From: a phage | Length of the DNA: 64,000 nucleotides | Assembly: GCA_009015555.1 (NCBI GenBank) | Contig: GCA_009015555.1_3613.1 | Strand: one strand, 5' to 3' | Part shown: positions 1 through 64,000 of the stretch, one piece after another | How positions within the stretch are numbered: position 1 is the stretch's first letter | How the letters are laid out: each line of letters opens with the position of its first letter | The notes under the pieces: model-generated | The model's input: the letters and a program-made list of their open reading frames with translations, nothing else | Database searches by the model: none | What the model was told of the DNA's origin: nothing | Made by a program: the position numbers and the translations under genes

Positions 1-888
1 TTACGGACGCCGCCCTGAGAGGTCCACCCAAGAGACTCTTGGTACATGCGGACAATCGGCACGGTGCCTGCGTGTTTAACCTCACCACCACGAATGGCAG
101 AATCCTGACCACGAATCATGCCGAAGTTCAGGCCGATCCCGGCTCGTTGAGCCGCATATTTACCCTGCGCCGTGTTGGCGTTAAAGATCTGGTCGATATT
201 ATCACCAGACTCAATCAGTACGCAAGAGCTAAACTGACGGGTCGGGGTACGAACACCCGCCATGATCGGGGTCGGTAAAGACACCTTCATCAGCGATACG
301 TTCTCGTACAGGTCAACAATACGTTCCAGACGGGTCTTTTTGTCTTCCTGTGACAACAGGCCCATTGCAATCAGCATCAGCGCCATCTGAGGGGATTCAT
401 AAATCTCCCCGGTGACGCGGTGCTTGACCAGGTACTTGTCTTCGTACTGACGCATTGCTGCGTAAGTGTAATCGAAGTCGCGGTCGTGAACGATCTTGTC
501 ATTCAGGAAAGCAATCTCATCACGGGTGTAATCGTCCAGCAGGTGGCGGTCGTACTTGCCGTTGCCCACGTTCAGATAAATCTGATGGAACAGATCGAAC
601 GGCTGGAAATCACCATATGCCTCTTTGCGGATCTTGAACAGCAGCAGTCGTGCAGCAGCGTACTGGTAATCCGGATTCTGAACACTAATCAGGTCGGATG
701 CCGCCTTAATCAGGGTTTCGTGGATGGCCTTTGTTGTTACTCCATCGAACATTTGAATCTGGGCTTTCATAAGGATCTCTGATGCACACACATCGAGACC
801 TTCACATGCCCACTCTACCACACGGTTAGCCTTCTCGGCATCGAACTTCTCTGTCGCGCCGGAATTTTTTACAACATTAATGCTGGTC
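1..888 (-). CDS. nrdA: Ribonucleotide reductase class Ia large subunit NrdA, N-terminal ~295 aa; gene runs off the window start
   Basis: Minus-strand translation LTSINVVKNSGATEKFDAEKANRVVEW...VSLPTPIMAGVRTPTRQFSSCVLIE... is collinear with E. coli NrdA N-terminus/ATP-cone from memory; TTG start at 886-888 preceded by AAGGAG; absent from ORF track because truncated. Confidence 0.88.
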
Positions 889-908
889 AAGCGGATCTCC
901 TTATTGAA

Positions 909-1139
909 TTACTTAGCTTCAGGCTTTTTGACTTCGTACTGCTCAACATCTTCCTCGGAAGCCGCACCGAGGCGGATTGTTTTACCGGAGTACGGGTCGT
1001 GGTACGTATCGTCGTAACCCATCGACTCATCACACAGGTCGTTGAACTGCAACCAGCCAATGTACTCGGCTTTGCTTTGGAAGCCACGTTTGAACCACTT
1101 AGTCTGCTCGTCCGGAACAGCATTGTTTTTCTTTGCCAT
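909..1139 (-). CDS. hypothetical protein (76 aa)
   Basis: ORF directly upstream of nrdA on same strand; no recognisable motif. Confidence 0.4.
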   Translation of the reverse strand: MAKKNNAVPDEQTKWFKRGFQSKAEYIGWLQFNDLCDESMGYDDTYHDPYSGKTIRLGAASEEDVEQYEVKKPEAK

Positions 1140-1141
1140 GA

Positions 1142-1636
1142 TTACGCTCCTTTCACCAGGTTGAAGATATCATCCATGTCGTCGAACTCTGGCAGGTCCA
1201 TGACAACAACGTCGCTACGATCCTCGCGTTTGGTGTACTTGCGGGTGTTGACCTTTTCCACAGATGGGATGTCGAACGCCAGGGAGTTCACCAGTGCAGC
1301 ACCCACGGCGCTGTTTACATCGAGGACATCTACTTTATCATAAATCCCCACGAACGGGAAGTCACGTTCATCACGCAGACGACCTGAGAAAATGGTTGTC
1401 GTGCGGAACATGTAAGGCTTATCAGCACATCGGACATTTACGCCGTCCATGCGGTCAATCTTGCATGGGACGTACAGACCAGTCTCTTCATTCAGGACAG
1501 AGACCTCAAATCCGATCAGGTGCAACACTTGGCGAAGAGTTTCCTTTTTCTTCATGTCCTTTCCAAGAAACTTTGCACACTCGACAATGAAATCCAGAGT
1601 CACAGAGCCATATTTAATATTTTTACCGAAAGCCAT
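1142..1636 (-). CDS. hypothetical protein (~165 aa; start 1636 or 1657)
   Basis: Non-overlapping ORF in gene-dense minus-strand block; no motif recognised. Confidence 0.45.
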   Translation of the reverse strand: MAFGKNIKYGSVTLDFIVECAKFLGKDMKKKETLRQVLHLIGFEVSVLNEETGLYVPCKIDRMDGVNVRCADKPYMFRTTTIFSGRLRDERDFPFVGIYDKVDVLDVNSAVGAALVNSLAFDIPSVEKVNTRKYTKREDRSDVVVMDLPEFDDMDDIFNLVKGA

Positions 1637-1717
1637 TCTACATCTCCTCGTACACAAATTCCGGGGCCAATGCCCCGGTCATAACAGAATAGGGTAAGGT
1701 TACTTCTTTGTCAAACT

Positions 1718-2764
1718 TTATTTAGCAAAATTGCTCAGGTTGTACCCACCAACTGCAACATGGCCCGGGATTAGCTGGCGATGCTGGATAAATCCCTTGA
1801 AATTGCCCGACCAGAAGTTTCCTTCGCGATCGACGTGCGTGATCCCTTTCTCCCAAGAGGATGGGCACCATGCCGCATTCAGCAACTGGCTCTCTGGGTA
1901 CTCACAATCATCAACCGTCTCTTCAATTTCACGACCCTGGTGTTCGAATGGAGAGGCATGTACCTTCTTCCCGGCAACCAGACGGGTGTAGATGTCCAGA
2001 GCCTTGTCCTTGGTGCTGTCCAGACGGCGATAGCTCACCTGACCACAACAAGAGGCAGAGATGCGGAGCGCCTCTTCTTCTGTCAGCATTACCGGGCGGT
2101 CATTTTCATCCAGAACGCAATAGCCTTCGAAGATGTGTGCGTCACCCTCCGGCCCGAAACCGTACACGTGGTCAACATACGGGGTGTGCCATACGCCCGC
2201 CGGGAGCCACTCCGGCTCGGAGTTATCCATCGCCTCCTTCATGAGGTTAGCCAGAACCTCGATCGTTGGGTCTGCATCAGCATCGACACGAAGCCACAGG
2301 AAGTTTTCCATTTCCGTTGTGGTCATGACCGTCTTCATCATCTGGAACGGTTCGATCAGACGGTTAGCGATCTGCTTGTGGAATTTGGCCTCTTCAAAAG
2401 CCAGTGCCACTTCGCAGGCGCGATCAGCCGCCTCGGCCCATGCGTCGCGCCCAGTCATTCCCTGCTCGTACTGCGGCAGGTAAACCAACGCATCATGCTC
2501 AACACCCTTGTCCTGCATACCCGGCTGGTTGGAGCCGAAGCGGACTGGCATTGCCATGTTTTCACGAATCAGCTTCACCATCGTCTTGATCGGTACAGCG
2601 CGAGATGACATCGCGTTACGGCTGAACAGTCGGTGAGTCATGAACTCACTGTGGATGATGCGAGGGTAAGTCAATTCAAAAGTCGTGATACGACCACTGC
2701 GCTGCCCCACAGAATCGGCGATGATCTGAACTTCGATATTGCCACGACTAAATACCTGACCCAT
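1718..2764 (-). CDS. thyX: Flavin-dependent thymidylate synthase ThyX
   Basis: ThyX signature RHR-x7-S present as FMTHRLFSRNAMSSRA; AAGGAG RBS before ATG at 2764. Confidence 0.85.
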   Translation of the reverse strand: MGQVFSRGNIEVQIIADSVGQRSGRITTFELTYPRIIHSEFMTHRLFSRNAMSSRAVPIKTMVKLIRENMAMPVRFGSNQPGMQDKGVEHDALVYLPQYEQGMTGRDAWAEAADRACEVALAFEEAKFHKQIANRLIEPFQMMKTVMTTTEMENFLWLRVDADADPTIEVLANLMKEAMDNSEPEWLPAGVWHTPYVDHVYGFGPEGDAHIFEGYCVLDENDRPVMLTEEEALRISASCCGQVSYRRLDSTKDKALDIYTRLVAGKKVHASPFEHQGREIEETVDDCEYPESQLLNAAWCPSSWEKGITHVDREGNFWSGNFKGFIQHRQLIPGHVAVGGYNLSNFAK

Positions 2765-2778
2765 AAAATCTCCTTTTA

Positions 2779-2982
2779 TTACTTCAACTTACGAATTTTG
2801 TAAGGAACAACAACATCATGCCTGACGGCAAGATACAAGTCAAGCATCTCCTTGCACATATCCTGCGTCACCCTGAAAGAAGTGAGCAGGTCTCCCTGCT
2901 CCGTTCTTACCTCAATATGCTCCCCGTATCGGACAACATATCGACCTTTTCCGCAACGCATTACAGGTTTTCCAGCAACCAA
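2779..2982 (-). CDS. hypothetical protein (67 aa)
   Basis: Small ORF between thyX and nucleotidase gene. Confidence 0.3.
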   Translation of the reverse strand: MVAGKPVMRCGKGRYVVRYGEHIEVRTEQGDLLTSFRVTQDMCKEMLDLYLAVRHDVVVPYKIRKLK

Positions 2983-3572
2983 TCAGCGATTTCTTTCCAG
3001 TCCGCTGAAGTTAAGTCGTAATTGATGCGTGGCTCAACATCCTGACTGAAAGGCGTGTCGAACTTGATCTTAATCACGTCGTCCGGGAATTGATTCAGGA
3101 ACTGGTTCCGATCGTCAATGATTACCCCTCCAGCGACGCCCGCTTTAACCTTTGTGGCATAAAAACCGCTGCCGTCTGTCCCGTTGTCGAGATCAAGGAA
3201 CGGACAATGACGCTTCAGGAATCGTACCTTGCTGCTGAAGTGCCCCTTCTTGCAGTAAGATACGAAACGAATCGGGTGCCCGGCCTCGTGCAAACGACGA
3301 ATTGCATCCACTGCCCCGGCAATCGGCGTCATCTTGTCGTACAGATGAGGATCTTCCCAAAACTCATACGGCTCAATCGCCTCTTTGCAACGAGTCGGGA
3401 AGTATTTGGAGAGGTTGTAATTGAACAACCCCTTTTCCTCATAATCCTTGTCCATCAAATCAACGTCCGCAGGGATTTGATAGACACTTTCCATCCAGTA
3501 AAGCCAAGGCCACCCTGAATCAACGAACGTCAGATCTACATCTACCAGGATCGGGGTCTTAGTGAATGACAT
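2961..3572 (-). CDS. HAD-family 5'(3')-deoxyribonucleotidase-like protein
   Basis: N-terminal VDVDLTF (DxDxT HAD motif I) when started at MSFTKTPILVDVDL; AAGGGAG RBS before ATG at 3572. Confidence 0.65.
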   Translation of the reverse strand: MSFTKTPILVDVDLTFVDSGWPWLYWMESVYQIPADVDLMDKDYEEKGLFNYNLSKYFPTRCKEAIEPYEFWEDPHLYDKMTPIAGAVDAIRRLHEAGHPIRFVSYCKKGHFSSKVRFLKRHCPFLDLDNGTDGSGFYATKVKAGVAGGVIIDDRNQFLNQFPDDVIKIKFDTPFSQDVEPRINYDLTSADWKEIADWLLENL

Positions 3573-4218
3573 ACAGGTCGCTCCCTTTACAGTCTTGCAC
3601 AAAATCACAAATCTTACGGACCGTGCCGTTCAGATCGCCTTCTTCGTTCAGGATGTCAGTTTCATACATCCGAAGATGTTCAGGAAACTCTTTCGCATAG
3701 ATATATCGGCGAGAATCCCCATCGAAATTGTACTCCGTGCCATCTTTTTTCAGACGGTGGATTCGGACAAGGAAATAGTTGTCCGGGCCAACCACATTCA
3801 CAACCGGGATCGACTCCTCTAAGAAGCCCCCGTCGCTGACCACAACTACCAGTTGCACGTCTGCCGGGGTTTCATCCTTCAGCTTTTGCAACTTGGCGGC
3901 AAATGCCTTACCAAACACATCATTCCCAAATGTGGGCTTCATGATGTTCTCGGAGCAGTGGATCATCCAGTCACGAGGGCTGACGTTTACGCCGTTGATC
4001 TGGAGATACGGGCACGGCTTCTCTTTGTACTCACGCTCATACAGAGCGAACCACAGCTTACGGCTCAGGCCGGATGCCCGGATAGCGATATCGAACAGAA
4101 GTTCCTTGAACTCCATGTGGACGACTTCAAACCCCGGGGTGTTGATATAGCTGTGGAGACCTTCGCACAGTGCATCTTTTCCCGCGCCCGCCGGGGCATT
4201 CAAATTAATCAGAATCAT
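3559..4218 (-). CDS. Deoxynucleoside monophosphate kinase (P-loop)
   Basis: MILINLNAPAGAGKD Walker A at N-terminus; start overlaps upstream stop as TAATG (translational coupling). Confidence 0.72.
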   Translation of the reverse strand: MILINLNAPAGAGKDALCEGLHSYINTPGFEVVHMEFKELLFDIAIRASGLSRKLWFALYEREYKEKPCPYLQINGVNVSPRDWMIHCSENIMKPTFGNDVFGKAFAAKLQKLKDETPADVQLVVVVSDGGFLEESIPVVNVVGPDNYFLVRIHRLKKDGTEYNFDGDSRRYIYAKEFPEHLRMYETDILNEEGDLNGTVRKICDFVQDCKGSDLYVIH

Positions 4219-4529
4219 TAGTGCTCCCACTCCTCTCTGTACCATTTTGGCATAGGTGCCAAATAACCATTCACACGCTCAAGTTCGTTAAGGATCTTCT
4301 CTGCCGAACTTAATTTTGTAAAGCGGCGGAGGGTCTTCCACCCCTTGTAATGAACCGGGAGTTCAAAACACTCATAAGAGCCTTCGCAATACCTGAACTC
4401 TTGAACCCGATACTTAAAGAAATAAGCTCTCGGGTCGTACTGGATTCGATATTTGAACTGATCGCCATTATCCCGATGCGCCTGCTTTTTGTCAAGGGCC
4501 TTTTTCATTTCTTGGGAGATGAACATCAT
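4218..4529 (-). CDS. hypothetical protein (103 aa)
   Basis: ORF with coupled stop/start to downstream kinase gene. Confidence 0.5.
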   Translation of the reverse strand: MMFISQEMKKALDKKQAHRDNGDQFKYRIQYDPRAYFFKYRVQEFRYCEGSYECFELPVHYKGWKTLRRFTKLSSAEKILNELERVNGYLAPMPKWYREEWEH

Positions 4530-4546
4530 TATCCTCCTGTTTCAAA

Positions 4547-4572
4547 AAGAAAAACCGCCCCGAAGGGCGGCT
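4547..4572 (-). terminator. Rho-independent terminator hairpin (CCGCCC-TTCG-GGGCGG family) with T-run on minus strand
   Basis: Minus-strand reading ccaagccgcccttcggggcggtttttcttttt directly after stop of 4577..5659 gene. Confidence 0.6.
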
Positions 4573-4576
4573 TGGG

Positions 4577-5659
4577 TTACAGAATGTTCGCCAGCGTTTT
4601 CTTCATCGCTGCCTTCTCACGAACGTTCTGGCGGTCACGGGCACAAGACCCGCATTCCTGACAACGGTACACCTTAAATTTGGACAGGAAGGTGTGGGCA
4701 GATTTGCCTTTTTCTTCCACCAAGTCGTCGGAACCGCAGCGTACACATCGCATCACAGACTGATCCGGGTGGAACAGGGCAATGTTAGGGTGCTTACGCA
4801 TAAACGGACGAACGGTCAGGTACAGTTCTTCCAATGTCGGGATATCCCCGATGTTGTACTCTTCCATTTCGTCGAATGCCGTAGGATCACCTTCCACACA
4901 GCGACGCCACAGACCGAATCCTTCGTGAGACAACTTACGGCTGTCCAGTTCGAAGTAGTTACACGCCGCTTCCAGTGCATTGGAAGGCAGAGAGAACGAC
5001 TCCTTCAGTGCCGCCAGTGTGTCGATCGTGATATATGGGCTTGGCGGTTGCATACCGTAATATGCGAAACGCTGGTTGGCCCAACCACGGTCGAAACGGG
5101 CGTTGTGTGCAATGAAGATATCACACTCGTCAAGGACTTGCCAGAGATCCTGAATCAGTTTTTTATCCGACTGATGATCCCGTTTGAACTCTTCCGGGTA
5201 GTCGGTCAGTTTACGACTGAAGATGGACGGGTTGTGCAGCCACTTCCCGGCGAACGTCAGCATGTACGGCTCTTGAATAACCTGCTTCGGCGCGATGAAT
5301 TGCTTGAAGCGACCAAACGAATAGGCGATGCTCGGAGAGGTCTCGACATCACCAAGGAACACTTTGGCACCCGGGTTATTTTCCTTCACCTTTTCGATGA
5401 AGGTTTTCTGGATCTCTGCCAGCGTTTTACCACCATTGACTTCCTGCTGCATAAAATCAGCGTACTCATCTGGTGTTGGGATACTGTCAATCAATTGTTG
5501 GACAGTTTCCAGATTACGTGCTTCCAGTTCACGCTTCAGCATGTTGCGTACAGTTGACTCTTGAGATTCCTTGCCCAGTTGACGGGCTACCTCGCGCTGG
5601 GACAACCCACCCTTCATCAGAGCCATAACCTGTTCAACAGTAAAAGTCACATTAGCCAA
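4577..5659 (-). CDS. DEDDy-type 3'-5' exonuclease with N-terminal HTH-like region and C-terminal Cys4 ribbon
   Basis: Exo I DVET, Exo II HNARFD, Exo III YNIGD motifs in order; C-terminal CVRCG...CQECG. Confidence 0.68.
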   Translation of the reverse strand: MANVTFTVEQVMALMKGGLSQREVARQLGKESQESTVRNMLKRELEARNLETVQQLIDSIPTPDEYADFMQQEVNGGKTLAEIQKTFIEKVKENNPGAKVFLGDVETSPSIAYSFGRFKQFIAPKQVIQEPYMLTFAGKWLHNPSIFSRKLTDYPEEFKRDHQSDKKLIQDLWQVLDECDIFIAHNARFDRGWANQRFAYYGMQPPSPYITIDTLAALKESFSLPSNALEAACNYFELDSRKLSHEGFGLWRRCVEGDPTAFDEMEEYNIGDIPTLEELYLTVRPFMRKHPNIALFHPDQSVMRCVRCGSDDLVEEKGKSAHTFLSKFKVYRCQECGSCARDRQNVREKAAMKKTLANIL

Positions 5660-5673
5660 AATTAATCTCCCGA

Positions 5674-5937
5674 TTACTTACAAAATTCGATAATGTCTAC
5701 CACGGCGAAGTCACGAACATCGTCTTTATCGACATCGTGCGCCTTGATGAACCACTGAGCGCCTTTATGGTACTCACTTTCCCCGTACCAGAACATTGGG
5801 GCACCCTTGATGGTTCGATAACCGCATTCACCTCTCCAGTTACGGTAGAAGAACCGAATGTTCGGGGCATCCAACCCCGCATACAGACTTCGATCGATCT
5901 TACTCATAAAGATAGTCTTCCTCCAATTTCCGGACAA
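5674..5937 (-). CDS. hypothetical protein (87 aa)
   Basis: ORF only. Confidence 0.4.
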   Translation of the reverse strand: MSGNWRKTIFMSKIDRSLYAGLDAPNIRFFYRNWRGECGYRTIKGAPMFWYGESEYHKGAQWFIKAHDVDKDDVRDFAVVDIIEFCK

Positions 5938-6469
5938 ACTCAGTGACGTAGATGGTGATCATCACGCCCTTGTCCAGGTTCTCGTCAATAACGATACCGA
6001 AGTTCAGGTAGGCGTTACGGGCGATAGTTTCCTTTGTCCACCTCTTGAGTGACTTCTTCAAGTCGGCGACAATCTCTCCGTGGAACTTATGGTGGAGATA
6101 GTCCCTTTCAAGATAGTCTGCCAGTCTACGCAGAGTTTCACTCATTGTCAACCCTGTTTTCCCTTCCATGTGCTTAGACCACAACTTCTGGACTCCGCCC
6201 TCGAAAAGATTAAGAGTTGACCCGATGACCCCACGGCATTTTCCGTCGTAATGGTCATGGTCCAAACATGGGTCCGCCATCGGCTCCCGCAGGATAGCAC
6301 AAAGACCACCCTGCTCCAAAAGGAGTTGATCCCGGTAGGCCGCAATACTCTTCGACCCAGAGACCCACTTATCCTTGCTCAAAGGTACACGAATCGGCGT
6401 TGTAGCCTTCACTTTAGCAGTGAAGCTGGGCTTCCTCGATCGCCTTCTTCTCCCTGTCCGTATTGCCAC
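5900..6469 (-). CDS. Recombination endonuclease VII-like (HNH-type) protein; start uncertain
   Basis: CAIL...DHDH...CRGV...N motif arrangement resembles T4 endonuclease VII zinc/catalytic core from memory. Confidence 0.62.
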   Translation of the reverse strand: MAIRTGRRRRSRKPSFTAKVKATTPIRVPLSKDKWVSGSKSIAAYRDQLLLEQGGLCAILREPMADPCLDHDHYDGKCRGVIGSTLNLFEGGVQKLWSKHMEGKTGLTMSETLRRLADYLERDYLHHKFHGEIVADLKKSLKRWTKETIARNAYLNFGIVIDENLDKGVMITIYVTEFVRKLEEDYLYE

Positions 6470-7058
6470 TAATACCCTCCATCGTCAGAGCGAAAAGGAA
6501 CTCCTCCCGGGTCGGGTTTTTGAAGTCCTCAAAATATCCCAGCATGGTCCGGCGGAACAGCGTAACAGGAAAGTCAAACTTATCCGACAGTGATCCGACA
6601 TTTGTACCGACGCCTGTACTGGTCAGGGCAATATCTGAACCCAGCCCGTTCCTGATCCTCTCATCGTTTTGCGTTAAGAGGAACATAGCCATGCCCGGTA
6701 TGTAATCTGATCTTTTGCAACGAGACATCACCTCTGCCAAGTTTTCAGGATACTCCATCCTCTCAAACCCCCGCCCGGTGACGAGGACCTCATCATAGAT
6801 GAGGCCCCTTGTCTTCTCTGCCCAAGACCATTGATTAGTGCAGTAAAAGTTGATCAGGAAATCAACATTCAGCACCTTGTCACGAACAATGATCTCGTCG
6901 AAGTGTTTCCTGTCTACAGACTCGTATGTTTTATCGCGGGAAAGAGTCCCCTGCAAAGAAAACCTCCAGTCCTGCTTATCACTCCGGTCGTAACACAGGA
7001 TAATCTTACGTGTTGCGTTCTTTAAGATTGAATCCCAGTCTTTCTCCGTTTCTCTCAA
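6414..7058 (-). CDS. hypothetical protein (214 aa)
   Basis: Long ORF in operon context; no motif recognised. Confidence 0.45.
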   Translation of the reverse strand: MRETEKDWDSILKNATRKIILCYDRSDKQDWRFSLQGTLSRDKTYESVDRKHFDEIIVRDKVLNVDFLINFYCTNQWSWAEKTRGLIYDEVLVTGRGFERMEYPENLAEVMSRCKRSDYIPGMAMFLLTQNDERIRNGLGSDIALTSTGVGTNVGSLSDKFDFPVTLFRRTMLGYFEDFKNPTREEFLFALTMEGISGNTDREKKAIEEAQLHC

Positions 7059-7635
7059 GGAAACACCCTCCGATCAGGATGGCGTCGGCGAGGTCGGTAG
7101 CCCCGCCATTCTTTCCAGACTTATTATAGCCCTTCAGGAATCCCGGATGCAGGATCTCGCAAACACGCATCATTTCGTTTTTGCCCATCTTCACCTTGAC
7201 CATCTTCGTCCCGGCATCGTTCATGGTTTCCTGTTCTTCACCCGGTAACCACTTACGTGCCCAAGACTTAACCGATGTCGGCGCGATGACGTGAATTTGG
7301 TCCATAGTATACCCGTCACGAAGAAGAGTCAACTGGATGCTGTAAAATAATCCAGCCAGGTCCCTTGTGGCATCGCCAACCGACCCCAGGCTCAACGATT
7401 CAAGCACGATGTGATCCACATCGAACGAATCACACACCCCGGCAATCTGCCCGGTGATGTAGGCAATCTGTTCAGCAGTGTGCTCGAAGTACATGCACCA
7501 ACCTTTGGAGTCCTTGGCCTTCTTCTCTGACCCCGTGGTGTGGAGTACCTCCTTAAAGATCGGAATCCCGTCTTCCAACACCACATAGGCACATGAAGAC
7601 AAACTTTGGTCAATCGTCAATAAGCGCATCTTCAT
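7006..7635 (-). CDS. RuvC-like Holliday junction resolvase
   Basis: N-terminal MRLLTIDQSLSS...YVVLEDG and C-terminal DLADAILIG resemble RuvC catalytic Asp motifs. Confidence 0.58.
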   Translation of the reverse strand: MKMRLLTIDQSLSSCAYVVLEDGIPIFKEVLHTTGSEKKAKDSKGWCMYFEHTAEQIAYITGQIAGVCDSFDVDHIVLESLSLGSVGDATRDLAGLFYSIQLTLLRDGYTMDQIHVIAPTSVKSWARKWLPGEEQETMNDAGTKMVKVKMGKNEMMRVCEILHPGFLKGYNKSGKNGGATDLADAILIGGCFLERNGERLGFNLKERNT

Positions 7636-7945
7636 CCTTAGCAATAAAATGGTACTCGTTCATCAAAAACACATAGTTCTTGATGACCTTTTGAACTTCG
7701 TCGTACACCGTGAACATGGCGTACTTGTCCCCCGGGTAAGGAACACCCACCGGGTATACTTCGCACAGACTACGCACCCGTGGGTCGTACCACTGGATTC
7801 GCCAAGGTTCTTCCAGCATGGTCCACGGCTCCTCGATGAGATAGAAGGTCTTTGAAGCCCCGGGCACGAATGCCGCCCGGAGTTCATCTGCCTTAATCAT
7901 CTCCTCGACGCGAACATCCAAACCGCCAGCGTCGTTTTGACTCAT
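7610..7945 (-). CDS. hypothetical protein (111 aa)
   Basis: ORF only. Confidence 0.45.
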   Translation of the reverse strand: MSQNDAGGLDVRVEEMIKADELRAAFVPGASKTFYLIEEPWTMLEEPWRIQWYDPRVRSLCEVYPVGVPYPGDKYAMFTVYDEVQKVIKNYVFLMNEYHFIAKDEDALIDD

Positions 7946-9057
7946 TACACAACCCCCACTTTACGAAGAACATGTCCCAGAGTGGTCTTATCATCCGGGG
8001 TGCGCTTCATGTACACCGCTTGGAAGATAACAGAGGCCCACTGCCCGGCGCTGAACTTGCGATCCACGCCCATGTGATCAGTGAATGCCACCCCGTCAGG
8101 GAACCACTCCTTGTACTGATTTACGATCGCTTCCCACATGGCCTTCTCATCCTGACACGGAGAGATGACTTGGAAGGCAGAGGTCTCGCCAAACTTGATC
8201 TTGTCGAAGTTTTGGTATGGCTTCACGTTATCCGATTGATCACCGAACAACATTTGGTAACCAAAGAACTTCTGGCCCCAGCCTTTTACCTTACCCTTCT
8301 CCATCCAGATCTCCCCCATCGACTCATCAATAAGCCACGGGAGCGGATGCTTCCAGTCGCGCTCTGTTGAGTCACGCATGGTATTGAAGATAAGGCCAGG
8401 GCACTGGACTTGATCTTTGTCGAATGATGCCACGATATAGTTGAACTTGCCAGTCTTTTTGTAATGCAACCAGCCCTCATACTGTTTCATGGTCAGATAA
8501 TCATCCGCCTCGATCCCGTCAATCACGATCGCGCCGTATTTCCGTTGAACATATTCACGGGTATCCGACAGCAACAACGGGCGAACAGTGTCCTCACGGT
8601 TGCCTTTGTAGATTTCCGGCGTCGGCAGCGCCAACCGGAAGTTTCCGGTCCCACCCAAGACACCGAGTCCATTTGTCGTACCCATGTGTTCAAGGATCGC
8701 GTTGATCTTAATCTTCAGCAAGTGCAGGCAGTTTTCCACAGGTTCAGGGTACTGCTTGTCCGTAATTGTGAAATCATCACGGGTCCAAGGAGTAAACTCC
8801 CGGCCCGCTGCCGCCATCTTCGCCTCCATGTTGGTGTTCTGGTCCTTCAGCCACCCGCCGACTACTGTTTTCTGTCGGCCCCAAAACTCCGTCTTGTTCT
8901 TGAACTCCATCTGACGACCGGATTTGTTGTGGGTTGCGATAATGGTACGCTTTTCCGCGCCCGCCGCCGCAACATAACACGTCTGATCCAAATCAAGAAC
9001 AATAGTAACATCATCCGTAACGATATCCTTCAGGTTTTCTACAACGGGATAACCCAT
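7945..9057 (-). CDS. Flap endonuclease / 5'-3' exonuclease (RNase H-like, FEN family)
   Basis: GIEADDYL, FDKDQVQCPG and MLFGDQSDN motifs typical of phage 5'-3' exonucleases. Confidence 0.72.
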   Translation of the reverse strand: MGYPVVENLKDIVTDDVTIVLDLDQTCYVAAAGAEKRTIIATHNKSGRQMEFKNKTEFWGRQKTVVGGWLKDQNTNMEAKMAAAGREFTPWTRDDFTITDKQYPEPVENCLHLLKIKINAILEHMGTTNGLGVLGGTGNFRLALPTPEIYKGNREDTVRPLLLSDTREYVQRKYGAIVIDGIEADDYLTMKQYEGWLHYKKTGKFNYIVASFDKDQVQCPGLIFNTMRDSTERDWKHPLPWLIDESMGEIWMEKGKVKGWGQKFFGYQMLFGDQSDNVKPYQNFDKIKFGETSAFQVISPCQDEKAMWEAIVNQYKEWFPDGVAFTDHMGVDRKFSAGQWASVIFQAVYMKRTPDDKTTLGHVLRKVGVV

Positions 9058-9069
9058 TACTCACTCCTC

Positions 9070-9576
9070 TTAAAACGCATCACCAAAGTCCTCTTCTTCC
9101 TTGACGGGGCGCTTGAACTTAAAGTCCGGCCCCATGTACTCACTCAGGTAGTCGATATTAAGCGACCACTCCTGCTGGCTGCGCTGCCGCCATGTGGCAA
9201 ACTCACTTTTCAGATAAGCAATGGCCTGATCACGAGTGATCCCATTAACCTTCATGAATTGCTTGATCGCCCTTTCGAGTTTCCCGTTCTTCTCGGCGAG
9301 GCCCGGATGGTGGAACTCATGGCACGGCGGACACAGGCTCATGAGGCCGACCAGTTTAACCTCTCCATTTTCGAATGTCCAGCTTTCATGACACTCAACC
9401 GGATGTTTTCTTCCGTTTCCACCCTGCCCACCACAGATCTGGCAGGTGTAGTTGTGCTCGGCATAGCACTTCCGGCGCACCTTATCCCACCCGGTCTGGG
9501 TGAGGTAAGAACGGAGGTTGTTGTCCCACGCCGTTTGTGGGATCAGGCAGATTTTATGCTTAATCTTTGAAGTCAT
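9070..9576 (-). CDS. Cys/His-rich putative zinc-binding protein
   Basis: CQICGG...HPVECHE...CPPCHEFHH cluster; start taken at MTSKIKHK. Confidence 0.42.
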   Translation of the reverse strand: MTSKIKHKICLIPQTAWDNNLRSYLTQTGWDKVRRKCYAEHNYTCQICGGQGGNGRKHPVECHESWTFENGEVKLVGLMSLCPPCHEFHHPGLAEKNGKLERAIKQFMKVNGITRDQAIAYLKSEFATWRQRSQQEWSLNIDYLSEYMGPDFKFKRPVKEEEDFGDAF

Positions 9577-10111
9577 TACGCACCCTCTCATACCCGCCGC
9601 AGCGGTCAATCAGGGCGTCCGTCGCCCGGTCCCACGCCTTGCCCAAGAGGTTCATCCCCAACCAGTTGGCCTCGTCGTCAATCATCGGGTGGTCTTGGCT
9701 CAGGCCGACACCCCAGATACGATCCCGGTCAGAAGCCTCAACAAAACTCCGGCCCGCAAGTCGGTGCTGGATCGCCTCGCAGCGGAGGCCGAGGTCAAAC
9801 ACCAGACGGCAGTAACAGACATTCTCGACGATCTGCTCTCGGGACTTCTCCCACAGTTCGTTGTTGAACCCCTTTACCTTACGACCAAGCATCTTGGCTT
9901 CCTGCGGGTGGAATACCTCTGTGATCTGCCGGGCGATATTGTGATCGGCAAACAGCATGGCCTTTTCGTACATCATCATGTGCTCCCCGGTGTAGAACTT
10001 AACACCTTCCTGCTCATGTCGCGGCAGAGCGAAAGCCCTGTCGTTTCGGTAATGATTACTGAACATGTCCTTCCACGAATAGAAGAACACGTGCTTGTCG
10101 GTCACCCTCAT
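9560..10111 (-). CDS. NADAR (YbiA-like, DUF1768) domain protein
   Basis: GEHMMMYEKAMLF...IWGVGL pattern characteristic of NADAR/YbiA family from memory. Confidence 0.65.
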   Translation of the reverse strand: MRVTDKHVFFYSWKDMFSNHYRNDRAFALPRHEQEGVKFYTGEHMMMYEKAMLFADHNIARQITEVFHPQEAKMLGRKVKGFNNELWEKSREQIVENVCYCRLVFDLGLRCEAIQHRLAGRSFVEASDRDRIWGVGLSQDHPMIDDEANWLGMNLLGKAWDRATDALIDRCGGYERVRNDFKD

Positions 10112-10320
10112 ACGCAGAACTCCCCTGCCAGTCGGTTGTACTTTTCCCGGAAGAACTCAAGGCGGACCTCCAGGTCGTCGATATGGTCCGCAGCCTGAAT
10201 CATCTGGTCATACGGATCTCCGTCGCAGTTCTCCTGACTCGCAAGGTCCCGCAGGACCGTCTGAATCGGGAACATGCCGTTTTTAATTGGATGGATCACT
10301 TTCATCGGCGGCTTCCCCAC
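10108..10320 (-). CDS. hypothetical protein (70 aa)
   Basis: ORF, tandem with neighbours. Confidence 0.4.
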   Translation of the reverse strand: MGKPPMKVIHPIKNGMFPIQTVLRDLASQENCDGDPYDQMIQAADHIDDLEVRLEFFREKYNRLAGEFCV

Positions 10321-10517
10321 TCGGTGGAGATCAGGAAGGCCATAGCCACGGCAAATACCAACTCAACCATCAATGTGACATTGATCACTGTCTCCAGTTC
10401 ACGACCGTAAATACCGTTCAGGTTGAAAGTCGTTAACCCCACAATCGCCGGGGTGGCGAAAAGGATCAGTACGCCGATAACAACATAGCCGATCAAGAAT
10501 TTAACCAAACTGTTCAT
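10302..10517 (-). CDS. small membrane protein
   Basis: Hydrophobic stretch LIGYVVIGVLILFATPAIVGL; start trimmed to MNSLVKF to remove overlap. Confidence 0.4.
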   Translation of the reverse strand: MNSLVKFLIGYVVIGVLILFATPAIVGLTTFNLNGIYGRELETVINVTLMVELVFAVAMAFLISTEWGSRR

Positions 10518-10852
10518 AGTCCATCTCCAAAAATCAGGGACGCCGGGCAACTGATCCGGCAGTCTTTTGCTAACGGGAAGTCCTGCAACCACTGCGCCAG
10601 TAGGATGCTCGAACTGTTTTTGTAATCACCGGAGTTGATGTGGATGTATCCGATCTCCCAAGGGAACAGAGGGCTGTTCACGATGTGAGTCTCCACAATG
10701 TCCGTCAACTGACCATAAGTGATCAAGTTCTCTGCCTTCGATGGCAGGTACAAGCCGAAGCGAAGACCCGCCGGGCCAGTCGGTTCCATCTTACGGAACC
10801 CTACCGCCTTGGACATGTCTACCGCAAACACCTCAATAGTTACAGTTTCCAT
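10514..10852 (-). CDS. hypothetical protein (112 aa)
   Basis: ORF only. Confidence 0.45.
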   Translation of the reverse strand: METVTIEVFAVDMSKAVGFRKMEPTGPAGLRFGLYLPSKAENLITYGQLTDIVETHIVNSPLFPWEIGYIHINSGDYKNSSSILLAQWLQDFPLAKDCRISCPASLIFGDGL

Positions 10853-11229
10853 CAGTAAAGATCCTCGCTAAACAGTGTATCGTATGGCGCACCTTTTTTA
10901 CGCACCGTGTTGATCTGTCCTGCGTGAGTGGCAATGACCAGGGCATCTTGTCGGTTGTGATACTCTCCCCATTGGTCGATAAAACCCTGCTCTTCACCCG
11001 CTACAAAACGAGTAGAAATTTTATCTTCCAAGAGGTCAAGAACCTCAGCCATATCTTTGGAATAGTGACGAGACCCCGGAACTACCACAAAACCACCAGT
11101 CTTCAGTTCGAAGCGGTTGGCGGCACAAACAATCCGTCGCTGCAATTTGCGACCGTCCCACCAGTCGGCGATCTTATAACAAATTTCCGGGAGACCTTCT
11201 TTTACGGTATCTTCCATCAGTTCCTCCAA
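10852..11229 (-). CDS. hypothetical protein (125 aa)
   Basis: ORF only. Confidence 0.45.
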   Translation of the reverse strand: MEELMEDTVKEGLPEICYKIADWWDGRKLQRRIVCAANRFELKTGGFVVVPGSRHYSKDMAEVLDLLEDKISTRFVAGEEQGFIDQWGEYHNRQDALVIATHAGQINTVRKKGAPYDTLFSEDLY

Positions 11230-11429
11230 TATACGTTTTTGTCTTTTTTAATCATGCGGCTTACCTCTTTTGCCGACAAACGGTCATAACTTGCTCCGTT
11301 TTCCCGGTATGCGCCGCATGGGACCCATTCAGGGATAGAAAAGCTATAGTGCTGGTAGAAGATAGTACCTTTGGCAATTTCAATCTCCAGCCAAGGGAGA
11401 TGAACCTCGCGGATTTTGAAATATGTCAT
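11217..11429 (-). CDS. hypothetical protein (70 aa)
   Basis: ORF only. Confidence 0.38.
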   Translation of the reverse strand: MTYFKIREVHLPWLEIEIAKGTIFYQHYSFSIPEWVPCGAYRENGASYDRLSAKEVSRMIKKDKNVYWRN

Positions 11430-11599
11430 TGTCTGTTCACCAGGCTCGTCAGGATCGCAGAACCGATATATTCCAGCACATCATTGGTCGTGCTCATCTC
11501 CGGCAGTTTGATTGCCTTGCTTTCTTTATCTATTCCTGCCTGAACAGAGGGGTTTTTGAGAAGGGCCGCGATCTGCTCTTTGTTGAACTTTACTAACAT
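11426..11599 (-). CDS. hypothetical protein (~57 aa)
   Basis: ORF, start trimmed to MLVKFNKEQ. Confidence 0.33.
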   Translation of the reverse strand: MLVKFNKEQIAALLKNPSVQAGIDKESKAIKLPEMSTTNDVLEYIGSAILTSLVNRQ

Positions 11600-11609
11600 G
11601 ATGGTCTCC

Positions 11610-11819
11610 TTAGTGCTTAACGTATTTTGAAGGGCAAGAACCGCCACCTTCGTGAGTTATCGCCACGGTGGTGCGCCCGTTGCTATAAATGCACACCTTG
11701 TCACTACCGTCGGTGTAGTAATCCTCCAGGTCCAGCGTTTGAGCCGCATGTGCCGCAGAGAAATTTAACACACCTGTAATCAAAACTCCCAGCATAAACC
11801 CTAAGAATACTTCTTTCAT
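11610..11819 (-). CDS. small protein with signal-peptide-like N-terminus
   Basis: MKEVFLGFMLGVLITGVLNFSAAHA hydrophobic leader. Confidence 0.4.
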   Translation of the reverse strand: MKEVFLGFMLGVLITGVLNFSAAHAAQTLDLEDYYTDGSDKVCIYSNGRTTVAITHEGGGSCPSKYVKH

Positions 11820-12022
11820 TTCGTCACCCCTTTTGCGATATTTTCGATTCGTTGGCGAAGGATCTCTTCGCCCGGTATTGGCCCGGCCTTAATAAATTCA
11901 CGGGCCTCTGGAAATTCAGTCTCCGGAAGTGCATTCAGGATCTGTTTCAGAAAACACAAAGCCTGCATACGGTGCCCATCGAACTGAAGCGCAAGGTCTC
12001 GCCATTTCATTTCTGTACTCAC
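11816..12022 (-). CDS. hypothetical protein (68 aa)
   Basis: ORF only. Confidence 0.4.
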   Translation of the reverse strand: MSTEMKWRDLALQFDGHRMQALCFLKQILNALPETEFPEAREFIKAGPIPGEEILRQRIENIAKGVTK

Positions 12023-12522
12023 TTTGCCCCCATCGCTTTCGATATGTCGTCCAAATACTGAGTCTGTGTCTTGTCATCGTCCGGCAGGCGGAGGATGTCG
12101 GCACCCCAGCGGTTGGCGTTCATCATGATGTGCAGCGGACCGCGCCGCCATTCGCCGTACCATGCACTAAGTTTGTCGTGCTCTTTGTGCATACTGTCCA
12201 ACTGGTCAATAAGATAATACGCATGATTCAGGAACTTTGCAACCAATTTCACAATATTTTCGTACTTCGGTGGAAACGGGTTGTACTCGAACATCTTATC
12301 CAGAATAACCATCTCGCGGACCATCTCACGAACGGTGCCGATCGGGTTGGCTACCGGGGCGTTCTCCCAGTTGAAGCGGTAAAGAGACTCACAGATTTCC
12401 TTGCAGCGCTTCTCCTTCTTCTCTTGGCTCTTTGGAGCTTGGAAGAAGATCTCTGCTGGAGGGTAGATGGATACGTTGTTGATCCACTTTTCAATGAAGG
12501 CCAGGTTGATACTGTTGCTCAT
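12019..12522 (-). CDS. hypothetical protein (167 aa)
   Basis: ORF only. Confidence 0.5.
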   Translation of the reverse strand: MSNSINLAFIEKWINNVSIYPPAEIFFQAPKSQEKKEKRCKEICESLYRFNWENAPVANPIGTVREMVREMVILDKMFEYNPFPPKYENIVKLVAKFLNHAYYLIDQLDSMHKEHDKLSAWYGEWRRGPLHIMMNANRWGADILRLPDDDKTQTQYLDDISKAMGAK

Positions 12523-12593
12523 GATATTTCCTCTTTCGTTGTTTGATGGGAGTAGTATACAGGAGGGGAGGCAGGAGTCAAGAGGCAGATAAA

Positions 12594-12620
12594 GAAAAAC
12601 CGCCCCGAAGGGCGGTTCTT
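12594..12620 (-). terminator. Rho-independent terminator (hairpin CCGCCCCGAAGGGCGG plus T-run)
   Basis: Hairpin immediately after stop of 12621..12902 gene; same hairpin family as at 4547 and 22007. Confidence 0.55.
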
Positions 12621-12902
12621 TTAGTATTGATCTTCAGCGTAGCGGCGCTGATTTTCTGTGTTATCCACGTCCTTTAGCGTAAAGTTGTACTGCTCGCTAC
12701 GGACTGGGGCCGGGCGCGGTGTCGGGTCCAGATGGGCCAGCTTGACACCCGGCGGAATTTCATTGATGGTGAACGTGGTGTTGACCAGTTGTCCAGCCAG
12801 TTCATCCATACGCATGGAAACGAAGGCGGCTACGGAACGACCTTCACGGTCAGCCAGGAAACGCAGTTTTTCGAAGGTTGCATCGTTGAAGTTAATGTTC
12901 AT
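12621..12902 (-). CDS. hypothetical protein (93 aa)
   Basis: ORF only. Confidence 0.45.
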   Translation of the reverse strand: MNINFNDATFEKLRFLADREGRSVAAFVSMRMDELAGQLVNTTFTINEIPPGVKLAHLDPTPRPAPVRSEQYNFTLKDVDNTENQRRYAEDQY

Positions 12903-12974
12903 ATTGTAAATCTCCTTTCTGAATTATGTTTGGGTTAACCGCCCCCGTAGGGGCGGGGTACTGCACAGCGGGTA

Positions 12975-13292
12975 TTACTCGCCGTCTTCTTCAGAAGCGC
13001 GGCCCATCAGGATGTCCAGTTCGTTAAGCTGCTCAATCTGGCCTTCCAGCGCCGCACGTTTCTTCTCAGCGGCGTCCTGCTTGTCGTACTCGCCGTTGAT
13101 CAGGGTTCGCAGGAATTTCGGATCGATGTTCAGATCTTCTTTGGTGATCGCCAGGATGCTTTTCAGGTCTTCTGCGGCGTCCTTCTGCTTACGAATCGCA
13201 TCAACACCTTCCTGAACGATATTTGCAAGGCGCTTACGTACAGCCGGGTCAGAAGGCAGGGTGTTCAGCAGTTCAACTTTTACTTTAGCCAT
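12975..13292 (-). CDS. hypothetical coiled-coil protein (105 aa)
   Basis: Charged, heptad-like sequence. Confidence 0.45.
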   Translation of the reverse strand: MAKVKVELLNTLPSDPAVRKRLANIVQEGVDAIRKQKDAAEDLKSILAITKEDLNIDPKFLRTLINGEYDKQDAAEKKRAALEGQIEQLNELDILMGRASEEDGE

Positions 13293-13542
13293 TTGTGTTA
13301 CTCCTCTTCAGTGAATGTGTGAGCATTATGCTCGTTTTAACTCAGTGTGTCAACAACTTTTTGAAACTATCGGACGAACATTCGACCTTGTTCAAAATAT
13401 CCATTCTTAATGCCCCGAGGGGCAGAAAGAGACTGTACCGCAGTAGCACCACAATTGCAAGTGGCAGTTTTGCGGTCTGCAATCTTTCGATTCTTGTCAA
13501 ATACTGCCCCGCACCCGGGGCATTTGTAAGAATACGTCGGCA

Positions 13543-13905
13543 TTACTTGTCTGTCTCCAGGATCTTACGCTCAGTAGCCAGATCACGGTTCTCCGCCAGG
13601 TCGTTTTCGAACTTACTCGGGTAACGAGCCTTCAGCTTGCGAATCACACGGTCCTGCTCTGCATCGAAGTCGGTGTTCAGTGCATCCATCGCCAGTGCCA
13701 GATACCACAGCAGGTCACCCATTTCCTCTTTCAGGTTGGTGGTGTCCAGAGGCTTGCCGTAGAACAGGGACTTCTTCAGGGCATCCTGGAACTCTGCCGC
13801 CTCGGTCACCAGACCCATTGAAGCGTGAATCAGGCGCGGGCCAACCGCGTCCAGATAAAAGTTGTGGGACTCGGTACGGATAGCATCTTTAATAAACTGC
13901 GACAT
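13543..13905 (-). CDS. MazG-like nucleotide pyrophosphohydrolase
   Basis: EMGDLLWYLALAMDAL motif typical of MazG/all-alpha NTP-PPase family; start taken at MSQFIKD. Confidence 0.6.
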   Translation of the reverse strand: MSQFIKDAIRTESHNFYLDAVGPRLIHASMGLVTEAAEFQDALKKSLFYGKPLDTTNLKEEMGDLLWYLALAMDALNTDFDAEQDRVIRKLKARYPSKFENDLAENRDLATERKILETDK

Positions 13906-13959
13906 CAACTTCTCCTTTTCTGTTTCAGTGGGGCCATTATACATGACCCCGTTACACTG

Positions 13960-14400
13960 TCAACGACTTTTGTAAATCTTTTCTGCTTCTTCCCGGCGAC
14001 GTTCGTCACGGGCCTTCCTTTCGATGGCACACGCTTCCCGGTAGGCTTTCCGCCGGGCACCGCAGATACCTTCGACCAGACGCAGAACGCGATCCTGCTC
14101 CCAACGGTTCATCCAGTCGAGATCCCCGGAGACAACAGGGGAGCCGTGGAAGTTGTCACGGTAAAGGTACGTCTTCACCTTCCGTTCGTGGTCGAGGATC
14201 ACATAGTCCACAAAGTGGCTACAGCGGTCTCGGTCCGCTTGCGATGGGTTGTCGTACACTTCCAGCTTTTTGGCAGCGATCAATTCGAGAATCCGATTGA
14301 CCGGGGGCCGGGTCATGCGCCTTGGTGTCACGTACTTATCCCATGCCCATACGAGGACCAGAAGAATAAACAAACTTGTGCAGACCCAGAATCCCGTCAT
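13960..14400 (-). CDS. membrane-anchored hypothetical protein
   Basis: N-terminal TM helix WVCTSLFILLVLVWAW. Confidence 0.45.
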   Translation of the reverse strand: MTGFWVCTSLFILLVLVWAWDKYVTPRRMTRPPVNRILELIAAKKLEVYDNPSQADRDRCSHFVDYVILDHERKVKTYLYRDNFHGSPVVSGDLDWMNRWEQDRVLRLVEGICGARRKAYREACAIERKARDERRREEAEKIYKSR

Positions 14401-15764
14401 TCCAGATCCTCCGCAATAGCCCGCAGCAGATCCAGCAGGGAGTCAGATGCCTCGATCACCTCTTCCAGGCTGTTAGCCTTGGTCTTGTCCATACGGATCT
14501 CGACGAACTTGTAGTTCAGACGAGGCAGGAACAGAGACTGAAGCTCTTTGGTTTCCGACTTCGTGATGTCGTTGGCCTTGATCGTGATGATCTGCCCGAT
14601 GAAGAAGTCCGCTGGCTTCTTACGAAGCGCGTCCGTCAAGCCGGAGCCGACGCCAACTTCCAGCAAGCCGTCACGAGTACGACAGATCAGTGCGCCGACG
14701 AGACTAGGATCTTTCTTGTGCGGCGTTGTAGCCACGACTTCCAGATCAACATCGAACTCGTTCTTCAACTTGACGCCTTTCTTCGTCTTGTTGTCGCCCC
14801 ACGGCATCTTCGCCTCTTTGAGGACGGTGCCCTCTTTCTTCTGGAGGCGCATTTCGATGAAGTGGTCGATCGCTTCCTTCAGGCTGTTGATCTTACGGCC
14901 CGTAACCATACGGAAGTTGTAACGGCGATCGACTTCCTGCACCAGCAGATCCGCCTCGATACGACGATCAGCGTAGTCGGTCTTCGACTTACGTGCGATG
15001 TACTCTTCCATCGTCACGATGTCCCAGATCACCAGGCGCACCAGATCACGATCGATGTCTGCCGGGTCTTGGTTCAGGTAGCCGTTGCCCTCAGCACGTT
15101 CCATCACACCATGCAGGCCATCATCGTCGATAACCAGACCTTCGCCATGTGCCACAAAGGCCCCACGGTTTTCTGCCGCCTGCATCAGGCGCTGCTCGAT
15201 CTCTTCCGGAGCACGGAAGTTCAGTTCCTTCCCGGAGCGGGAGCGGTAGATCACCTGCTCAGGCCACACCATGATGTCCGCATACAGGCCATCCATTTTC
15301 TCGTCGGAGAAAGCGCCCTTGTAGTTGAACTTACGCAGCAGATCCTCTTTGAACAGGGTGTAGCTCTGGTACGGAGGCTCCGTGATCAGGTCTTTCCACA
15401 CCTTATTGGTCAGAGTGGTCTGGATGCCGCACTCCAGATCTCGGTTGATGATCTTCAGAAGTGTGCCCGGCTCCTCGCAGGTCTGTACCAGTTGAGTCAT
15501 GTACGACTTCGCATCATCACCCGTGTAAACTCGCCCTGCGATGTTCTTCACCAACAGATCCACGCTTTCAGACAGCGGGGTAAGACCAGTCGTGAAGAAT
15601 GGAACCCGCAGTCCTCGGACGAAAAAGTTCAGTTCTTTGGAATATGCAACAGCGAAGGCTTGTTTCAGGCCATCGTTATCGGCATTCGCCCGCAGGATCG
15701 CTTCCTTCTCCTTGAGGGATCGGGTTGCAGACAACTCTGCGAGAATACTCGTTACGTTTGACAT
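14397..15764 (-). CDS. ATP-dependent DNA ligase-like nucleotidyltransferase
   Basis: KMDG (KxDG motif I) about 157 aa from N-terminus, similar spacing to T4 DNA ligase from memory; RNA ligase not excluded. Confidence 0.55.
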   Translation of the reverse strand: MSNVTSILAELSATRSLKEKEAILRANADNDGLKQAFAVAYSKELNFFVRGLRVPFFTTGLTPLSESVDLLVKNIAGRVYTGDDAKSYMTQLVQTCEEPGTLLKIINRDLECGIQTTLTNKVWKDLITEPPYQSYTLFKEDLLRKFNYKGAFSDEKMDGLYADIMVWPEQVIYRSRSGKELNFRAPEEIEQRLMQAAENRGAFVAHGEGLVIDDDGLHGVMERAEGNGYLNQDPADIDRDLVRLVIWDIVTMEEYIARKSKTDYADRRIEADLLVQEVDRRYNFRMVTGRKINSLKEAIDHFIEMRLQKKEGTVLKEAKMPWGDNKTKKGVKLKNEFDVDLEVVATTPHKKDPSLVGALICRTRDGLLEVGVGSGLTDALRKKPADFFIGQIITIKANDITKSETKELQSLFLPRLNYKFVEIRMDKTKANSLEEVIEASDSLLDLLRAIAEDLE

Positions 15765-15850
15765 TTGGTCTCCTCATTAACGCCACAATTGTAAGCCCGG
15801 CGAGCATTGCCCCACCGAGAATTAAGAATACCGCAAGAAATCGGATCGCG

Positions 15851-16237
15851 TCAAGCATTATCTGGTGACCAGAGTAACACTGATTCCTCGATCTCAAAAT
15901 CGTAGTCGTCCACATGACCAGACTCCCGGTCGATATGAGTGTGATAACTGCACGTCCAGCGATAAACACCAGGGTCCATGTCATCTACGTCCGGCGGCAG
16001 GCCAAGATACTCCGCCTCCGGGCCGTTGTCCATGATACCGGGATGCAGGTTTGGTGGGTCCAGCACGGTAACCCTTCCAGCATAATCCACCGCCACGATC
16101 CACACACTCCCGTGCGGGGAGTCATATTCCGGCTCTTCGTCAACCATGATCAGCATATCCTCGGTCTCCTCTACTGGAGGATTAAGGCACTTATCGATCC
16201 CGGCGTCAAGCCACTTTTCAGATAAACTCTTACCCAC
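15851..16237 (-). CDS. hypothetical protein (128 aa)
   Basis: ORF only. Confidence 0.45.
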   Translation of the reverse strand: MGKSLSEKWLDAGIDKCLNPPVEETEDMLIMVDEEPEYDSPHGSVWIVAVDYAGRVTVLDPPNLHPGIMDNGPEAEYLGLPPDVDDMDPGVYRWTCSYHTHIDRESGHVDDYDFEIEESVLLWSPDNA

Positions 16238-16496
16238 GAACCCACCCCTTCGATTTCATATACGCCTCCGCAGAGGGCCAGTTATTATCGACAACAGCCT
16301 TTAACCAATCATGGTCGAGTCCGTCATGTACATGCTCCGAGTACAGGTCGTCAATGGTCTCCAAGTGATCCTCTTGACCTTGGTCAACGAGATAATCACG
16401 GAGCGCCGTCACCCGGCGACCCAGCTTGCACGATTCGCAATCACACATCAACTTCCTCCACGACGCAAAGTCTTTGAGCGAGAACCCAAGTTCCAC
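16230..16496 (-). CDS. hypothetical protein (88 aa)
   Basis: ORF only. Confidence 0.45.
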   Translation of the reverse strand: MELGFSLKDFASWRKLMCDCESCKLGRRVTALRDYLVDQGQEDHLETIDDLYSEHVHDGLDHDWLKAVVDNNWPSAEAYMKSKGWVRG

Positions 16497-16782
16497 CTTG
16501 TGACTCTGGTCTCTGGAATGTTCTGATCCCCTGAACCCTCACCTTGAACCACTTCCGAGTTTCCCCAGACTTCAGGTCGGTTTTCAGATGTGGGGCAACA
16601 GGTGCCAGTGTACAGTGCCAGCCGGGCCGCAGGGCGAATCCCTTTGTCGGGTGGGACTCTGCCTCCATCCACTGCCCAGGCACCACTACGAGCTTCCTGT
16701 TGATAAACAGAGGCCCTATCGTACCATCTTTCCGCACACGGAACAACTTGTATGCGGTTATTTCAAGACATATATCAGCCAT
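16441..16782 (-). CDS. hypothetical protein (~113 aa)
   Basis: ORF, start trimmed to MADICLEIT. Confidence 0.4.
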   Translation of the reverse strand: MADICLEITAYKLFRVRKDGTIGPLFINRKLVVVPGQWMEAESHPTKGFALRPGWHCTLAPVAPHLKTDLKSGETRKWFKVRVQGIRTFQRPESQGGTWVLAQRLCVVEEVDV

Positions 16783-17077
16783 CAATATGCTCCAGAACCA
16801 GAAGGTGTTTGCACCGCTTGTTGTTTGCCCAGACCAGAAGGGCCATGTCCATCCATGCAACCTGATCCGGGTCTCCGGCCACGGTTAAGTGCATGTTGTC
16901 ACAGTTCTGCCTTACTTTCGTCACAGTGAAGTCAATATTGGCCCGGTTCATCCGTTCCTCAAGATACTCCAACTGGTCGTTCAGATCAATACTCCATTTG
17001 TAAAATCGCGGTTTTTCTTGTGCCCGGTAGATCTCTTCCATTCGATCAACCACACCCTCCGCAAAGCTCAGTGTCAT
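16775..17077 (-). CDS. hypothetical protein (~100 aa)
   Basis: ORF, start trimmed to MTLSFAEGV. Confidence 0.4.
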   Translation of the reverse strand: MTLSFAEGVVDRMEEIYRAQEKPRFYKWSIDLNDQLEYLEERMNRANIDFTVTKVRQNCDNMHLTVAGDPDQVAWMDMALLVWANNKRCKHLLVLEHIDG

Positions 17078-17292
17078 CCTACCCCCTTCATTCCCGCCCG
17101 GCACTCCGGGCAATACCAAACCCCGAGACCGGGGCATTCAGGATCTTCCACGTAATTATCAGGCTTATTCGATACAGTCACTGATTGACCGATCACCGCA
17201 CCCGGTATTTTGTAGAAACAGATATGCGGCCCAACACCATAGTGAGGGTATGAACCGTCTGCACAGTTACCACACATCGCGTTTCTTCCCAC
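17074..17292 (-). CDS. Cys-rich small protein
   Basis: CGNC...CPGLGVWYCPEC. Confidence 0.4.
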   Translation of the reverse strand: MGRNAMCGNCADGSYPHYGVGPHICFYKIPGAVIGQSVTVSNKPDNYVEDPECPGLGVWYCPECRAGMKGVG

Positions 17293-17494
17293 GAGGGTGC
17301 AGATCCATATCCACAGCCAAGAACGGATTCTTACGCGCCCAGCGCTCTTCTTTAGTCTCCAGCCCGTAGTTAAGATAGGACAACAACCAACGACCCAGCA
17401 CTATCGCCAACACAATGATTACGGCAAACACAACCAGATCCAATTCGCGTTGATTAAGACCGAAAGCCACAATATCATTCACACACTGTTTCAT
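17267..17494 (-). CDS. small membrane protein
   Basis: Hydrophobic segment LVVFAVIIVLAIVLGRWLL. Confidence 0.4.
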   Translation of the reverse strand: MKQCVNDIVAFGLNQRELDLVVFAVIIVLAIVLGRWLLSYLNYGLETKEERWARKNPFLAVDMDLHPRGKKRDVW

Positions 17495-17775
17495 CAGATC
17501 ATCTCCATCGTAATCAGTACATTGTCGAGGTCATCAGCGTTAAGCTGGAGTTCAGGCTTCATACTATCTTCCACACGGTGATAAATCAACCCCTTTTCCA
17601 CATATTTGATCATCACCTCGTAATATTTCCCCAACAGGGTGTCCCATCCACACTCGTAAACAGACACCATACAGACTTTCAGGCCAGCTTTTGCTGAGTG
17701 CCATGCCTCACGCACAGCTTCCAGATGGGCTAATTCCAGTTCATCAATTTTATTACGCTGCTTATTACTTAACAT
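17494..17775 (-). CDS. hypothetical protein (93 aa); first gene of leftward block
   Basis: ORF abutting AT-rich control region. Confidence 0.45.
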   Translation of the reverse strand: MLSNKQRNKIDELELAHLEAVREAWHSAKAGLKVCMVSVYECGWDTLLGKYYEVMIKYVEKGLIYHRVEDSMKPELQLNADDLDNVLITMEMI

Positions 17776-18139
17776 TCTATAACCCTCATACGGTTGTCTC
17801 GTTTCAATGTGTGCATTCTATGATCCAATGATCCTCTTGTCAATACTTTAAATTTTAAATTTTTCATGTAAGATCTATATAAAGATCCTAAAGATCAATA
17901 GGAATCTTCTATTGTTTTCTTGTTTTTAATAATTATTATGAATGTATATGAATAATAATTATAAGATCAATAATTTATGAGTGGAACGAATAAATTATAA
18001 GATTAATAAAACCGTAGCCCGGAGGGCGAGCGTAGCGAGGTTTATAGATTCTATTATTACTTCGTGTGCCTTTCAGGGCTACATGGTTGACAACCGATTT
18101 GATTAATGAAACACTGGGTAGGGTTTCAAAGGAGGGTAT
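17776..18139. promoter_or_regulatory. AT-rich divergent intergenic control region with clustered GATC and AAGATC(A/C) direct repeats; candidate promoter hub / replication origin
   Basis: Long A/T tracts, about six GATC sites within ~130 bp, repeated AAGATC motifs, ttgaca-like -35 near 18090; genes diverge on both sides. Confidence 0.5.
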
Positions 18140-18508
18140 GTGAAGGATTTTGTTGTTCCAGAGGGTTCTTTTGTAAGCCTCCCTACTAAGTGGGGCTTCG
18201 ACTTGCCTGCTGAAGACCTGAAGCGGATGTTCTTGTTACATTTCCGATTCAAGTATTTTGCAGAGCAAGCGTTTCAGAGTGGTGAAGACGTTAGGCGTTG
18301 TTACTATGAGTCACAGGAGACCATGTGTCGCCTGTTTGGTATGTCTGAAGCATCAAGGACGAAGGTTGGAAAGTTTCTCAAGCGAATGGAGGCATCGGGC
18401 CACATTTCCATCATACGTGAGAAAGTAATGCTGTACGGTTCAATGAAGCCACGGCACTACATTGTGGTCAATGACCCTGTGCTATTGGAAAGGTATGGTC
18501 TTTCTTAG
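18140..18508 (+). CDS. hypothetical protein, possible winged-helix DNA-binding (GTG start)
   Basis: GGAGGG RBS then GTG; first rightward gene. Confidence 0.45.
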   Translation: MKDFVVPEGSFVSLPTKWGFDLPAEDLKRMFLLHFRFKYFAEQAFQSGEDVRRCYYESQETMCRLFGMSEASRTKVGKFLKRMEASGHISIIREKVMLYGSMKPRHYIVVNDPVLLERYGLS

Positions 18509-18550
18509 ACTATCTGACTGAATCTTGATAAAATGGGGGCGGAGGAACTC

Positions 18551-19201
18551 ATGAACGAAATGCTTATGCTTGGGCAGGCCAAAGCTAAAGCTGGCCTGGA
18601 TATTGATTTTGAAGACGCCGAGATTGGCAGCACCACGATTGTGGACAAGAACGGACATCCTTTCACACTCGTTGGTACTATCGCGACTGGTGGTGGGGTA
18701 GTCGAAGACCCCGAGGTAGGGAAGTGCTTCTACTTCCCCGGTACGGGATACTTCGAAACCCCTATGGTAAAGGACCTTCAACTCGCTGGAGTACCTGTCA
18801 TGATCGAGGCGGTATTTAAGTGGGACGGTGCCGCAGGAGGGTCTATCTGGGAGACTGGGAACTACCCCAGTGGACGACCACCAACACCCGGCATTTGCCT
18901 TAGTGTTGGTCAATACCCTGCTACGTACATCCAGTATTTCATGATGTATACCAACGGGTCTTGGGGCCGTGGCCTACCTCCAGCTACAACCTTCACCGGG
19001 GAATGGGAGACTGTAACCTTCCAACGGTCAAATGATGGAACGGGACCAATGGTTGTTTATCGCGACGGTGCCGAGTTCTCCAGGGTTGCCTTGGGTCCAA
19101 GCCCGATCGGTAATGGAAGCAAGCTGTCGGTTGGCGGGTCGTACACATACGGTGCCTATTGGAAGGGACGCCTGAAAAGTCTTAAAATTACACCACTCTA
19201 A
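18551..19201 (+). CDS. hypothetical protein with possible concanavalin/LamG-like fold
   Basis: GGAGGA RBS before ATG at 18551; C-terminal WKGRLKSLKI reminiscent of LamG domain ends; tentative. Confidence 0.45.
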   Translation: MNEMLMLGQAKAKAGLDIDFEDAEIGSTTIVDKNGHPFTLVGTIATGGGVVEDPEVGKCFYFPGTGYFETPMVKDLQLAGVPVMIEAVFKWDGAAGGSIWETGNYPSGRPPTPGICLSVGQYPATYIQYFMMYTNGSWGRGLPPATTFTGEWETVTFQRSNDGTGPMVVYRDGAEFSRVALGPSPIGNGSKLSVGGSYTYGAYWKGRLKSLKITPL

Positions 19202-19203
19202 CA

Positions 19204-19234
19204 AAAGGCCCTTGACGGGGCCTTTTTCTTTTTG
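19204..19234 (+). terminator. Rho-independent terminator
   Basis: aggcccttgacggggcct hairpin followed by ttttctttttg. Confidence 0.55.
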
Positions 19235-19269
19235 TAAGATCGCTTTACTTTAACTGAGAGGAGAGAGAT

Positions 19270-20160
19270 ATGATTCGTGCATATTTAGGCGGAAGTCAGT
19301 TGGACATCGAGTTCAGCACATTTGCCGGGGGCGAGAGAAACGTCCTCATCAAGGGTTTCCAATGGCCCAGTCCGTTCAATGCGGATCTGAAAGAGAAGAT
19401 GCCAGAAGGTAAAGACCTTGTTGTCTACGCCCATGTTGACAGTTCAGATGCCATCATGGACCTGCTGCTGTTTACCGACGCATTCAACCGCATGGGTCGA
19501 GGCACAGGCAACCAGGTGAAGAAGGTCTGTTATGTGCCATACATCCCGTATGCCCGTCAAGACCGAGTGATGGTTCCTGGAGAACCGCTGTCGTCGGCAG
19601 TGTTTGGAACACTTATCAACCTGTGTGGATTTGACCGTATCATTGTTGATGACCCGCACTCAGATGTGTCTCCGTCACACATCAAGAACGTTGCCATTTT
19701 CGAACAATATGAACTGGCCTTGGATATTCTTGGCCCGGGCTTCTTCGACGATGCCGTTATCGTAGCTCCGGACGCCGGGGCAATCAAGAAGGTCACGAAG
19801 TTGGCTCAGAAGGTCAACCACCGTGAAATCGGGGTTGGGACCAAGCATCGTGACCTTATGACCAATAACATCACTGACACGACTTATGCCGGGCCGGATG
19901 TTAATGGTAAGCGTGTCATCATGGTTGATGACATTTGCGACGGAGGTCGTACATTTATCGAGCTTGGTAAGGTTCTCCGTGCCAATGGTGCGAAAGAGGT
20001 TGTTCTGTACACCACGCACGGGATTTATTCCTACGGCGCGGATGTGTTTAAGGACGTTATTGATGAGGTTTACTCCGCCTATCCGTGGATGAAGAACCTG
20101 GAAGGCCGAAACGAAAATAATATTTTCAAATCTGTTGACAAGATGGTTGAGTTCAAGTAA
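19270..20160 (+). CDS. PRPP synthetase (Prs)-family phosphoribosyl-pyrophosphokinase; candidate ADP-ribose pyrophosphate synthetase (Adps) of a NARP1-type pathway
   Basis: Type I PRTase/Prs motif VIMVDDICDGGRTF and Prs-like N-terminal half (PYARQDR); strong RBS GAGGAGAGAGAT-ATG. Confidence 0.75.
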   Translation: MIRAYLGGSQLDIEFSTFAGGERNVLIKGFQWPSPFNADLKEKMPEGKDLVVYAHVDSSDAIMDLLLFTDAFNRMGRGTGNQVKKVCYVPYIPYARQDRVMVPGEPLSSAVFGTLINLCGFDRIIVDDPHSDVSPSHIKNVAIFEQYELALDILGPGFFDDAVIVAPDAGAIKKVTKLAQKVNHREIGVGTKHRDLMTNNITDTTYAGPDVNGKRVIMVDDICDGGRTFIELGKVLRANGAKEVVLYTTHGIYSYGADVFKDVIDEVYSAYPWMKNLEGRNENNIFKSVDKMVEFK

Positions 20161-20211
20161 TATTCACAACGTTCCGGGGCACATTGCCCCAATTTAACTG
20201 AGGAGATTTAT

Positions 20212-22002
20212 ATGTTACATAACGACCTGCCTATCCTGTTTGCTGACTGGTACAAACCGAGCCATATTTCCATGTACAGCAAACAGTCTGAGATCGTACA
20301 AGACAACATGACCCCACGCTCAAGCAAACACTTTCAGCACTTTTCTGACAGTGACCAGCGCGTCATGTCTGCTGGCCTGCAAGGCTTTATTAAGTGGTTC
20401 CTGATTGAACACTTCAACCGTGAGTTCTTCGGTCGTCCGAAGGAAGAAGTTATCGGGGAGTTCAAAGAGATCTGTGACCTGGCGATCGGCCCAGACATGG
20501 TTGAAACGTGGGGCTTCGAAAAGCTGCATGACCTGGGCTATCTGCCTGTTGAAATCCGCGCCCTGCCGGAAGGTACTCTTTCTCCGGTACAAGTGCCTCT
20601 GTTCACAATTCAGAACACGCACCCGGACTTCTACTGGCTTCCTAACTACCTGGAGTCAGTGATCTCCTCTGAAAACTGGAAAACCGTAACTACGGCAACC
20701 ATTTTCTGGCAGTATCGTAAGCTGGCTGAACTGTGGGCGCAGAAAACCTGCGACAACAACCTGCACGTCCCGTTCCAGATTCATTGCTTCGCTTATCGCG
20801 GCCAGGCTGGCACTCACGATGCGGCCCAGTCTGAACTGGGACAACTGATGAACTCTCAGGGCACCGACACCATCCCGGCGATCCTGTATGCAAACCGTTA
20901 TTACGGTATGAAAGGCAAGTTCGTATCCGGCTCCATCCCGGCATCCGAGCACAGCGTTGCAACAACGAACATCGGGTTCATCATCGGACGCCTCCGTTCT
21001 GAGCATCCGGAAATGTCGCTGGATGACCTGCGTTTCCACGCAGAAGTCGAGTTCCTGCGCCGATACATCACTGAAATCTTCCCGAAAGGTTTCGTGTCTT
21101 ATGTCGGCGACAGTTATGACTGGTTCCGCCTGATCACTCAGGGTGTTCGTATCCTGAAAGACGAAATCATGGCCCGTGATGGTCGTGTGGTATTCCGCCC
21201 GGATTCCGGCGTACCGGAAGACATCATCTGCGGCACACTGGACTGGCGTAAGATTGAAGACCTCGACACGGCAGGTACTCTGGAACGCGCTGCCAATTGG
21301 GCACTGGAAAGTGCCGAAGATGAAGTTCGTGAGAACACCCCGCACGGTGAATGCGGTGATGAATCCGTTGAACGTTACTTCCTGTTCGATGGCGATCTGT
21401 ACCTGATGAAGGGTGAGATTGACTGGAACCGTCACGACAAAACGTATTACTACATCGACGGTCGCCGTGTTCTGTCTTACGAAAAGGCAGAACTCACTGA
21501 TGAGCAGAAAGGTTCTGTTGAACTGCTGTACGATGTGTTCGGTGGCGACCTGAACTCCAAAGGCTATCGTACTCTGGACACCCACGTCGGCCTGATTTAC
21601 GGTGACTCCATCACCGTTGCTCGCGCCAAAGAGATCTTCGAGCGCCTGGAAGCAAAAGGCTTTGCATCGAACAACGTTGTGTTCGGTGTCGGTTCCTTCA
21701 CCACCCAGTTCAACACTCGTGATTCTCTGGGTCAGGCAGTCAAGGCGACAGGCGCGGTTATTGACGGTCAGCAGATCATGGTCGTCAAAGAGCCTAAGAC
21801 CGACCTCGGCAAGAAGTCTGCTCAGGGCTTCCTGAAGGTTGTTCGTGGTGAAGACGGTGAACTGAAGCTGGTTGATAACCTCCAACTGGAGCAAGTCAAC
21901 GATACCGACAATGAACTGCGTGTGGTTTTCCGTGACGGCGTTCTGCTGGTTGACGAAACGCTGACTGAAATCCGTGAGCGTGTCACAGCAAACCTGAAAT
22001 AA
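20212..22002 (+). CDS. Nicotinamide phosphoribosyltransferase (NAMPT/NadV) family protein; candidate nicotinamide ADPR transferase (Namat)
   Basis: 596-aa NAMPT-family translation immediately downstream of the Prs-like gene; RBS GAGGAG; no NMN adenylyltransferase seen in window. Confidence 0.8.
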   Translation: MLHNDLPILFADWYKPSHISMYSKQSEIVQDNMTPRSSKHFQHFSDSDQRVMSAGLQGFIKWFLIEHFNREFFGRPKEEVIGEFKEICDLAIGPDMVETWGFEKLHDLGYLPVEIRALPEGTLSPVQVPLFTIQNTHPDFYWLPNYLESVISSENWKTVTTATIFWQYRKLAELWAQKTCDNNLHVPFQIHCFAYRGQAGTHDAAQSELGQLMNSQGTDTIPAILYANRYYGMKGKFVSGSIPASEHSVATTNIGFIIGRLRSEHPEMSLDDLRFHAEVEFLRRYITEIFPKGFVSYVGDSYDWFRLITQGVRILKDEIMARDGRVVFRPDSGVPEDIICGTLDWRKIEDLDTAGTLERAANWALESAEDEVRENTPHGECGDESVERYFLFDGDLYLMKGEIDWNRHDKTYYYIDGRRVLSYEKAELTDEQKGSVELLYDVFGGDLNSKGYRTLDTHVGLIYGDSITVARAKEIFERLEAKGFASNNVVFGVGSFTTQFNTRDSLGQAVKATGAVIDGQQIMVVKEPKTDLGKKSAQGFLKVVRGEDGELKLVDNLQLEQVNDTDNELRVVFRDGVLLVDETLTEIRERVTANLK

Positions 22003-22006
22003 TTTC

Positions 22007-22029
22007 AGCCGCCCTTCGGGGCGGTTTTT
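22007..22029 (+). terminator. Rho-independent terminator
   Basis: agccgcccttcggggcggttttt immediately after NAMPT-like stop. Confidence 0.7.
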
Positions 22030-22047
22030 AACTATCCGGAGGATGAA

Positions 22048-22206
22048 ATGAAACTGAATGAATCTCAGTATCTGGCGGCAAGAAAGGCGTTTGTGGAAAA
22101 TTCCGTATTCGATAATATCCGTATGTGGGTGGAAGATGGGCAAATGTCAGAGGATGAGCTTCGGGTGTTGATTGGAGAGATCTTCGCTCCCGTGGAGGTA
22201 GAATGA
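22048..22206 (+). CDS. small hypothetical protein (52 aa)
   Basis: ATG with GGAGGATGAA RBS; not in ORF track (<60 aa). Confidence 0.3.
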   Translation: MKLNESQYLAARKAFVENSVFDNIRMWVEDGQMSEDELRVLIGEIFAPVEVE

Positions 22207-22394
22207 GAAACCCAGTTGCACGAAACGACTTTAACCGGGCAGCAACGCACCCAGATCGCTCTAAGCGGCCTCAAAAGACTGTAGACGAGGGTTTGCTCGA
22301 CTACTTTGCAGAAAACGCTGAGAACGTCGCATACAGCGAATATGAACGTGCCTCTACAAACGCTCCGGGCGCTCCCCTTCCACCCGGGCGTTGA
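22203..22394 (+). CDS. hypothetical protein (63 aa)
   Basis: ORF with ATGA overlap to upstream small ORF. Confidence 0.3.
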   Translation: MRNPVARNDFNRAATHPDRSKRPQKTVDEGLLDYFAENAENVAYSEYERASTNAPGAPLPPGR

Positions 22395-22453
22395 CTATCA
22401 TTAAGTCCTCCAGTAAAATGACCATATCACTTGATTAACTTACTGTTGGACTT

Positions 22454-22705
22454 ATGAATCCCTATAAACTCACTCTCAGCTTTATCACCCCTGATTACAC
22501 TTCTGAAGAACATTGTGAGCATTACCCTACCCTTCAAGACGCTCTCGATGACGCCGACGATTTAGCTTTCAGTACCGTCGGATTCCCTCTTGAGGATTGG
22601 CAAAGTGTTGACTTTGGTGAAGGTAATTACTTATACTCGTTTTACCCGAACGAGGTTGATAAAACCTCTCGCTATAAACTGGCAATCCTGAAGGAGGAAG
22701 TTTGA
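22454..22705 (+). CDS. small highly acidic protein (83 aa)
   Basis: Asp/Glu-rich composition (e.g. DALDDADDLAF, EDWQSVDFGEG). Confidence 0.45.
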   Translation: MNPYKLTLSFITPDYTSEEHCEHYPTLQDALDDADDLAFSTVGFPLEDWQSVDFGEGNYLYSFYPNEVDKTSRYKLAILKEEV

Positions 22706-22938
22706 GAAAGTTCCATTACTTAGTCACCATCGACCTGGATGATGACCACCTTGAGCAGATGGTTAAGGACCAGCCTGACCTTATCGACTGCGAGACGTTC
22801 GAAGGAGTAGCCCCGGAAAACTTCGTAAGTGTTTTCGCAGAGAAGATGACCGAAGGTATTGACGAGGCTTTACAAGAAGGTCTCGGTGACGCTGGCAACA
22901 GCAAAGTTAAAACTATTTTCGCAGGAGAATGCAAATGA
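22702..22938 (+). CDS. small highly acidic protein (78 aa)
   Basis: Asp/Glu-rich (TIDLDDDHLEQMVKDQPDLIDCETFEG); ATGA-coupled to upstream acidic ORF. Confidence 0.45.
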   Translation: MRKFHYLVTIDLDDDHLEQMVKDQPDLIDCETFEGVAPENFVSVFAEKMTEGIDEALQEGLGDAGNSKVKTIFAGECK

Positions 22939-23161
22939 ACAGCACCGAATTAGTGATCGGCTACGGAGAAGGCATTCGTAGCGAAGAGGACTGGGGAGTT
23001 TTCGATGAGCGCCCGGACCTTTAATCACCTGCCGGGGGCGGATGACCCCCGGAACCACGAATATAAGGGATACATCTGCCTTTGTTTTGTGTGCGGAAAC
23101 AAATATCTTGGTCCAAAACGCTCGGTTATGTGCAATCTTTGTGCAAACGGTAAAAAGCCTG

Positions 23162-23190
23162 TTGACAAAGAGTAGAGCTACAGGTAATCT
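23162..23190 (+). promoter_or_regulatory. Candidate sigma70-type promoter upstream of tRNA array
   Basis: TTGACA at 23162-23167, 17-nt spacer, TAATCT at 23185-23190. Confidence 0.4.
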
Positions 23191-23477
23191 GAATATGTCC
23201 CGAACGAGATGACAATCAAGTAGGTGGATGGATAAGTCAACCCGGTCTGTTAAACGACCAAAGTGCCATTGCGGTTCGGGTTGAGTTCAGCCGGATAAAC
23301 AGCGGCTCCATCGACGGCCTCTGGAATAGCGACGGTTGCTTCAGGTCTCACGACCACCCGTTACGTGAAACACGCTTTTGCTGGACGAGAAGGGGAAGTC
23401 AACCCCACGGGCATACGTCCTCTGCCCATTTCTCCCTCCCCCGGAGCGTAACAACTACCGGACTTGCTGGGAGACTT

Positions 23478-23553
23478 GCTGGATTAGCTCAGTAGGTAGA
23501 GCGCCTCACTTGTAATGAGGATGTCGCGGGTTCGATTCCTGCATCCAGCACCA
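23478..23553 (+). tRNA. tRNA-Thr (anticodon TGT)
   Basis: Cloverleaf read by eye: acceptor gctggat/atccagc, anticodon loop cttgtaa, T-loop ttcgatt, CCA encoded. Confidence 0.8.
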
Positions 23554-23559
23554 GATCAT

Positions 23560-23636
23560 GCAACGTTGCCGGAGTCTGGTAACGGCTCTCGCTGCAAACG
23601 AGATGAGCACTGGTTCGAATCCAGTACGTTGCTCCA
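23560..23636 (+). tRNA. tRNA-Cys (anticodon GCA)
   Basis: Acceptor gcaacgt/acgttgc, anticodon stem tctcg/cgaga, loop ctgcaaa, T-loop ttcgaat, CCA. Confidence 0.75.
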
Positions 23637-23637
23637 A

Positions 23638-23714
23638 GCGCCTTTGGTCCAATTGGTAGAGGCACTACATTCAAAATGTAGGGGTTCCCAGTTCGAATCT
23701 GGGAAGGCGCACCA
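23638..23714 (+). tRNA. tRNA with CAA anticodon (Leu by anticodon) but short variable arm
   Basis: Acceptor gcgcctt/aaggcgc, anticodon stem ctaca/tgtag, loop ttcaaaa, T-arm cccag-ttcgaat-ctggg, CCA; only 5-nt variable region. Confidence 0.6.
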
Positions 23715-23730
23715 AAATTTATGTAACCTA

Positions 23731-23759
23731 TTGACATAGTGTAATTATACTGCTAATAT
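23731..23759 (+). promoter_or_regulatory. Sigma70-type promoter for the small gene embedded in the tRNA array
   Basis: TTGACA 23731-23736, 17-nt spacer, TAATAT 23754-23759, then RBS and ATG at 23786. Confidence 0.6.
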
Positions 23760-23785
23760 GGATACACTAATTCAATGGGGGCATT

Positions 23786-24160
23786 ATGAGCAAGGCTGCG
23801 ATTGTAACTCGTAAGCGTGGTCGCCCAAGCAAAGAAGAGAGCACAGCAATCGCCCTTGAAAAGGCAATGCTTGATCTCCGAGGCGAATTGGCCCGTCTGA
23901 CGCCGAAGGCCATTCATACTCTCGAAAACCTGCTCACAACAGGCACAGAGAAAGTGAAGGAAACCACGGCGAAGTATATCCTTGAGCAGGCGAAAGAGGT
24001 TAACAACCTCTATACTGAAGAGGATAACGAAGACGACGCAGCAGGCGGCACAACATCTGCCTCTTCTGAAACTCACGCTGGTTCTTCTGACGAGATGAAA
24101 AATGCCATCCCGTTGACAACCCAGATTCGTGAGTATAAAGCAGTAGGCGAAGATGATTAA
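23786..24160 (+). CDS. small protein with AT-hook-like RKRGRPSK motif (124 aa)
   Basis: Own promoter, RBS and downstream hairpin; basic N-terminus, acidic Ser/Thr-rich C-terminus. Confidence 0.5.
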   Translation: MSKAAIVTRKRGRPSKEESTAIALEKAMLDLRGELARLTPKAIHTLENLLTTGTEKVKETTAKYILEQAKEVNNLYTEEDNEDDAAGGTTSASSETHAGSSDEMKNAIPLTTQIREYKAVGEDD

Positions 24161-24162
24161 CT

Positions 24163-24190
24163 GGAAGGCTCCCGAAGGAGCCTTTATTAG
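24163..24190 (+). terminator. Terminator-like hairpin
   Basis: aaggctcccgaaggagcctt hairpin followed by tattag (weak T tract). Confidence 0.4.
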
Positions 24191-24325
24191 AAGTTCTCTT
24201 TTGACGGGCACTTGTTAACGACCCGCAGAATGACGACGGTGTACAACGGCGTTTGATGGCGAGGAAGGTCTATAGGGATCAGCGCAGATCCTTGGATGTC
24301 AGGTGAGCCGTACAAAAGAGAATTT

Positions 24326-24413
24326 GGGGAGTTATTTCCGTAGAGGTAGCGGTGCAGACTGTAAATCTGTTGTCATTGCGACTCGGGTGGTTCGACTCCA
24401 TCACTCCCCACCA
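24326..24413 (+). tRNA. tRNA-Tyr (anticodon GTA), long variable arm
   Basis: Acceptor ggggagt/actcccc, anticodon loop ctgtaaa, T-loop ttcgact, CCA. Confidence 0.75.
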
Positions 24414-24419
24414 AATTAT

Positions 24420-24514
24420 AGTAGGATGGCTGAGTGGCTTAAAGCAGCATCTTGGAAAGGTGTCGGATCAGGTAACCCCTGGTCCCGGGAGTTCAAATCT
24501 CCCTCCTACTGCCA
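24420..24514 (+). tRNA. tRNA-Ser (anticodon GGA), long variable arm
   Basis: Acceptor agtagga/tcctact, anticodon loop cttggaa, T-loop ttcaaat, CCA. Confidence 0.7.
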
Positions 24515-24518
24515 GACC

Positions 24519-24595
24519 GGATCGTTAGCTCAATTGGTTAGAGCAAGGGACTTTTAATCCCGAGGTTCGGGGTTCGAGTCCCTGACGGTCCACCA
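24519..24595 (+). tRNA. tRNA-Lys (anticodon TTT)
   Basis: Acceptor ggatcgt/acggtcc, anticodon loop cttttaa, T-loop ttcgagt, CCA. Confidence 0.75.
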
Positions 24596-24760
24596 GAAAG
24601 GAAGAGGGTCCAAGCTGGTAATGCGAGAGGCGAGTCCTCAGACCAAAGCCCAGATGGAGGCCACCCTAAAGTCGTCCAACCGAAGGTCCCTGATTGAGTA
24701 ATACTTCCCCGCTTGTCGGGTACAGTTCTCAGTCACACCGGAAGGGGCGCACCCTATAAT

Positions 24761-24836
24761 TGACGGTGAGCATATAAGGACATGCGGGGGCCTGTTAAGT
24801 CCAGGATAGCTGGTTCGAATCCAGTACCGTCAGCCA
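24761..24836 (+). tRNA. tRNA-Asn (anticodon GTT)
   Basis: Acceptor tgacggt/accgtca, D-stem gcat/atgc, anticodon loop ctgttaa, T-loop ttcgaat, CCA. Confidence 0.7.
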
Positions 24837-24945
24837 ATTTGGTTCCGACAAGGTGACGGCGCACCCCGGAGCGACGCTGAAAGATGCAGGCCGACGAACA
24901 CATACGTGTACTTAATCAATAGTCATTGCGATGGCTATTCGTTAA

Positions 24946-25023
24946 GTCCTGGTAGACAAACTGGATAAAGTCACCACCCTTTCAAGGTGGGGTTTGAGGG
25001 TTCGATCCCCTCTCAGGACGCCA
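24946..25023 (+). tRNA. tRNA-Glu (anticodon TTC)
   Basis: Acceptor gtcctgg/tcaggac, anticodon stem ccacc/ggtgg, loop ctttcaa, T-loop ttcgatc, CCA. Confidence 0.75.
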
Positions 25024-25117
25024 ATCTTTTAGGTCGGTAGATTAATGAGCAAAGGCCGCTCGCTGGATTCCAACCCCAGTTCAAGGCGTTCGATTCGTCA
25101 CCTTCCTGCCAAATTCA

Positions 25118-25193
25118 GGTCCTATGGTATTAGCGGTAAACATACTCGCCTGTCACGCGAGAGTCACGGGTTCGAATCCCGTTAGGACCGCCA
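25118..25193 (+). tRNA. tRNA-Asp (anticodon GTC)
   Basis: Acceptor ggtccta/taggacc, anticodon stem ctcgc/gcgag, loop ctgtcac, T-loop ttcgaat, CCA. Confidence 0.75.
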
Positions 25194-25200
25194 CTTCAAA

Positions 25201-25275
25201 TGGGGATTAGCTCAGGGGTAGAGCGCACAACTGATAATTGTGAGGTCGGTGGTTCGAAACCACCATCCCCAACCA
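25201..25275 (+). tRNA. tRNA-Ile (anticodon GAT)
   Basis: Acceptor tggggat/atcccca, D-arm gctc-aggggta-gagc, anticodon loop ctgataa, T-loop ttcgaaa, CCA. Confidence 0.75.
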
Positions 25276-25345
25276 AACAGCCCCTCCCGGGATTGGACCG
25301 GGTTAACGGCAATCGCACACTGAGGCGTCTTCCGGGGGAACAATA

Positions 25346-25422
<77 letters not shown>

Positions 25423-25428
25423 AATTAT

Positions 25429-25503
25429 TGCGAGGTAGTTCAGCGGTAGAACAGGGGTTTCATACGCCTCATGTCGGCAGTTCGATTCTGCCCTTCGCAA
25501 CCA
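25429..25503 (+). tRNA. tRNA-Met (anticodon CAT; initiator, elongator or Ile-lysidine type not distinguished)
   Basis: Acceptor tgcgagg/cttcgca, anticodon loop ttcatac, T-loop ttcgatt, CCA. Confidence 0.7.
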
Positions 25504-25509
25504 AATCAT

Positions 25510-25587
25510 GCTCCAGTAGCCCAATTGGTAGAGGCACTTGATTTAGGATCATGTCAGCGATGAGTTCGAATCTCTCCTGGAGTACCA
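25510..25587 (+). tRNA. tRNA with TAG anticodon (Leu by anticodon), short variable arm, weak T-stem
   Basis: Acceptor gctccag/ctggagt, anticodon stem cttga/tcatg, loop tttagga, T-loop ttcgaat with only ~3 bp T-stem, CCA. Confidence 0.5.
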
Positions 25588-25593
25588 CATAAA

Positions 25594-25667
25594 GCGGGCA
25601 TGGTATAGTGGTTGTGCCTTAGCCTTCCAAGCTAATGAGTCCGGTTCGATCCCGGATGTCCGCTCCA
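25594..25667 (+). tRNA. tRNA-Gly (anticodon TCC)
   Basis: Acceptor gcgggca/tgtccgc, anticodon stem ttagc/gctaa, loop cttccaa, T-loop ttcgatc, CCA. Confidence 0.75.
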
Positions 25668-25740
25668 ATTCACGGTGAGTCACTGCCGTTAAGTGTGAAG
25701 TTAAAAATGCCCGTGGTGATCGGGTTATCTCACCCAGTGT

Positions 25741-25816
25741 AGGGGATTAGTTTAATTGGTAAAACATCGGGTTTTGATCCCGACATCGCGAGGTTCGAAT
25801 CCTCCATCCCCCGCCA
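25741..25816 (+). tRNA. tRNA-Gln (anticodon TTG)
   Basis: Acceptor aggggat/atccccc (A1-C72 mismatch), anticodon stem tcggg/cccga, loop ttttgat, T-loop ttcgaat, CCA. Confidence 0.7.
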
Positions 25817-25898
25817 CATTAATGCTCATTAGCTCTTGTCAGTGGAACTCGAACCCTTAGAGCAGGCGACACAGACGTGTGTTTTAGTGAGCATCAAT

Positions 25899-25974
25899 GT
25901 GGCCTTAATTCAGCAGGTAGAATCCCCGGTTGTGAACCGGGCAGTCGTGGGTTCAAGTCCCACAGGTCACCCCA
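25899..25974 (+). tRNA. tRNA-His (anticodon GTG)
   Basis: Acceptor gtggcct/aggtcac, anticodon stem cccgg/ccggg, loop ttgtgaa, T-loop ttcaagt, CCA. Confidence 0.75.
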
Positions 25975-25978
25975 ATCT

Positions 25979-26071
25979 GGAAGATAGGGCGTAGTGGTAC
26001 GCACCCGGATTTGAACCCCGGCCCGCTGTGGCGACCCCACGGTGATAGTTCGACTCTATTATCTTCCGCCA
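25979..26071 (+). tRNA. tRNA-Ser (anticodon TGA), long variable arm
   Basis: Acceptor ggaagat/atcttcc, anticodon loop tttgaac, long variable arm, T-loop ttcgact, CCA. Confidence 0.65.
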
Positions 26072-26092
26072 CCCCTGATCATAAGGCAAACT

Positions 26093-26785
26093 ATGTTAGA
26101 AATGTTAACAGTGGGTAAATACACCCCTAGTCCTATAATTTCTAGCCCTATGGATGCTTATTTTGAGGGCGAGAGGAATAATAAATACGGCACTGTTGAG
26201 TGGGTTGTTCCTCAAGGCGTCACCTCAATCTGCTGTGTAGTGATAGGCGCAGGATCTTCTGGCAGAAGCGGCGGTCTTTCTTGGAGAAACAACATTCCAG
26301 TTACACCTGGTGAAAAACTTAAAATGCAGGTTAACTCCACAGCCAGCGCCCTCTTGAGAGAGACAACTATCCTTTGTGCTGCCCAGTGTGGCGGCAACGG
26401 AGGAAAAACATATAACTCTGTGAACGACGGTGGAGGCAATGCTGGACAATCACCACATGGTAGAGGTGGTGCTGGCGGCTACACCGGGAATGGTGGTGAT
26501 GGGCATACGTTCACAGGTGGTCCAGGACCAGGGTCCCCAGGTTCAGGTGGCGGCGGCGGCGGAGGCGCAGTTGTGTATCTGAACGGATCATTGACACCAA
26601 CTGTCTGCGGCGGAGTCGGCATGTATGGACAGGGGTCGAATGGTGGCGCTGATAACAGCGCCGGATATCCAGGCTCCGGCGGTTCTGGAACAAGATACGG
26701 AAGAGCAGTCGATGGTTATGGTGTTGTCAGGGTTGTGTGGGGAAATTATTCATTCCCAACAAATGCCCCGAGACCGAAATCCTGA
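26093..26785 (+). CDS. glycine-rich hypothetical protein (~230 aa) embedded in tRNA array
   Basis: Start taken at MLEMLTVGKY (track ORF start at 26042 lies inside tRNA-Ser); Gly-rich GGxGG runs and C-terminal GYGVVRVVWG. Confidence 0.5.
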   Translation: MLEMLTVGKYTPSPIISSPMDAYFEGERNNKYGTVEWVVPQGVTSICCVVIGAGSSGRSGGLSWRNNIPVTPGEKLKMQVNSTASALLRETTILCAAQCGGNGGKTYNSVNDGGGNAGQSPHGRGGAGGYTGNGGDGHTFTGGPGPGSPGSGGGGGGGAVVYLNGSLTPTVCGGVGMYGQGSNGGADNSAGYPGSGGSGTRYGRAVDGYGVVRVVWGNYSFPTNAPRPKS

Positions 26786-26856
26786 TAGGGATGGTCCCTA
26801 CGAGGATCGTCTTTTGCTCAGTGGTACTCAGCATTTACTTAGTATTCAAACAATAT

Positions 26857-26943
26857 AGAAGAGTGGCGAAATAGGTAGCCGCACCGGACTGCTAATCCGG
26901 GGTCCTTCGGGGCCTGAGAGTTCAAGTCTCTCCTCTTCTGCCA
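26857..26943 (+). tRNA. tRNA-Ser (anticodon GCT), long variable arm
   Basis: Acceptor agaagag/ctcttct, anticodon stem ccgga/tccgg, loop ctgctaa, T-loop ttcaagt, CCA. Confidence 0.75.
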
Positions 26944-26948
26944 AGCAT

Positions 26949-27024
26949 GGAACTGTAGCTCAGTTGGTAGAGCGGTTGCCTGAAGAGCAGCGCGTCAGCG
27001 GTTCAAATCCGTTCAGTTCCACCA
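26949..27024 (+). tRNA. tRNA-Phe (anticodon GAA)
   Basis: Acceptor ggaactg/cagttcc, D-arm gctc-agttggtaga-gagc, anticodon loop ctgaaga, T-loop ttcaaat, CCA. Confidence 0.8.
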
Positions 27025-27066
27025 CATTCTAACAAGAATAAAATATCTCCTCTCCTTCGCCTCAGT

Positions 27067-27091
27067 GCCCTCCTTCGTGGAGGGCTTTTTT
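27067..27091 (+). terminator. Rho-independent terminator closing the tRNA array
   Basis: gccctcc-ttcgt-ggagggc hairpin followed by tttttt. Confidence 0.65.
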
Positions 27092-27130
27092 ATTTCTGGT
27101 TTCGGTGATAAAATACCCAAAGGAGGTATT

Positions 27131-27502
27131 ATGACAACTTTCATATTGAAGTACAAGAAGTACCTGATCGGCATCGGGGTCGCGGCCCTTCTGCTGTTCT
27201 CCTTTAATTGGTATGTCGGCACCAAGGAGGATGCGGCTTATGACCGTGGCTTTCAGTATGCAAACACCCAGTGGGAGAAAAAGGGAAAAGAGTACGTTGA
27301 TCTTATCGACAAAGGTAAGGCTGACAACACGGCTCTTAATGAAGAACTGGCTCGGGTATCTGAGGAAAAGCGTAAGCTGGAAGAAGCCCGCCGTCATAAT
27401 GTAAACGACAAACAGGTCGAATACAACAAAACTGAAGCCGCCCGGAAGAAAGGGTTGGACGATGACTTTGTGGATCTGTACAACGAATCCTTGGGGGACT
27501 GA
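27131..27502 (+). CDS. i-spanin-like (Rz-like) inner-membrane lysis protein
   Basis: AAAGGAGG RBS; N-terminal TM helix LIGIGVAALLLFSF then charged coiled-coil region. Confidence 0.58.
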   Translation: MTTFILKYKKYLIGIGVAALLLFSFNWYVGTKEDAAYDRGFQYANTQWEKKGKEYVDLIDKGKADNTALNEELARVSEEKRKLEEARRHNVNDKQVEYNKTEAARKKGLDDDFVDLYNESLGD

Positions 27503-27816
27503 TGAGAAAATTTATTCTCGGAATGTTCATGGTTCTGGCACTGTCAGCGTGCAGCAACAAAGACAGAATCCCAGAGGTTGCCTTCAAGGGCACCACGGTA
27601 GAAGACCTTGTAGATAAGCCGGACCGAGAGCTAATGCGTAAGGCTCCACCAAAGCAGTACCTCAAGAAAGGTACAGACAACGGTGAAGGCGCGGTTGTTA
27701 TAAGTAACAACAACTTGCGGGCAGCGACAGTCGAGCGCAGGCTCGAAGACCTCCAGCAATACGTCTGCAACCTCTTCCAAGACCCAGTTGGGGAAGTCTG
27801 CGTAAAGGGTAAGTGA
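27502..27816 (+). CDS. o-spanin-like (Rz1-like) outer-membrane lipoprotein
   Basis: Lipobox LALSAC after signal peptide; ATGA overlap with upstream i-spanin-like gene. Confidence 0.62.
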   Translation: MRKFILGMFMVLALSACSNKDRIPEVAFKGTTVEDLVDKPDRELMRKAPPKQYLKKGTDNGEGAVVISNNNLRAATVERRLEDLQQYVCNLFQDPVGEVCVKGK

Positions 27817-27824
27817 TTGTGCCA

Positions 27825-27858
27825 AAAGGCTCTCCATACGTGGAGGGCCTTTTCTTTT
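27825..27858 (+). terminator. Terminator-like hairpin with T-run
   Basis: ggctctcca-tacg-tggagggcc followed by ttttctttt; lies inside the TTG-initiated track ORF, supporting the later terminase start. Confidence 0.5.
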
Positions 27859-27921
27859 AGGTCACTTTGTGATAATATACCTACTATCGAAGCATGTCAA
27901 TTTATTTATTCAGGAGAGTTA

Positions 27922-29409
27922 ATGTCCGCTACATTCGCACCCGCGAGTCGTAAGCAACAGATGGTTCTCGAATCTAAAGCACAGATCCTCATCATGGGTG
28001 GCGCAGCAGGCTCCGGCAAATCTTACCTGCTCCAGTTGATGCCCCTGTTGATCATTGATGATCCTCGTACAGCTTGCATCATGTTCCGCCGTACAGTGCC
28101 TCAGATTCGTGGTCAGGGCGGTCTGTTCGACAAAGCGAAAGATATTTACAACCAGCTTCCTCCGGTCGTCAAGCCTAAGTTCAAAGAGAACGAGATGATT
28201 GCGACCTTCCCGAACGGGGCGACGGTGAAGTGGCAGTCCATGCAGCACATCAACGATAAGTATAACATCCAGGGTCTGGAATTTACTTTCATTGGTGTGG
28301 ATGAAGGGACCCAGTTTGACTGGGAACAGCTTGAGTACATGATGTCGCGTTTGCGTTCAAACTCAAAGTACCCTTCCCGTATGGTCGTATCTTGTAACCC
28401 CGACCCGGATCATAAGCTCCGGGAAATGATTGACTGGTATCTGGATGAGAATGGTCTGCCGATCCCTGAACGTGACGGAGTTATCCGTTGGTTTGTTCGT
28501 GTGGATGACAACTACATCTGGGGTTCCACCAAGGAAGAACTGAAGCAACGCTTCGGTAAGAAATGTAAGCCTGTTTCATTCAGCTTCATCTCTTCCACCA
28601 TTTACGACAACCCTCCGATGCTGATCAACAACCCGGAGTACCTTGCCCAGTTGGAAGGTCTGAACGATGTTGACCGCGCCCGCCTGCTTCACGGCAACTG
28701 GGACGCTCGCCCGGAAGGTGCAAACTATTTCAAACGTGAGTTCCTGAAAGAGGTGGATTGCCTCCCGATGAACGTCACGAAAGTCCGTGCTTACGATAAG
28801 GCAGGTACGGAGCGATCCACAGCAAACAAAACCCCTGACTTTACGGCGGGGATTGGTGTGGCCCGCGATGACGACGGATTTTATTACCTGTATGGAAACT
28901 ACCATGACGATTTCATCGACAATGGTGAGTGGTCCACTGGCACCGCCGGGCGCTTCTGTAAGAAAGCTGGCGAACGTGACGTGATTATCACGAAGCAGGC
29001 AATGCTGGACGGTGACGACACAATCGTCATTTTCTCCGTTGACCCCGGTCAGGCAGGTATCTCCGAGTTCACCACGTCATCCCGTGATCTTATCTCGAAA
29101 GGGTATATGGTAGAGAAAGACCCGACACCCGGTAACAAATCGAAGCTAACCCGCTTCTCCCCGTTTGCCCAGTTGGCACAGAACGGATTTGTCCGGATCG
29201 TTAAGAAGTCATTCCCTCTGGACACGTACAACGCATTGATGAAAGAACTTGAGTCTTTCAACGGTGAACGTTCTACCGGGTCCCGTAAGGATGACTGGGC
29301 GGATGCCGTGGCATCAGGAATTAACTTCCTGGAGAAGACCGAGGTCGTCCGCGCCGTCGCTATTCCTCGACCAAATGCCCCTACTCTGTACGCCTCACGT
29401 CGTTATTAA
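27922..29409 (+). CDS. Terminase large subunit
   Basis: Walker A GGAAGSGKS, Walker B-like FIGVDEG, nuclease-domain SCNPDPDH; RBS AGGAGA before ATG at 27922. Confidence 0.85.
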   Translation: MSATFAPASRKQQMVLESKAQILIMGGAAGSGKSYLLQLMPLLIIDDPRTACIMFRRTVPQIRGQGGLFDKAKDIYNQLPPVVKPKFKENEMIATFPNGATVKWQSMQHINDKYNIQGLEFTFIGVDEGTQFDWEQLEYMMSRLRSNSKYPSRMVVSCNPDPDHKLREMIDWYLDENGLPIPERDGVIRWFVRVDDNYIWGSTKEELKQRFGKKCKPVSFSFISSTIYDNPPMLINNPEYLAQLEGLNDVDRARLLHGNWDARPEGANYFKREFLKEVDCLPMNVTKVRAYDKAGTERSTANKTPDFTAGIGVARDDDGFYYLYGNYHDDFIDNGEWSTGTAGRFCKKAGERDVIITKQAMLDGDDTIVIFSVDPGQAGISEFTTSSRDLISKGYMVEKDPTPGNKSKLTRFSPFAQLAQNGFVRIVKKSFPLDTYNALMKELESFNGERSTGSRKDDWADAVASGINFLEKTEVVRAVAIPRPNAPTLYASRRY

Positions 29410-29427
29410 TATCACAGGGGATATGCC

Positions 29428-30951
29428 GTGTCAAGAAAACGTAATCGTAACCGCTCCGTTAAAGTGGCTAAGGCCACCAGCGAGCAACTTAACGTATCCC
29501 GTATGCGTATGAGTGAGCAAGGGACCTTTGCTCTGGCTAAGGTTCAGGTTGACTCCGAACGTATGAAGGCCGAAGAGATTCGCTGGCCCAACCTGATTGG
29601 TACAGTCGAGTCAATGAAGCAGGACGCCACCGTTGCGACGGGCCTTGACATGCTGTACACTTTCGTGGAGAAGGCGTTCAAGGATTTCAAGGTAATCCCT
29701 GGCGAATCTGAGGAGTCCAAAAAGGCTGCTAAGTTTGTTGAGTATTGCCTGAAGAACATGGAAGGTCAAACCCTTCGTCAGTTCGCCCGTGACGCCGCAA
29801 CATTCAACGAGTATGGCCTGTCAGTTGTGGAGAAAGTCTACACTCAGGTTACTGTTGGGGAATACATCGGCAAGTACAAGGTAAAGAACCTTGCTTTCCG
29901 ACCGCAGGCGTCCTTGAGCCGGACAAACCCGATTGTTTACAATGAGGACGGCTCTGCCATCATCGGTATTAAACAATCCCTATCTGCGTTCCAGAACTAC
30001 ACAGCCAGTGAGATTGGTGTTGGTGGCGTATCCACCCGCATGAGTGATGTCATTATCCCAATCAATCGTGTCATGCTGATGAACACGGGAGGCTCTTCAT
30101 CTCAGGCTCTCGGTGTCTCTCCTCTGGTAGGGTGCTACCGAGCGTGGCGTGAAAAGATTCTGATTGAGAACCTTGAGGTTGTTGGCGCAACCAAGGACAT
30201 GGGTGGTGTGATCGAATTGAAGATCCCTTCCCAGATCCTGAACAAAGCTGCAATGGACCAGTCTTCTCCTGAAGCAGAAATGGTCCGTGGCCTGATGTCT
30301 GACGCTGCAAATGCCCACTCCGGTGAGCAGTCATTCTTCATGCTGCCATCTGATACAAAGGATAACGCCCCTCAGTATTCAATGACCCTCAAGGGCATCG
30401 ACGGGATGGGTAAGCAGTACAGCACCGCACAGTTGATCAGTGACCGTAAGAAGTCAATCCTTGATCGTCTGGGCGCTGGCTTCATCAACGTGGGTAACGA
30501 CAAAGGCGGTTCTTACAACCTGTCTGAGTCCAAGCAGACTATCCACACCCAGTTTGTTCAACGTGTAAACGAGATCATTCTGGAAGCTCTGAACGAAAAC
30601 CTGCTGCCACAATTGCTGGCTCTGAACGATATGCGCCTCCCGGAGACGGAGATGCCATACGTCAAGGCTGGGGAAATCGTGGACGTGGACATGGAAGGTT
30701 TCTCCAAGGCGATTCAGCGTATTGGTGCCGTTGGATACCTGCCGAAAACTCCGAAGGTTATCAACCGTGTACTGGAAGTTCTGGGCATTGATGAGAAGAT
30801 TGAGGAAGACATTTCTCAGGAAGAACTCATGAAGCTGTTGGGTGAAGATACGAGCCGCGCCGGAGACGGCATGACGAAAGGATCTTCTGGTAACGGTACT
30901 GGCAAAATCTCTTCCACAAGAGATAATTCAGCGGCTAATTTGGATAATTAA
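29428..30951 (+). CDS. Portal protein (putative; GTG start)
   Basis: ~500-aa ORF immediately after large terminase, size and position typical of portal. Confidence 0.65.
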   Translation: MSRKRNRNRSVKVAKATSEQLNVSRMRMSEQGTFALAKVQVDSERMKAEEIRWPNLIGTVESMKQDATVATGLDMLYTFVEKAFKDFKVIPGESEESKKAAKFVEYCLKNMEGQTLRQFARDAATFNEYGLSVVEKVYTQVTVGEYIGKYKVKNLAFRPQASLSRTNPIVYNEDGSAIIGIKQSLSAFQNYTASEIGVGGVSTRMSDVIIPINRVMLMNTGGSSSQALGVSPLVGCYRAWREKILIENLEVVGATKDMGGVIELKIPSQILNKAAMDQSSPEAEMVRGLMSDAANAHSGEQSFFMLPSDTKDNAPQYSMTLKGIDGMGKQYSTAQLISDRKKSILDRLGAGFINVGNDKGGSYNLSESKQTIHTQFVQRVNEIILEALNENLLPQLLALNDMRLPETEMPYVKAGEIVDVDMEGFSKAIQRIGAVGYLPKTPKVINRVLEVLGIDEKIEEDISQEELMKLLGEDTSRAGDGMTKGSSGNGTGKISSTRDNSAANLDN

Positions 30952-31020
30952 TCCGGTCGTGAAAACAACCTGTTGCAAAACAGTCAGTTCAGTGCTAAAA
31001 TAATTATCACGGGAGCAATG

Positions 31021-31596
31021 ATGGAAAACATTACCCTTTCCGACCTTCCTTCACAAACTAATCTGACTCGAATCCAAAAGAGTCGGTTTGTGAAAAAGGC
31101 CAACGACCTGTTGAAGCAGGGCTTTAATAAAGCTGCTGCCGTTAACGGGGCCGTTGGCTCCGTCCTCGTCCAGAAAGCCGCTGGTGAAGAAGAGATGATT
31201 TCTTATGAGATCATCTACGAACCTGACACCCCGGACCTTCACGGACAGTGGATGTCGAAAGAGACCTTGGTAAAGGCTCAACAGGATTTCAAAAAGGCTC
31301 AGGAACTCGGTGCTGTCACGGAGAACCTGTATCACCTTTTCGACACCGACTCTTGGAAAATCGTTGACCACTGGATTCAACCAGAGTTCGACGTTAATGT
31401 AGCGCAAACTGGCGAAGTAATCAAGGCCGGATCTTGGGTTGCAAAAGTTCAGTACACCCCTGAGACATGGGAGTTGAAGAAGGCCGGACTTATCGGTGGC
31501 CTGTCACTTCAGTGCGGCGGAATGCTGAACGAAGAGACGAATGAACTTTCCGAACTGGACTTCAGTATTTCACTCGAAGAAGAGGAAGCCAAATGA
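31021..31596 (+). CDS. head morphogenesis protein (possible prohead protease or scaffold-associated)
   Basis: Position between portal and scaffold-like gene; no catalytic motif confirmed. Confidence 0.35.
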   Translation: MENITLSDLPSQTNLTRIQKSRFVKKANDLLKQGFNKAAAVNGAVGSVLVQKAAGEEEMISYEIIYEPDTPDLHGQWMSKETLVKAQQDFKKAQELGAVTENLYHLFDTDSWKIVDHWIQPEFDVNVAQTGEVIKAGSWVAKVQYTPETWELKKAGLIGGLSLQCGGMLNEETNELSELDFSISLEEEEAK

Positions 31597-32702
31597 TCAA
31601 GACGTGGATCGAGAAAGGTCGCCAGATTAAATCTCGCGGCATTGCTCTCACTCACCGAGATCAGGGCTACAGCGCGAATAACCGCCACGTCAGCCTCCTG
31701 ACCAAATCCGAAGTTGACCCTGAGAAACTCACGGTTGACATCATCAAATCTCTCGAACAGGTCCAACTCACCATTTCTATGGAAGAGTACCTGCGCCGCT
31801 TCTTCCACCTGTGGAGTGGAGATGCAGAGTTGCTCACCAAAGTGCTGGGCATGAAGACCGAGTTCGAACAGTCCATCGAAGACAACCCGCCGGATGATGA
31901 TTCCTGGGAAGCAGAATGGAATGAGCGCCACCAAGAATACTTGGAACAGAAGCTCTCCTCTGTCACCCTTATCAAGAAAGCGAAGGCTGGCGATGAACTG
32001 TCACTGCTTGAACAGTTTGAACTTATCAAGGCCCGTAAGGACTTCGAAGAAGGTTGCCGTGACCTCGGCATCGACTTCGGTGATGATTCAACTGTAGTCA
32101 AACCCGCCACTGAAGTCAAGCCTGTTGTGGAAACGCAAAAGTCTGTGACTCCTGTAGCGCCAACTGAAAGCTCCGCTGGAGCGACTATCAAACCCGACGA
32201 GGAGATTCCCGTGGAGAAAGAAGTTGATGTAACCAAATCCCAGCAGTTCATTGACCTGATGAAGGCCAACGAAGCTCTGGTGGCGCAGATGAAATCTATG
32301 GAAGGCACTCTTACCGCTGCCCAAGAGATCGTCAAGTCCCAAGCTGCTGCTAAACGTGCAATCGCCGTTGAGAAAGCCGCTGGCTTTAGCTTCGTAGCTG
32401 CTGACCAGCGCGATGTTGTTGCTGACGTTATCGAAAACCCGGCGCAGGCTGTTCTGGTGGCTGTACTGGAAAAAGCTGCTGCTGATCTGAAAGCGAAAGA
32501 CGAAGCTCTGGCTGCTAAAGATCTGGAGATCGAAGAAGTTAAAAAATCCTTCGCAAATGGCAAAGAAGTCGGTGCTGATGGCACTCTGACTGAAGTAGCC
32601 AAAGGTTCCGAAGATGCACAGGCCCGCCTGGACCGTGTGATCAAAGAACGCGCTGCGGAACTGGCGAAAGCCGCTAAATCCGCTGAATTTATTAACGCCT
32701 AA
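31593..32702 (+). CDS. scaffolding-like protein (Ala/Glu/Lys-rich, coiled-coil)
   Basis: Low-complexity acidic coiled-coil sequence upstream of capsid gene. Confidence 0.5.
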   Translation: MIKTWIEKGRQIKSRGIALTHRDQGYSANNRHVSLLTKSEVDPEKLTVDIIKSLEQVQLTISMEEYLRRFFHLWSGDAELLTKVLGMKTEFEQSIEDNPPDDDSWEAEWNERHQEYLEQKLSSVTLIKKAKAGDELSLLEQFELIKARKDFEEGCRDLGIDFGDDSTVVKPATEVKPVVETQKSVTPVAPTESSAGATIKPDEEIPVEKEVDVTKSQQFIDLMKANEALVAQMKSMEGTLTAAQEIVKSQAAAKRAIAVEKAAGFSFVAADQRDVVADVIENPAQAVLVAVLEKAAADLKAKDEALAAKDLEIEEVKKSFANGKEVGADGTLTEVAKGSEDAQARLDRVIKERAAELAKAAKSAEFINA

Positions 32703-32719
32703 TCTGGAGAACCTGACAA

Positions 32720-33169
32720 ATGGCTAAAGCACACGTTGCTACTCTCGAAGGTAACTACTCTGACATCGTTCTGGGCCGTGTTGTCGCTTTCGGCGATACT
32801 GGTTGGAACTTCAAAGAAGTGGACATGACCTTCATCGCATCTGATGCGGATGCAGATTCCAAAACTGCTCTGTTCGCTGGTATGCTGGTTGGCGAAGATG
32901 GAACCCCTGCTACTGCGGCTGATGGCGTCTTCGGCGTTCTGGTTGACCGTAAGGTTCTGCCGGGCGTTGACCACTACATCGGCGTTTTCGAACCGGGCGA
33001 AAAAGTCCCTATGGTTCTCGCTGTTCGCGGCCTGACCCTGAACCAGTTGAAACTGAAGTATGCTGACGGCTCTGACATTGATGCTGCTGGCATTAAAGCT
33101 CTGGAAGCCCAAGGTAACCAGGTAACTGATAAGATTGTCGGCACCCAGTTCATCGGTTCCGTACTGTAA
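32720..33169 (+). CDS. head decoration-like / hypothetical protein (149 aa)
   Basis: Small gene immediately upstream of putative major capsid gene. Confidence 0.35.
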   Translation: MAKAHVATLEGNYSDIVLGRVVAFGDTGWNFKEVDMTFIASDADADSKTALFAGMLVGEDGTPATAADGVFGVLVDRKVLPGVDHYIGVFEPGEKVPMVLAVRGLTLNQLKLKYADGSDIDAAGIKALEAQGNQVTDKIVGTQFIGSVL

Positions 33170-33188
33170 TTTAACAGGAGATATTTAA

Positions 33189-34187
33189 ATGCAAAACGGC
33201 GATTTCCAGATTCTCGACTACACTGGCCTGATCTCTACCATGCCACGTGTGGACACTCTGCTTCAGAGCATGAACCTGTTCACCGAACATTTCGGTCGTA
33301 CCACTGTTGCCCGTATCGAACGTCTGGATGACGGCGCTGGTGACATCAAGGCTGTTCAGCGTGGCGGTGTGCGTCAGCACCTGGCTAACGATCGTAAAAA
33401 GATCGTCAACCTGAACATCCCGTTCTTCCCTCTGGACCGTTCCATCGACCGTGCAGACATTCAGAACTTCCGTGAGTTCGGAACTGAGAATGCCCCTGCA
33501 ACTGTTGATGCGGAAGTTCAGCGTCACATGGCACGTATTCGTCGTAGCCACGCGATCCTGAAGTCCAAGGCCATGTATGCTGCCCTGAAGGGCACCTCTT
33601 GGTCTCCGGATGACCCGGTTTCTGACTACAACTACTACGAAGTTTGGGGCGCAACTCAGCAGACTGCTGACGTTGACTTCACCAAGCTGGGCGTAGACCC
33701 GATTGAAGTCCTGGAAGCTGAAGCACGTGCTCACATCATCGACTGGGCTGGCGACAACGGTGACAACTACGAGATCGTCGTTCTGGCGTCCCGTCAGTGG
33801 TTCTCCGCGCTGATCGCTCACCCGCAGGTGACTGGTGCGTACTCTCAGTACCCGTCAACTCAGGAAATGCTGCGTCGTCGTCTGGGCGGTAACGCTAACA
33901 ACCGTATCTTCGAGCACAAGAACATCCTGTTCATCGAAGACATTTCCGGGAACATCCCGGCGGGTGAAGCGTACATCTTCCCACGTGGTATCTCTCGTAT
34001 GTTCGAGATCTACTACGCGCCGAGCGACACCCTGCGTGACGCTAACCAGGTGGCTCAAGAACTGTACGTGTTCTTCAAAGAGTCCAACTACCTGCGTGAA
34101 GCGAAGATCGAGTCTGAGACTTCCTTCCTGACTGTGAACAACCGTCCTGAACTGGTTGTTAAGTCCACAGGTAAGTTCACTGCATAA
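33189..34187 (+). CDS. Major capsid protein (putative)
   Basis: 332-aa ORF with strong RBS, followed by strong terminator; position after scaffold/decoration genes. Confidence 0.6.
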   Translation: MQNGDFQILDYTGLISTMPRVDTLLQSMNLFTEHFGRTTVARIERLDDGAGDIKAVQRGGVRQHLANDRKKIVNLNIPFFPLDRSIDRADIQNFREFGTENAPATVDAEVQRHMARIRRSHAILKSKAMYAALKGTSWSPDDPVSDYNYYEVWGATQQTADVDFTKLGVDPIEVLEAEARAHIIDWAGDNGDNYEIVVLASRQWFSALIAHPQVTGAYSQYPSTQEMLRRRLGGNANNRIFEHKNILFIEDISGNIPAGEAYIFPRGISRMFEIYYAPSDTLRDANQVAQELYVFFKESNYLREAKIESETSFLTVNNRPELVVKSTGKFTA

Positions 34188-34189
34188 TT

Positions 34190-34222
34190 GGAAAAGGTCA
34201 CCCTCGGGTGGCCTTTTTTATT
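34190..34222 (+). terminator. Rho-independent terminator after capsid gene
   Basis: aaggtcaccctcgggtggcctt hairpin followed by ttttatt. Confidence 0.65.
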
Positions 34223-34307
34223 GACTGCGGTATAACTGTACATTTTAAGCAAAATAGTGTACCATTGTAAGATAGGCTTTTGATTATCAACGAAGGAGTA
34301 TCCTATA

Positions 34308-34922
34308 ATGGCACAACCTCATCTGGAAGTGTTCCAGAGCGAATACCACATGCTCAAGTTCTTCGGTCAATACCTGCCGAAACTGGACGTTGACGCATCT
34401 GCCCGCCTGGCACCGTTCCTGTATTCCTATGACAACGAACTGGTGATGGGCCGAAACCTTTATGAGTTCCTGAACCAGATTGAAGCGATGACCGCACTGG
34501 GCATCAATACGATCGCATCTGTTCAGAAAGGTGCTGCATTCCTCGTCTTCTTCGACGAGACCCCTAAGTCTCCAGAGAAGTTCTTGGCTAACATCGGTGA
34601 GATCAAGGCGGCTCGCGCCAACGTGATCCCAGAAGATGTTGAGACCGAGGTGGAATCACCACTGTCCTCTCTGGTACAAACAACTGTAATTGATCCTACG
34701 CCGGAAGTCAAGGAAGAAGTGAAGGAAGAAGAAAAATCTGCTTCTGCCCGCACTGACGAACAAAAGGCAGAGATCCTCGCTCATGCAGAAACCCTGCGTG
34801 ACGACACCAAAAAAGCGGCTGCTAAGGCTGCGCTGGAATCCTACGCTTTGACTATGGAGATCTCTCTGAGCAAGGCTAAGACTTTTGACGCAATGTTGGA
34901 AGACCTGAAAGCTGCACTGTAA
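34308..34922 (+). CDS. hypothetical protein (204 aa)
   Basis: ORF with RBS; acidic C-terminal half. Confidence 0.45.
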   Translation: MAQPHLEVFQSEYHMLKFFGQYLPKLDVDASARLAPFLYSYDNELVMGRNLYEFLNQIEAMTALGINTIASVQKGAAFLVFFDETPKSPEKFLANIGEIKAARANVIPEDVETEVESPLSSLVQTTVIDPTPEVKEEVKEEEKSASARTDEQKAEILAHAETLRDDTKKAAAKAALESYALTMEISLSKAKTFDAMLEDLKAAL

Positions 34923-34982
34923 TTCCCTCCGGCCCCCGTGCGGGGCCATCCTCCTCCAATCCCGCCTCCGGAGAAGCAAGTA

Positions 34983-45872: not shown

Positions 45873-48317
45873 ATGGCAAGTGGAAACGTGATTGTCACCA
45901 AAACAGTCAACCGTACAACGTTTGAGGTGGACAAATCCTCGTATGCCCGGGCGGTCAAACAGATCCGTCAAGTTGGCAAAGAGTGGGAGAAGGCATCTGA
46001 TGCAATCTCTAAACCAAAGAAAGACCCGGCTAAAGCCTACGACAAATCAGCCCAGCAGATGCGCCTGGTGAATAAGCGCTTGGCAGAAACCCGCGCCCGT
46101 GAAGAGAAACGCGCCTCTGAACGCAGCATCGCGCTGGCCCGTCGAGAGGCGAAGGCCAAAGAAGCGATCGCCAAGGTATCCGCTGCTCGTATTAAGCAGC
46201 AGGTACAGCAGATGACCGCCCCTCGTGCCGGAATGAGCGAGATGAAGAAGTTCTACCAGCAGCAAGAGCGTGAGGCCAAGAAGGCTAACCGTAAAGCTAC
46301 GACTGGTATGAATGCAGCATCCCGTCCGATGAACGTTACCCGAATCAACTCTCTCCAACTGCCCCCTCGTGGTGGTCAGGGGACCGGAATGGTGGGTGAT
46401 CCGAATAAAGTTTACAACCCGGAATTGATCGCTGCCCAGAACCGTGCAATGGCAGGTCGAATCCGCAGTCAGTCTCAGGCCCAGGACCGCAGAACCAAGG
46501 CAGAGACACGCCGCAAGGCGGCTGAAGCGGCTCGTGCAGCCCGCATCGAAGATGTTATGGCACAACAGCGTATTCGTTTGTCATCCAAGTATGGCCGCAA
46601 CTATGCGGGCCGTCTTGGTGGAAATGCCGCTGGTCAAGGTATCCAAGATCTGAACCGTCAGTTCCGTACCGGGGCGCTGTCCGCCGGACAGTATCGCCAG
46701 AGTATTCAAGCACTGGAACGCCAGTTCCGTTCGGCACAGGCAAGTGCAGGCGGGTTTGGGGCCGTCATTGGAGACATCCGCTCCCAACTGTTGGGCGCAG
46801 GTGCAGCATACGGTGTATTTGCCGCAGGCGCAAGTGTTCTTCAACAAGGCCAGTTCTTCCAGGGTATGGATGCAACGATGACGATGGTTTCTGATTCATC
46901 CGAAGAAGCTGCAAAAAGAATCCAGTTCTTGAAGGATCAGGCTTATCGACTCGGATTGGATCTTAAAATCGCTTCTCAGGGCTACGTGCAGATGTCCGTC
47001 AACTCCGACGGTATCCTGAATAAGGCTCAGAACGATGAATTGTTCAAAGGCTTCTCTGAGTACGCAACGGCCCTTCAGGTTGACCCGGTTAAGTTCCAGC
47101 GTGGTATCACCGCGATCGGGCAGATGATGGGTAAAGGCCAGATCATGGCTGAAGAATTGAAAGGCCAGTTGGCTGAAGGTATCCCGGGTTCATTGCAGGT
47201 ATTCGTGAAGGCGTCTCAGGAAGCGTTCAACGACACCACCATCGACGTTGAAAAACTCATGGATATGATGCAGAAGGGTGAACTGAAAGCTGCCAAAGTT
47301 CTGCCATTCGTAGCCAAATACTTCGCCGAAGCTGCCCGTAACGGCGGCGCGTTGGATAAGGCATTGCAGAGCAACCGTGTGGCGATGCAACAGATGCAGC
47401 AGACGTGGGTTAACTTCCAGAACGCCATCTTCCAGGGTGGTTTCGGCGAGCAAATGACCCGTGTGTTCCGTGATCTCGCAACAATCCTTGATAGTAACGG
47501 TGAACTGGCAACCAACCTCGGGGCCTTCTTCGGCAATGTGATCGAGGGGTTCTGGGACATGGTTACAGAGATCCACGATGACTTCGTTCTGTTGGACCGT
47601 ATCGTCAGCTACTATGCTGAGAAACTCGGTTACCAAGGTGAACTCCTCAAGGATGTTTTCAACTGGGCAGGGTATGCAGTCGGCATGGCGATCTTCGTCG
47701 GCAGTCTCTACAAAATCTTCGGTATCCTTAGCAAAATCGCTGGACTGCGTGGTGCTCTTAAAGAGATCCGTGGTACAATGGGTGGCGATATGGGCGGAGG
47801 CCGTGGAGGAAGAGGTGGTAGAGGCGGACGTGGGGGCGGAGGCCGTGGAAATGGTTGGGGTGCTCCTCGCGGGGGTGGTGGATTCAAGCTGCCTGTTGTT
47901 CCTGGGCCGTGGCCTATGGTGGCAGGTATCCTTGGATGGAACTGGCTGAACGATGAGGAAGTTAACGCCAAAGCTCAGGCTGTAAATGAGTTCATGGCAC
48001 CTGCCCGTGCAACCCAGTCCCCTATCGAGCAAGCACTCACGGGGGACATGGGTCTCTTCATGAAGACAGCGTTCTACTCTTTGTTTGGTTCCAAGAAGGA
48101 AGCTCCAAGCACAACCATCGATCCTGAACGTTTGGTTACCGCTGGCGCTTCTGGGCCATATCCGGGGCCGTTCCCAATCAATCAGCCTCCTCAAAAGGTT
48201 GAGGGCAACGTGACCATCGAGATCAAGGCTGGCGAATTGAAGAACATGATTCGTGCCGTTGTTGATGAGAACAACCAGTTCAACTTCAACATGCTCATCC
48301 AGGGTGGGCCTAACTAA
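45873..48317 (+). CDS. Tail tape measure protein
   Basis: 814-aa largely alpha-helical/Ala-Gln-Arg-rich protein following chaperone pair; RBS GGAGGAGG; contains Gly-Arg-rich RGG segment. Confidence 0.72.
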   Translation: MASGNVIVTKTVNRTTFEVDKSSYARAVKQIRQVGKEWEKASDAISKPKKDPAKAYDKSAQQMRLVNKRLAETRAREEKRASERSIALARREAKAKEAIAKVSAARIKQQVQQMTAPRAGMSEMKKFYQQQEREAKKANRKATTGMNAASRPMNVTRINSLQLPPRGGQGTGMVGDPNKVYNPELIAAQNRAMAGRIRSQSQAQDRRTKAETRRKAAEAARAARIEDVMAQQRIRLSSKYGRNYAGRLGGNAAGQGIQDLNRQFRTGALSAGQYRQSIQALERQFRSAQASAGGFGAVIGDIRSQLLGAGAAYGVFAAGASVLQQGQFFQGMDATMTMVSDSSEEAAKRIQFLKDQAYRLGLDLKIASQGYVQMSVNSDGILNKAQNDELFKGFSEYATALQVDPVKFQRGITAIGQMMGKGQIMAEELKGQLAEGIPGSLQVFVKASQEAFNDTTIDVEKLMDMMQKGELKAAKVLPFVAKYFAEAARNGGALDKALQSNRVAMQQMQQTWVNFQNAIFQGGFGEQMTRVFRDLATILDSNGELATNLGAFFGNVIEGFWDMVTEIHDDFVLLDRIVSYYAEKLGYQGELLKDVFNWAGYAVGMAIFVGSLYKIFGILSKIAGLRGALKEIRGTMGGDMGGGRGGRGGRGGRGGGGRGNGWGAPRGGGGFKLPVVPGPWPMVAGILGWNWLNDEEVNAKAQAVNEFMAPARATQSPIEQALTGDMGLFMKTAFYSLFGSKKEAPSTTIDPERLVTAGASGPYPGPFPINQPPQKVEGNVTIEIKAGELKNMIRAVVDENNQFNFNMLIQGGPN

Positions 48318-48318
48318 T

Positions 48319-48346
48319 CAAGGGGGCTTCGGCCCCCTTTTTTATT
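48319..48346 (+). terminator. Rho-independent terminator
   Basis: aagggggcttcggccccctt followed by ttttatt. Confidence 0.65.
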
Positions 48347-48386
48347 GCCTGCATTCATGCTAAAATACTAGCACAGGAGGACTTTT

Positions 48387-49250
48387 ATGGCAAGTTACGA
48401 AAACGGTGTTTACGTTCCGTCAACGGAACAAGAGAAGAAAATGAAGGAGGCCGTTGACGACTGGCGGGCTGGAGTCGATCGGAAGGAAAAGGCGGTTTCT
48501 AACGCCAAGGCACGTGAAGACATTCAGTACACCATGTTCGTTTCCGGACTGCGCCGTGGACGGTTGAACGAGTTCGAGAGCAAAAACCAGACAGATGACC
48601 TGGCAATCCTCTTCGACTCAGTTACCAACCATAGTTACACAAAGGACTACAACAAGTCAAGCTATGCGGTGGAGTCAAAGGCAAAAGCCTCTGACCACGT
48701 AACAACGCAGGATGGCAAGTTTACGTTCTCTGGCACAGTTACCGACTCCCCTTACTTGATTGACCCTCGGAACATGATTGATCGGGACACAGATAAGGAA
48801 AACCCGATGCTTGCCCGCCGCCCGGCGAAGGCCATCGAGATTCTCGAACTGATTGCCGACTCACACCAGCTTGTAACTCTCGTCACCGAGGACAATATCC
48901 TCAGTAATTATGTTATCACCAACTTCCAAGTGGATCGTAGTTCAGAGACAGGATCTTCAATCAACGTGCAGGTTACGTTGGAAGAGTTCCGCTTCAAGAT
49001 GGTTAACAAGACCGTAATGGCTCGTACTTCTGACCCCAAGAAGGCTAAAAACGCCAACACCGGGACGAAGCAAACGGCTGAAGGTGGCGCGGTGGATGAC
49101 AGTGCGAAGCAGAAGCGTCAAACACCGTATATCGGGAAGAATGCTGAAACAAAAGAGCGCTGGGAAAACGCAGCTATCGGTACTACTGATTTCGGCGGGA
49201 AGCCGGGGGCGAAGCTACCGTTTGACCCATCTGACCTGATGAGGAAGTAA
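48387..49250 (+). CDS. tail/baseplate protein (putative, 287 aa)
   Basis: First gene after tape measure. Confidence 0.4.
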   Translation: MASYENGVYVPSTEQEKKMKEAVDDWRAGVDRKEKAVSNAKAREDIQYTMFVSGLRRGRLNEFESKNQTDDLAILFDSVTNHSYTKDYNKSSYAVESKAKASDHVTTQDGKFTFSGTVTDSPYLIDPRNMIDRDTDKENPMLARRPAKAIEILELIADSHQLVTLVTEDNILSNYVITNFQVDRSSETGSSINVQVTLEEFRFKMVNKTVMARTSDPKKAKNANTGTKQTAEGGAVDDSAKQKRQTPYIGKNAETKERWENAAIGTTDFGGKPGAKLPFDPSDLMRK

Positions 49251-49252
49251 TT

Positions 49253-49627
49253 TTGGCTAACACTACAGAACGTACTGTGGTTCGGACCTTTGACTTTGAG
49301 TTGAGTGGCTATCCGGACGAAACATTCCGTGTGGTATTGGACTCCGTGACTTACGAACTCCGATTCATGTGGAATGAACGAGATGACTCATGGTTCATGT
49401 CTTTGGGGGATGTCGGTGCCCAGCGCCCAACCATTACCTCTAAACTGACCTGCTACTCTGACATCTTGGCCCCTTACCGCTATCTTGACAACGTACCTAA
49501 TGGCAACCTTTACCTCTGGCCCCTTGGGGACATCAGAACCCGGGCTGGACGTTTTAACATCGGCCCCCTTAAAGGTATCCAGATGACCTATTCGTCCCTT
49601 ATTGAGGACGTGGAGGATATTGAATAA
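49253..49627 (+). CDS. baseplate-region hypothetical protein (124 aa)
   Basis: Alternative (TTG) start per ORF track; position. Confidence 0.35.
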   Translation: MANTTERTVVRTFDFELSGYPDETFRVVLDSVTYELRFMWNERDDSWFMSLGDVGAQRPTITSKLTCYSDILAPYRYLDNVPNGNLYLWPLGDIRTRAGRFNIGPLKGIQMTYSSLIEDVEDIE

Positions 49628-50619
49628 TGCGAGCTATGGAGAGGACTTATACCCTGGTGATTGGTCGTCCGGTGGTTATCGGCGAGAAGCCCGTTAACAT
49701 CGAGAAGTTTGCCAACACCAGTAAAGGTGATGCCTACGAGATCAAAGACCTCCACATTGAATTTAATGTGAAGAAGGATAACTCGAAGGAACCCAACAAA
49801 GGATACGTCACAGTTTACAACTTGTCAGATGAGGTTGTCAACTATCTCTCTGTAAACCAGCGTGAATCTCTTGCGGTTATGCTTCATGCGGGTTACAACG
49901 GTGACGAAAAGCTGATCTTCTCAGGGACAGTGGAGTATGTAGAGGACGACTTCCCAGAAGAAACGCGAACAACAAAGTTCATTCTCGGCGACGGTACATT
50001 GAACCTGACAACTGCGACCACAGCGCGGTCTTACCGCAAAGGGACTCCTATCAACAGCGTACTCAATGACCTGATTGCTGATTTGAAACTGCCAAAGGGT
50101 CGTGTGATTGACTTTGGTAATCAGACTCTGCAAACCTCTATGGCCTTTACAGGTAACGCTTCCCAGAACCTTGCCAATTTGGCGAAGAATACAGGATCTA
50201 CGTTCTCTGTGCAAGACGGCGCGGTGTATTGGACGAAAGAAGGTTCTCGTTTCAACAACGTGATGTTTGAGATTTCCGAAGAGGGCGGGATGGTTGGCAC
50301 ACCGACACCGAAACAACCATCATCCTCTAAAAAGCTGATTAAGGCTAAAGCTAAGGCCAAGGCGGACGCGGCGGAGGGTAAAAAACCCAAAGCTCCGTCG
50401 AAGAAGAAGAAAGAGCACGACATCAAGGAAGATGTGGGGATGACAGTCTCAACCCTCCTGAATGGTGCGATCCTACCTGAATCGACGGTCTATCTCAACA
50501 CTCGCTACCACAAAGGCTTCTACAAAGTTGCCGAGTTGACGCACAGAGGTGGCTACGAAACCGGGGATTGGATTACCGAACTTGGCCTGGTGGAAACACG
50601 TGGCGAATTGATCAAATAA
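49627..50619 (+). CDS. baseplate hub-like protein (putative)
   Basis: Position upstream of spike-like gene; Lys-rich linker. Confidence 0.4.
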   Translation: MRAMERTYTLVIGRPVVIGEKPVNIEKFANTSKGDAYEIKDLHIEFNVKKDNSKEPNKGYVTVYNLSDEVVNYLSVNQRESLAVMLHAGYNGDEKLIFSGTVEYVEDDFPEETRTTKFILGDGTLNLTTATTARSYRKGTPINSVLNDLIADLKLPKGRVIDFGNQTLQTSMAFTGNASQNLANLAKNTGSTFSVQDGAVYWTKEGSRFNNVMFEISEEGGMVGTPTPKQPSSSKKLIKAKAKAKADAAEGKKPKAPSKKKKEHDIKEDVGMTVSTLLNGAILPESTVYLNTRYHKGFYKVAELTHRGGYETGDWITELGLVETRGELIK

Positions 50620-50628
50620 GGAGTTGAC

Positions 50629-51372
50629 GTGGCATACGCTGACCGCTATGATGCAGCATTTGGAATTTACATTTCCCGATTCCTGCGTAATAACGTCCAC
50701 ACGAACATTCGTGGGAAGGTGGTTGGGGTGAACTACAGTGGGCCGTCTGTTGATGTTCAACCGATGGCCTACACAGAGTTCCCTTCTGGAACCACAGACC
50801 GATACCCGGTTATTTATGATGTCCCTGTCCTGTTGCCGTCAGGCGCAGGGGGTAAGGCCCGCCTGACCATGCCGATTAAGCCCGGCGACGTGGTAGGTCT
50901 CTCCTTCTCTGAGCGGAACGAGGGGGACAATAACGATCAGAACACTCACCAACTGTTTGCCGGGTGGGCCGTCACCCAGATCTTCACCGATGGCAACTCA
51001 AAGGCGATTCATCCAGACAACGTTGTCTTGGAGAACGATAAAGCCATTATCACCCTGAAGCCTAACGGGGACACTTCCCTTCAGAACCCCAAGGTTACTG
51101 TGGAAGCCCTTGCGGACGGCAACGTCAAGATCAGTAATGGCACCGGGGAGTTCACCATGAGTCCTTCCGGGGAGATCAAGGGCGGAAACAAAGGAGGGTC
51201 ATTCACCCTTCAGTCCTCTGGGCAGTTGATGTGTAACGGAGCACGGATCACCACCTCTGGAAGAATCATTACTGCCAATGGTGTTGACATGGACGACTTC
51301 TATCAGAAGTATATGTCCCACACCCACGGCGGCGTAGAGCGCGGCGGTGATAACACCAATCCGCCGAACTAA
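50629..51372 (+). CDS. Baseplate central spike-like protein (gpV/gp5-like) with C-terminal HxH motif
   Basis: Gly-rich beta-rich sequence ending ...YMSHTHGGVERGG, resembling apex metal-binding HxH of spike proteins. Confidence 0.45.
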   Translation: MAYADRYDAAFGIYISRFLRNNVHTNIRGKVVGVNYSGPSVDVQPMAYTEFPSGTTDRYPVIYDVPVLLPSGAGGKARLTMPIKPGDVVGLSFSERNEGDNNDQNTHQLFAGWAVTQIFTDGNSKAIHPDNVVLENDKAIITLKPNGDTSLQNPKVTVEALADGNVKISNGTGEFTMSPSGEIKGGNKGGSFTLQSSGQLMCNGARITTSGRIITANGVDMDDFYQKYMSHTHGGVERGGDNTNPPN

Positions 51373-51380
51373 GGAGAATC

Positions 51381-51914
51381 ATGGCTACTCAGTTTAAAGA
51401 CCTGCTCCTCGATCCCTTGACCGGGGATCTGGACTTCGGAACCCCGGGAGACCGGGGCATGAGACTGGCTCTTACGAACCAACTGTCCCTGCGCCAGCGC
51501 CTGTATTTGCGTTTCGCAATTTGGGCAGGGGATTGGTACTTTGACGAAACATTCGGATTCCCTTACCGGACCTTCATTGGCAAGAAAACGGTAAAGGCAG
51601 TCCTCGACGGAAGGATCAAGTCGGAGGTTCGGCAAGAGCCGGATGTTCTTCAAATCACCGACTTCCAGTCAACGATGGATGTGGTTGGTCGTTCGTATAA
51701 GTGCTTCTTCACCGTGGTGACTGCCGAAGGTGAAGAGATCAACTTGGCGTTCGTTGGTGAGGACCAGTACCAATATCCTACACCACCGGAGAGCAACGTG
51801 CAACTTTGCGGTGACGAAGGCGTCATCATCAATTTCAAAAACAAACTGTACTACCTTATTAACTTCCAACTGCCGAAATACGGTGACAGTACGTGGGTTA
51901 ATACTTGGAAATGA
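51381..51914 (+). CDS. baseplate protein (putative, 177 aa)
   Basis: Position. Confidence 0.35.
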   Translation: MATQFKDLLLDPLTGDLDFGTPGDRGMRLALTNQLSLRQRLYLRFAIWAGDWYFDETFGFPYRTFIGKKTVKAVLDGRIKSEVRQEPDVLQITDFQSTMDVVGRSYKCFFTVVTAEGEEINLAFVGEDQYQYPTPPESNVQLCGDEGVIINFKNKLYYLINFQLPKYGDSTWVNTWK

Positions 51915-51915
51915 C

Positions 51916-51944
51916 AAAGGGAGCCTCTGGCTCCCTTTTCTTTT
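51916..51944 (+). terminator. Rho-independent terminator
   Basis: gggagcctctggctccc followed by ttttctttt. Confidence 0.6.
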
Positions 51945-51952
51945 AATTCTCA

Positions 51953-53488
51953 GTGGAATATGATAAAATACGCTTATCGCCTAATTTAAGCGCAGGAGGA
52001 GTAATGGCGGAGAATTACGGTTTGACAGGCAGCGGATTTAACCTCCCGCCGATGGACGACCTTGTTCAGGAAACGAAGAAGACTTTCAAGTCCGCCTTTG
52101 GTGAAGATTTCAACACCGAGAGCAACTCCGTTGCCGACAAGCTGATTCAGATTTTTAACGAGCGAGAGTATCAACTCTGGCTCCTGATGGGTTCTGTTTA
52201 CTACGCCCAGACCATGCAGGGTGCCGAAGGCATTTACCTGGATGACCTCTTGGGCAAGCGCGGTATCTACCGCCTCGGCAAGACCCGCAGTACCGGGACA
52301 GTCGTGATGACGATCGACTCCTCAGTCCCGTATAACATGATTTATTCCGCCGCTACTTATACAATCGACACCGATTATGAACTGTCTTCTGACGTTCAGG
52401 TAGCAGGTAATATTGTGGCCCAGCTTATTAAGGGTACTGATTTGTCAGTCGGAACTTACCGCCTGCAAATTCAGAACACAACCGACCAGTCTGTAAAAAC
52501 CCTCTCCCTGAATTTGACCGCGACCTCTGGTCAGCCCTTGATGACATTCTTCGGGCAGATCAAGGACTTTATCGTGAACAACACGATCCTGTCCAACCAA
52601 GATCGTATCTGGATCGATTCCACAGAGGGTGCGCTGTACATCGGTTATGATACTAACAAGAACATGATCGGCTTGTCAAGTCGCGTGGACTTCCGTACTA
52701 ACCCGATGGCTGGCACTCGCAGCATCTCTATGGATGTTCGCTCAATTGAACCGGGCTACATTTCCCGTGATGTCCATTCTGTCCGTAGCATCAACCCGAC
52801 CCCGGGTGGATTTGTTGATATTGATAACCTGTCTGCGTTTATCGACGGCTCTGATGTTGAGTCAGATAACGAATACCGCATCCGTGCAGCGACCTCCATC
52901 AACGAGGGCAAAGCAACCCGCCCGGCGATCCTTGCAGCGTTGCTGAACAAGGTGGAAGGTATCGAGAAGGTTCGTATCTTTAACAACAACACGGACAAGA
53001 CAAACAGTCTTGGAATCCCGCCCTATCGTTTCATGACTGTGTGTTATGGTGGCGGTACTGCTGAGATCAGTCAGGTTCTTTACGACACGATTGCAGCCTC
53101 TAACAACACGTATGGAGACACCTTCTACGATATCACCACAGAAGATGACCAAGTGGAACGTATTTGGCACACCAAGGCCACTGCCCGGCAGTTGGCTATT
53201 CGTGTTCGGTATCGAGGACGACCACTCTCCGTGACAGAGGAAACAACGATTGCCAATGGTTTGGCGACGGCTGTTAATGGAACGATGATTGCGGGCACCC
53301 TGTACAACGTTCGCTTGGTGGGCACTGTGATGAGTTCTACCTCTCCGGACCGTTTCACACAGGTCTATGTGGACATCAAAAACAAGGGCGAGCCGGATTC
53401 AGCATACGTTAACACTGACGTTACCGCAGGGACTACGCAGGTATTCTCCTTGGAGCCGGAAGACGTAATTTTCAGCCAGATTGTGTAA
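51953..53488 (+). CDS. baseplate wedge protein (J-like, putative, 511 aa)
   Basis: Size and position in baseplate cluster. Confidence 0.45.
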   Translation: MEYDKIRLSPNLSAGGVMAENYGLTGSGFNLPPMDDLVQETKKTFKSAFGEDFNTESNSVADKLIQIFNEREYQLWLLMGSVYYAQTMQGAEGIYLDDLLGKRGIYRLGKTRSTGTVVMTIDSSVPYNMIYSAATYTIDTDYELSSDVQVAGNIVAQLIKGTDLSVGTYRLQIQNTTDQSVKTLSLNLTATSGQPLMTFFGQIKDFIVNNTILSNQDRIWIDSTEGALYIGYDTNKNMIGLSSRVDFRTNPMAGTRSISMDVRSIEPGYISRDVHSVRSINPTPGGFVDIDNLSAFIDGSDVESDNEYRIRAATSINEGKATRPAILAALLNKVEGIEKVRIFNNNTDKTNSLGIPPYRFMTVCYGGGTAEISQVLYDTIAASNNTYGDTFYDITTEDDQVERIWHTKATARQLAIRVRYRGRPLSVTEETTIANGLATAVNGTMIAGTLYNVRLVGTVMSSTSPDRFTQVYVDIKNKGEPDSAYVNTDVTAGTTQVFSLEPEDVIFSQIV

Positions 53489-53497
53489 GGAGCTAAG

Positions 53498-54142
53498 ATG
53501 GCAGAGGAAATTGTACTGAAGGATGTTAACCACATCCACCCTCTGCCGGATTTCGTGAAGGGAGGTTTTGATTACGTCCCTTCCGATATTTTCACAGGCA
53601 AAGAGAACTTCGAGAAGACCCTCCGGATCTTGTTGGAGCGCCTTGAGTATATCGACCAAAAGATGGTTGAACTTGCTGAACTGCGTACCACATTGAACGC
53701 AGAAGACGCCATCCTTGACGAAATCGGCAGACAGTTGGGCATTTACCGTAACGGCCTGAATGACCCCGAGTACCGTGCTGTTATTATGATCTTGACCGGG
53801 AACAACTCCAAGAGCGGGACCCGCGCCGATATCATTGCCACCCTGAAGCAACTCTTCGGGGAAGACGGAGTTACGACCTACAAGGGGCACAACTACCGTC
53901 TCGATATTAACATTTTCAATACCTGTATGGAAGTCACCGACATCCTGCCGGAGATCATCGACATGCTTCCCTTGGTCACTCACCTCCGTGTGGTTGAGAA
54001 CCAGGGTTACCCATTCGGTTTCAACGGTGACGCACAGGCATTTGGGTTCGCATCGGTTTATGACTCAGAGCGTACCGGGGCAGGTGGCATGTCCACCCTA
54101 ATTTATGTATCGGACGACGAGGAAGACTGGTCGTTCACGTGA
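53498..54142 (+). CDS. baseplate/tail protein (I-like, putative)
   Basis: Position following J-like gene. Confidence 0.4.
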   Translation: MAEEIVLKDVNHIHPLPDFVKGGFDYVPSDIFTGKENFEKTLRILLERLEYIDQKMVELAELRTTLNAEDAILDEIGRQLGIYRNGLNDPEYRAVIMILTGNNSKSGTRADIIATLKQLFGEDGVTTYKGHNYRLDINIFNTCMEVTDILPEIIDMLPLVTHLRVVENQGYPFGFNGDAQAFGFASVYDSERTGAGGMSTLIYVSDDEEDWSFT

Positions 54143-54152
54143 GGAGATTTTC

Positions 54153-55808
54153 ATGGCTAAACCAAAGGACCCTATTTACGTTTGGGCTGCTGCCGACGTA
54201 AACCTTCCAGGCACGGGTCGTCCTAACAAATCAAAACCTATTGACGACTTGCTCGCCAAGGGTTACGATAAAGGACAAAAGCCAGCAGCAGAAGAGTTCA
54301 ACTATATCCTGAATATGTCCTCTGCCTGGGTTAACTGGATCGTCAACGAGAAGTTTCCAGAGCTTGAGGCAGAAATCGCCCGGCTCTTGGCAGAACTTGA
54401 AAACCGCATCAACCAGCAGTTGGCTGTTATCCGTCAGGATATTGCCCAACTGAAGCAAGATGTCGCAGACCTTCGTCGGTATGTCGATCAGAAGGTTCAA
54501 GAACTGAAGCAAGAAATCCAAGGCGTCCGAAACGACCTGAACAAACTGCGTCAAGACTTTGATGCTGCGATTGCTCAAGTCAACGGACGAATTGATGACC
54601 TTGAGCCACGCCTTGTTCCAATCGGTGCCGTTATCCCTTGGCCTGGGGCTACAGTCCCTAACGGCTGGTTGGAGTGTAACGGCCAGGTGTTTAATACCGG
54701 GACAAACCCTAAGCTGTATGGAGTCTTGGGGCGTAACGTTGTTCCTGACTACCGTGGTCTCTTCCTGCGCGGCTGGGCACACGGCTCCGGTGCTAACGAT
54801 CCTGATGCTGGTCGTGCTCTCGGTTCTGTTCAGGGTGACGCCATCCGTAACATCACGGGTTACTTCCCTGCGGATATCGGTCAGTCAGGCTGGATCGGTC
54901 GTTACGTTGGTGGTGTGTTCCGGGACGATGGCGCACTGACCTCTGGTGACCAAGGATCTCGTAGTGGTGAAGTACGTAAGTATAGCCTCGATGCTTCCCG
55001 CCAGGTCCCAACGGCCCCGGAAAACCGTCCGAAGAACGTCGCGGTTATGTACATCATCAAGACTGACCAGGCACAATCCTCCGGAGGCAACTCACCAACG
55101 GCGATCGTCGTCTCTCCAGACACAATCACCAACCGTGTAGGATACACCGTCAAAGCGACTGCGAGTGTACTCCCTGCTTCCATCGCAGGTCAATACCCTG
55201 TAACATGGTCTACTCAAAATGCTGCGGTGGCAACGGTTGATGGTTCTGGCAACATCCGCCTTGTAGGGCCGGGTGAAACCAACATCATCGCTTCCATCTC
55301 TACCGGGATGAACGTAGCGATCCGTGTGACGAGCTATTCTGTTCTGACCAGCATCTCCATTGCTGATCCGGGCCAGATTCCGGTCACAGAATCGAAGATG
55401 CTGGTTGTTACCAAAAACCCGGGGAGCGCGAACGAACCTCTGCAATTCCTGTCAAATAACTCCGGTGTTGCGACTGTGAACGACGCAGGTTACGTAACTG
55501 GTGTTTCCCCGGGAAGTGCCACAATCACGGTTCGTGGTACTCTTTCCGGAGTGTCATCAACTCGTTCAGTGACTATTATCCCTGAGCAAGTGGAGGAGAG
55601 CGTACAGGACAACCGTCTCGGTGCGGTAGGATCTTACATCCCACCCGGCAACGAAATCAGTTGGACTTTCCAAGCCCCTCAAGGTTGTGCTCTGACAGGT
55701 ATCATCGTACAAGACGTCGGGTCCAACTCCGCCGACAACATCGGTGGTGTTTATTACAAACCGATCCAGAAGAAAGTTAACGGCGTCTGGGTCACGATCA
55801 CGGGGTAA
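54153..55808 (+). CDS. Tail fibre protein with coiled-coil, tail-collar-like and Ig-like regions
   Basis: RBS GAGGAG; heptad region LAELENRINQQLAVIRQDIAQLKQDVADLRR; IPWPGATVPNGWLECNGQ...PDYRGLFLRGW resembles phage tail-collar domain. Confidence 0.62.
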   Translation: MAKPKDPIYVWAAADVNLPGTGRPNKSKPIDDLLAKGYDKGQKPAAEEFNYILNMSSAWVNWIVNEKFPELEAEIARLLAELENRINQQLAVIRQDIAQLKQDVADLRRYVDQKVQELKQEIQGVRNDLNKLRQDFDAAIAQVNGRIDDLEPRLVPIGAVIPWPGATVPNGWLECNGQVFNTGTNPKLYGVLGRNVVPDYRGLFLRGWAHGSGANDPDAGRALGSVQGDAIRNITGYFPADIGQSGWIGRYVGGVFRDDGALTSGDQGSRSGEVRKYSLDASRQVPTAPENRPKNVAVMYIIKTDQAQSSGGNSPTAIVVSPDTITNRVGYTVKATASVLPASIAGQYPVTWSTQNAAVATVDGSGNIRLVGPGETNIIASISTGMNVAIRVTSYSVLTSISIADPGQIPVTESKMLVVTKNPGSANEPLQFLSNNSGVATVNDAGYVTGVSPGSATITVRGTLSGVSSTRSVTIIPEQVEESVQDNRLGAVGSYIPPGNEISWTFQAPQGCALTGIIVQDVGSNSADNIGGVYYKPIQKKVNGVWVTITG

Positions 55809-55813
55809 TTAAC

Positions 55814-56329
55814 ATGCGTATGAATAACTTCAAACACTACAACCCGAAGGCGAAAGCCTTCGGGGACGGTGTTCAATATTTTTCTGATGACAAGGGCCGT
55901 GATTTTTACGAGAGTCTCGGCCTGTTTACCAAGAAATATGCGGTCCTTTTCGATGAGTTCGGAATGGTCCGCTTCTTGGTCAAGTCTGTGGATATTTCTA
56001 TGACTTATCCATTGGGCCTGTCTATTTCTGACCTGAACAGCATCCCAAAGGACTTCGACATCATGAAGGGGCCTTGGATGTTCGATGGGAAGAAAATTAC
56101 CAAGGTGGACTTCGACTTGGCTATCGGAACTGCCAAGCGTAAGAAAGCCATCATGGGGTCTCTGTCCAGCCAGATCACACCATTGGCTGATGCAGTGGGA
56201 CTGGGTGAAGCAACAGAAGAGGAGATTGAGAAATATAATGCTCTTCTGAAACTTCGTGTTAAGCTAAATCGGATCTCTGATGACACTCCCGCGAGTGAAA
56301 TTGATTGGTCTGAGTTCACCGCTGCATAA
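55814..56329 (+). CDS. hypothetical protein, possible tail fibre assembly (171 aa)
   Basis: Position immediately after fibre gene. Confidence 0.38.
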   Translation: MRMNNFKHYNPKAKAFGDGVQYFSDDKGRDFYESLGLFTKKYAVLFDEFGMVRFLVKSVDISMTYPLGLSISDLNSIPKDFDIMKGPWMFDGKKITKVDFDLAIGTAKRKKAIMGSLSSQITPLADAVGLGEATEEEIEKYNALLKLRVKLNRISDDTPASEIDWSEFTAA

Positions 56330-56370
56330 CCTTTCAGGCCGGGTATTTGCCCGGCCCCAGGAGAACACAC

Positions 56371-56709
56371 ATGGCTCTTGATATTATGTTGATTCTGAAG
56401 TCTCTTTGGGGTTTGGTGACTTTCCTTCTGTTGGGGGTACTCAAAATCTTTTATTCCGACTTCAAGAAAATGCAGGAGAAGCAGGACGCTCTTGAAAAAG
56501 ATCTGATTCGGCTTCGTGGTGAGATGGTCAGCAAAGATAGTATTGATGACATCCTGGATCGTAAGATCAAGCATATCACCGACACTATTGGCGACATTCG
56601 TGCCGACATCACTGACATGCGGAAAGAGGCCAAAGAAGAGACTAACGCTCTTCAGAAGGACATCCGCTCCGTACTTAACGTCATGTTGGAGAGTCGTCGC
56701 AACAAATGA
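56371..56709 (+). CDS. small membrane protein with coiled-coil C-terminus
   Basis: RBS AGGAGA; N-terminal TM LILKSLWGLVTFLLLGVLKIF. Confidence 0.45.
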   Translation: MALDIMLILKSLWGLVTFLLLGVLKIFYSDFKKMQEKQDALEKDLIRLRGEMVSKDSIDDILDRKIKHITDTIGDIRADITDMRKEAKEETNALQKDIRSVLNVMLESRRNK

Positions 56710-57164
56710 TCACGTCCATTATTTTTGGACTCTGCTTCGTCATCCTGGCAACTCGCCCGGATGCCGGGGCCAAGATTATGGCGGGGCTTGGCCTCGCCTA
56801 TCTTGTTCTCGAAAACCTGATGTTTTGGTTTTTCAGCGGGGCCGAGTTCTTCGACATCACGCTGTACTTTACCACAGCTTGGGCATTGGATTCAATACTT
56901 TTATTTGCCGTGGCACTCTTTGTCCGAGGGTATCGTCAGGTCGCTGTTTTGGCGCTGGCCCTGCCTCTGATGCTGGTACAAGTATTCGCAATCCAATATC
57001 CAATCTTATTCCCCGATTGGGTTTATTCCTTCGCCGTACAGGATGCACACAGGTATTTCATCGAGGTGTTTATCTTCGTCTATTCCTGGAAGGACAATAC
57101 AGTCTCCGAGTGGCTCAGAACAGGAACCGTTCTGGCACTTGTTATTGTTGCCCATCTGGTGTGA
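56706..57164 (+). CDS. polytopic membrane protein (about 4 TM)
   Basis: Four hydrophobic segments; ATGA-coupled to upstream membrane protein. Confidence 0.5.
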   Translation: MITSIIFGLCFVILATRPDAGAKIMAGLGLAYLVLENLMFWFFSGAEFFDITLYFTTAWALDSILLFAVALFVRGYRQVAVLALALPLMLVQVFAIQYPILFPDWVYSFAVQDAHRYFIEVFIFVYSWKDNTVSEWLRTGTVLALVIVAHLV

Positions 57165-57187
57165 CGCATTGATAATGAAGGTGTTCT

Positions 57188-57451
57188 ATGCTAAAATTCT
57201 TCAAAGACCTCGTAACTTCCCCCATCGAACCTGACAAGGCTTCCCACACGAAGTTCTGGTCAAACGTGGGTATGGCGGCTATGACGGCAGTTTTCCTCTG
57301 GTACGGCTTCAACAACACCCTCCCGGAGTGGTATGTTTGGGTTTATGCACCCACAGTAGTAGCACCTCACCTTCTGAGTGACCTCATCAATCTTCGTTGG
57401 GGTATTGCCAAGAAAGAGTCGGAAGTTTCCAACAACGAAGAATCCAAATAA
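57188..57451 (+). CDS. small membrane protein (87 aa)
   Basis: Hydrophobic segment MAAMTAVFLWYGF, charged C-terminus. Confidence 0.42.
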   Translation: MLKFFKDLVTSPIEPDKASHTKFWSNVGMAAMTAVFLWYGFNNTLPEWYVWVYAPTVVAPHLLSDLINLRWGIAKKESEVSNNEESK

Positions 57452-57463
57452 GAGGAGATTCGC

Positions 57464-60400
57464 GTGTCATCCAATACTGATATCATTGCCCTGTTGAGCA
57501 GCGATGCTGACAAGGCAGTTGACCAGATCATCGAAGACTCCAAACGTCTTCACATCGTGGTCAACGGGACGGGCACCGAGCAGGCTGTTGCAGAGGATGG
57601 GAGCTTGCTCCCGTCTGTTCGCAAAGCGCTGATCGACAACCTGTATTTCAAAACCCCACCTCTTCCCTGGAGAAACGGTGGGTCTGTCAACGAGTTCAAC
57701 CAGCTTTACTCCTTCACCGACGTAAGCGGGAACACCACTTGGTGGTATGCGCCCGGAGCTACGGTATCAAACCCGGTTGTGATGCGTGACAGCCCGATCA
57801 ATGACGGCAAGTTCAAGGTTTTCTTGGACAAAACCAACATCGCCGATATCTATGCCCCTCTGAACTCTCCGAACTTCGTCGGTAACCCCCGTGTGCCTAC
57901 CCCGGCCCCTGGCGACAACAGCCAAACCGTCCCGACAACCGGGTGGGTTCAGTCAGAGATGCAGGACCTGGAAGACCAGATCATTGCCTCTATGAAGGGT
58001 GATTTCGAAAACATCACCGTCCGTAACGATGCCGTTCTCAAAGACACGTATATCAGCGGTGAGTTCATTGTCACCAGTGATAAGTTGTCCGCTGCCAGCG
58101 CCGAAGCAACCTTCCGTCGTATTCGTGTGGTCGGCACCGCAGACAATACTGAGATCGCTTTTGAGCAGAACACCGCACCTCCAGCGGGGGCGAGCACAAA
58201 GACTAACATCAAGCCGTACACGATGTCAACAGGCATCTTGACGATTGACCAGTTGAAAGGAAAATCTGCCCAGATTGGTGATGTTGCTGTTGCCACGGAC
58301 TCCCTGAATGTCGATGGGTACATGCGTGGGGATTACCTGCATCTGGAAGGTAACAACCGAAACAGCACAACCCGCCCTCAGTTGATCGTTGATGGTATTG
58401 CAGAGATCAATACGCTGCGGGTGACTGGAACCATCGAGGGTGTAAAAGCTGATGTTGATGGCTTGGATATTCATCCTCGTAGTGTTATCATCGACGAAGG
58501 TTTGACGGTTGGCAAAGATACCTCCCTGACAGGAAAGCTGACTGTCGGCGGTACAACCAAGGTGAATAACCTGGAGGTTACTGGAACCCTGTCTGGTGTT
58601 GCTATCAGTGTTGACGGTAAAGACATCAAGCCCCGCTCTGTTAACACCGGGAACTTGGTTGCTACTGGCAACGTGCAGATCAGTGGGACGACCACTGCAA
58701 CCGGGAAGATCACAACTCAAGATCTTGAAGTGCTTGGCACACTGACAGCTAACCTCGACCTGTCCGGGTCGGATCTGAGTGTTGATAATATCAACGTTGC
58801 AGAAACCGCGACAATAAAGGATTTGGTGGTTACCGGAAAAACAACCGGGGTCAAAGGTGACGTTGATGGAACCTTGATCAAGCCTTCTTCTGTTCAGGCA
58901 ACGGGCCTTGTGTCAGCAGGTTCATTGTCTACCAATGCAAATGCCTCTATCGGGGGTAACCTGACGGTGACTGGAGAGTTCCGTCCCGCCAGCATGGAAA
59001 CAGGTGCAGTTGAGGCAGATAGTCTGGTTGTTAATGGTAACATTTCCCAGACGACAGGAACAACCTCTGTAGTCAACCTGGTTGTCACAGGAACGACAAC
59101 TGGCGTAACAGCCGATGTCAATGGTGACGACATTTTGCCTCGCTCCGTGACTACTACTGCGGGGGTTAAAGTCGGAACCACCCTCGACGTAACTGGAAAG
59201 ACTACCCTCGGAGATGTTGATTTCACTGGGGTTGTTACCGGGCTTGAACTTGATCTTTCTCAAAAGAACGTGACAGTTAAGTCAATTGCTGCTGTAGATC
59301 CTTCTGCATTTGGGGATGTGACGACAGATAATCTGACCAACAGCGAGAAGATCATCACTCAAGACATCCAAGTTCTGGGTGATATTCTGGATGCTGCGGG
59401 GAATCCTGTCAACACCTTTGATGTTACAGGCAAAGATATTCTGCCAAACAGTGTTCAATCTGCGACGTTTATTCGCGGAAAAACTCTGGACATCAGTGAC
59501 GGTTCCACCCTCCGTGGCCCTGTCGAGTTCCGTAACGGGCTGACAGTAACTCTTGGAGACATCATGTCGCCCCAAGGGAAGGCAACGTTCAACGATGTAC
59601 AGGTCAATGGTGCATTGACGGACGCTAACGGCAACGTCATCGGCTCCGTTGAAAGCATCAAGGGCAAGGACATTGAACCACGCTCCGTTGTGGCTACCGT
59701 GTCTGTACAGGCCCCTCGTCTCCAATCAACTGGGGATATTTTGGGCCAGAGCGCGACAATCACCAATAACGTCTCTGCGGGGACCTTGGGTGTTTCCGGG
59801 TTGACAAACCTGGCAGAAACTCGTGTGAATGCGAAGCTAACAGGGCAATCCACAGAGTTCGAAACTCTGCTCCTGAAGCGCGTTGCTGGTCAAGATACAC
59901 CTCGCTTGGTTGTGCAGGGGGATTCAGATCTCCAGGGGGACCTGAACGTCTCGGGGACCATTACCGGGATTGTTGACCTGACGGCTCAAGATATCCGTAT
60001 GAACAGCCTTGTGCTCGCCGAGGATCTTTCTGCAAGGAATATTACAGGATCAGGCACGGTTCAGGGCGCTAATGGAATTTTCGGCCAGTCTTCCCAGCCC
60101 ACCACCCAGTACGGTTTGCAGTCTCTTTCCAGCGCTAAGGTAGATAAAAACCTCGATGTTGGAGGAAACTTGCGGGTAACTGGGGCCATTACCGGAAGTA
60201 TGGACTTCACAGGGAAGGATATTACCCCACGGAGTGTCGCGGCGTCAGCCGGAATCGGGGCCGTGGATATCACGGCATCCGGCACGACAACGACGAAGGA
60301 CCTTGTGGTCACCGGGACGACAAGTTTTGCGGGAGACAGCGTTTTCAATGCAGGCCAGGTTAAGTCCAAGTTGTTCACCGTTGACATTGGTACTGATATC

Positions 60401-60688
60401 ACTTCAGGATCGGGGTCTTGGATTCCAGACGGGCTTCAGTCCGTTTATAACGTGACGGTTACCGCCGATACCGTTATCGGTTCCATTGCTCAGTTGCCGG
60501 GCGCGGGGACTTACTTCTTCTATATCGAGCAGGATGCTGTTGGGGGCCACACTGTGACCTTTGACCCAGCTTACCTCAAGATTGGTGATGGAGAAGTGGC
60601 TACAGCGCCAAACGCAATCTCTCTGGTCCAAGTAATCTACCGTGGTAAAGGTTCAATCTTCGACTACGTGATTCTTAACCGAGGTTAA
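57464..60688 (+). CDS. Long tail fibre protein with internal repeated modules (GTG start)
   Basis: 1074-aa protein with repeated VTGT..GV..DVDG.DI.PRSV units; RBS GAGGAG before GTG. Confidence 0.62.
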   Translation: MSSNTDIIALLSSDADKAVDQIIEDSKRLHIVVNGTGTEQAVAEDGSLLPSVRKALIDNLYFKTPPLPWRNGGSVNEFNQLYSFTDVSGNTTWWYAPGATVSNPVVMRDSPINDGKFKVFLDKTNIADIYAPLNSPNFVGNPRVPTPAPGDNSQTVPTTGWVQSEMQDLEDQIIASMKGDFENITVRNDAVLKDTYISGEFIVTSDKLSAASAEATFRRIRVVGTADNTEIAFEQNTAPPAGASTKTNIKPYTMSTGILTIDQLKGKSAQIGDVAVATDSLNVDGYMRGDYLHLEGNNRNSTTRPQLIVDGIAEINTLRVTGTIEGVKADVDGLDIHPRSVIIDEGLTVGKDTSLTGKLTVGGTTKVNNLEVTGTLSGVAISVDGKDIKPRSVNTGNLVATGNVQISGTTTATGKITTQDLEVLGTLTANLDLSGSDLSVDNINVAETATIKDLVVTGKTTGVKGDVDGTLIKPSSVQATGLVSAGSLSTNANASIGGNLTVTGEFRPASMETGAVEADSLVVNGNISQTTGTTSVVNLVVTGTTTGVTADVNGDDILPRSVTTTAGVKVGTTLDVTGKTTLGDVDFTGVVTGLELDLSQKNVTVKSIAAVDPSAFGDVTTDNLTNSEKIITQDIQVLGDILDAAGNPVNTFDVTGKDILPNSVQSATFIRGKTLDISDGSTLRGPVEFRNGLTVTLGDIMSPQGKATFNDVQVNGALTDANGNVIGSVESIKGKDIEPRSVVATVSVQAPRLQSTGDILGQSATITNNVSAGTLGVSGLTNLAETRVNAKLTGQSTEFETLLLKRVAGQDTPRLVVQGDSDLQGDLNVSGTITGIVDLTAQDIRMNSLVLAEDLSARNITGSGTVQGANGIFGQSSQPTTQYGLQSLSSAKVDKNLDVGGNLRVTGAITGSMDFTGKDITPRSVAASAGIGAVDITASGTTTTKDLVVTGTTSFAGDSVFNAGQVKSKLFTVDIGTDITSGSGSWIPDGLQSVYNVTVTADTVIGSIAQLPGAGTYFFYIEQDAVGGHTVTFDPAYLKIGDGEVATAPNAISLVQVIYRGKGSIFDYVILNRG

Positions 60689-60690
60689 TA

Positions 60691-60716
60691 CAGCCGCCTT
60701 CGGGCGGCTTTTATTT
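60691..60716 (+). terminator. Rho-independent terminator
   Basis: agccgccttcgggcggct followed by tttatttt. Confidence 0.65.
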
Positions 60717-60726
60717 TGGAGGTATT

Positions 60727-61923
60727 ATGTTTCCTTTTGCTATTATTCCACCGTTTGTTCTTTCAGGCAAGGAAAAAATCAAGCAGTTTTCGGTTACGTC
60801 TTACGACAGTATGGTCCTGACTGATAAGGGGAACCTGTATGTTACAGGATTCAACCGGGTGGGTGAGCTTGGTGTTGGGGACACAACTAACCGAAATAAC
60901 CAATGGGTTTTGGTAATGCAGGACGTAAACTGGATTGCAAGCAACCGTGAGAAGCTGTGGGCAATTAAGAACGACGGTTCCATTTACACCCCGGATCTTC
61001 GGTCATCCAGTACAACTGCATATACTTGGCAAATCGACACGGTAGCACCTGGAAGTATTGGGGATTTGTCTGGGGATAATATCAAGGAGATTTACAGCGA
61101 CACAGAGAGCGTATATATCCTCAAAAAGGATGGTTCACTGTGGTATCTGGGAAATAACTCTAAAGGCCAAGCTGGAAACGGGGGAACTTCCTTAACCACA
61201 CGCTTTGTGAAGGTTTCAGATGGTGTGGTATCTTGGTCATCCAGTGGACCCACTGTTGTTTTCGTGAAAACAGACGGATACTTCTGGGGCTGCGGATCAA
61301 ATTCCCGAAATATCATTTCCTCTGCTGGCAGCAGTATCACAACCCCTACCCGGATGTTTAGCACCACCCACGCTGACGGAGGTGTTGTAACAGATTACAC
61401 GCTGGCCTCTGACCAAGCGTTTTTGATCAGATATAGTAATGGTAAATATCGTACCAAAGGTCTCAATATCGGACAACTTCCTTCAGGGGATGCAAGTCCA
61501 TACAATACCCTTACGGACGTTCCTGACGGATACACCCCCGGTGATGGAACGGAGCCTCTGGTAAGCAAAACAGGAGGGGTGTCGGCCTCTGGAACTTGGC
61601 CTAACTATAGTGGTCTTTTCTTCTACCATACGGGAGGGAAATTCATAGTCACTGGTCAAGCAAGCGGGAGAATTTCCGGGACCAGCCAAACCAGCGGTAC
61701 ACTCTCAAACTGGACCAATGTCGATGCGGCAAGTGACGAGATCCCATCTATCAAGGGAATGACCTTCGGACTGGGTTGGGTTGCTGCCTACAACGATACG
61801 CAGATTCTGTACTGGGGGTATACGGGAAACTCCTCTGCATATCCGGTTGTGGGATACCTAATGCCCGGACCTTCAAGGCTTGAATATGTGGCACGTTTTG
61901 CAACCCCGCCGATCGAGGCATAA
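60727..61923 (+). CDS. RCC1-like repeat (beta-propeller) protein
   Basis: Recurrent G.N..GQ.G.G / LG.G units (GFNRVGELGVGD, GNNSKGQAGNGG, GLNIGQLPSG). Confidence 0.5.
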   Translation: MFPFAIIPPFVLSGKEKIKQFSVTSYDSMVLTDKGNLYVTGFNRVGELGVGDTTNRNNQWVLVMQDVNWIASNREKLWAIKNDGSIYTPDLRSSSTTAYTWQIDTVAPGSIGDLSGDNIKEIYSDTESVYILKKDGSLWYLGNNSKGQAGNGGTSLTTRFVKVSDGVVSWSSSGPTVVFVKTDGYFWGCGSNSRNIISSAGSSITTPTRMFSTTHADGGVVTDYTLASDQAFLIRYSNGKYRTKGLNIGQLPSGDASPYNTLTDVPDGYTPGDGTEPLVSKTGGVSASGTWPNYSGLFFYHTGGKFIVTGQASGRISGTSQTSGTLSNWTNVDAASDEIPSIKGMTFGLGWVAAYNDTQILYWGYTGNSSAYPVVGYLMPGPSRLEYVARFATPPIEA

Positions 61924-61926
61924 TAA

Positions 61927-61955
61927 AAAGGCACCCTAACGGGTGCCTTTCTTTT
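61927..61955. terminator. Bidirectional terminator between convergent genes
   Basis: aaggcaccc-taac-gggtgcctt hairpin flanked by A-run upstream and T-run downstream. Confidence 0.6.
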
Positions 61956-61967
61956 TATCATGACAAC

Positions 61968-63200
61968 TTAGAAGGGGATGTCATCGTCGAAATCAACTTC
62001 CGGCGGAGTCATGTCGATATGACCGTTGCTGCTTGTCGCAGGAGTCGATTGTAGAGTCTCCGGTTTAGGGTCCACCTTAGGGTCAGGCTGGGACTGTGCA
62101 GTTTGTGCCACAGAGCCACCAGAACTTTGCTCACCCTTGACGTATGCAGATACGCCCGGGACAACCTCGCTCATGAGACCACGAGCATAAGCCAACAGCT
62201 TACCAGTGATCTCTTCTGGATTGTCGTTCTCACCAACCTGGATATCACGGGTGGCGTTCAGAACAGCATGGCCCACCATCGCACCCAGATCGTAATCAGA
62301 CATACCCTTGTTAGCCGGATCATTTGCAGCGTCCAGCTTCAGATGTTTGGTGACATCATGAACAACCTTGGCTACTTCCACCACCGGAGGGATAGTCAGA
62401 CCGCTACGACGCAGGTTCAGGGCACCGTTCAGTGCATGGCCCGTTTCCATACCGGAGTTGTCCTTCTTGAAACCACCTTTGGAACCGCCCGCACCTGCAC
62501 CAGCAGAACCTTTTGGACCGTAGGCTTTGAAACCTGACAATGTACCATCCTCAGCACGTTGCCCTGCCAGGCGACCACCCACCTGAACTTGGGCGATCTG
62601 CTCTTTGTTCAGAACCACAGAGACTTCATTACCGTTCTCATCCTTCACCACAGCGCCTGTATCGCTCAGGGAGAGGATTTCTCCGTAAACCTTAGTGGTT
62701 TTGCCACCTGGGGCGTTGGACGACGCAGAGGACGTCTGAGAGCCTCCTGCATTGCCTGCCGGGGCGGCATCACGGGCACCGGATTTGTCGGTAATAACGA
62801 TCTTGGATTTCTTACCCTCCGGGGCAGAGCGTTCGTTGCCGTCACTATCAGTCCACTTACGGATCTGGACAGGAACACGAATTGCCATACCCGGCTTCAG
62901 GTCAACCCATACTTCGCCTTCTTTTACCTGATACTGGCTTTCGTATTTCATGTTCTTCACTTCGTGAGTTCCGAAGCTGATCCACACCTGATCTTCACCG
63001 TTTTTAACCAGCAGAGATGCACGGTGAGTGGCAACGATAGTCTTACCCTTGTTCGGACCCTTGTTAATGGGGGTAATTTTCGGACTGCCGTCCTCGTTGA
63101 TGCGTTTAATGTTGATACGTTCGATAGTACCAACAGCCAGGCTTACCGTAGAGTTGTCGATCGGGTTAACTACTTCGGTAATTACTTTAACATCAGACAT
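61968..63200 (-). CDS. SSB-like protein with C-terminal DFDDDIPF tip motif (410 aa)
   Basis: C-terminus ...PPEVDFDDDIPF matches the acidic tip of bacterial SSB from memory; long Gly/Ala/Ser-rich linker; RBS AAGGAG. Confidence 0.5.
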   Translation of the reverse strand: MSDVKVITEVVNPIDNSTVSLAVGTIERINIKRINEDGSPKITPINKGPNKGKTIVATHRASLLVKNGEDQVWISFGTHEVKNMKYESQYQVKEGEVWVDLKPGMAIRVPVQIRKWTDSDGNERSAPEGKKSKIVITDKSGARDAAPAGNAGGSQTSSASSNAPGGKTTKVYGEILSLSDTGAVVKDENGNEVSVVLNKEQIAQVQVGGRLAGQRAEDGTLSGFKAYGPKGSAGAGAGGSKGGFKKDNSGMETGHALNGALNLRRSGLTIPPVVEVAKVVHDVTKHLKLDAANDPANKGMSDYDLGAMVGHAVLNATRDIQVGENDNPEEITGKLLAYARGLMSEVVPGVSAYVKGEQSSGGSVAQTAQSQPDPKVDPKPETLQSTPATSSNGHIDMTPPEVDFDDDIPF

Positions 63201-63285
63201 TCACTTCTCCTTCGAGGATAAACAAGGCCCCAGAATTGAGGCCAGGACAACAGGTTACCACATTTACTCAGAATTGCAAGGTGCC

Positions 63286-63471
63286 TTACCAGACACCGAA
63301 CCAAACGCCGACCCCGTGGATAACACCGACCGGGGCGAAGATAGCACCCGCAATCAGGAACAGCCACGACGCAGTTTTGATACACACCACAACGTGGGTG
63401 ATCCATGCGACGATGGATGCGATTACGATTGCCAGCCAACCCAGACCTAAACCTGCCAGTAACTTGTTCAT
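63286..63471 (-). CDS. small membrane protein (61 aa)
   Basis: Two hydrophobic segments. Confidence 0.4.
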   Translation of the reverse strand: MNKLLAGLGLGWLAIVIASIVAWITHVVVCIKTASWLFLIAGAIFAPVGVIHGVGVWFGVW

Positions 63472-63483
63472 TTCCTCTCCTTT

Positions 63484-63861
63484 TTACAAATAGACGCGCT
63501 GCACCTCTTTGTCTGCTTGATCAAACATCAAGTTTGCAGCATTAATGTCCTTAATCATCTCCTCCGTCATCTGATCCGGGCGCAATGCCCGCAGTGAACG
63601 TTTGAAGAGGACTTTCGGATCTTCAGTTACATCTCCCGACACATCGAACATCTTGATGATCATCTTCACCGGAACCTCACGAGAAATCTGTCCGCCGACG
63701 TTGATGGCGTATGTAGCCCCTACTTCAACTTGACGGTGGTCCAGTTCGTACATCAGATTCAGGTTAACGTATTTGTATTCGTCGCAGCGAGTAATGTTCT
63801 TCTGTGCCTGAACACAAACCCAGCCCGGCTCAACAAAAGTGTTATCGAAAATGCTCATCAT
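63484..63861 (-). CDS. hypothetical protein (125 aa)
   Basis: ORF only. Confidence 0.45.
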   Translation of the reverse strand: MMSIFDNTFVEPGWVCVQAQKNITRCDEYKYVNLNLMYELDHRQVEVGATYAINVGGQISREVPVKMIIKMFDVSGDVTEDPKVLFKRSLRALRPDQMTEEMIKDINAANLMFDQADKEVQRVYL

Positions 63862-64000
63862 GTCTTCCTCATCAGTTAATGTTGTGACCAGTATACCTAC
63901 ATTCCCGTAGAAGTCAACTTACTTTTGAAATTACCAGTTTTTGAACGTAGCCCTGCAACAGGGCGTAAGTTACACCACCCACATAACTACCGCCGACAGA

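Follow-up and report, generated by a model that had tools for sequence, protein, structure and literature searches.

The left end of a 64,000-nucleotide stretch of phage DNA (the window) carries a run of genes for nucleotide metabolism. The question raised by this locus is whether the genes supply ordinary DNA precursors, build a modified nucleotide, or counter host systems that deplete dNTPs. The first-pass annotation listed NrdA, a flavin-dependent thymidylate synthase (ThyX), a 5'-nucleotidase, and a dNMP kinase as a cluster, with a MazG-like pyrophosphohydrolase further along at 13543. All five genes are located at those places on the minus strand. Profile searches identify NrdA, Thy1, NT5C, and MazG in Pfam, and the kinase is recognized through phrog_139. 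The genes and their neighbors are as follows.

1..908, minus strand: N-terminus of NrdA, the large subunit of class Ia ribonucleotide reductase (RNR); codons 1-302, running past the left edge of the window
909..1139, minus strand: conserved 76-aa protein (phrog_5488), between thyX and nrdA
1142..1657, minus strand: conserved neighbor of ~164-171 aa (phrog_5557)
1718..2764, minus strand: ThyX-class flavin-dependent thymidylate synthase with a rearranged, circular-permutation-like segment order, 348 aa (Pfam Thy1, phrog_85)
2779..2982, minus strand: conserved small protein of 60-67 aa (phrog_4903), between the NT5C gene and thyX
2961..3572, minus strand: HAD-superfamily 5'(3')-deoxyribonucleotidase of the NT5C family, 203 aa (Pfam NT5C, PF06941)
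3559..4218, minus strand: T4 gp1-type dNMP kinase with a P-loop, 219 aa (phrog_139, E 5.9e-44)
13543..13944, minus strand: MazG-like NTP pyrophosphohydrolase (Pfam MazG, PF03819, E 5.4e-8, 33.4 bits against a cutoff of 22)

Over 6 kb, the DNA is 97.6% identical to that of Cronobacter phage CR3 (Certrevirus), and its source is a CR3-like Cronobacter/Pectobacterium phage. With a probability of about 0.8, the cluster represents the usual set of DNA-precursor genes in a lytic Certrevirus (rV5-like, Vequintavirinae). The module is an ordinary one, already known in GenBank, because it is nearly identical to that of CR3 and its gene order is kept out to Salmonella phage PVP-SE1. In published genome papers, these genes are annotated for dTMP synthesis. 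The sole unusual part is the segment order of its ThyX.

In PVP-SE1, the order is exonuclease, kinase, NT5C, a small ORF, ThyX, two small ORFs, and NrdA, with protein identities of 42-59%. The retention of this order shows that the clustering is not due to chance. CB7 has the same order, and the synteny is ancient within Vequintavirinae. The 76-aa protein between thyX and nrdA is 97% identical in CB7 and 52% identical in PVP-SE1. Immediately upstream of the phrog_5557 ORF, a sequence resembling a promoter spans 1714-1686 and a hairpin spans 1678-1661, although neither the promoter scan nor the terminator scan performed better on the real sequence than on shuffled sequences.

NrdA was described as truncated. 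The N-terminal part is indeed what is seen, and the truncation is that of the window edge alone, as the CR3 counterpart (gp216) is full length. The 302 available codons contain all three Pfam domains of a class Ia NrdA, the ATP-cone, the all-alpha Ribonuc_red_lgN, and the start of the Ribonuc_red_lgC barrel (E 4e-14 to 8e-16). NrdB and glutaredoxin are positioned just beyond the window.

The kinase ATG at 4218 shares sequence with the stop codon of the preceding ORF (TAATG). It has no match in Pfam or NCBIfam. The AF2 model (pLDDT 94.7) has a P-loop NMP-kinase fold, and the best PDB match in Foldseek is T4 gp1 (1DEK; E 1.7e-5, TM 0.61), by a narrow margin over dephospho-CoA and adenylate kinases, which score almost equally. 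The P-loop is NAPAGAGKD, of the G-x-G-K-D type, and G13, K14, and D15 are invariant among homologues. Its family and genomic context suggest that it phosphorylates dNMPs.

The nucleotidase gene begins at an ATG (3572) that follows AAGGGAG, and its first 14 nt extend over the end of the kinase gene, stop codon included. The protein matches Pfam NT5C with E 1.7e-8 (35.0 bits against a threshold of 24.8). A profile of its family matches the solved enzymes 3BWV (E 5.5e-8) and 1MH9 (E 8.5e-7), as well as 4L57. HAD motifs I (DxD), II (S/T), III (K), and IV (DD) are present and align with those of 3BWV and 1MH9; D11, D13, S105, K115/K143, D153, and D154 are invariant in 28 homologues. Solved NT5C homologues prefer dUMP and dTMP. 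Membership in this family points to dNMPs as the substrates here too.

The MazG-like gene is physically outside the cluster, ~9 kb and ~20 genes away on the same strand. Its CR3 counterpart is gp245, a "MazG-like pyrophosphatase", and it has weak PDB matches to YpjD/MazG. Its substrate range would be that of the family to which it belongs. The window also holds a Prs-like and NAPRTase-like pair that resembles the NAD-reconstitution pathway NARP1, and it encodes a NADAR protein.

A pathway can be proposed from these members. The class Ia RNR would produce dNDPs. As judged from its sequence and predicted structure, the phage ThyX would methylate dUMP to dTMP with methylene-tetrahydrofolate and reduced FAD/NAD(P)H, and no dihydrofolate reductase (DHFR) would be needed because the reaction yields tetrahydrofolate. 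The dUMP is probably of host origin; this supply is assumed because the CR3 annotation for 58-142 kb lists neither a dCMP deaminase nor a dUTPase as a source of dUMP. The kinase would phosphorylate dTMP and other dNMPs, among them products of degraded host DNA, to dNDPs that the NDP kinase of the host can use. Working in the opposite direction, the nucleotidase and MazG may trim or balance the pools. The general reading in the first-pass annotation, that the phage supplies and controls its own dNTP pool, is supported by homology, fold, and the conserved synteny beside the RNR genes.

The cluster could instead serve mainly as a counter-defence against dNTP-depleting systems of the dCTP deaminase or dGTPase type, re-synthesizing or re-routing precursors. 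No direct evidence for this was found. The NARP1-like pair and the NADAR protein, as other likely counter-defence metabolism in the window, indicate that this phage does invest in restoring depleted metabolites, and a counter-defence role is compatible with a DNA-precursor module. It is nevertheless an unlikely main function. Large lytic phages generally carry sets of RNR, thymidylate synthase, and dNMP kinase, and the need for fast DNA synthesis explains them. The synteny is ancient within the subfamily, and the sequences have no feature specific to a defence system.

The ThyX-like gene is an intact ORF, and a strong ribosome-binding site, AAGGAG, stands in front of its ATG at 2764. The protein matches Pfam Thy1 (PF02511) with 34.5 bits (cutoff 24.8) and phrog_85 with E 5e-104. 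The Thy1 match covers only profile positions 60-190, equivalent to residues 28-184. There is no collinear match to the curated ThyX family models, and phmmer matched no solved ThyX. The AF2 model is compact and confident (pLDDT 93.7, pTM 0.92), and every top Foldseek match is a ThyX; the predicted fold is that of ThyX. The assignment to the flavin-dependent ThyX class stands. The RHR-x7-S motif attributed to the protein is actually THR-x7-S (T-H-R-L-F-S-R-N-A-M-S), and the protein is not a standard ThyX, scoring 30.7 bits on the TIGR02170 equivalog model against a cutoff of 87.9.

The difference lies in the order of the segments. Canonical ThyX has strand 1, the His53 helices, the RHR...S.R motif, and then the Arg147/Arg174 core. 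The window protein has a strand, the T-H-R...S.R motif, the Arg147/Arg174 core, a beta insert, the His53 helices, and a short tail that carries an invariant Arg. This relocation in the linear sequence was found by hmmsearch and hhalign against canonical ThyX, where the N-terminal segment of the canonical model matches residues 229-275. The segments are located as follows.

2600..2638, minus strand: motif region T43-H-R-LFSRNAM-S53-S-R55, equivalent to R78-H79-R80...S88-G-R90 of Thermotoga maritima
2207..2377, minus strand: core segment with K130, R135 (Arg147), N154 (Asn169), L158 and R159 (Leu173 and Arg174), aligned to canonical residues 160-200; all are invariant in 65 homologues
1940..2080, minus strand: relocated helical segment, residues 229-275 (...ISASCCGQVSYR...VHASPFEH), from hmmsearch and hhalign
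1772..1804, minus strand: C-terminal tail motif NFKGFIQHRQL, with R329 invariant (65/65)

Conservation was counted in 65 diverse homologues with identities down to 35%. Sixteen columns are invariant, among them the catalytic ThyX set. The residues that hold substrate and cofactor are each present in 65/65: R55, R135, N154, R159, S244, and H269, equivalent to Arg90, Arg147, Asn169, Arg174, Ser30, and His53. The relocated segment, which canonically precedes the RHR motif, carries S244 and H269 together with S271 (Thr55) and E274 (Glu58). Within the motif, H44 and R55 are found in all 65 homologues, S53 in 64, T43 in 62, and R45 in 51. The H-R-x7-S-x-R core is thus kept, and the strict RHR-x7-S lacks its first Arg. 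The lid position (Tyr91 in T. maritima, Tyr108 in Mycobacterium tuberculosis) is Ala56 in 65/65. In canonical enzymes, the lid Tyr shields uracil C5 and flavin N5, and both it and the first Arg of RHR are dUMP-site residues (PMC6514825).

From the sequence and the model, the protein is predicted to adopt the same active site as ThyX and to make dTMP. Invariant K130 or R329, counted to the additional C-terminal part, would stand in for the missing first Arg and lid Tyr. The tail motif may have derived from a second RHR-like motif and may provide the Arg that the first one lacks; in hhalign it aligns with the canonical RQWFRHR at a non-significant E of 0.26.

The rearranged class is large and mostly phage-borne. 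It is about as common as canonical ThyX in the phage collection searched (1035 records versus 1254) and forms 4841 clusters at 50% identity. Members include the enzymes of ICP1, PAK_P1, rV5/PVP-SE1, and N4-like phages. The gene adjoins RNR genes in PAK_P1 and shares a region with nrdA in ICP1. In N4-like roseophages, it is annotated as thyX, with a dCMP deaminase alongside. In relatives, inteins interrupt the protein precisely at THR^ and H^xSPFEH, the kind of site expected if these are the catalytic motifs and the enzyme is indispensable. In the literature searched, no assayed enzyme of this class was found. That this is a natural circular-permutation-like ThyX class new to that literature, with the His53 helices behind the core, the first RHR Arg and lid Tyr lost, and a possibly compensating R329 tail, is a tentative proposal, with odds slightly short of even. 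If true, the rearranged ThyX may assemble and bind substrate unlike the textbook tetramer.

The sister phages CB7 and phiTE encode a canonical 226-aa ThyX (Thy1, 152.8 bits in CB7) in exactly this slot. The replacement is ORF-precise, the flanks in CB7 are 92% and 80% identical in DNA, and the kinase and nucleotidase remain 81-87% identical. This ORF-precise replacement argues that the canonical and rearranged enzymes share one function, the synthesis of dTMP. It also speaks against the modified-nucleotide metabolism proposed by the first-pass annotation. In such a pathway, an atypical ThyX-like enzyme would install a non-methyl group or use another nucleotide. Phosphorylation of the modified dNMP would fall to the kinase and removal of its canonical competitor to the nucleotidase, as in phages of the SPO1 or PBS2 type. 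The altered active site, with its invariant Ala and changed first Arg, would fit this pathway, and the pairing of kinase and nucleotidase is reminiscent of base-replacement phages. The pathway is nonetheless very improbable. Every residue that holds uracil and FAD is kept. The 1035 phage records of the class include ICP1, PAK_P1, and N4-like phages, in which the gene is described as ordinary thyX and, in the roseophages, is paired with a dCMP deaminase; its RNR surroundings in PAK_P1 and ICP1 also weaken the idea. BglI and ClaI cut CB7 DNA normally, a result that bears on the kinase and nucleotidase only, since the CB7 ThyX is canonical. Among the scanned window products and the CR3 58-142 kb annotation, where many ORFs are unannotated, there is no ThyA-like hydroxymethylase or DNA hypermodification gene. 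The sequence lends no support to the synthesis of a modified base or to a role directed specifically at dNTP-depleting defences.

Least probable of all is that the ThyX-like gene is a decayed, non-catalytic relic in a phage that uses host ThyA, for although it scores low on curated ThyX models and lacks a phmmer match to a solved ThyX, its invariant catalytic columns, many sequence clusters, confident compact fold, motif-sited inteins, strong ribosome-binding site, and intact ORF all speak against decay.

Each component of the module can be compared with known systems. Canonical ThyX (T. maritima TM0449, 1O26; M. tuberculosis, 2AF6) shares the H-R-x7-S-x-R core with the window enzyme, has equivalents of Arg147, Asn169, Arg174, Ser30, His53, Thr55, and Glu58, and has the same genomic role, being interchangeable in situ in CB7. 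It differs in length (~220 aa versus 348 aa) and in having the His53 helices before rather than after the core. The window enzyme has Thr both at the first RHR Arg and at the Arg165 equivalent, has Ala in place of the lid Tyr, and has K130, E138, H193, P195, and R329 as extra invariant residues. PolB (4P5A), a UMP/dUMP C5-methylase of polyoxin biosynthesis, has the canonical segment order and belongs to secondary metabolism, unlike the window ThyX, for which no evidence of UMP use was found.

The kinase shares its GKD-type P-loop and phrog_139 with T4 gp1, its best structural match, at just 13% identity. The nucleotidase has a near full-length profile match and four aligned HAD motifs with the NT5C enzymes (human mdN 1MH9 and cdN 4L57, bacterial 3BWV), from which it is distant (E 1e-7 to 1e-4); the CR3 RefSeq record calls the gene hypothetical. 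As a whole, the module groups RNR, thymidylate synthase, and dNMP kinase as do T4 (nrdAB-td-gene 1) and rV5/PVP-SE1 (gp130-138), and its gene order is identical to that of PVP-SE1. Compared with the modules of other large lytic phages, it has ThyX rather than a ThyA-type Td, has no need of DHFR, and includes an added NT5C nucleotidase.

At the DNA level, Cronobacter phage CR3 shares 97.6% identity with the first 6 kb of the window, and PBES02, CR8, and Pectobacterium phage P7_Pc share 95-97%; all four phages belong to the genus Certrevirus, subfamily Vequintavirinae. Every gene of the module described here lies on the minus strand:

1-908, minus strand: first 302 codons of NrdA (ATP-cone, all-alpha region, and start of the barrel domain)
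1718-2764, minus strand: ThyX-like gene, 348 aa (Pfam Thy1 34.5 bits, threshold 24.8; phrog_85 'thymidylate synthase', E 5e-104)
2961-3572, minus strand: HAD nucleotidase, 203 aa (Pfam NT5C, E 1.7e-8)
3559-4218, minus strand: P-loop kinase (NAPAGAGKD), 219 aa (phrog_139 'dNMP kinase', E 5.9e-44)
4218-4529, minus strand: 103-aa ORF upstream of the kinase (phrog_15820)
13543-13944, minus strand: MazG-like gene (above the Pfam MazG threshold)

NrdA is truncated, as the first-pass annotation stated, but only by the end of the window; its CR3 counterpart, gp216, is full-length, with NrdB and a glutaredoxin coming after it. The proposed HAD 5'-nucleotidase is confirmed by the Pfam family, by profile matches to solved enzymes, and by motifs. 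A profile of 28 homologues matches solved 5'(3')-deoxyribonucleotidases nearly end to end (3BWV, E 5.5e-8; human mdN 1MH9, 8.5e-7; cdN, 9e-5), with no variation in any of the four HAD motifs (D11-x-D13, S105, K115/K143, and D153-D154). The kinase has no match in Pfam or NCBIfam. Its assignment as a dNMP kinase nevertheless holds, given the phrog_139 match and an AF2 model (pLDDT 94.7) whose nearest structure is the T4 gp1 dNMP kinase 1DEK (E 1.7e-5, TM 0.61), with dephospho-CoA and adenylate kinases close behind. Sequence searches of the PDB with the kinase, and with the nucleotidase as a single sequence, return noise or generic P-loop matches only. The MazG-like pyrophosphohydrolase is likewise supported by Pfam. 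These gene calls are right and slightly better than those of RefSeq, where the CR3 dNMP kinase and 5'(3')-deoxyribonucleotidase are both 'hypothetical'.

Salmonella phage PVP-SE1 has its genes in the same order (exonuclease, kinase, NT5C, small ORF, ThyX, two small ORFs, and NrdA), with protein identities of 42-59%. The clustering is thus conserved and not due to chance. There is a 14-nt overlap between the kinase and NT5C genes, and the start codon of the kinase overlaps the stop of the gene before it. Between positions 1 and 6000, neither predicted promoters (7 vs 4.7±2.2 in shuffles) nor predicted terminators (9 vs 5.8±2.4) exceed shuffled sequence, and operon structure is supported only as far as the stop/start codon overlaps. 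The 103-aa ORF is an accessory gene, with no counterpart in PVP-SE1 or Pectobacterium phage CB7. It contains a near-consensus sigma70-like site (TTGACA-17-GATAAT, 4495-4467), and a strong hairpin with a T-run lies just upstream (4573-4552). The module is an ordinary precursor-supply set, expected of a published phage genus that has been sequenced before. As a gene cluster it has little significance, and the useful gain is better names for two CR3 genes. The sole point worth follow-up is the topology and altered active site of a widespread class of phage ThyX.

The thyX gene is probably 348 codons long, rather than the 337 of CR3 gp219 in RefSeq, whose start lies 11 codons downstream. The longer form is preferred because a strong AAGGAG lies 7 nt ahead of the 2764 ATG and because homologues align from residues 1-10 of this form (2731-2764, minus strand). 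The protein had been described as a flavin-dependent ThyX with an RHR-x7-S motif. The family assignment stands on the Thy1 and phrog_85 matches, but this is not a standard ThyX, and its motif is T-H-R-x7-S. The Pfam match is confined to profile positions 60-190 (residues 28-184), the score with the NCBI equivalog TIGR02170 is 30.7 bits (cutoff 87.9), and phmmer against PDB sequences finds no match and no solved ThyX. These poor scores against standard references are due to a rearranged segment order. Only the family profile recovered solved ThyX, as three out-of-order pieces:

Correspondence between the family profile of the rearranged ThyX and Thermotoga maritima ThyX (ranges in chain residues)
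Profile 27-55: T. maritima 74-102, RHR...S.R
Profile 146-186: T. maritima 172-212, Asn169 and Arg174
Profile 226-272: T. maritima 31-75, helices ending in H-x-T/S-P-F-E-H, with His53

Two canonical phage enzymes, from P23-45 and VpaJT_1, agree, with canonical 51-87 aligning to profile 230-268 and 92-236 to 29-185. These two pieces are confirmed by hhalign (E 1.8e-4 and 1e-5).

The catalytic residue set is invariant among 65 homologues of the rearranged ThyX:

Conserved and altered residues of the rearranged ThyX (T. maritima equivalents in parentheses)
Invariant, 65/65: H44 (H79), R55 (R90), R135 (R147), N154 (N169), L158 and R159 (L173 and R174), S244 (S30), H269 (H53)
Nearly invariant: S53 (S88), 64/65; S271 (T55), 63/65; E274 (E58), 61/65
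Departures from canonical ThyX: first Arg of RHR to Thr, 62/65; lid Tyr to Ala, 65/65; Arg165 equivalent to Thr
New invariant positions: K130, E138, H193, P195, and R329, the last in a C-terminal 'IQ(H/Y)R' tail

In canonical ThyX, the lid tyrosine covers uracil C5 and flavin N5 (PMC6514825). The relocated helices would rebuild the same pocket in the rearranged enzyme, and the lost arginine of RHR may be replaced by K130 or R329. Tandem duplication in the 630-680-aa relatives, as a source of the permutation, was rejected: these sequences, and relatives of 556-683 aa overall, carry inteins (HNH or LAGLIDADG-like) instead. A '1.5-copy' origin stays a conjecture, because neither the internal repeat between the N-terminal strand/helix and the C-terminal tail (E 0.38) nor the similarity of that tail to the canonical RHR helix (hhalign, E 0.26) is significant.

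The inteins occupy two sites, each within a catalytic motif; one type carries an HNH endonuclease and the other is LAGLIDADG-like in appearance. The first site is T-H-R^ (THR^C...HN^CFSRN; relatives P0135, P0143, and P0145), and the second is H^-x-S-P-F-E-H (H^C...GN^SSPFEH; relatives P0155 and P0218). Catalytic motifs are the sort of site that inteins occupy in indispensable enzymes.

From the conserved residues and gene context, we infer that the rearranged ThyX is a working thymidylate synthase. In the sister Certreviruses CB7 and phiTE, the thyX slot holds a canonical 226-aa ThyX that matches the full-length Thy1 profile at 152.8 bits. The DNA of the window is homologous to that of CB7 up to window position 1720 and again from 2759, positions that coincide with the stop codon and the start codon of thyX. 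CB7 4711-6073 is an ORF-precise replacement of window 1721-2758, with flanks 92% and 80% identical and adjoining small proteins 95-98% identical. The replaced segment in CB7 contains the canonical ThyX, a 97-aa ORF, and ~385 nt of non-coding DNA. The idea that the 226-aa and 97-aa ORFs are a split copy of the rearranged gene was rejected, as the larger of the two is a canonical ThyX and tblastn of the window ThyX against CB7 finds no similarity. The smaller one matches Pfam AP2 below threshold (21.5 bits, cutoff 33.3) and is possibly a homing-endonuclease remnant. The CB7 enzyme has K-H-Q where R-H-R is expected. Functional equivalence is the best explanation for an ORF-precise exchange of the two ThyX types. 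In PAK_P1, the rearranged thyX lies beside RNR genes, and in ICP1 it is in the same region as nrdA. In roseophages it is accompanied by dCMP deaminase, according to the genome papers.

The observed part of the proposed pathway consists of families, folds, and synteny. RNR would supply dNDPs. ThyX would convert dUMP, assumed to come from the host, to dTMP with methylene-THF and reduced flavin. This would regenerate THF, so DHFR would not be required. The gp1-like kinase would convert dTMP and other dNMPs to dNDPs, and the NT5C enzyme and MazG would act in the reverse direction, balancing or cleaning the pools. No dCMP deaminase, dUTPase, or DHFR is annotated in CR3 58-142 kb, where most ORFs are 'hypothetical'.

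Two further roles had been suggested for the module. Nothing specific points to escape from dNTP-depleting defences. Modified-nucleotide metabolism is unsupported, with no base-modifying enzyme among the products scanned or in the CR3 annotation of 58-142 kb, where many ORFs are unannotated. The canonical ThyX in the CB7 slot argues for plain dTMP as the putative product. CB7, which has the same kinase and nucleotidase, has DNA that is cut by BglI and ClaI; this is uninformative on the rearranged ThyX because the CB7 ThyX is canonical.

The rearranged class comprises 4841 clusters at 50% identity and occurs in 1035 phage records, compared with 1254 found by a canonical ThyX fragment in the same collection. 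Carriers include Vequintavirinae, Vibrio phage ICP1, Pakpunavirus (PAK_P1), N4-like phages (Bp4 and EE36phi1), and phiCbK. N4 itself would carry the class by transitivity, since its gp30 is given as a homologue of the EE36phi1 protein (2009 roseophage paper). Genome papers name these genes 'thyX' and leave the topology unremarked, and neither a permuted ThyX nor a characterised phage enzyme of this class turned up in the literature search.

The mechanism of ThyX is unusual, and the enzyme is a target for antibacterials. A class that lacks the lid tyrosine and one phosphate-binding arginine would, if it makes dTMP, be a natural test of which active-site elements are needed. It is found in >1000 phage genomes, appears interchangeable in situ with the canonical enzyme, and would explain why curated ThyX models under-score such phage proteins.

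Other features of the window lie outside this module:

9560-10111, minus strand: NADAR-domain protein (Pfam E 1.4e-32)
14397-15764, minus strand: ATP-dependent DNA ligase-like gene (NCBIfam PRK09125, E 1e-14)
19270-20160, plus strand: ribose-phosphate-pyrophosphokinase-like gene (Pribosyltran/Pribosyl_synth), CR3 gp256
20212-22002, plus strand: adjacent NAPRTase-family gene, CR3 gp257
23478-27024, plus strand: 18 clustered tRNA genes, with the NAD-salvage genes on one side and the structural module on the other

A 461-aa antisense shadow ORF (14376-15761, plus strand) spans the full ligase-like gene and almost certainly does not represent a real gene. ADP-ribose adducts are processed by NADAR proteins, and the NADAR protein and the NAD-salvage pair jointly hint that this phage has a counter-defence theme around ADP-ribose/NAD. 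By analogy, the Prs-like and NAPRTase-like pair likely counters NAD-depleting defence: it resembles NARP1, a phage NAD+ reconstitution pathway composed of Adps and Namat (bioRxiv 10.1101/2024.02.11.579819).

Follow-up and report, generated by a model that had tools for sequence, protein, structure and literature searches.

Probable UUG initiation of nrdA and predicted transcriptional punctuation in the compact minus-strand gene block of a CR3-like Certrevirus phage

Where does translation of nrdA begin in this phage, and does the closely packed gene block in which it lies work as one stoichiometrically coupled unit? The window, the whole stretch of 64 000 nucleotides that was analysed, comes from a Certrevirus phage near Cronobacter phage CR3. 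Identity to CR3 is 97.7% across positions 1–5000 and 100% across 560–1160. The genes of 1–17.8 kb all lie on the minus strand and are separated by short or negative spacers. No family was matched when positions 1–20000 were scanned against Rfam at gathering thresholds. We consider it very likely, for the explanation taken as a whole, that the segment forms part of a module for nucleotide metabolism and replication on the minus strand of a CR3-like Certrevirus phage (Vequintavirinae) and that its nrdA is translated from UUG 890..888, as the sequence indicates. A TTG-started nrdA within a compact operon is an ordinary feature, already annotated in other records, and implies no new principle.

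The 5' part of nrdA (1..890, minus strand) encodes the alpha subunit of a class Ia ribonucleotide reductase. The first 296 codons are visible; the remainder lies beyond the window start. Pfam domains, each above its curated cut-off, follow the class Ia order: a complete ATP-cone (aa 4–90 against profile positions 1–88 of 88), then the all-alpha domain (Ribonuc_red_lgN, aa 140–217) and the start of the ten-stranded barrel domain (Ribonuc_red_lgC, aa 221–296). Residues 4–296 align with residues 5–298 of Escherichia coli NrdA (R1) at E = 1e-94, and residue 1 is matched by the ATG annotated for T4-type nrdA. TTG 890..888 (minus strand) is the only ATG, GTG or TTG from the in-frame TAA (911..909) to the ATP-cone, and hence the sole candidate start upstream of this domain. 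It lies 18 nt past that TAA, which is the stop codon of the upstream 76-aa gene. The Shine–Dalgarno (SD) sequence AAGGAG (897..902, minus strand) precedes it with a 6-nt spacer, ATCCGC. The original prediction was right about a TTG start 6 nt after AAGGAG (902..897); its coordinates, 886–888, are displaced by 2 nt because the codon is 890..888.

The start codon is conserved. TTG is invariant in CR3, P7_Pc, KaOmega, POP15, CR9, phiTE, SSBI34, LTH01 and A7_1, relatives that extend to about 68% nucleotide identity, and is also found at the nrdA start of five IMG/VR loci (L011–L015). The spacer and the second codon vary among relatives while TTG stays constant, and AAGGAG is kept although the spacer differs. 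Substitutions in codons 2–23 show a third-position bias, with counts at positions 1/2/3 of 0/0/7 in phiTE and 6/5/15 in SSBI34. IMG/VR scans with the NrdA proteins of A7_1 and SSBI34 found no additional close lineages; the more distant lineages recovered (54% identity or less) start with ATG. Suitable SD spacing, conserved position, coding-type substitution downstream and the lack of a domain-preserving alternative together point to a genuine UUG site. The strong, unstructured SD 6 nt 5' of UUG would drive initiation, and the UUG codon itself probably holds the rate at a moderate level. Initiation at UUG and GUG codons amounts to 10–100% of that at AUG (bioRxiv 10.1101/063800).

Other roles for the start region were considered and set aside. 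When 846–985 (minus strand) was folded, the SD stayed unpaired and z was 0.04. No structure therefore sequesters the nrdA start, which rules out structure-based coupling or a riboswitch-like element there. The hexamer TTGACC, which includes the start codon, was rejected as a −35 element: it has no acceptable −10 partner and is unconserved (TTGAGC in SSBI34, TTGGGT in A7_1). The phage tRNA-Met (25429–25503) was likewise rejected by inspection as a UUG-favouring initiator, having a U1–A72 pair and lacking the three G–C anticodon-stem pairs.

A start farther downstream would leave TTG, as an in-frame leucine codon, in an untranslated leader. The next candidates, GTG codon 24 (821..819) and ATG codon 41 (770..768), each lie inside the ATP-cone. 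Three public annotations use them (RefSeq starts CR3 and CR9 nrdA at GTG codon 24 and phiTE nrdA at ATG codon 41), and a weak GAGAAGG is found ~9 nt 5' of the GTG. Either choice would, however, remove 23–40 residues from a complete ATP-cone collinear with E. coli and T4 NrdA. Codons 2–23 show coding-like evolution, TTG has a strong, conserved SD at ideal spacing, and six other public records annotate it. A downstream start is accordingly extremely unlikely, and the RefSeq starts of CR3, CR9 and phiTE nrdA are, by these alignments, truncated. Minor internal initiation at GTG codon 24 or ATG codon 41 may occur. Readthrough of TAA 911..909 would yield a gp217–NrdA fusion protein, for which the two genes share a frame with six sense codons between TAA and TTG. 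Against it, no stop codon terminates more efficiently than TAA, neither a readthrough context nor an RNA structure is seen, and the spacer is 2 nt longer in phiTE, CR9 and L011/L013, which shifts the frame. As phiTE and CR9 do not keep the frame relationship, the fusion is rejected; its probability is close to nil. With UUG 890..888 retained as the start, its invariance in Certrevirus and related Vequintavirinae might be a selected translational throttle on the level of NrdA relative to NrdB, a tentative and rather doubtful idea; such a throttle might respond to initiation factor IF3, and NrdB, with its AUG start, would be transcribed separately from a consensus promoter. Four other genes of the block switch among ATG, GTG and TTG at their start codons whereas nrdA does not, and TTG is also used by L014/L015, which are at 49% amino-acid identity and form an independent lineage. 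The deep independent lineages are few (Certrevirus, SSBI34, the A7_1 group and L012), and the invariance could therefore be inertia and not selection.

Two genes whose functions are unassigned lie directly upstream of nrdA. The 76-aa gene (909..1139, minus strand; phrog_5488) resembles CR3 gp217, is annotated in CR3 and P7_Pc and shows a third-position substitution bias. The 164-aa gene (1142..1636, minus strand; phrog_5557) is CR3 gp218-like and is separated from it by a 2-nt gap. Farther upstream lies thyX (1718..2764, minus strand; Pfam Thy1), encoding a flavin-dependent thymidylate synthase; relatives' annotations also name a thymidylate synthase. The 81-nt gap between thyX and gp218 contains a predicted sigma70-type promoter, TTGACA-17-TATTCT (1686..1714, minus strand). 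At the equivalent position SSBI34 has TTGACA-18-TACTAT, and LTH01 and A7_1 have TTGACA-17-TATTAT. The element is intergenic, has a 16–18-nt spacing and keeps its hexamers while the spacer diverges, as expected of such promoters. Immediately 3' of the −10 element stands a GC-rich hairpin, CCGGGGC-ATTG-GCCCCGG (1661..1678, minus strand), whose structure is retained with altered stem sequences in SSBI34, LTH01 and A7_1. The U-run that follows is weak; the hairpin may serve either to terminate transcription or to stabilize the 5' end. Judged from its position and conservation, the predicted promoter 1714..1686 probably heads a gp218–gp217–nrdA unit.

A second punctuation signal is predicted 3' of the DNA polymerase exonuclease subunit gene. 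The intrinsic terminator AAGCCGCCC-TTCG-GGGCGGTTT with its T-run (4542..4573, minus strand) has a 9-bp stem and UUCG loop at 4573..4552, followed by the tail UUUCUUUUU, and folds with z = −3.5. It is conserved in 7/7 relatives, SSBI34 and A7_1 included. Terminator modules of this kind occur four times in the window against 0.01 expected. A terminator is annotated at this site in phiTE, and P7_Pc annotates one there on the opposite strand. A GC-rich stem-loop, a U-run, a location at a gene 3' end and conservation are all found, as in intrinsic terminators. Within the neighbouring 103-aa gene lies a candidate internal sigma70-type promoter, TTGACA-17-GATAAT (4467..4495, minus strand; 11/12 match), with hexamers kept in CR9 and POP15 and a −10 of GAAAAT in KaOmega. 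Its conservation is inseparable from coding constraint on the 103-aa gene. Promoters of sigma70-like type have been described for CR3, CR8, CR9 and CB7 (PMC7344957). The CR3 genome places a small ORF and a terminator between nrdA and nrdB; nrdB there starts with AUG and has its own promoter with a 12/12 consensus match.

Stop and start codons overlap at many junctions of the block. The 103-aa gene (4218..4529, minus strand; CR3 gp223-like, full-length match to phrog_15820) meets the deoxynucleoside monophosphate kinase gene (3559..4218, minus strand; phrog_139, E = 8e-44) in a 1-nt overlap read directly from the sequence: TAATG 4216–4220, with stop TAA 4220..4218 and ATG 4218..4216, exactly as predicted. 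The junction is TAATG in CR3, CR9 and KaOmega and ATGA in POP15. The 103-aa gene is restricted to part of the genus, being absent from phiTE, SSBI34 and A7_1. The suspicion that it is an over-annotation, which would void the TAATG, was rejected in view of a third-position bias (differences by codon position 27/20/52), an in-frame indel and the full-length PHROG match. The predicted overlap at 3559–3572 is also exact: 14 nt on the minus strand, between kinase stop TAA 3561..3559 and nucleotidase ATG 3572..3570. The NT5C-type 5'(3')-deoxyribonucleotidase gene (2961..3572, minus strand; Pfam NT5C) begins at this ATG, and in relatives the kinase–nucleotidase overlap is 11, 8, 11 or 0 nt. The following 60-aa gene (2779..2961, minus strand; CR3 gp220-like, phrog_4903) starts on the upstream stop, TAATG 2959–2963; Certrevirus genomes have TAATG at this junction, SSBI34 has GTGA and A7_1 has TTGA.

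Upstream of these, the DNA polymerase exonuclease subunit gene (4577..5659, minus strand; phrog_403, aa 5–359 against profile 4–320) is a second TTG-started gene. Opposite its TTG 5659..5657, SSBI34 has ATG and A7_1 has GTG, and the CR3 and CR9 records appear to mis-start it. The RuvC-like resolvase gene (7006..7629, minus strand; phrog_159) overlaps the 111-aa gene upstream (7610..7945, minus strand; CR3 gp229-like, phrog_13101). An overlap predicted at 7610–7635 is real, with a mis-picked start: the conserved, SD-preceded ATG 7629..7627 limits it to 20 nt (7610–7629). TAAGGA lies 5 nt 5' of this ATG, which is kept in relatives (GTG in A7_1), while the alternative ATG at 7635 is GAC in CR9 and lacks SD spacing. 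The 111-aa gene in turn joins the upstream exonuclease gene at TAATG 7943–7947, conserved in 7/7 aligned lineages. Five ATGA junctions lie between 10.1 and 11.8 kb, so that the −1/−4 geometry of coupled pairs is present at these and at TAATG 4216–4220, 2959–2963 and 7943–7947; longer overlaps in the block measure 8, 14, 17 and 20 nt.

Stop/start overlaps are unusually dense in the minus-strand block. By our own heuristic gene calls, cross-checked over 1–9 kb with the CR3 and P7_Pc annotations and including two models set from the CR3 annotation (the endonuclease VII start among them), overlaps make up 15 of the 34 junctions here, whereas the plus-strand block has 7 among 45 (Fisher p = 0.01). 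Among the same-strand junctions of the minus block within ±20 nt in this gene set, 11/23 are exactly −1 or −4 (binomial P = 3e-9 against a flat distribution).

What this density means for expression depends on how far transcription and translation are shared. The original prediction held the block to be polycistronic and stoichiometrically coupled, and one mRNA with stoichiometric output would suit the co-oriented genes of 1–17.8 kb with their short or negative spacers. The nucleotide-metabolism enzymes of T4, which form a loose dNTP-synthetase complex, were counted in its favour. That claim is not supported in its simple form, since the conserved promoter and hairpin 1714..1661 cross the proposed stretch 886–4220 and the conserved terminator 4573..4552 bounds it upstream. 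Further evidence points the same way. With 18 nt between the upstream stop and its own start, nrdA is close to the ~20-nt gap at which coupling is abolished (PMC10666635). The CR3 partner gene of defined stoichiometry, nrdB, sits behind a terminator with its own perfect promoter, and the UUG start should keep NrdA output below that of the AUG-started neighbours. The products of the overlapping genes (103-aa protein, dNMP kinase, nucleotidase and 60-aa protein) are not known subunits of one complex. A single stoichiometric polycistron is thus very unlikely. Transcription that is polycistronic but punctuated is the preferred reading: terminator 4573..4552 would end a unit of ~8 kb, and the promoter with its proximal hairpin (1714..1661) would head the gp218–gp217–nrdA unit.

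On such transcripts, the −1/−4 overlaps likely couple translation of the overlapping pairs, by analogy with E. coli and Haloferax volcanii, in which 13/14 overlapping pairs were strictly coupled (PMC6728339). At −1, −4 and longer overlaps, terminating ribosomes would probably reinitiate on the next cistron, which would count most for genes with a weak SD of their own, such as the 60-aa gene (2961) and the 111-aa gene (7945). Overlaps that merely compact the genome, each gene being initiated independently from its own SD, are a rather unlikely alternative. Most downstream starts are indeed preceded by SD-like motifs, the kinase–nucleotidase overlap varies in length (14/11/8/0 nt), and transcripts from candidate promoter 4495..4467 in the 103-aa gene would need the kinase to initiate alone. 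Against compaction stand the sharp peak of junction distances at exactly −1 and −4, overlaps that persist through codon changes (TAATG, GTGA, TTGA), the weak SDs at starts 2961 and 7945, and the strict coupling of 13/14 such pairs when tested (PMC6728339). Coupling of the overlapping pairs is preferred on these grounds; given the variable overlap lengths and the SDs of most downstream genes, independent initiation may contribute substantially. The nrdA gene is a separate case. E. coli reporters showed that a stop–start distance of ~20 nt nearly abolishes termination–reinitiation (PMC10666635). The gene has no overlap with its neighbour, starts 18 nt beyond the stop of the 76-aa gene and has no RNA structure hiding its SD; initiation is therefore probably independent and mostly de novo, not by termination–reinitiation.

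The main value of these results concerns annotation quality. The RefSeq NrdA proteins of CR3, CR9 and phiTE are missing 23–40 residues at the N-terminus, within the ATP-cone that forms the allosteric activity site, and would mislead modelling of phage reductase regulation. The operon map, with its terminator–promoter modules, promoter–hairpin module and overlapping cistrons, is useful background for engineering Certrevirus phages or studying their transcriptomes; these phages are candidates for the biocontrol of Cronobacter and Pectobacterium.

The closest known systems are the nrdA genes of other Certrevirus phages (CR3, P7_Pc, POP15, KaOmega, CR9 and phiTE). Their start-region DNA is 87–100% identical to that of the window, and they share TTG, AAGGAG and the order thyX, gp218, gp217, nrdA; the RefSeq proteins of CR3, CR9 and phiTE differ in being shorter (GTG24 or ATG41). 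An HNH intron and an intein interrupt nrdA in phiTE and CB7 (PMC7344957), whereas the visible 5' part in the window has neither. Virion proteomics of CB7 reported structural proteins only (PMC7344957). The E. coli (PDB 1R1R/2R1R) and T4-type proteins are likewise class Ia alpha subunits with an N-terminal ATP-cone, and their N-termini are collinear with that of the window within one residue. In E. coli nrdA and nrdB share one operon, in contrast to the arrangement here, where nrdB, to go by CR3, follows a terminator and is served by a separate promoter. T4-type nrdA starts with ATG, unlike the window gene; E. coli nrdA also starts with ATG. Characterized coupled pairs (−1 TGATG/TAATG, −4 ATGA; PMC6728339, PMC10666635) resemble the present junctions in being co-directional, in their geometries and in the sharp −1/−4 peak. 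The block differs from them in its several longer overlaps, in encoding proteins that are not known subunits of heteromeric complexes, in that its coupling is predicted from sequence, and in that nrdA stands outside any overlapping pair. The predicted signals match those described for Certrevirus: promoters in intergenic gaps close to genes of nucleotide metabolism, with a −35 of TTGACA type and a −10 of TATAAT type, and rho-independent terminators formed by a GC hairpin and a T-run (PMC7344957).

Across positions 1–5000 the window is 97.7% identical to Cronobacter phage CR3 (Certrevirus, Vequintavirinae), and 560–1160 is 100% identical. The match falls into two pieces, probably because of a 33-nt difference in the length of thyX: the gene has 348 codons in the window, 337 in CR3, 345 in CR9 and POP15, and 340 in KaOmega. 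The window carries 18 tRNA genes, clustered at 23478–27024 (+), the same number as reported for CR3 (PMC7344957). A tRNA-Met (CAT) at 25429–25503 (+) is not initiator-like: it has a U1–A72 pair, and its anticodon stem lacks the triple G–C.

Every gene from position 1 to approximately 17.8 kb lies on the minus strand, so that the features in the original prediction must be read as reverse complement. Gene functions were assigned from Pfam, PHROGs and annotations in relatives. In transcription order, the relevant genes (all minus strand) are an exonuclease gene (7945–9057), a 111-aa gene (7610–7945), a RuvC-like resolvase gene (7006–7629), further genes, then the DNA polymerase exonuclease subunit gene (4577–5659), a 103-aa gene (4218–4529), a dNMP kinase gene (3559–4218), an NT5C-type deoxyribonucleotidase gene (2961–3572), a 60-aa gene (2779–2961), thyX (1718–2764), a 164-aa gene (gp218 in CR3; 1142–1636), a 76-aa gene (gp217; 909–1139) and finally nrdA, which runs from 890 to beyond position 1 and leaves the window at its left edge. 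A 180-aa gene (6414–7005, −), putatively starting at TTG 6956, has conserved counterparts in KaOmega and phiTE; in CR9 and POP15 the matching region cannot be aligned, and the gene is thus replaced or highly diverged there. The start of the adjoining endonuclease VII gene (GTG 6412) is likewise not conserved. HNH homing-endonuclease genes split thyX and nrdA in phiTE (L036 6460–7826, 8781–12710), and one sits between thyX and gp218 in CR9 (L033 7862–8170). Insertions of this kind are absent from the visible part of the window's thyX–nrdA region. Intron splicing has been documented in CB7 (PMC7344957).

The proposal that nrdA begins at TTG is borne out, with the codon at 890..888 rather than 886–888. 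The minus strand reads TAA TTC AAT AAG GAG ATC CGC TTG ACC AGC: AAGGAG (902..897) precedes the TTG by a 6-nt spacer, as predicted, and the frame is closed 18 nt upstream by an in-frame TAA, the codon at which the 76-aa gene ends. Beyond the TTG, candidate codons come next at codon 24 (GTG) and codon 41 (ATG). Protein-level comparisons support the longer form. The full-length Pfam ATP-cone (1–88 of 88) matches residues 4–90 of TTG-initiated NrdA, residues 4–296 align with residues 5–298 of Escherichia coli NrdA, and residue 1 of (M)TSINVVKNSG aligns with the annotated ATG of a T4-type nrdA (phage slur03, MQLINVIKSSG). Differences in codons 2–23 fall mostly at third positions (0/0/7 in phiTE, 6/5/15 in SSBI34), the same pattern as in codons 24–96.

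AAGGAG and TTG are present in all relatives examined (CR3, P7_Pc, KaOmega, POP15, CR9, phiTE, SSBI34, LTH01/A7_1 and the IMG/VR loci L011–L013), including those at only 71% (SSBI34) and 68% (LTH01/A7_1) nucleotide identity. The intervening spacer varies (ATCCGC, ATTCGC, ATCCAC, TTATAC, ATCAAT, AAATAAA), as does the second codon. Phage NrdA genes at 54% amino-acid identity or below start with ATG; one separate lineage, the IMG/VR loci L014/L015, has a TTG start. Heuristic gene calls give TTG starts for six of 84 window genes and GTG for five; in E. coli, UUG accounts for 3% and GUG for 14% (bioRxiv 10.1101/063800). A second TTG start, that of the DNA polymerase exonuclease subunit gene (5659..5657), is confirmed in its position by alignment with an ATG in SSBI34 and a GTG in A7_1. 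Among relatives the 60-aa gene starts with ATG, GTG or TTG, and the RuvC-like and 76-aa genes with ATG or GTG. Start codons therefore turn over within the block, whereas the nrdA TTG does not. This alignment pattern suggests that the TTG may be under constraint, although with few deep lineages the case is not compelling.

Public annotations disagree on this start. The TTG is used in P7_Pc, POP15, KaOmega, SSBI34, LTH01 and A7_1. RefSeq places the nrdA start at GTG codon 24 in CR3 (L001 8147) and CR9 (L007 941), and phiTE is annotated at ATG codon 41 (L008 993). These three starts shorten NrdA by 23–40 residues, cutting into the ATP-cone, and are best treated as misannotations. CR3 and CR9 also place the DNA polymerase exonuclease subunit start 33 nt downstream (window 5659 versus L001 3375), 11 codons too late.

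The predicted stop/start overlaps are real. TAATG at 4216–4220 and the 14-nt overlap at 3559–3572 are exact; the overlap proposed at 7610–7635 exists, but begins at ATG 7629..7627 and spans 20 nt to the upstream stop, TGA 7612..7610. TAAGGA precedes this ATG by 5 nt, and every relative retains the start codon (as GTG in A7_1); the triplet at 7635 is GAC in CR9 and directly abuts the Shine–Dalgarno (SD) sequence with zero spacing. By the heuristic gene calls, the minus-strand block has overlaps at 15 of 34 same-strand junctions (six of −1 nt, five of −4, and single cases of −8, −14, −17 and −20), versus 7 of 45 in the plus-strand block (Fisher p = 0.01). Of the minus-strand junctions, 23 lie within ±20 nt, and 11 of these are exactly −1 or −4 (P = 3e-9 versus a flat distribution), a peak that is a universal prokaryotic pattern (PMC6728339, PMC10666635). 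Tight junctions are kept across relatives although their sequence changes. The exonuclease/111-aa junction is TAATG in all seven lineages. The nucleotidase/60-aa junction, TAATG in the window, is GTGA in SSBI34 and TTGA in A7_1; the 103-aa/kinase TAATG is ATGA in POP15; and the kinase/nucleotidase overlap of 14 nt becomes 11, 8, 11 or 0 nt. SDs are weak at two downstream genes with −1 overlaps (starts 2961 and 7945), which fits a possible dependence on reinitiation, judged from sequence.

Transcription signals predicted from sequence punctuate the block. A textbook intrinsic terminator at 4573..4552 (−), AAGCCGCCC-UUCG-GGGCGGUUU followed by a U-run (z = −3.5), lies between the exonuclease subunit and 103-aa genes and is conserved in all relatives. 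This 20-nt terminator module, CCGCCCTTCGGGGCGGTTTT, recurs in four near-identical copies in the window versus 0.01 expected (4551–4570 and 12596–12615 on the minus strand, 22009–22028 and 39275–39294 on the plus strand), each at a gene end and oriented like that gene. CR3 has a further copy at L001 10517–10538. A sigma70-type promoter follows both this copy and 12596–12615 within about 15–30 nt. CR3, CR9, POP15, KaOmega and P7_Pc carry the 103-aa gene. In phiTE, SSBI34 and A7_1 it is absent and the kinase gene directly follows the terminator; phiTE and SSBI34 have a sigma70-type promoter in this interval. Within the 103-aa gene, a promoter-like TTGACA-17-GATAAT (4495..4467, −; 11/12 match) coincides with the gene's most conserved stretch.

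The 81-nt thyX–gp218 gap contains TTGACA-17-TATTCT (1714..1686) and, 7 nt on, the hairpin CCGGGGC-ATTG-GCCCCGG (1678..1661). SSBI34, LTH01 and A7_1 retain the hairpin as well as the two hexamers; the spacer has diverged, and the stems differ in sequence with complementarity retained. This conservation probably places nrdA in a three-gene unit, gp218–gp217–nrdA, headed by the predicted sigma70-type promoter. The window has two such promoter-then-hairpin modules, at 20135–20195 (+) and 1661–1714 (−), each with TTGACA-17-TAnnnT and a GGGGC...GCCCC hairpin 7–12 nt later. At that distance the transcript would open with the hairpin, which could either stabilise the RNA at its 5′ end or terminate transcription arriving from upstream.

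Polycistronic, stoichiometrically coupled expression, as originally predicted, is accordingly only partly supported: the overlaps stand, but the terminator, the promoter and hairpin at 1714..1661, the nrdA gap, a separate nrdB promoter in CR3 and the UUG codon argue against a single unit with fixed stoichiometry. In E. coli, gaps of approximately 20 nt nearly abolish termination–reinitiation (PMC10666635). The nrdA SD is strong and unstructured and 18 nt separate the upstream stop from the start, so independent initiation is expected. In CR3, nrdA is followed by a 171-nt ORF, a terminator copy, a 12/12 consensus promoter (TTGACA-16-TATAAT) and nrdB, with an ATG start. This interval (L001 10336–10613) lies just past the window's left edge. 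The ORF is unannotated in CR3 and annotated in POP15, KaOmega and P7_Pc; P7_Pc has an additional 654-nt ORF between nrdA and nrdB. Initiation from the three canonical start codons spans 10–100% of AUG (bioRxiv 10.1101/063800). The UUG start is expected to lower NrdA output relative to AUG neighbours, the opposite of enforced stoichiometry.

The original observation is confirmed once a few coordinates are slightly adjusted. The additions are modest: a nrdA TTG that does not vary across the clade, corrected starts for three RefSeq entries and a map of the local operon. All of the features are ordinary and belong to known kinds. Several GenBank entries for phages of this group already give nrdA its TTG start, coupling through overlaps is a well-described phenomenon, and published work on Certrevirus genomes, CR3 among them, reports sigma70-like promoters and rho-independent terminators (PMC7344957).

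Follow-up and report, generated by a model that had tools for sequence, protein, structure and literature searches.

Does a GC-rich hairpin that recurs across a large phage genome represent a shared regulatory element, a hotspot for recombination, or a set of transcription terminators? We address this question in a window of 64,000 nucleotides, the whole stretch of DNA analysed here, from a CR3-like (Certrevirus) phage, an rV5-like myovirus with approximately 96% identity to Cronobacter phage CR3. An earlier note had listed twelve positions with copies or relatives of CCGCCC-TTCG-GGGCGG, and at all twelve we indeed find, in the orientation of the flanking genes, a GC-rich stem-loop with a T-run behind it. 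The stems at these positions are of 6-13 bp, and tetraloops are usual. From the sequence, the hairpins are very probably canonical Rho-independent terminators, in a Certrevirus phage whose genes host RNA polymerase transcribes. The observation is genuine but routine, because such hairpins have already been predicted and annotated in related phages.

Hairpins and T-runs at gene ends

A motif search of the window for CCGCCC-N4-GGGCGG gave four occurrences against 0.01 expected, and a strict scan for a hairpin plus T-run gave 20 matches, corresponding to about 15 loci, compared to a mean of 0.55 matches in 20 dinucleotide shuffles. The site at 34196 lies outside the strict-scan matches, as G-T and A-T pairs extend its stem into the tail. 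Two equally strong sites (27828-27849 and 45810-45833) were absent from the earlier list. Weaker candidates were seen at 1661-1678 and 63226-63243, both on the - strand and with poor tails. We discarded one match, 17120-17135, as a false positive; it falls within a coding stretch that is Cys-rich and conserved, and relatives do not keep the hairpin. The 14 sites and their neighbouring features are as follows.

4552..4573, - strand, intrinsic terminator: AAG-CCGCCC-TTCG-GGGCGG-TTTTTCTTTTT; -16.1 kcal/mol, z -3.45; begins 6 nt past the stop of ORF 4577..5659, a homologue of CR3 gp224 'DNA polymerase exonuclease subunit'
12595..12620, - strand, intrinsic terminator: AAGAA-CCGCCC-TTCG-GGGCGG-TTTTTCTTT; -18.1 kcal/mol; begins 5 nt past the stop of ORF 12621..12902
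12581..12554, sigma-70-like promoter: TTGACT-16-TATACT, after terminator 12595..12620
19203..19226, + strand, intrinsic terminator: AAAA-GGCCC-TTGACG-GGGCC-TTTTTCTTTTT; -14.8 kcal/mol; after ORF 18533..19201, a homologue of the CR3 gp255 virion protein
22007..22029, + strand, intrinsic terminator: AG-CCGCCC-TTCG-GGGCGG-TTTTT; -15.2 kcal/mol, z -4.42; begins 6 nt past the stop of the nicotinamide phosphoribosyltransferase gene 20212..22002
27067..27091, + strand, intrinsic terminator: GCCCTCC-TTCGT-GGAGGGC-TTTTTTATTT; -15.4 kcal/mol; 42 nt past tRNA-Phe (26949-27024), closing an array of 18 tRNAs
27106, motif TGATAAAATA, downstream of terminator 27067..27091
27824..27858, + strand, intrinsic terminator: AAAAGGCTCTCC-ATAC-GTGGAGGGCCTTTTCTTTT; -20.1 kcal/mol, z -4.69; between the spanin gene (27502..27816) and the terminase gene
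34192..34222, + strand, intrinsic terminator: AAAA-GGTCACC-CTCG-GGTGGCC-TTTTTTATT; -20.3 kcal/mol, z -5.94; begins 8 nt past the stop of the major capsid gene 33189..34187
39275..39295, + strand, intrinsic terminator or attenuator: CCGCCC-TTAG-GGGCGG-TTTTT; -12.9 kcal/mol; begins 5 nt past the stop of ORF 38958..39269
39313..40683, + strand, tail-fibre gene cassette: CR3 gp011 homologue, between the terminators at 39275 and 40721
40718..40745, + strand, intrinsic terminator: AAA-GCCGCC-TCCG-GGCGGC-TTTCTTTTT; -17.2 kcal/mol, z -5.01; 37 nt past the stop of tail-fibre gene 39313..40683
45807..45843, + strand, intrinsic terminator: AAGGGCTGGAGTC-GAAA-GACTCTGGCCTTTTCTTTTT; -20.7 kcal/mol; upstream of the tape-measure gene 45873..48317
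48320..48346, + strand, intrinsic terminator: AA-GGGGGC-TTCG-GCCCCC-TTTTTTATT; -16.0 kcal/mol; begins 8 nt past the tape-measure stop
48358, motif TGCTAAAATA, downstream of terminator 48320..48346
51916..51944, + strand, intrinsic terminator: AAA-GGGAGCC-TCT-GGCTCCC-TTTTCTTTT; -17.0 kcal/mol; begins 4 nt past the stop of ORF 51381..51914
51961, motif TGATAAAATA, downstream of terminator 51916..51944
60692..60717, + strand, intrinsic terminator or attenuator: A-GCCGCC-TTCG-GGCGGC-TTTTATTTT; -14.3 kcal/mol; begins 4 nt past the stop of tail-fibre gene 57464..60688, with an RBS directly downstream
61925..61952, both strands, bidirectional terminator: AAAAA-GGCACCC-TAAC-GGGTGCC-TTTCTTTTT; -17.5 kcal/mol, z -5.58; between convergent genes 60727..61923 (+) and 61968..63200 (-), with a T-run on both strands

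Every one of the 14 sites folds into a single hairpin (-12.9 to -20.7 kcal/mol, z-scores of -2.4 to -5.9) with 5-6 G-C pairs, and at least six T lie within 9 nt past the last G-C pair in each. The hairpin starts 1-11 nt past a stop codon in 11 of the 14 cases. The nine one-directional sites all share the orientation of their genes and lie on the coding strand, and the sole site between convergent genes, 61925..61952, is the bidirectional one. The sequence features that define an intrinsic terminator, namely a stable GC stem-loop, a 3' T-tract and a co-oriented position at a gene end, are all found here. Indeed, the terminator reading agrees with each sequence-level test applied: position, strand, anatomy, conservation of the stem, and retention of the position in distant relatives despite turnover of its sequence.

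Familiar intrinsic terminators include T7 T-phi, located after the capsid gene, and rrnB T1 of E. coli. The window hairpins resemble enterobacterial and phage intrinsic terminators in their GC-rich 6-13 bp stems, loops of 3-6 nt and U-rich tails, in lying just past stop codons on the coding strand, and in being bidirectional between convergent genes; we see nothing essential that sets them apart. As polymerase moves beyond a gene end, the nascent RNA would fold into the GC-rich stem, capped by a stable tetraloop (mostly of the UNCG type, with one GNRA), after which the U-rich tract would form a weak RNA-DNA hybrid and the transcript would be released. The remaining 3' hairpin would shield the RNA from 3' exonucleases. 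These steps are drawn from established knowledge of intrinsic termination.

With these terminators, transcription would proceed in short units, both in the early/replication part (- strand, 1-18 kb) and in the late/structural part (+ strand, 18-62 kb). Together with the downstream late-promoter-like motif TGNTAAAATA, the approximately 14 terminators mark likely transcription units. A promoter-like motif is seen downstream of seven terminators, from which transcription could restart, and an adjacent sigma-70-like promoter is found at 12600 and 19207 only. At 39275..39295 an RBS follows directly, with no promoter-like site. This site and 60692, both ahead of tail-fibre-associated genes, are probably leaky attenuators, which would reduce expression of the following gene.

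Similar predictions exist for relatives: 27 predicted terminators are published for Pectobacterium phage CB7 (Certrevirus; PMC7344957), and 20 for rV5 (PMC3606486). Equivalent hairpins are labelled as terminators in the GenBank records of PAK_P3, P7_Pc and phiTE. The P7_Pc features 11138-11160 and 12584-12608 are the counterparts of window sites 39275 and 40721, and the phiTE feature 120876-120891 corresponds to 40721. Those portions of the CB7, rV5, phiTE and P7_Pc sources that were available present terminators with no mention of several copies sharing a sequence.

Shared stems and conserved structure

The earlier note described the copies as near-identical, which holds for a subset. An exact 21-mer, CCGCCCTTCGGGGCGGTTTTT, is common to 4555(-), 12600(-) and 22009(+), and site 39275 differs from these by one loop base (TTAG). 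The remaining stems differ: GCCGCC/GGCGGC is found at 40721 and 60693, GGGGGC/GCCCCC at 48322, and the five 'related forms' (19210, 27070, 34195, 51920 and 61930) each have a stem of their own. With at least nine different stems among 14 sites, the proposed family is only partly real, and sites other than the 21-mer copies, the TTAG variant and the GCCGCC pair share design alone. The identical copies show no extended homology beyond the hairpin and T-run.

Within that design the lineage has its own preference, for very short all-GC stems, C(UUCG)G loops and a T-run broken by one C (TTTTTCTTT). The exact C(UUCG)G loop occurs at five window sites, with UNCG-like variants elsewhere (TCCG, CTCG). 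Tuerk et al. reportedly described C(UUCG)G hairpins in intercistronic regions of phage T4 in 1988, and the likeness lies in an unusually stable tetraloop recurring between phage genes. The window hairpins belong to a different phage family and, in contrast to those of T4, nearly all have T-runs, which makes them complete terminators rather than merely stable hairpins.

The CCGCCC stem is over-used in the Certrevirus lineage. Of the window's five all-GC C(UUCG)G hairpins three have it, and it occurs at seven sites in the CR3 genome, compared to one of 108 among the listed hairpin matches in unrelated viral contigs; that scan used a T8 tail, and stems were compared by sample composition and a small unselected count rather than by absolute frequency. 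Design alone does not explain this over-use. The common look probably reflects a stereotyped lineage design (about 6 bp of G-C pairs alone, closed by a C(UUCG)G loop and followed by the tail TTTTTCTTT) and not a common recognition sequence. The extra CCGCCC-TTCG-GGGCGG copies would be lineage-specific re-use of one good solution, fixed before the genomes within Certrevirus diverged.

Across five relatives, variable columns make up 6/180 (3%) of stems and 19/52 (37%) of loops, and 55/325 of the 25 nt upstream and 72/221 downstream in the flanks (17-33%). The 4552..4573 stem is identical in five relatives while its adjacent flanks differ, and the hairpin and T-run of 51916..51944 are invariant in five. 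At 27067..27091 the stem is kept and the loop varies in four relatives; 27824..27858 has ATAC here and ATTC in relatives; 61925..61952 has an unchanged stem and the loop ATCC in CR3; and 12595..12620 has the same stem in CR9 with the loop TCCG. The CR9 stem at 45807..45843 carries a one-sided change from T.G to C-G. Paired indels leave stems perfect at the 48322 site, where four relatives lack one G-C pair from both arms (GGGGC/GCCCC), and in the 40721 counterpart of CR9. Because stems are almost invariant within Certrevirus, true covariation is scarce. Selection on structure and on stem sequence are not separable within the genus.

In more distant phages the site persists with a different sequence. 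A terminator follows the major capsid gene in 6/6 distant relatives (28-56% capsid identity), with stems all different, and follows the exonuclease-subunit gene in 3/3 (Seunavirus, Vequintavirus and Phapecoctavirus), with an unrelated stem in each. These comparisons suggest that structure, and not sequence, is conserved at the terminators.

The tail-fibre cassette and recombination

The earlier note had also raised the hairpins as recombination hotspots, for which we see one suggestive case and no significant enrichment of breakpoints (p=0.33). As well as terminating transcription, the hairpins may possibly act as short homology patches for cassette insertion, deletion and swap, a Vequintavirinae counterpart of the promoter-early stem-loop (PeSL), although we regard this as rather unlikely. 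PeSL cassettes of T4-type phages are intergenic, terminating stem-loops at indel boundaries, each being a composite of approximately 100 bp that includes a strong sigma-70 promoter, and they cluster in hyperplastic small-ORFan regions (PMC2839356, PMC4122927).

A family member lies on either side of the tail-fibre gene 39313-40683, at 39275 on the left and at 40721 on the right, and both have CATAATTAA ahead of them. The cassette is missing from CR9, F1M1E, KaOmega, phiTE and DU_PP_I, and these five relatives have a single terminator at the junction, the counterpart of 40721; the CR9 copy is a hybrid GCCGCCC/GGGCGGC stem. As for PeSL, a gene sits between two elements in one phage and a single element remains in relatives, a topology that matches the one drawn for PeSL-mediated excision (PMC2839356). 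Breakpoints also fall within 30 nt of a hairpin or T-run at 22028, 19203, 27126, 45856, 60735 and 61921. Gene content just downstream of 22007..22029 varies among relatives, with divergence beginning where the T-run ends. Where the gp255 homologue is missing, as in four relatives, the 19203 hairpin sits directly after the gp254 homologue. The module that contains 60692..60717 is swapped relative to CR3, and the equivalent hairpin of CR3 is GGCCC-TTCG-GGGCC.

Variable junctions were more frequent with a terminator (8/13) than without (26/87, p=0.03), but when only junctions of at least 30 nt are compared the association is gone (8/13 vs 14/33, p=0.33), and breakpoints that spare genes must land in spacers anyway. 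Elements clearly flank a variable gene on both sides in one case, 39313-40683, and on one side in several others, among them the gp255-like cassette. Between the three identical copies, five relatives show neither deletion nor inversion. Identity extends over just 16-21 nt, with none beyond the hairpin and T-run, and 16-21 nt is at or below the length usual for efficient homologous recombination. Unlike PeSL, with its sigma-70 promoter and stem-loop conserved over approximately 100 bp, the window copies share 16-30 nt, similarity ends at the hairpin and T-run, most have no linked sigma-70 promoter, and the sites lie in core replication and structural modules. A search of the literature for terminators at the boundaries of mosaics gave no useful result.

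We offer only tentatively, then, the idea that short (G)CCGCC(C)-UNCG-(G)GGCGG(C) terminators with a T-run double in Vequintavirinae as micro-homology cassette joints, a minimal, promoter-less PeSL analogue; cassette 39313-40683 is at present a single, suggestive example of such swapping. If true, it could explain both the re-use of one stem at many genome sites and the gain or loss of this tail-fibre gene between phages of different hosts, and would carry the PeSL idea beyond T4-type phages, to another group of large myoviruses. The hairpins otherwise have little importance beyond annotation, and their wider interest is this host-range cassette between two related terminators.

Recognition sites and mobile repeats

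The earlier note proposed that a repeated sequence suggests a shared regulatory element, for example a common RNase or antiterminator site. On such an account CCGCCC-TTCG-GGGCGG would be bound sequence-specifically by an RNase, an antiterminator or a DNA-binding protein that co-controls transcripts. The three exact 21-mers and one loop variant, the seven CCGCCC-stem sites in CR3, the over-representation relative to one of 108 listed hairpins of unrelated phages, and retention of the stem at orthologous sites in 5/5 relatives would all be expected. Nevertheless we consider it highly improbable. The common sequence is present in only 3-4 of about 14 sites and absent from most terminators of the genome, and no one sequence or structure is common to all. 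Orthologous loops change as well, from TTCG to TCCG in CR9 and from TTAG to TCAG in P7_Pc, and the unrelated stems that Seunavirus, Vequintavirus and Phapecoctavirus relatives carry at the corresponding junction also speak against a shared site. At least 110 viral contigs with no relation to the window, spanning GC contents of 33 to 66%, contain the exact 21-mer, as would be expected of a generic stable hairpin. In addition, stems of 6-13 bp are too short to be RNase III substrates.

A small REP- or MITE-like mobile repeat spread through the genome would account for a core that is identical at several sites and on both strands, but is scarcely credible: the units are just 16-26 nt with no terminal repeats or target duplications, their flanks are dissimilar, five genomes keep the copies stably at orthologous positions, and each copy, with its T-run, sits on the coding strand immediately past a stop codon, rather than being inserted regardless of gene ends and polymorphic in presence. 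Among the terminators themselves, 12595..12620 carries an additional, weaker T-run on the + strand. An Rfam scan of the window matched its tRNAs and no other family.

Terminator-like hairpins in the window

Megablast of positions 20000-28000 places Cronobacter phage CR3, from the Vequintavirinae genus Certrevirus, first with 96.6% identity; CR8, PBES 02, and Enterobacter, Klebsiella and Pectobacterium relatives come next. Across the whole window, the alignment is colinear with CR3 120185-149273 and then CR3 1-36019. According to the CR3 annotation, the - strand of window 1-18 kb carries replication and nucleotide-metabolism genes, while the + strand of 18-62 kb carries nicotinamide/PRPP genes, 18 tRNAs, spanins, terminase, and head and tail genes; the direction of transcription switches for a second time at ~61.95 kb.

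The earlier note had named 12 positions as hairpins of one family, and each does carry a GC-rich stem-loop with a T-run behind it, in the orientation of the adjacent genes. The window holds 4 copies of CCGCCC-N4-GGGCGG, where 0.01 would be expected, and a strict scan for hairpins with T-runs gave 20 matches at ~15 loci, where dinucleotide shuffles averaged 0.55. Two unlisted sites are as strong as the listed ones:

27828-27849: hairpin site returned by the strict scan
45810-45833: hairpin GGCTGGAGTC-GAAA-GACTCTGGCC

The second appears to resemble the hairpin of the E. coli rrnB T1 terminator closely. Folding gave a single hairpin at each of the 14 sites, with energies of -12.9 to -20.7 kcal/mol and z-scores of -2.4 to -5.9. 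A terminator-like match at 17120-17135 (-) was dropped as a pattern-scan false positive, because it falls within coding sequence, in a Cys-rich (CxxC...CxxC) stretch, and was not conserved as a hairpin in the alignment of relatives.

A separate hairpin at 1661-1678 (-), CCGGGGC-ATTG-GCCCCGG, has a poor T-run and sits directly after a sigma-70-like promoter (TTGACA-17-TATTCT; 1714..1686, -), ahead of an RBS. Five relatives keep it, although in four the 200-nt anchor upstream has just 67-74% identity, and instead of being a terminator it may stabilise a 5' UTR.

Position and structure across relatives

At 11 of the 14 sites the hairpin starts 1-11 nt after a stop codon, and at one other the distance is 37 nt. 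The 27067 site lies 42 nt past tRNA-Phe, closing the following array:

23478-27024: tRNA array, 18 tRNA genes

Within this array CR3 has small indels and an HNH endonuclease gene that the window does not have. All nine sites with a T-run on a single strand are co-oriented with their genes, and T-runs on both strands are seen between the convergent genes 60727..61923(+) and 61968..63200(-). An Rfam scan of the window returned tRNAs only.

Orthologous sites were aligned from CR3, CR9, POP15, F1M1E and KaOmega; identity of their anchor regions to the window ranges from 67 to 100%. Against these five relatives, 6 of 180 stem columns vary, compared to 19/52 in loops, 12/104 in the T-tract, 55/325 in the 25 nt upstream and 72/221 downstream. 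Loop substitutions are mostly exchanges between the stable tetraloops TTCG, TCCG, CTCG and TTTG. Paired indels that leave the stem perfect are seen at 48322 (GGGGGC/GCCCCC vs GGGGC/GCCCC) and at the CR9 counterpart of 40721 (GCCGCC/GGCGGC vs GCCGCCC/GGGCGGC).

As the stems are near-invariant inside the genus, the comparison was extended to distant relatives. Downstream of the major capsid gene, a strong hairpin with T-run is found in all six phages compared (Av-05, rV5_ev147, Pseudoalteromonas J2-1, JLBYU50, ICP1 and PAK_P3; 28-56% capsid identity), with a different stem in each; in PAK_P3 the hairpin carries the label "putative terminator". The DNA-polymerase exonuclease-subunit gene, which precedes the 4555 site, is followed by GGGC-TTCG-GCCC in EspYZU14, by GGGAGGC-GCAA-GCCTCCC in BP9 and by GGGAGC-TTATT-GCTCCC in nieznany. 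Position and structure are thus conserved where sequence is not, which is the signature of intrinsic terminators and argues against a sequence-specific recognition site. The suggestion of a shared RNase or antiterminator site is not supported. In short, the hairpins fit every available sequence-level test for intrinsic terminators of this phage.

Terminators of this kind are already on record for the phage group, and the observation is an ordinary one. In GenBank, Pectobacterium phage P7_Pc has "terminator" features at the positions matching 39275 and 40721, and phiTE has one at the position matching 40721. The published descriptions give 27 predicted Rho-independent terminators for CB7, a Certrevirus (PMC7344957), and 20 for rV5 (PMC3606486).

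Re-use of one stem

The description of the copies as near-identical holds for a core subset only. The exact 21-mer CCGCCCTTCGGGGCGGTTTTT is common to 4555(-), 12600(-) and 22009(+), but 39275 has a TTAG loop, 40721 and 60693 have a GCCGCC/GGCGGC stem, and an individual stem is found at 48322 and at every one of the five "related forms". Comparison of the copies revealed no extended likeness outside the hairpin and T-run. The 21-mer itself is generic, occurring in at least 120 IMG/VR stretches; at least 110 of these lack similarity to the window, with GC contents of 33 to 66% and unrelated flanks.

A sequence family exists in part, and the CCGCCC stem is over-used. We compared 108 perfect all-GC six-pair C(UUCG)G hairpins with a T8 tail, taken among the viral-contig matches listed: CCGCCC occurs once in this sample, where CCCCGC (26), GGGCGC (21) and GGGGGC (13) are commoner, yet it forms three of the five all-GC C(UUCG)G hairpins in the window. 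This hairpin class is also dense here (5 in 64 kb vs ~7 in 1.87 Mb of unrelated viral loci). In CR3 the stem is found at 7 sites, with loops TTCG (four), TTAG, TCCG and TCC (one each). The lineage therefore has a stereotyped terminator design, with one stem re-used beyond chance. CCGCCC copies occupy fixed orthologous positions in five of five Certrevirus genomes and are absent from other genera at the exonuclease-subunit junction, so the re-use is of long standing in the genus. Recombination could have copied the stem, or a single solution could have been selected repeatedly.

Variable genes and promoter-like motifs beside the hairpins

That the hairpins mediate changes in gene content, as hotspots of recombination, is an idea that rests on one example. 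Several differences between window and relatives begin within 30 nt of a hairpin or T-run; these breakpoints are listed here with two variable genes:

19203: breakpoint; virion-protein cassette found in window and CR3 only
22028: breakpoint; downstream cassette swapped (methylase in CR3, different small ORFs in others)
27126 and 45856: breakpoints; insertions carried by relatives
60735 and 61921: breakpoints; tail-fibre module swap
18533-19201: virion-protein gene with an RBS and a TGATAAAATG motif of its own, after the gp254 homologue and before terminator 19207
39313-40683: tail-fibre gene, CR3 gp011 homologue; present in window, CR3, CR8, PBES 02, P7_Pc and POP15-18

The clearest case is 39313-40683, a candidate host-range cassette with a terminator on either side: CATAATTAAT-CCGCCC-TTAG-GGGCGG-TTTTT on the left (39275) and CATAATTAAAA-GCCGCC-TCCG-GGCGGC-TTTCTTTTT on the right (40721). 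The gene is missing from F1M1E-type Enterobacter/Pantoea phages and from CR9, KaOmega, phiTE and DU_PP_I; in the last four and in F1M1E a single terminator stands in its place, and the one in CR9 has a hybrid GCCGCCC/GGGCGGC stem. This layout equals the excision topology proposed for the promoter-early stem-loop cassettes of T4-type phages (PMC2839356). Across junctions, 8 of 13 with a terminator are variable vs 26 of 87 without (p=0.03), but the association fails when only junctions of at least 30 nt are counted (8/13 vs 14/33, p=0.33). Between the three identical 21-mer copies, no deletion or inversion was seen in five relatives.

The 18533-19201 gene looks like a moron insertion: POP15, F1M1E and KaOmega have the terminator directly after the gene upstream of it, and the CR9 alignment breaks further upstream, at 18092. 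Positions 60045-61921 have no DNA similarity to CR3, F1M1E or KaOmega. They take in the C-terminal portion of 57464..60688, the large tail-fibre gene, as well as the next gene (60727..61923), and represent a receptor-binding module swap, ending at the bidirectional terminator.

A promoter-like motif lies downstream of seven sites. It is sigma-70-like at 12600, while TGNTAAAATA follows 27067, 48322 and 51919 at 20-40 nt, and the near variants TGATAAAATGG, TGATAATATAC and GTTATAATTG follow 40721, 27828 and 45810, respectively. There are five TGNTAAAATA matches vs 0.27 expected, all in the late/structural region:

27106, 30993, 41374, 48358 and 51961 (+): motif TGNTAAAATA

It matches the late-promoter-like motif TggTAaAAtA given for rV5 (PMC3606486), so TGNTAAAATA is probably the late promoter of this phage group. 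We propose that host RNA polymerase would terminate at the hairpins, and that the 3' hairpin would stabilise the upstream message. The hairpins at 39275 and 60692 run directly into an RBS and are therefore probably leaky attenuators, lowering the level of the next gene. Where a stop codon lies only 4-8 nt upstream of a hairpin, a terminating ribosome may also modulate hairpin formation.

Follow-up and report, generated by a model that had tools for sequence, protein, structure and literature searches.

On the minus strand of the window (the whole 64,000-nt stretch of phage contig GCA_009015555.1_3613.1 analysed here), positions 4577 to 9057 are occupied by genes for four nucleases: a DEDDy 3'-5' exonuclease, an endonuclease VII (Endo VII)-like protein, a RuvC-fold protein and a FEN-family nuclease. 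This interval runs from the stop codon of the DEDD gene (4577) to the start of the FEN-like gene (9057). Pfam, PHROG, profile and fold comparisons bear out all four identities proposed in a preliminary description, and the cluster is confirmed, at the level of its sequences, as real and functional. It was also already known: the window shares 98% identity with Cronobacter phage CR3 (Certrevirus, Vequintavirinae), so that the genes of the block are present in public records; the phage is a CR3-type Certrevirus within the rV5-like Vequintavirinae. The block is unusual in one respect only, and mildly so: two different junction nucleases, both apparently active, lie side by side throughout the phage group.

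We consider it probable that the block processes intermediates of DNA replication and recombination, with the two junction nucleases dividing the labour. The FEN-family 5' nuclease would remove flaps and primers and carry out 5' resection, the RuvC-like protein would resolve true Holliday junctions arising from recombination-dependent replication or repair, and the Endo VII-like protein, by analogy with T4 gp49, would probably strip concatemers of branches of every kind ahead of packaging. The RuvC-like and Endo VII-like proteins are most likely not redundant. The analysis establishes the folds, the conservation of active-site residues and of gene order, and the purifying selection, and all five nucleases of the block look catalytically competent. 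We infer what the nucleases act on, when they act and how the two junction nucleases share the work, and likewise the heavy reliance on recombination-dependent replication that the preliminary description had suggested.

Organisation and conservation of the nuclease block

The block is wider than the four genes, with a fifth nuclease, of the HNH type, and three small ORFs positioned between the nucleases (Table 1). All of the genes lie on one strand and neighbouring genes overlap or abut, and the block is probably a single co-transcribed unit. In the hairpin that follows it, a 9-bp stem (6 G-C pairs) closes a loop of 4 nt and leads into a T-rich tail. It ranks first among the terminator-like sites within positions 2500-12500, a region in which the total count of such sites is not above that in shuffled controls.

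Table 1. Features of the nuclease block and its 3' boundary, with window coordinates.
Feature	Coordinates	Strand	Basis
Intrinsic-terminator-like hairpin	4552..4573	-	Directly after DEDD stop codon
DEDDy 3'-5' exonuclease, 360 aa	4577..5659	-	PHROG 403, RNase_T
Small conserved protein, WYL-like signature (CR3 gp225)	5674..5937	-	PHROG 3715 E=1.5e-25
T4 Endo VII-like nuclease, 189 aa	5900..6469	-	PF02945, PHROG 423, 1e7d match
ORF with no known function (CR3 gp227)	6414..7058	-	PHROG 12410, unknown function
RuvC-fold junction endonuclease (predicted)	7006..7644	-	PHROG 159, fold, four carboxylates
111-aa ORF with no known function (CR3 gp229)	7610..7945	-	PHROG 13101, unknown function
FEN / 5'-3' exonuclease-family nuclease, 370 aa	7945..9057	-	PHROG 107, profile, fold
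HNH endonuclease, fifth nuclease of the block	9070..9609	-	PHROG 5200 E=2e-75

Of 20 informative IMG/VR loci, 18 preserve the order HNH-FEN-RuvC-EndoVII-small ORF-DEDD, at identities as low as approximately 40%, and three metagenome contigs that are more distant likewise have the RuvC and EndoVII genes next to each other. At a coverage of at least 80%, the RuvC-like gene is found in 267 phage records and the Endo VII-like gene in 265. All block genes have dN/dS values within the range 0.03-0.21, indicative of purifying selection; since the genes are conserved and under such selection, chance is not at issue.

Linkage to nucleotide-metabolism genes

Directly downstream of the nuclease block, on the same strand, are genes for a dNMP kinase (PHROG 139, E=6e-44), an NT5C 5'-nucleotidase (Pfam, E=2e-8), thymidylate synthase and ribonucleotide reductase (RNR), the thymidylate synthase and the RNR subunits being named from the CR3 annotation. 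This linkage recurs in relatives. Such neighbours are equally consistent with a function in breaking down host DNA and salvaging nucleotides, and a possible, though less probable, explanation is that part of the block reduces the host chromosome to dNMPs. The cutting would fall to one endonuclease together with the FEN-like and DEDDy proteins, the dNMP kinase, thymidylate synthase and RNR would recycle the products, and the second junction nuclease would debranch the DNA before packaging. The position of the nucleotide-metabolism genes and its recurrence speak for this explanation, but the strong terminator-like hairpin separates them from the nuclease block. Salvage is, moreover, compatible with the processing of replication and recombination intermediates and not exclusive of it.

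The T7 endonuclease I, gp3, has a dual role, and together with the 5'-3' exonuclease gp6 is the model for host-DNA breakdown. As a functional analogy, in T7 as in the window an endonuclease acting on junctions (T7 gene 3) is paired with an exonuclease of the FEN family (T7 gene 6), and both the T7 pair and the window block are located among replication and nucleotide-metabolism genes. The junction nuclease of T7 is endonuclease I, whereas the window has two, belonging to the RuvC and Endo VII families.

The RuvC-like protein

The gene for the RuvC-like protein is labelled "hypothetical" in CR3, RuvC-like in related phages and "RNaseH" in several records. Its true start is likely to be the ATG at 7629, giving a protein of 207 aa. 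The protein matches PHROG 159, "RuvC-like Holliday junction resolvase" (E=7.5e-36). Neither the Pfam RuvC family (PF02075) nor any other Pfam family matches it at E<=0.1, and PF02075 is present in one distant homologue, P0053.

The AlphaFold2 model (pLDDT 93) has an RNase H-like fold with the same order of secondary structure elements as bacterial RuvC (PDB 1hjr, 4ld0, 7xhj) and the RuvC of phage bIL67 (4ktw). In a Foldseek search the best 12 PDB matches are all RuvC structures (E=4e-7 to 3e-5), with TM-scores of 0.68-0.74 when normalised to the length of the target (RuvC); the top matches are RuvC from D. radiodurans, T. thermophilus, E. coli and P. aeruginosa, together with that of bIL67. 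Matches in BFVD are viral or phage RuvC proteins and Holliday junction resolvases. Compared with these RuvC enzymes, the window protein has approximately 50 additional residues, including an inserted beta-hairpin and a loop that lies between helix C and the final helix, and it shares only 10-16% sequence identity with bacterial and bIL67 RuvC. The four-carboxylate site is common to both, with D12, E82, D184 and D187 matching E. coli RuvC D7, E66, D138 and D141; in bIL67 RuvC the catalytic site is D8/E71/D145/D149 (PMC3864405). These four residues, and the lysine of an "SVK" motif (K126), are invariant in 22 homologues, down to 35% identity. The helix equivalent to RuvC helix B comprises residues 91-109 of the model, and an invariant serine, Ser85, three residues after E82, appears to occupy the position of the aromatic wedge residue F69 of E. 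coli RuvC, as placed by a weak alignment with D. radiodurans RuvC. No RuvA or RuvB partner is seen in the annotation of CR3 from 28,000 to 149,273, the portion that follows the first 28 kb.

The Endo VII-like protein

The Endo VII-like protein scores 28.0 bits against Pfam PF02945 (gathering cut-off 23.6) and matches PHROG 423 with E=1e-33. A phmmer comparison with the T4 Endo VII structure 1e7d (E=2e-6) spans T4 residues 19-146 of 157, so that the homology reaches into the C-terminal (dimerisation) region. In common with T4 endonuclease VII (gp49; PF02945; PDB 1e7d/1en7/2qnc) it has the DHDH motif and the equivalents of R54, N62 and E65: residues D70, H71, H73, R79, N87 and E90 show no variation across 12 relatives and line up with T4 D40, H41, H43, R54, N62 and E65, which mutagenesis of the T4 enzyme has shown to be needed for activity (PMC6083498). 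Neither resolvase-like protein, therefore, lacks its catalytic residues; on alignment both sets are intact and invariant.

The two enzymes differ in the zinc site of T4 Endo VII (CX2-4C and CX2C, formed by C23, C26, C58 and C61), both Cys pairs of which the window protein lacks. T4 C58 is replaced by Gly and C61 by Leu, C26 falls within a 4-residue deletion, and the equivalent of C23 is Cys in most relatives and Asp in the 4MG-like ones. The T4 mutants C23S and C61S have neither activity nor DNA binding, and both Cys pairs are highly conserved among proteins with the Endo VII motif (PMC6083498). Because the zinc cysteines are absent and these T4 mutants neither cleave nor bind, the Endo VII-like protein may bind its substrates in another way than gp49. 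The window protein also has a basic N-terminal extension of approximately 35 aa, which is conserved among its relatives. The zinc-less form is common, both Cys pairs being missing in 86 of 143 related cluster representatives that carry the DHxH motif, and this points to a stable subfamily and not to decay.

Coexistence of two predicted junction nucleases

T4 has Endo VII alone and is not known to carry a RuvC-like gene; in the window, unlike T4, the Endo VII-like gene coexists with a RuvC-like gene. The apparent redundancy noted in the preliminary description is real and conserved across the phage group, and it runs against the pattern reported for jumbo phages, where RuvC-like and Endo VII-like resolvases are near-complementary and almost mutually exclusive (PMC7824862). 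Given that survey, the carriage of both types by one phage is atypical.

It could be supposed, as the preliminary description did, that one of the two has diverged and is no longer a junction resolvase, although we judge this rather unlikely. The zinc-less Endo VII-like protein might then be a nicking, mismatch or sequence-directed nuclease; the homing enzyme F-CphI, which has the same Endo VII motif, shows that this motif can serve a non-resolvase role (PMC6083498). The loss of Cys pairs that are otherwise so conserved is in keeping with this idea, but the protein aligns with T4 Endo VII into the C-terminal region and retains the DHHRN residues and the equivalent of E65, and its zinc-less form characterises a whole subfamily. 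The idea of divergence gains partial support from the missing zinc cysteines and from the near-exclusion of the two resolvase types in jumbo phages, while the catalytic residues and the part that corresponds to the C-terminal domain are kept. Alternatively, the RuvC-fold protein might be an RNase H-like or flap nuclease, in keeping with the "RNaseH" label. RuvC structures, however, rank first for its model, and RNase T, the only RNase H-superfamily exonuclease among the top 50, appears from rank 26 on.

True redundancy, in which two unrelated resolvases insure the phage against a host inhibitor or defence aimed at one of them, is improbable: the two genes are jointly conserved, in intact form, across the group, but strong long-term purifying selection and stable adjacency are more typical of distinct essential functions, and no such inhibitor or defence system was identified in this analysis.

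The FEN-like and DEDDy nucleases

The FEN-like protein matches PHROG 107 (E=1e-67), and its family profile matches the plastid 5'-3' exonuclease 9l56 (E=6e-9), the Taq 5' nuclease (E=2e-5) and T5 D15 (E=0.013). The best Foldseek match of its AlphaFold2 model (pLDDT 95) is E. coli ExoIX 3zda (E=1e-6), with 9l55 and T5 FEN (E=5e-5) also found, at modest TM-scores of 0.40-0.57. Both profile and predicted fold thus resemble T5 D15, E. coli ExoIX (Xni) and the 5' nuclease domain of Pol I. The window protein itself has no Pfam match to PF02739 or PF01367 (5_3_exonuc), while homologues at 26-44% identity have one or both.

Invariant residues are D22, R141, Y150, K151, R154, E183, D185, D213, D215, D273 and D276, and the motifs FR...YKxNR, EADD, DKD and GDxSDN are kept. 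In T5 FEN the metal-binding carboxylates are D26, D68, E128, D130, D153, D155, D201 and D204, accompanied by the Y82/K83/R86 motif. Equivalents of seven of these carboxylates and the YK..R motif are invariant in the FEN-like family, but the position of T5 D68 (Taq D67) aligns with a Gly, within the sequence "VLGGTGNFR". An additional, near-invariant Asp, D24, gives the first motif the form DxD and may compensate for this Gly. The protein also differs from T5 D15, ExoIX and Pol I in having approximately 70-100 additional residues directly behind its first acidic motif.

The points that count against a role of the block in processing replication and recombination intermediates are the zinc-less Endo VII-like protein, the Gly of the FEN-like protein, Ser85 of the RuvC-like protein and the nucleotide-metabolism neighbours.

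The DEDDy exonuclease matches PHROG 403 (E=8e-114), Pfam RNase_T (30.3 bits, cut-off 24) and RNase_H_2 (E=5e-4), and in the PDB the epsilon subunit of DNA pol III (E=0.004). It shares the Exo I (DxE; D104/E106), Exo II (Nx3D; N186/D190) and Exo III (Yx3D; Y268/D272) motifs with DnaQ-like and PolB-exonuclease-like DEDDy enzymes (PF00929, PF13482), and all six residues are invariant in 18 homologues, leaving the active site D104/E106/D190/Y268/D272 intact. It differs from those enzymes in being a stand-alone protein with a conserved helix-turn-helix-like N-terminal segment and, in the CR3 lineage, a zinc-ribbon-like CxxC...CxxC C-terminus that is missing from some relatives. The preliminary term "proofreading-type" is apt for the DEDDy fold, but a role as a proofreading subunit, implied by the label "DNA polymerase exonuclease subunit", is doubtful. 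The start of the CR3 family A polymerase gp060, FVGDAEANGLLEE, is collinear with the Exo I motif of T7 gp5 in a weak match (E=0.14); because the polymerase thus appears to keep a T7-like Exo I motif of its own, a separate proofreading subunit seems unnecessary.

The HNH gene and the small ORFs

The HNH gene adjoins the FEN-like gene, in the same position, in 16 related IMG/VR loci. Its start is placed at 9570 in the CR3 annotation, its relatives conserve the motifs CxxC...HPVECHE...CPxCH, and its dN/dS is 0.03-0.06. The gp229 ORF (dN/dS 0.10-0.18) is recognisable mainly in Certrevirus-like relatives, with one weak match outside (24% identity). The gp227 ORF, annotated in CR3 as 180 aa (6414-6956), has no match in Pfam or NCBIfam, is found in Certrevirus-like relatives only and evolves faster than any other gene of the block (dN/dS up to 0.21). 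The gp225 protein, 77 aa in CR3 (5674-5907), matches Pfam WYL with E=0.021, under the cut-off, and its gene is flanked by those for the Endo VII-like and DEDD proteins in 18 related IMG/VR loci and in one metagenome locus (L026).

Organisation of the nuclease block

The cluster of four nuclease genes that the preliminary description placed at 4577-9057 was correctly located, 4577 being the 3' end of the DEDD exonuclease gene and 9057 the 5' end of the FEN-like gene. The block extends past these limits and comprises five nucleases with the HNH nuclease included. Every gene in this region lies on the minus strand, and adjacent genes of the block either overlap or are separated by 12-15 nt. The 4577-9057 segment has 98.1% identity over its full length with Cronobacter phage CR3 (Certrevirus, Vequintavirinae), in which the block genes have gp224-gp231 as counterparts, and 93-97% identity with CR8, PBES 02 and Enterobacter, Klebsiella and Pectobacterium relatives. 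Scans for promoters and terminators gave no enrichment over shuffled controls, the sole noteworthy site being a terminator following the DEDD gene. The three small ORFs had no match in Pfam or NCBIfam.

Features of the nuclease block, listed in order of transcription
Feature	Position	Strand	Remarks
HNH nuclease	9070-9609	-	first in transcription order
FEN-like nuclease	7945-9057	-	
111-aa ORF, function unknown	7610-7945	-	
RuvC-like nuclease	7006-7644	-	start probably 7629
ORF, function unknown	6414-7058	-	180 aa in CR3 annotation
Endo VII-like nuclease	5900-6469	-	
Small protein, WYL-like	5674-5937	-	77-87 aa
DEDD exonuclease	4577-5659	-	last in transcription order
Terminator-like hairpin, strong	4573-4552	-	9-bp stem, 6 G-C pairs, T-rich tail; abuts DEDD stop codon

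The longest ORFs and the CR3 annotation differ in their start calls for the Endo VII-like protein (189 versus 170 aa, gp226) and the DEDD protein (360 versus 349 aa, gp224). As the extra N-terminal residues of both are conserved as protein in relatives, the longer forms are favoured. For the RuvC-like gene, compared with CR3 gp228, the alignment favours the shorter form of 207 aa.

The RuvC-like protein has a predicted RuvC fold

Searches of Pfam and NCBIfam, and of the PDB with the single sequence, gave no match for the RuvC-like protein, and its family profile reached E ~1-2 at best against PDB sequences. Because these sequence searches of the PDB failed, fold prediction and a structure search were needed. 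The protein belongs to PHROG 159, "RuvC-like Holliday junction resolvase" (E=7.5e-36), and its AlphaFold2 model (pLDDT 93, pTM 0.89) has the strand and helix order of RuvC, differing from it by a hairpin and loop inserted between helix C and the last helix. The 12 best PDB matches of the model were all RuvC, from D. radiodurans, T. thermophilus, E. coli and P. aeruginosa, with phage bIL67 RuvC, yeast Ydc2 and the fowlpox resolvase ranked lower; matches among viral models were annotated as RuvC or Holliday junction resolvases. Residues D12, E82, D184 and D187, and also K126, are invariant in 22 homologues with identities to the window protein down to 35%, and the four acidic residues form a tetrad of the same type as the catalytic D8/E71/D145/D149 of bIL67 RuvC (PMC3864405). 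From the model and the alignment, CR3 gp228 is predicted to be a RuvC-fold nuclease with its active site intact.

The sole disrupted copy seen was that of Raoultella phage Ro1 (locus L024, 10007-10629), where the RuvC-like gene occupies two overlapping ORFs in different frames. This split is either a frameshift, in which case the gene is possibly a pseudogene, or a sequencing error.

The Endo VII-like protein lacks the zinc site of T4 Endo VII

The Endo VII-like protein passes the Pfam Endonuclease_7 cut-off and aligns with residues 19-146 of the T4 Endo VII structures (E=2e-6). In an alignment with 11 relatives and T4 gp49, residues D70, H71, H73, R79, N87 and E90 are invariant, and correspond to D40, H41, H43, R54, N62 and E65 of the T4 enzyme, in which D40 and N62 bind the catalytic metal (PMC6083498). 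Both resolvase-like proteins thus keep their catalytic residues in the alignments, and the loss of such residues, which the preliminary description had named as the finding that would count against it, was not seen in either.

The zinc site, by contrast, is absent. In T4 Endo VII the highly conserved CX2-4C and CX2C pairs flanking the DHDH motif bind zinc, and the mutants C23S and C61S have lost both activity and DNA binding (PMC6083498). In the window protein and its relatives C58 is replaced by Gly and C61 by Leu, and C26 falls in a deletion; the position of C23, usually Cys in the relatives, is the only zinc-site position so retained. An exhaustive profile search was run, and its 150 top-ranking cluster representatives (P0191-P0339) were surveyed for the cysteine pairs. 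The DHxH motif was found in 143; both pairs are missing from 86 of these and present in 44, and a single pair is present in the other 13. These proportions are biased by a query profile built mostly from the zinc-less clade. Judged by these alignments, the zinc-less form is a large and stable subfamily, predicted to have all the catalytic residues and not peculiar to this phage; this branch of the family has apparently not been described so far. The earlier suggestion that one resolvase may have diverged is partly supported by the missing zinc site, but is weakened by the size and stability of the zinc-less form and its complete set of catalytic residues. A basic N-terminal extension of ~35 aa is also common to the relatives and, since it is conserved, the start of the 170-aa Endo VII annotated in CR3 was probably called too late.

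The FEN-like and DEDD proteins

No match to the FEN-like protein of the window was obtained in Pfam, in NCBIfam or in single-sequence searches of the PDB. In homologues that share 26-44% identity with it, Pfam recognises the 5'-3' exonuclease domains PF02739 and PF01367. A profile of 32 sequences gave E=6e-9 against a plastid 5'-3' exonuclease, E=2e-5 against the Taq 5' nuclease and E=0.013 against T5 D15. The closest matches of the model (pLDDT 95) were E. coli ExoIX and T5 FEN, though TM-scores were modest, and the invariant residues make up the expected motifs FR...YKxNR, EADD, DKD and GDxSDN. Two features set the protein apart from known 5' nucleases. Past the first acidic motif it has 70-100 extra residues (residues ~25-130), a segment that is well predicted as strands and helices, and the metal-ligand position occupied by D68 in T5 and D67 in Taq is Gly (residues ~131-139). 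A second, near-invariant Asp (D24) makes the first motif DxD, which may compensate for the Gly.

The DEDD protein belongs to PHROG 403 (E=8e-114), scores above the gathering cut-off of Pfam RNase_T and weakly matches the pol III epsilon subunit in the PDB. The residues of all three exonuclease motifs, D104/E106 in Exo I, N186/D190 in Exo II and Y268/D272 in Exo III (Y type), do not vary among 18 homologues from related loci, and an N-terminal helix-turn-helix-like segment is also conserved; a C-terminal CxxC...CxxC ribbon is kept in this lineage and missing from part of the family. CR3 gp224 is labelled "DNA polymerase exonuclease subunit". The CR3 DNA polymerase, gp060, encoded outside the window (locus L004, 18007-20643), is a family A enzyme of 878 aa with ~540 residues ahead of the polymerase domain, and its N-terminus, "FVGDAEANGLLEE", is collinear with the Exo I motif of T7 gp5, a statistically weak match (E=0.14). 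Because of this collinearity the gp224 label is unproven, and we hold a role for the DEDD protein as a polymerase proofreading subunit to be unlikely, weak though the evidence is.

Conservation and gene order

In tblastn searches at a coverage of at least 80%, 267 phage records matched the RuvC-like protein and 265 the Endo VII-like protein, these being separate counts for each protein and not a record-by-record overlap; the host-genus profiles of the two sets are similar. In many rV5-like records the RuvC-like match reaches annotated Endo VII and exodeoxyribonuclease features, and the genes are therefore adjacent. The RuvC-like profile, searched against IMG/VR, gave 21 loci, 20 with enough flank to be informative, and the Endo VII-like gene lies immediately downstream of the RuvC-like gene in 18 of these. 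Their usual order, HNH-FEN-RuvC-EndoVII-small ORF-DEDD-dNMP kinase-NT5C, extends to ~40% identity. The two exceptions are L023, where the match has 40% identity and the locus is re-ordered, and L025, which has the most distant match, at 30%. The 111-aa and 180-aa ORFs are clearly present in Certrevirus-like relatives only. Pairwise comparisons with four relatives gave dN/dS of 0.03-0.21 for every gene of the block.

There is no strict link between a zinc-less Endo VII and a RuvC-like neighbour. Beyond the IMG/VR loci, the pair is adjacent in three more distant metagenome contigs of the closer zinc-less clade (L026, L028 and L031), but the RuvC-like neighbour is missing in short contigs from still more distant lineages. 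In two of these (L030, 3-1123, and L033, 3-867) the FEN gene lies directly beside the zinc-less Endo VII-like gene and a RuvC-like gene does not intervene, and in the third (L035) the Endo VII-like gene has neither a FEN nor a RuvC-like neighbour. The RuvC-like gene may have entered an older FEN-EndoVII pair at a later stage, or may have been lost in the L030 and L033 lineages.

Proposed roles of the two junction nucleases

The results point to a conserved block of five nucleases, predicted to be catalytically intact and probably co-transcribed, that would act on replication and recombination intermediates. The preliminary description called the presence of both resolvases, together with the FEN and a proofreading-type exonuclease, redundant on its face. 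The retention of two unrelated junction nucleases is real, old and under selection, which speaks for separate roles more than for plain redundancy. By analogy with T4 gp49 and with bacterial and phage RuvC, we propose that the Endo VII-like enzyme would be a broad debrancher and the RuvC-like enzyme a Holliday junction specialist. Such pairing is somewhat unusual beside the jumbo phages, where RuvC-like and Endo VII-like resolvases occur in "a nearly complementary pattern" (PMC7824862).

Breakdown of host DNA to feed nucleotide salvage is a plausible alternative or additional role for the block, the genes that follow it being those for dNMP kinase, NT5C, thymidylate synthase and RNR. The RuvC-like and zinc-less Endo VII-like genes are adjacent and conserved together in ~265 rV5-like phages (counted per gene) and in more distant metagenomic relatives. 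That their products are an obligate two-resolvase system, with strict division of labour or physical partnership, seems to us improbable. Such a system, if true, would depart from the near mutual exclusion that the two families show in other large phages, and a division of labour would place one enzyme on Holliday junctions and the other on general branches or mismatches. We rejected decay or pseudogenisation of one resolvase, since the catalytic residues are invariant and dN/dS is low.

Both the sequence and the genes on it are already public, and the finding is an ordinary one: the CR3 annotation has Endo VII, an "exonuclease" and the "DNA polymerase exonuclease subunit", and several relatives have the RuvC-like gene annotated as such. 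Our literature search found no paper analysing this cluster or its dual resolvases, the only related mention being of a RuvC-like resolvase encoded by a Septuagintavirus genome (PMC12942863). The main practical value lies in annotation, namely the RuvC fold of gp228, the label of gp224 and the Endo VII start codon. The modest scientific point is that two unrelated junction nucleases stand side by side in ~265 rV5-like phages (counted per gene), which raises the simple question of how phages share resolvase work between enzymes.

Accessory and flanking genes

In the relatives examined, the small protein of 77-87 aa is encoded between the Endo VII-like and DEDD genes and has the conserved pattern F.Y.N[WY][KR]G...R...P..W[YF]G...H...QW....D..K...R.[FY]A..DI. 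It is similar to a WYL domain occurring on its own (Pfam WYL E=0.021, below cut-off), and may assist the nucleases as a nucleic-acid-binding accessory. In 16 related IMG/VR loci the HNH nuclease gene occupies the same place beside the FEN-like gene, and its dN/dS is 0.03-0.06; this constant position and low ratio suggest a fixed function, unlike that of a mobile homing endonuclease. Pectobacterium phage phiTE has an HNH homing-endonuclease gene of 180 aa, EndZ, between the WYL-like ORF and the DEDD gene (locus L006, 11956-12498); the insertion is also found in DU_PP_I, DU_PP_IV, P7_Pc and CB7 and is absent from the window phage. Directly upstream of the block, and overlapping the HNH ORF, a NADAR-domain protein is encoded at 9560-10111 (-) (Pfam E=1.4e-32). 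Since NADAR domains are linked to ADP-ribose removal from DNA, this could by analogy be an anti-defence gene.

Follow-up and report, generated by a model that had tools for sequence, protein, structure and literature searches.

Does a phage genome rich in tRNA genes that also encodes a lysine nucleotidyltransferase carry an RNA ligase for the repair of broken tRNAs, or simply a DNA ligase? The question is raised by a minus-strand locus in a 64,000 nt stretch of phage DNA (the window), where a first-pass annotation had noticed a ligase-like gene at 14397-15764 and considered both readings. An open reading frame fills exactly these coordinates (14397..15764, minus strand; ATG start, 455 amino acids plus stop), and the large tRNA set that had suggested RNA repair is indeed present, in the form of 18 tRNA genes between 23478 and 27024 on the plus strand. 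The first of the two readings is strongly supported, namely that of a T4-like ATP-dependent DNA ligase, while the tRNA-repair RNA ligase finds no support. We are highly confident that the gene encodes an ordinary T4-type phage ATP-dependent DNA ligase, which by its architecture is an ortholog of T4 gp30.

The window derives from a Certrevirus (Vequintavirinae) of the Cronobacter phage CR3 group, and its positions 1-25000 align to CR3 120185-146370. At the DNA level the ligase gene is 98.8% identical to CR3 gp247 ('putative DNA ligase'), and its protein is 100% identical to P7_276 of Pectobacterium phage vB_PcaM_P7_Pc, which is annotated as 'DNA ligase'. The ortholog in phage phiTE (phiTE_187, 88% amino acid identity) is also named DNA ligase. 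The assignment is already known in the sense that an identical protein carries the DNA ligase name in GenBank. Gene order, too, is that of Certrevirus and Vequintavirinae relatives, with a membrane protein and MazG downstream of the ligase.

The gene is clearly real, as indicated by a dN/dS of 0.15 against the phiTE ortholog, and it is under purifying selection. A Shine-Dalgarno sequence, GAGGAG (15770..15775, minus strand), lies 5 nt upstream of the ATG (15764-15762), and a ribosome-binding site is annotated at the same place in the P7_Pc record. At the other end, the ligase stop codon and the start of the next gene overlap as ATGA (14397-14400), the usual sign of translational coupling in an operon. 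An overlapping plus-strand ORF of 461 aa (14376..15761) was considered and rejected as a by-product of the ligase frame, since plus-strand ORFs in the same region of phiTE do not exceed 152 aa.

The motif that had drawn attention to this protein is KxDG, which the first-pass annotation placed some 157 aa into the protein, a position like that in T4 DNA ligase. This holds: K.DG occurs once in the 455-aa protein, as KMDG, and the lysine concerned is residue 156, compared with residue 159 in T4 DNA ligase (KADG), 99 in T4 Rnl1 and 35 in T4 Rnl2. Taken alone, however, KMDG is weak evidence, because K.DG is present in 16% of shuffles of the protein. The matches that involve the whole protein (PHROG 114 and 6DT1, see below), together with the dN/dS, are far beyond chance.

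The comparison with family models that had been proposed to separate DNA from RNA ligases gave a consistent picture. Two Pfam models of DNA ligases exceed their gathering cut-offs, DNA_ligase_A_M (PF01068; 34.3 bits against 26.2, residues 140-334) and DNA_ligase_OB_2 (PF14743; 32.7 bits against 28, residues 355-404), and for PHROG 114 ('ATP-dependent DNA ligase') the match extends over residues 1-454, at 9.7e-110. By contrast, the Pfam model RNA_ligase (PF09414) reaches only 13.4 bits where its cut-off demands 27, and no match to the Rnl1 model appears at E up to 10. NCBIfam gave sub-threshold matches only, every one of them to a DNA ligase model. Similarly, a DNA-ligase Pfam domain (PF01068 and/or PF14743) is present in all 120 homologs listed. 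At the level of sequence, the protein is thus clearly assigned to the ATP-dependent DNA ligase family, an outcome that the first-pass annotation had itself named as speaking against RNA repair.

Comparison with solved structures and with individual T4 enzymes leads to the same family. The best solved structure by sequence is the T4 DNA ligase-DNA complex 6DT1 (6.3e-37, in two stretches covering residues 4-437), and the isolated N-terminal DNA-binding domain of T4 ligase, 5WFY, is matched at 1.8e-14 over residues 5-126. In the profile search against the PDB, 51 DNA ligases come first, followed by mRNA capping enzymes from E 0.09, and the sole RNA ligase appears at E 0.99. Four T4 enzymes (gp30, Rnl1, Rnl2 and Pnk) were translated from the T4 record for comparison. 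Against gp30, blastp gave 2.4e-40 over residues 4-437, which includes all three domains, while blastp and phmmer against Rnl1, Rnl2 and Pnk returned nothing (the best blastp value for Rnl1 being E 5.9). When the family alignment was compared by hhalign, the probability was 1.15% for T4 Rnl2 and 0.13% for T4 Rnl1; in the alignment with Rnl2, motifs I, IV and V of the adenylation core fall into register, as expected of a shared superfamily rather than a shared family. The structure was predicted with AlphaFold from an alignment of 25 sequences (mean pLDDT 90.5, pTM 0.77). In a Foldseek search of the PDB with this model, 6DT1 ranks at the top (E 3.3e-38, TM 0.74), with Pmar-Lig and a ligase from a Rhizobium phage next in line; every one of the 50 matches listed is an ATP-dependent DNA ligase. 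Four independent lines, i.e. family models, sequence matches to solved structures, the T4 comparison and predicted structure, therefore agree on a DNA ligase.

The domains can be delimited as follows. An N-terminal alpha-helical DNA-binding domain occupies approximately residues 1-128 (15381..15764, minus strand), aligns to 5WFY, and comprises seven helices between residues 4 and 122 in the AlphaFold model; the corresponding domain of T4 ligase spans residues 1-129 (PMC6212786). The nucleotidyltransferase (adenylation) domain, at approximately residues 130-334 (14763..15377, minus strand), is recognised by Pfam DNA_ligase_A_M and contains motifs I, III, IIIa, IV and V. It is followed by an OB-fold domain (approximately residues 337-430; 14475..14756, minus strand), which is matched by DNA_ligase_OB_2, aligns to OB residues 370-487 of T4 ligase, and is modelled with beta strands from 337 to 423. 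Motif VI (RxDK) lies in this domain as R424-M-D426-K427 (14484..14495, minus strand) and is needed for ATP-dependent lysine adenylation in ATP-dependent DNA ligases (PMC7470946; for its role see also PMC6212786). Finally, residues 433-453 (14406..14468, minus strand) form a C-terminal helix in the AlphaFold model, a clade-specific extension.

Residues of known function in T4 DNA ligase (PMC6212786) were mapped onto the candidate through an alignment with 23 other homologs (alignment A1), and all of them are invariant in this alignment. The adenylated lysine of T4, K159, corresponds to K156 in motif I (KMDGLY; codon at 15297..15299, minus strand), which is therefore the predicted adenylated residue and is invariant in 121 of 121 homologs; D161 and G162 of the same motif correspond to D158 and G159. 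R182, which contacts the 5'-phosphate of the nick, is R176 in the candidate, E217 of motif III (ribose 2'-OH) is E208, and W282 of motif IIIa, which stacks on the adenine, is W247. Likewise, motif IV (EGxxxK; T4 E344 and K349) is represented by E311 and K316, motif V (KxK; T4 K365 and K367) by K332 and K334, the OB-domain contact to the nick (T4 L458) by L413, and motif VI (T4 R465, D467 and K468) by R424, D426 and K427. What is established for this ligase is the family to which it belongs, its domain architecture, the conserved state of its catalytic residues and the action of purifying selection.

The surroundings of the gene fit a role in DNA metabolism. On the same (minus) strand the window contains genes for a ThyX-type thymidylate synthase (1718-2764), a DNA polymerase exonuclease subunit (4577-5659), endonuclease VII (5900-6469), an exonuclease (7945-9057; assigned at PHROG level only), an HNH endonuclease (9070-9609) and MazG pyrophosphatase (13543-13944). 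The exonuclease was also considered as a flap endonuclease, a reading that we dropped as Pfam gave no match. CR3 likewise encodes a DNA polymerase, a primase/helicase and a helicase, and its annotation names only one ligase. Given these replication and recombination neighbours and the single annotated ligase of CR3, the gene is best read as the nick-sealing component of the machinery with which the phage replicates and recombines its DNA.

From homology, we infer the catalytic activity, substrate range and in vivo role of the enzyme. In the first step K156 would attack ATP, motif VI of the OB domain would orient the departing pyrophosphate, and ligase-AMP would result. The nicked duplex would be encircled by the helical DNA-binding, adenylation and OB domains, AMP would be passed to the 5'-phosphate of the nick in duplex DNA, and attack by the 3'-OH would seal it. 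In the phage, such an activity would probably join Okazaki fragments and seal nicks arising from recombination and repair, presumably in concert with the polymerase, primase-helicase, exonucleases and endonuclease VII that the phage itself encodes.

The candidate departs from T4 ligase in three respects. Motif I reads KMDGLY, so that the Arg of the consensus KxDGxR is missing and Y161 stands at the position of T4 R164, while H206 occupies the position of T4 D215. The Arg at position +5 of motif I is the consensus in ATP-dependent DNA ligases and capping enzymes, yet we regard it as typical rather than defining, since NAD-dependent DNA ligases are not known to carry it. Tyr or Phe is found at the R164 position in 116 of 121 homologs, always combined with a residue other than Asp (His, Met, Gln, Asn or Leu) at the D215 position, and the remaining five have Arg in motif I, each with its Asp partner; the two positions thus co-vary without exception across the 121 aligned sequences. 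Among solved structures, the two closest, those of T4 ligase and Pmar-Lig, have the canonical Arg/Asp pair. In T4 ligase, R164 contacts the 3'-OH of AMP and is positioned by D215 (PMC6212786). Because the swap is common to 116 of the 121 homologs, the pattern argues for a clade-wide active-site variant, and not for a lesion or a loss of function in the present gene. A second difference concerns the loop with which T4 ligase binds the gp45 sliding clamp (T4 residues 222-247), for which the candidate and each of the 23 other homologs in alignment A1 have only gaps. This loop is a T4-specific and not a family-defining feature, and coupling to the replisome, if any, must therefore differ from that in T4. 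Thirdly, the sequence pattern of the C-terminal helix is conserved in homologs and missing from T4 ligase and from the Arg-type homologs. None of the three, i.e. Tyr/His swap, missing clamp loop or extra helix, points to RNA substrates.

How, then, do other interpretations of the gene fare? The replacement of the AMP-ribose-contacting Arg of T4 by Y161, and of its Asp partner by H206 (PMC6212786), could be taken to indicate a catalytically impaired ligase homolog that serves in structure or regulation instead. Among 121 homologs down to 28% identity, however, every other catalytic residue is invariant, the low dN/dS is at odds with such impairment, CR3 has this gene as its only annotated ligase, and Tyr or Phe is the state of most members of a large phage clade, unlike decay, so that we find an impaired enzyme barely credible. 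A different reading is that of an Rnl1- or Rnl2-like RNA ligase, which would rejoin tRNAs, of the phage or of the host, after cleavage by the host's anticodon nucleases. It draws on the KxDG motif of a lysine nucleotidyltransferase, on the 18 tRNA genes of the phage, on the in-register alignment with Rnl2, which reflects superfamily-level relatedness only, and on two enzymes that relatives encode elsewhere in the genome, in CR3 an RlaP-family nucleotidyltransferase (gp195; PF10127, 1.2e-17) and a CCA-adding enzyme with HD domain (gp201), both outside the window. Against it stand the sub-threshold RNA_ligase score and the unmatched Rnl1 model, the negligible hhalign probabilities and empty blastp and phmmer comparisons, the ranking in the PDB search, and the architecture of the protein, in which a T4-ligase DNA-binding domain at the N-terminus and an OB fold with motif VI at the C-terminus are found in regions to which T4 Rnl1 and Rnl2 show no similarity. 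Both T4 RNA ligases have C-terminal domains of other kinds and are not known to possess an OB fold. What sets the candidate's architecture apart from theirs is its OB domain, along with its helical DNA-binding domain of the T4 type. Moreover, tRNA repair in T4 needs polynucleotide kinase as well as Rnl1 (T4 record note for rnlA), and this partner was found neither in the window nor in CR3: tblastn of T4 Rnl1, Rnl2 and Pnk against the window returned nothing credible (best E for Pnk 0.07, in an unrelated ORF), the CR3 annotation names no RNA ligase, RtcB or polynucleotide kinase, and Pfam and/or PHROG scans of 22 distinct larger or suggestively named CR3 proteins detected none of the three. Two faint tblastn matches, to Rnl2 (E 0.088, 29782-29949) and Rnl1 (E 2.1, 30520-30788), were considered as traces of a hidden RNA ligase and rejected as chance; both fall into one 507-aa ORF (29428-30951), which directly follows the terminase large subunit and whose CR3 counterpart is annotated as portal protein. 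An RNA ligase at this locus is accordingly extremely improbable, and nothing in the sequence, the predicted structure or the genome supports it.

A further possibility is that the protein is a DNA ligase with a second physiological task on nicks in RNA or RNA-DNA hybrids, such as finishing a tRNA repair that RlaP and CCA-adding enzymes have begun. Since T4 DNA ligase is reported to join RNA-splinted DNA in vitro, though poorly (PMC3919565), sequence cannot sustain a strict claim of DNA-only activity. RlaP enzymes, which also occur in T4, add 1-2 nucleotides to damaged RNA 3' ends, and their genes usually adjoin RNA ligases (PMC12776372); CR3-type phages possess RlaP and the CCA-adding enzyme with no detectable RNA ligase (by annotation and among the proteins scanned). 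The clade has, in addition, replaced the ribose-contacting Arg of motif I, and there is a slight chance that the altered active site might accept a broader range of substrates, including RNA-containing nicks, and so supply the sealing step of tRNA repair. However, the ligase lies about 27 kb from RlaP in CR3, among DNA-metabolism genes, the hosts' own RtcB, which is common in enterobacteria, could serve instead (E. coli has an RtcBA operon; PMC12776372), the documented phage answers to tRNA cleavage include replacement tRNAs, a counter-defence known from phage T5 and from retron-evading phages (PMC11464382, PMC11555353), and positive evidence for RNA substrates is nil. We therefore regard such a second task as very unlikely. 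The phages of this group may well be able to mend tRNA ends, but not by way of the present ligase gene.

With the T4-type DNA ligase as the preferred reading, the finding matters little beyond correct annotation, and its useful outcome is the negative one: tRNA repair by a ligase in the manner of T4 should not be ascribed to this tRNA-rich Certrevirus genome. The documented answer to tRNA-cleaving defences is the supply of replacement tRNAs, to which 3'-end repair by RlaP and CCA-adding enzymes may possibly be added. For ligase enzymology, the coupled exchange of Arg/Asp for Tyr/His offers a small, testable point.

Among known systems, T4 Rnl1 (gp63) and Rnl2 share with the candidate the superfamily of covalent lysine nucleotidyltransferases, and the Rnl2 core can be aligned at the three motifs mentioned, but there is no significant similarity to either enzyme. 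The core of the candidate is flanked by a DNA-binding domain and by an OB fold that bears motif VI, whereas the two RNA ligases have C-terminal domains specific to their own kind. The T4 pathway that combines these RNA ligases with Pnk differs further in its kinase/phosphatase partner, which was not detected in the window, in the CR3 annotation or in the 22 CR3 proteins. Pmar-Lig of Prochlorococcus marinus (6RAR/6RAS/6RAU) is the second-best structural match (E about 1e-28), and it shares with T4 ligase a pared-down DNA-binding domain of seven helices (PMC7470946); its identity to the candidate is only about 18%, and it keeps KLDGVR in motif I together with the Asp partner. T4 DNA ligase gp30 (6DT1, 5WFY) comes closest among these, being the best match by sequence (6.3e-37) as well as by structure (TM 0.74): the order of helical DNA-binding domain, adenylation domain and OB fold is the same, the nucleotidyl-accepting lysine is at K156 against K159, and motifs I, III, IIIa, IV, V and VI are all present. 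Identity to gp30 nevertheless amounts to only about 27-31%, and the candidate differs from it by lacking the gp45 clamp-binding loop, by having Tyr/His for R164/D215, and by its additional C-terminal helix (residues 433-453). From CR3 gp247, phiTE_187 and P7_276, all of PHROG 114, nothing of substance separates the candidate, which is the same gene in a closely related phage genome.

The ligase gene is translationally coupled, through an ATGA overlap, to the gene for a predicted membrane protein of 146 aa (window 13960-14400, minus strand), which belongs to PHROG 12581, has no match in Pfam and is kept at the same position in Cronobacter phage CR3, Pectobacterium phage vB_PcaM_P7_Pc and phage phiTE. 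To find such a protein coupled to a DNA ligase is unusual. The entire ligase gene is also overlain in antisense by an open frame of 461 aa (14376-15761, plus strand). In the corresponding region of phiTE (85% nucleotide identity), no ORF on the plus strand exceeds 152 aa. The frame thus lacks conservation, and most probably it merely reflects the reading frame of the ligase on the other strand.

A few kilobases away from the ligase gene, that for a PRPP synthetase (19270-20160) adjoins that for a 596-aa protein of the nicotinamide/nicotinate phosphoribosyltransferase family (20212-22002), both on the plus strand. Together they are an NAD-salvage pair, in a phage with an ATP-using ligase, and could have a bearing on host defences that deplete NAD.

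ARAGORN placed a cluster of 18 tRNAs at 23478-27024 (plus strand), which includes three tRNA-Ser (GGA, TGA and GCT), while no tRNA-Tyr was found in the window. The CR3 record likewise lists 18 tRNAs, but with tRNA-Tyr present and no more than two tRNA-Ser; these almost identical phages differ either in their set of tRNAs or in how the tRNAs were called. CR3, the closest relative, encodes both an RlaP-family nucleotidyltransferase (gp195, at 7072-8193 of the CR3 locus L005; PF10127, a family associated with RNA repair) and a CCA-adding enzyme that carries an HD domain (gp201, L005:10122-11438), both outside the window. Since neither a phage RNA ligase nor RtcB nor a polynucleotide kinase was detected in the CR3 annotation or in Pfam and/or PHROG scans of 22 CR3 proteins, this module for the repair of RNA ends seems to be missing the ligase that normally accompanies it.

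The clade of the window ligase possesses a conserved amphipathic C-terminal helix after motif VI (residues 433-453; 14406-14468), which might be a protein-interaction element. By contrast, the gp45 clamp-binding loop of T4 ligase, whose equivalent site lies between residues 212 and 215, is absent from this clade. Motif I (residues 156-161; 15282-15299) reads KMDGLY, as opposed to KxDGxR. Among 121 homologs compared, the motif I Arg position and its Asp-partner position covary perfectly: the partner is Asp in all five Arg-bearing ligases and non-Asp in 116 of 116 with Tyr or Phe. The canonical Arg/Asp pair is present in the structures of both T4 ligase, where R164 and D215 hold the AMP ribose, and the Prochlorococcus marinus ligase Pmar-Lig, whereas the window ligase has Tyr and His (H206, codon 15147-15149).
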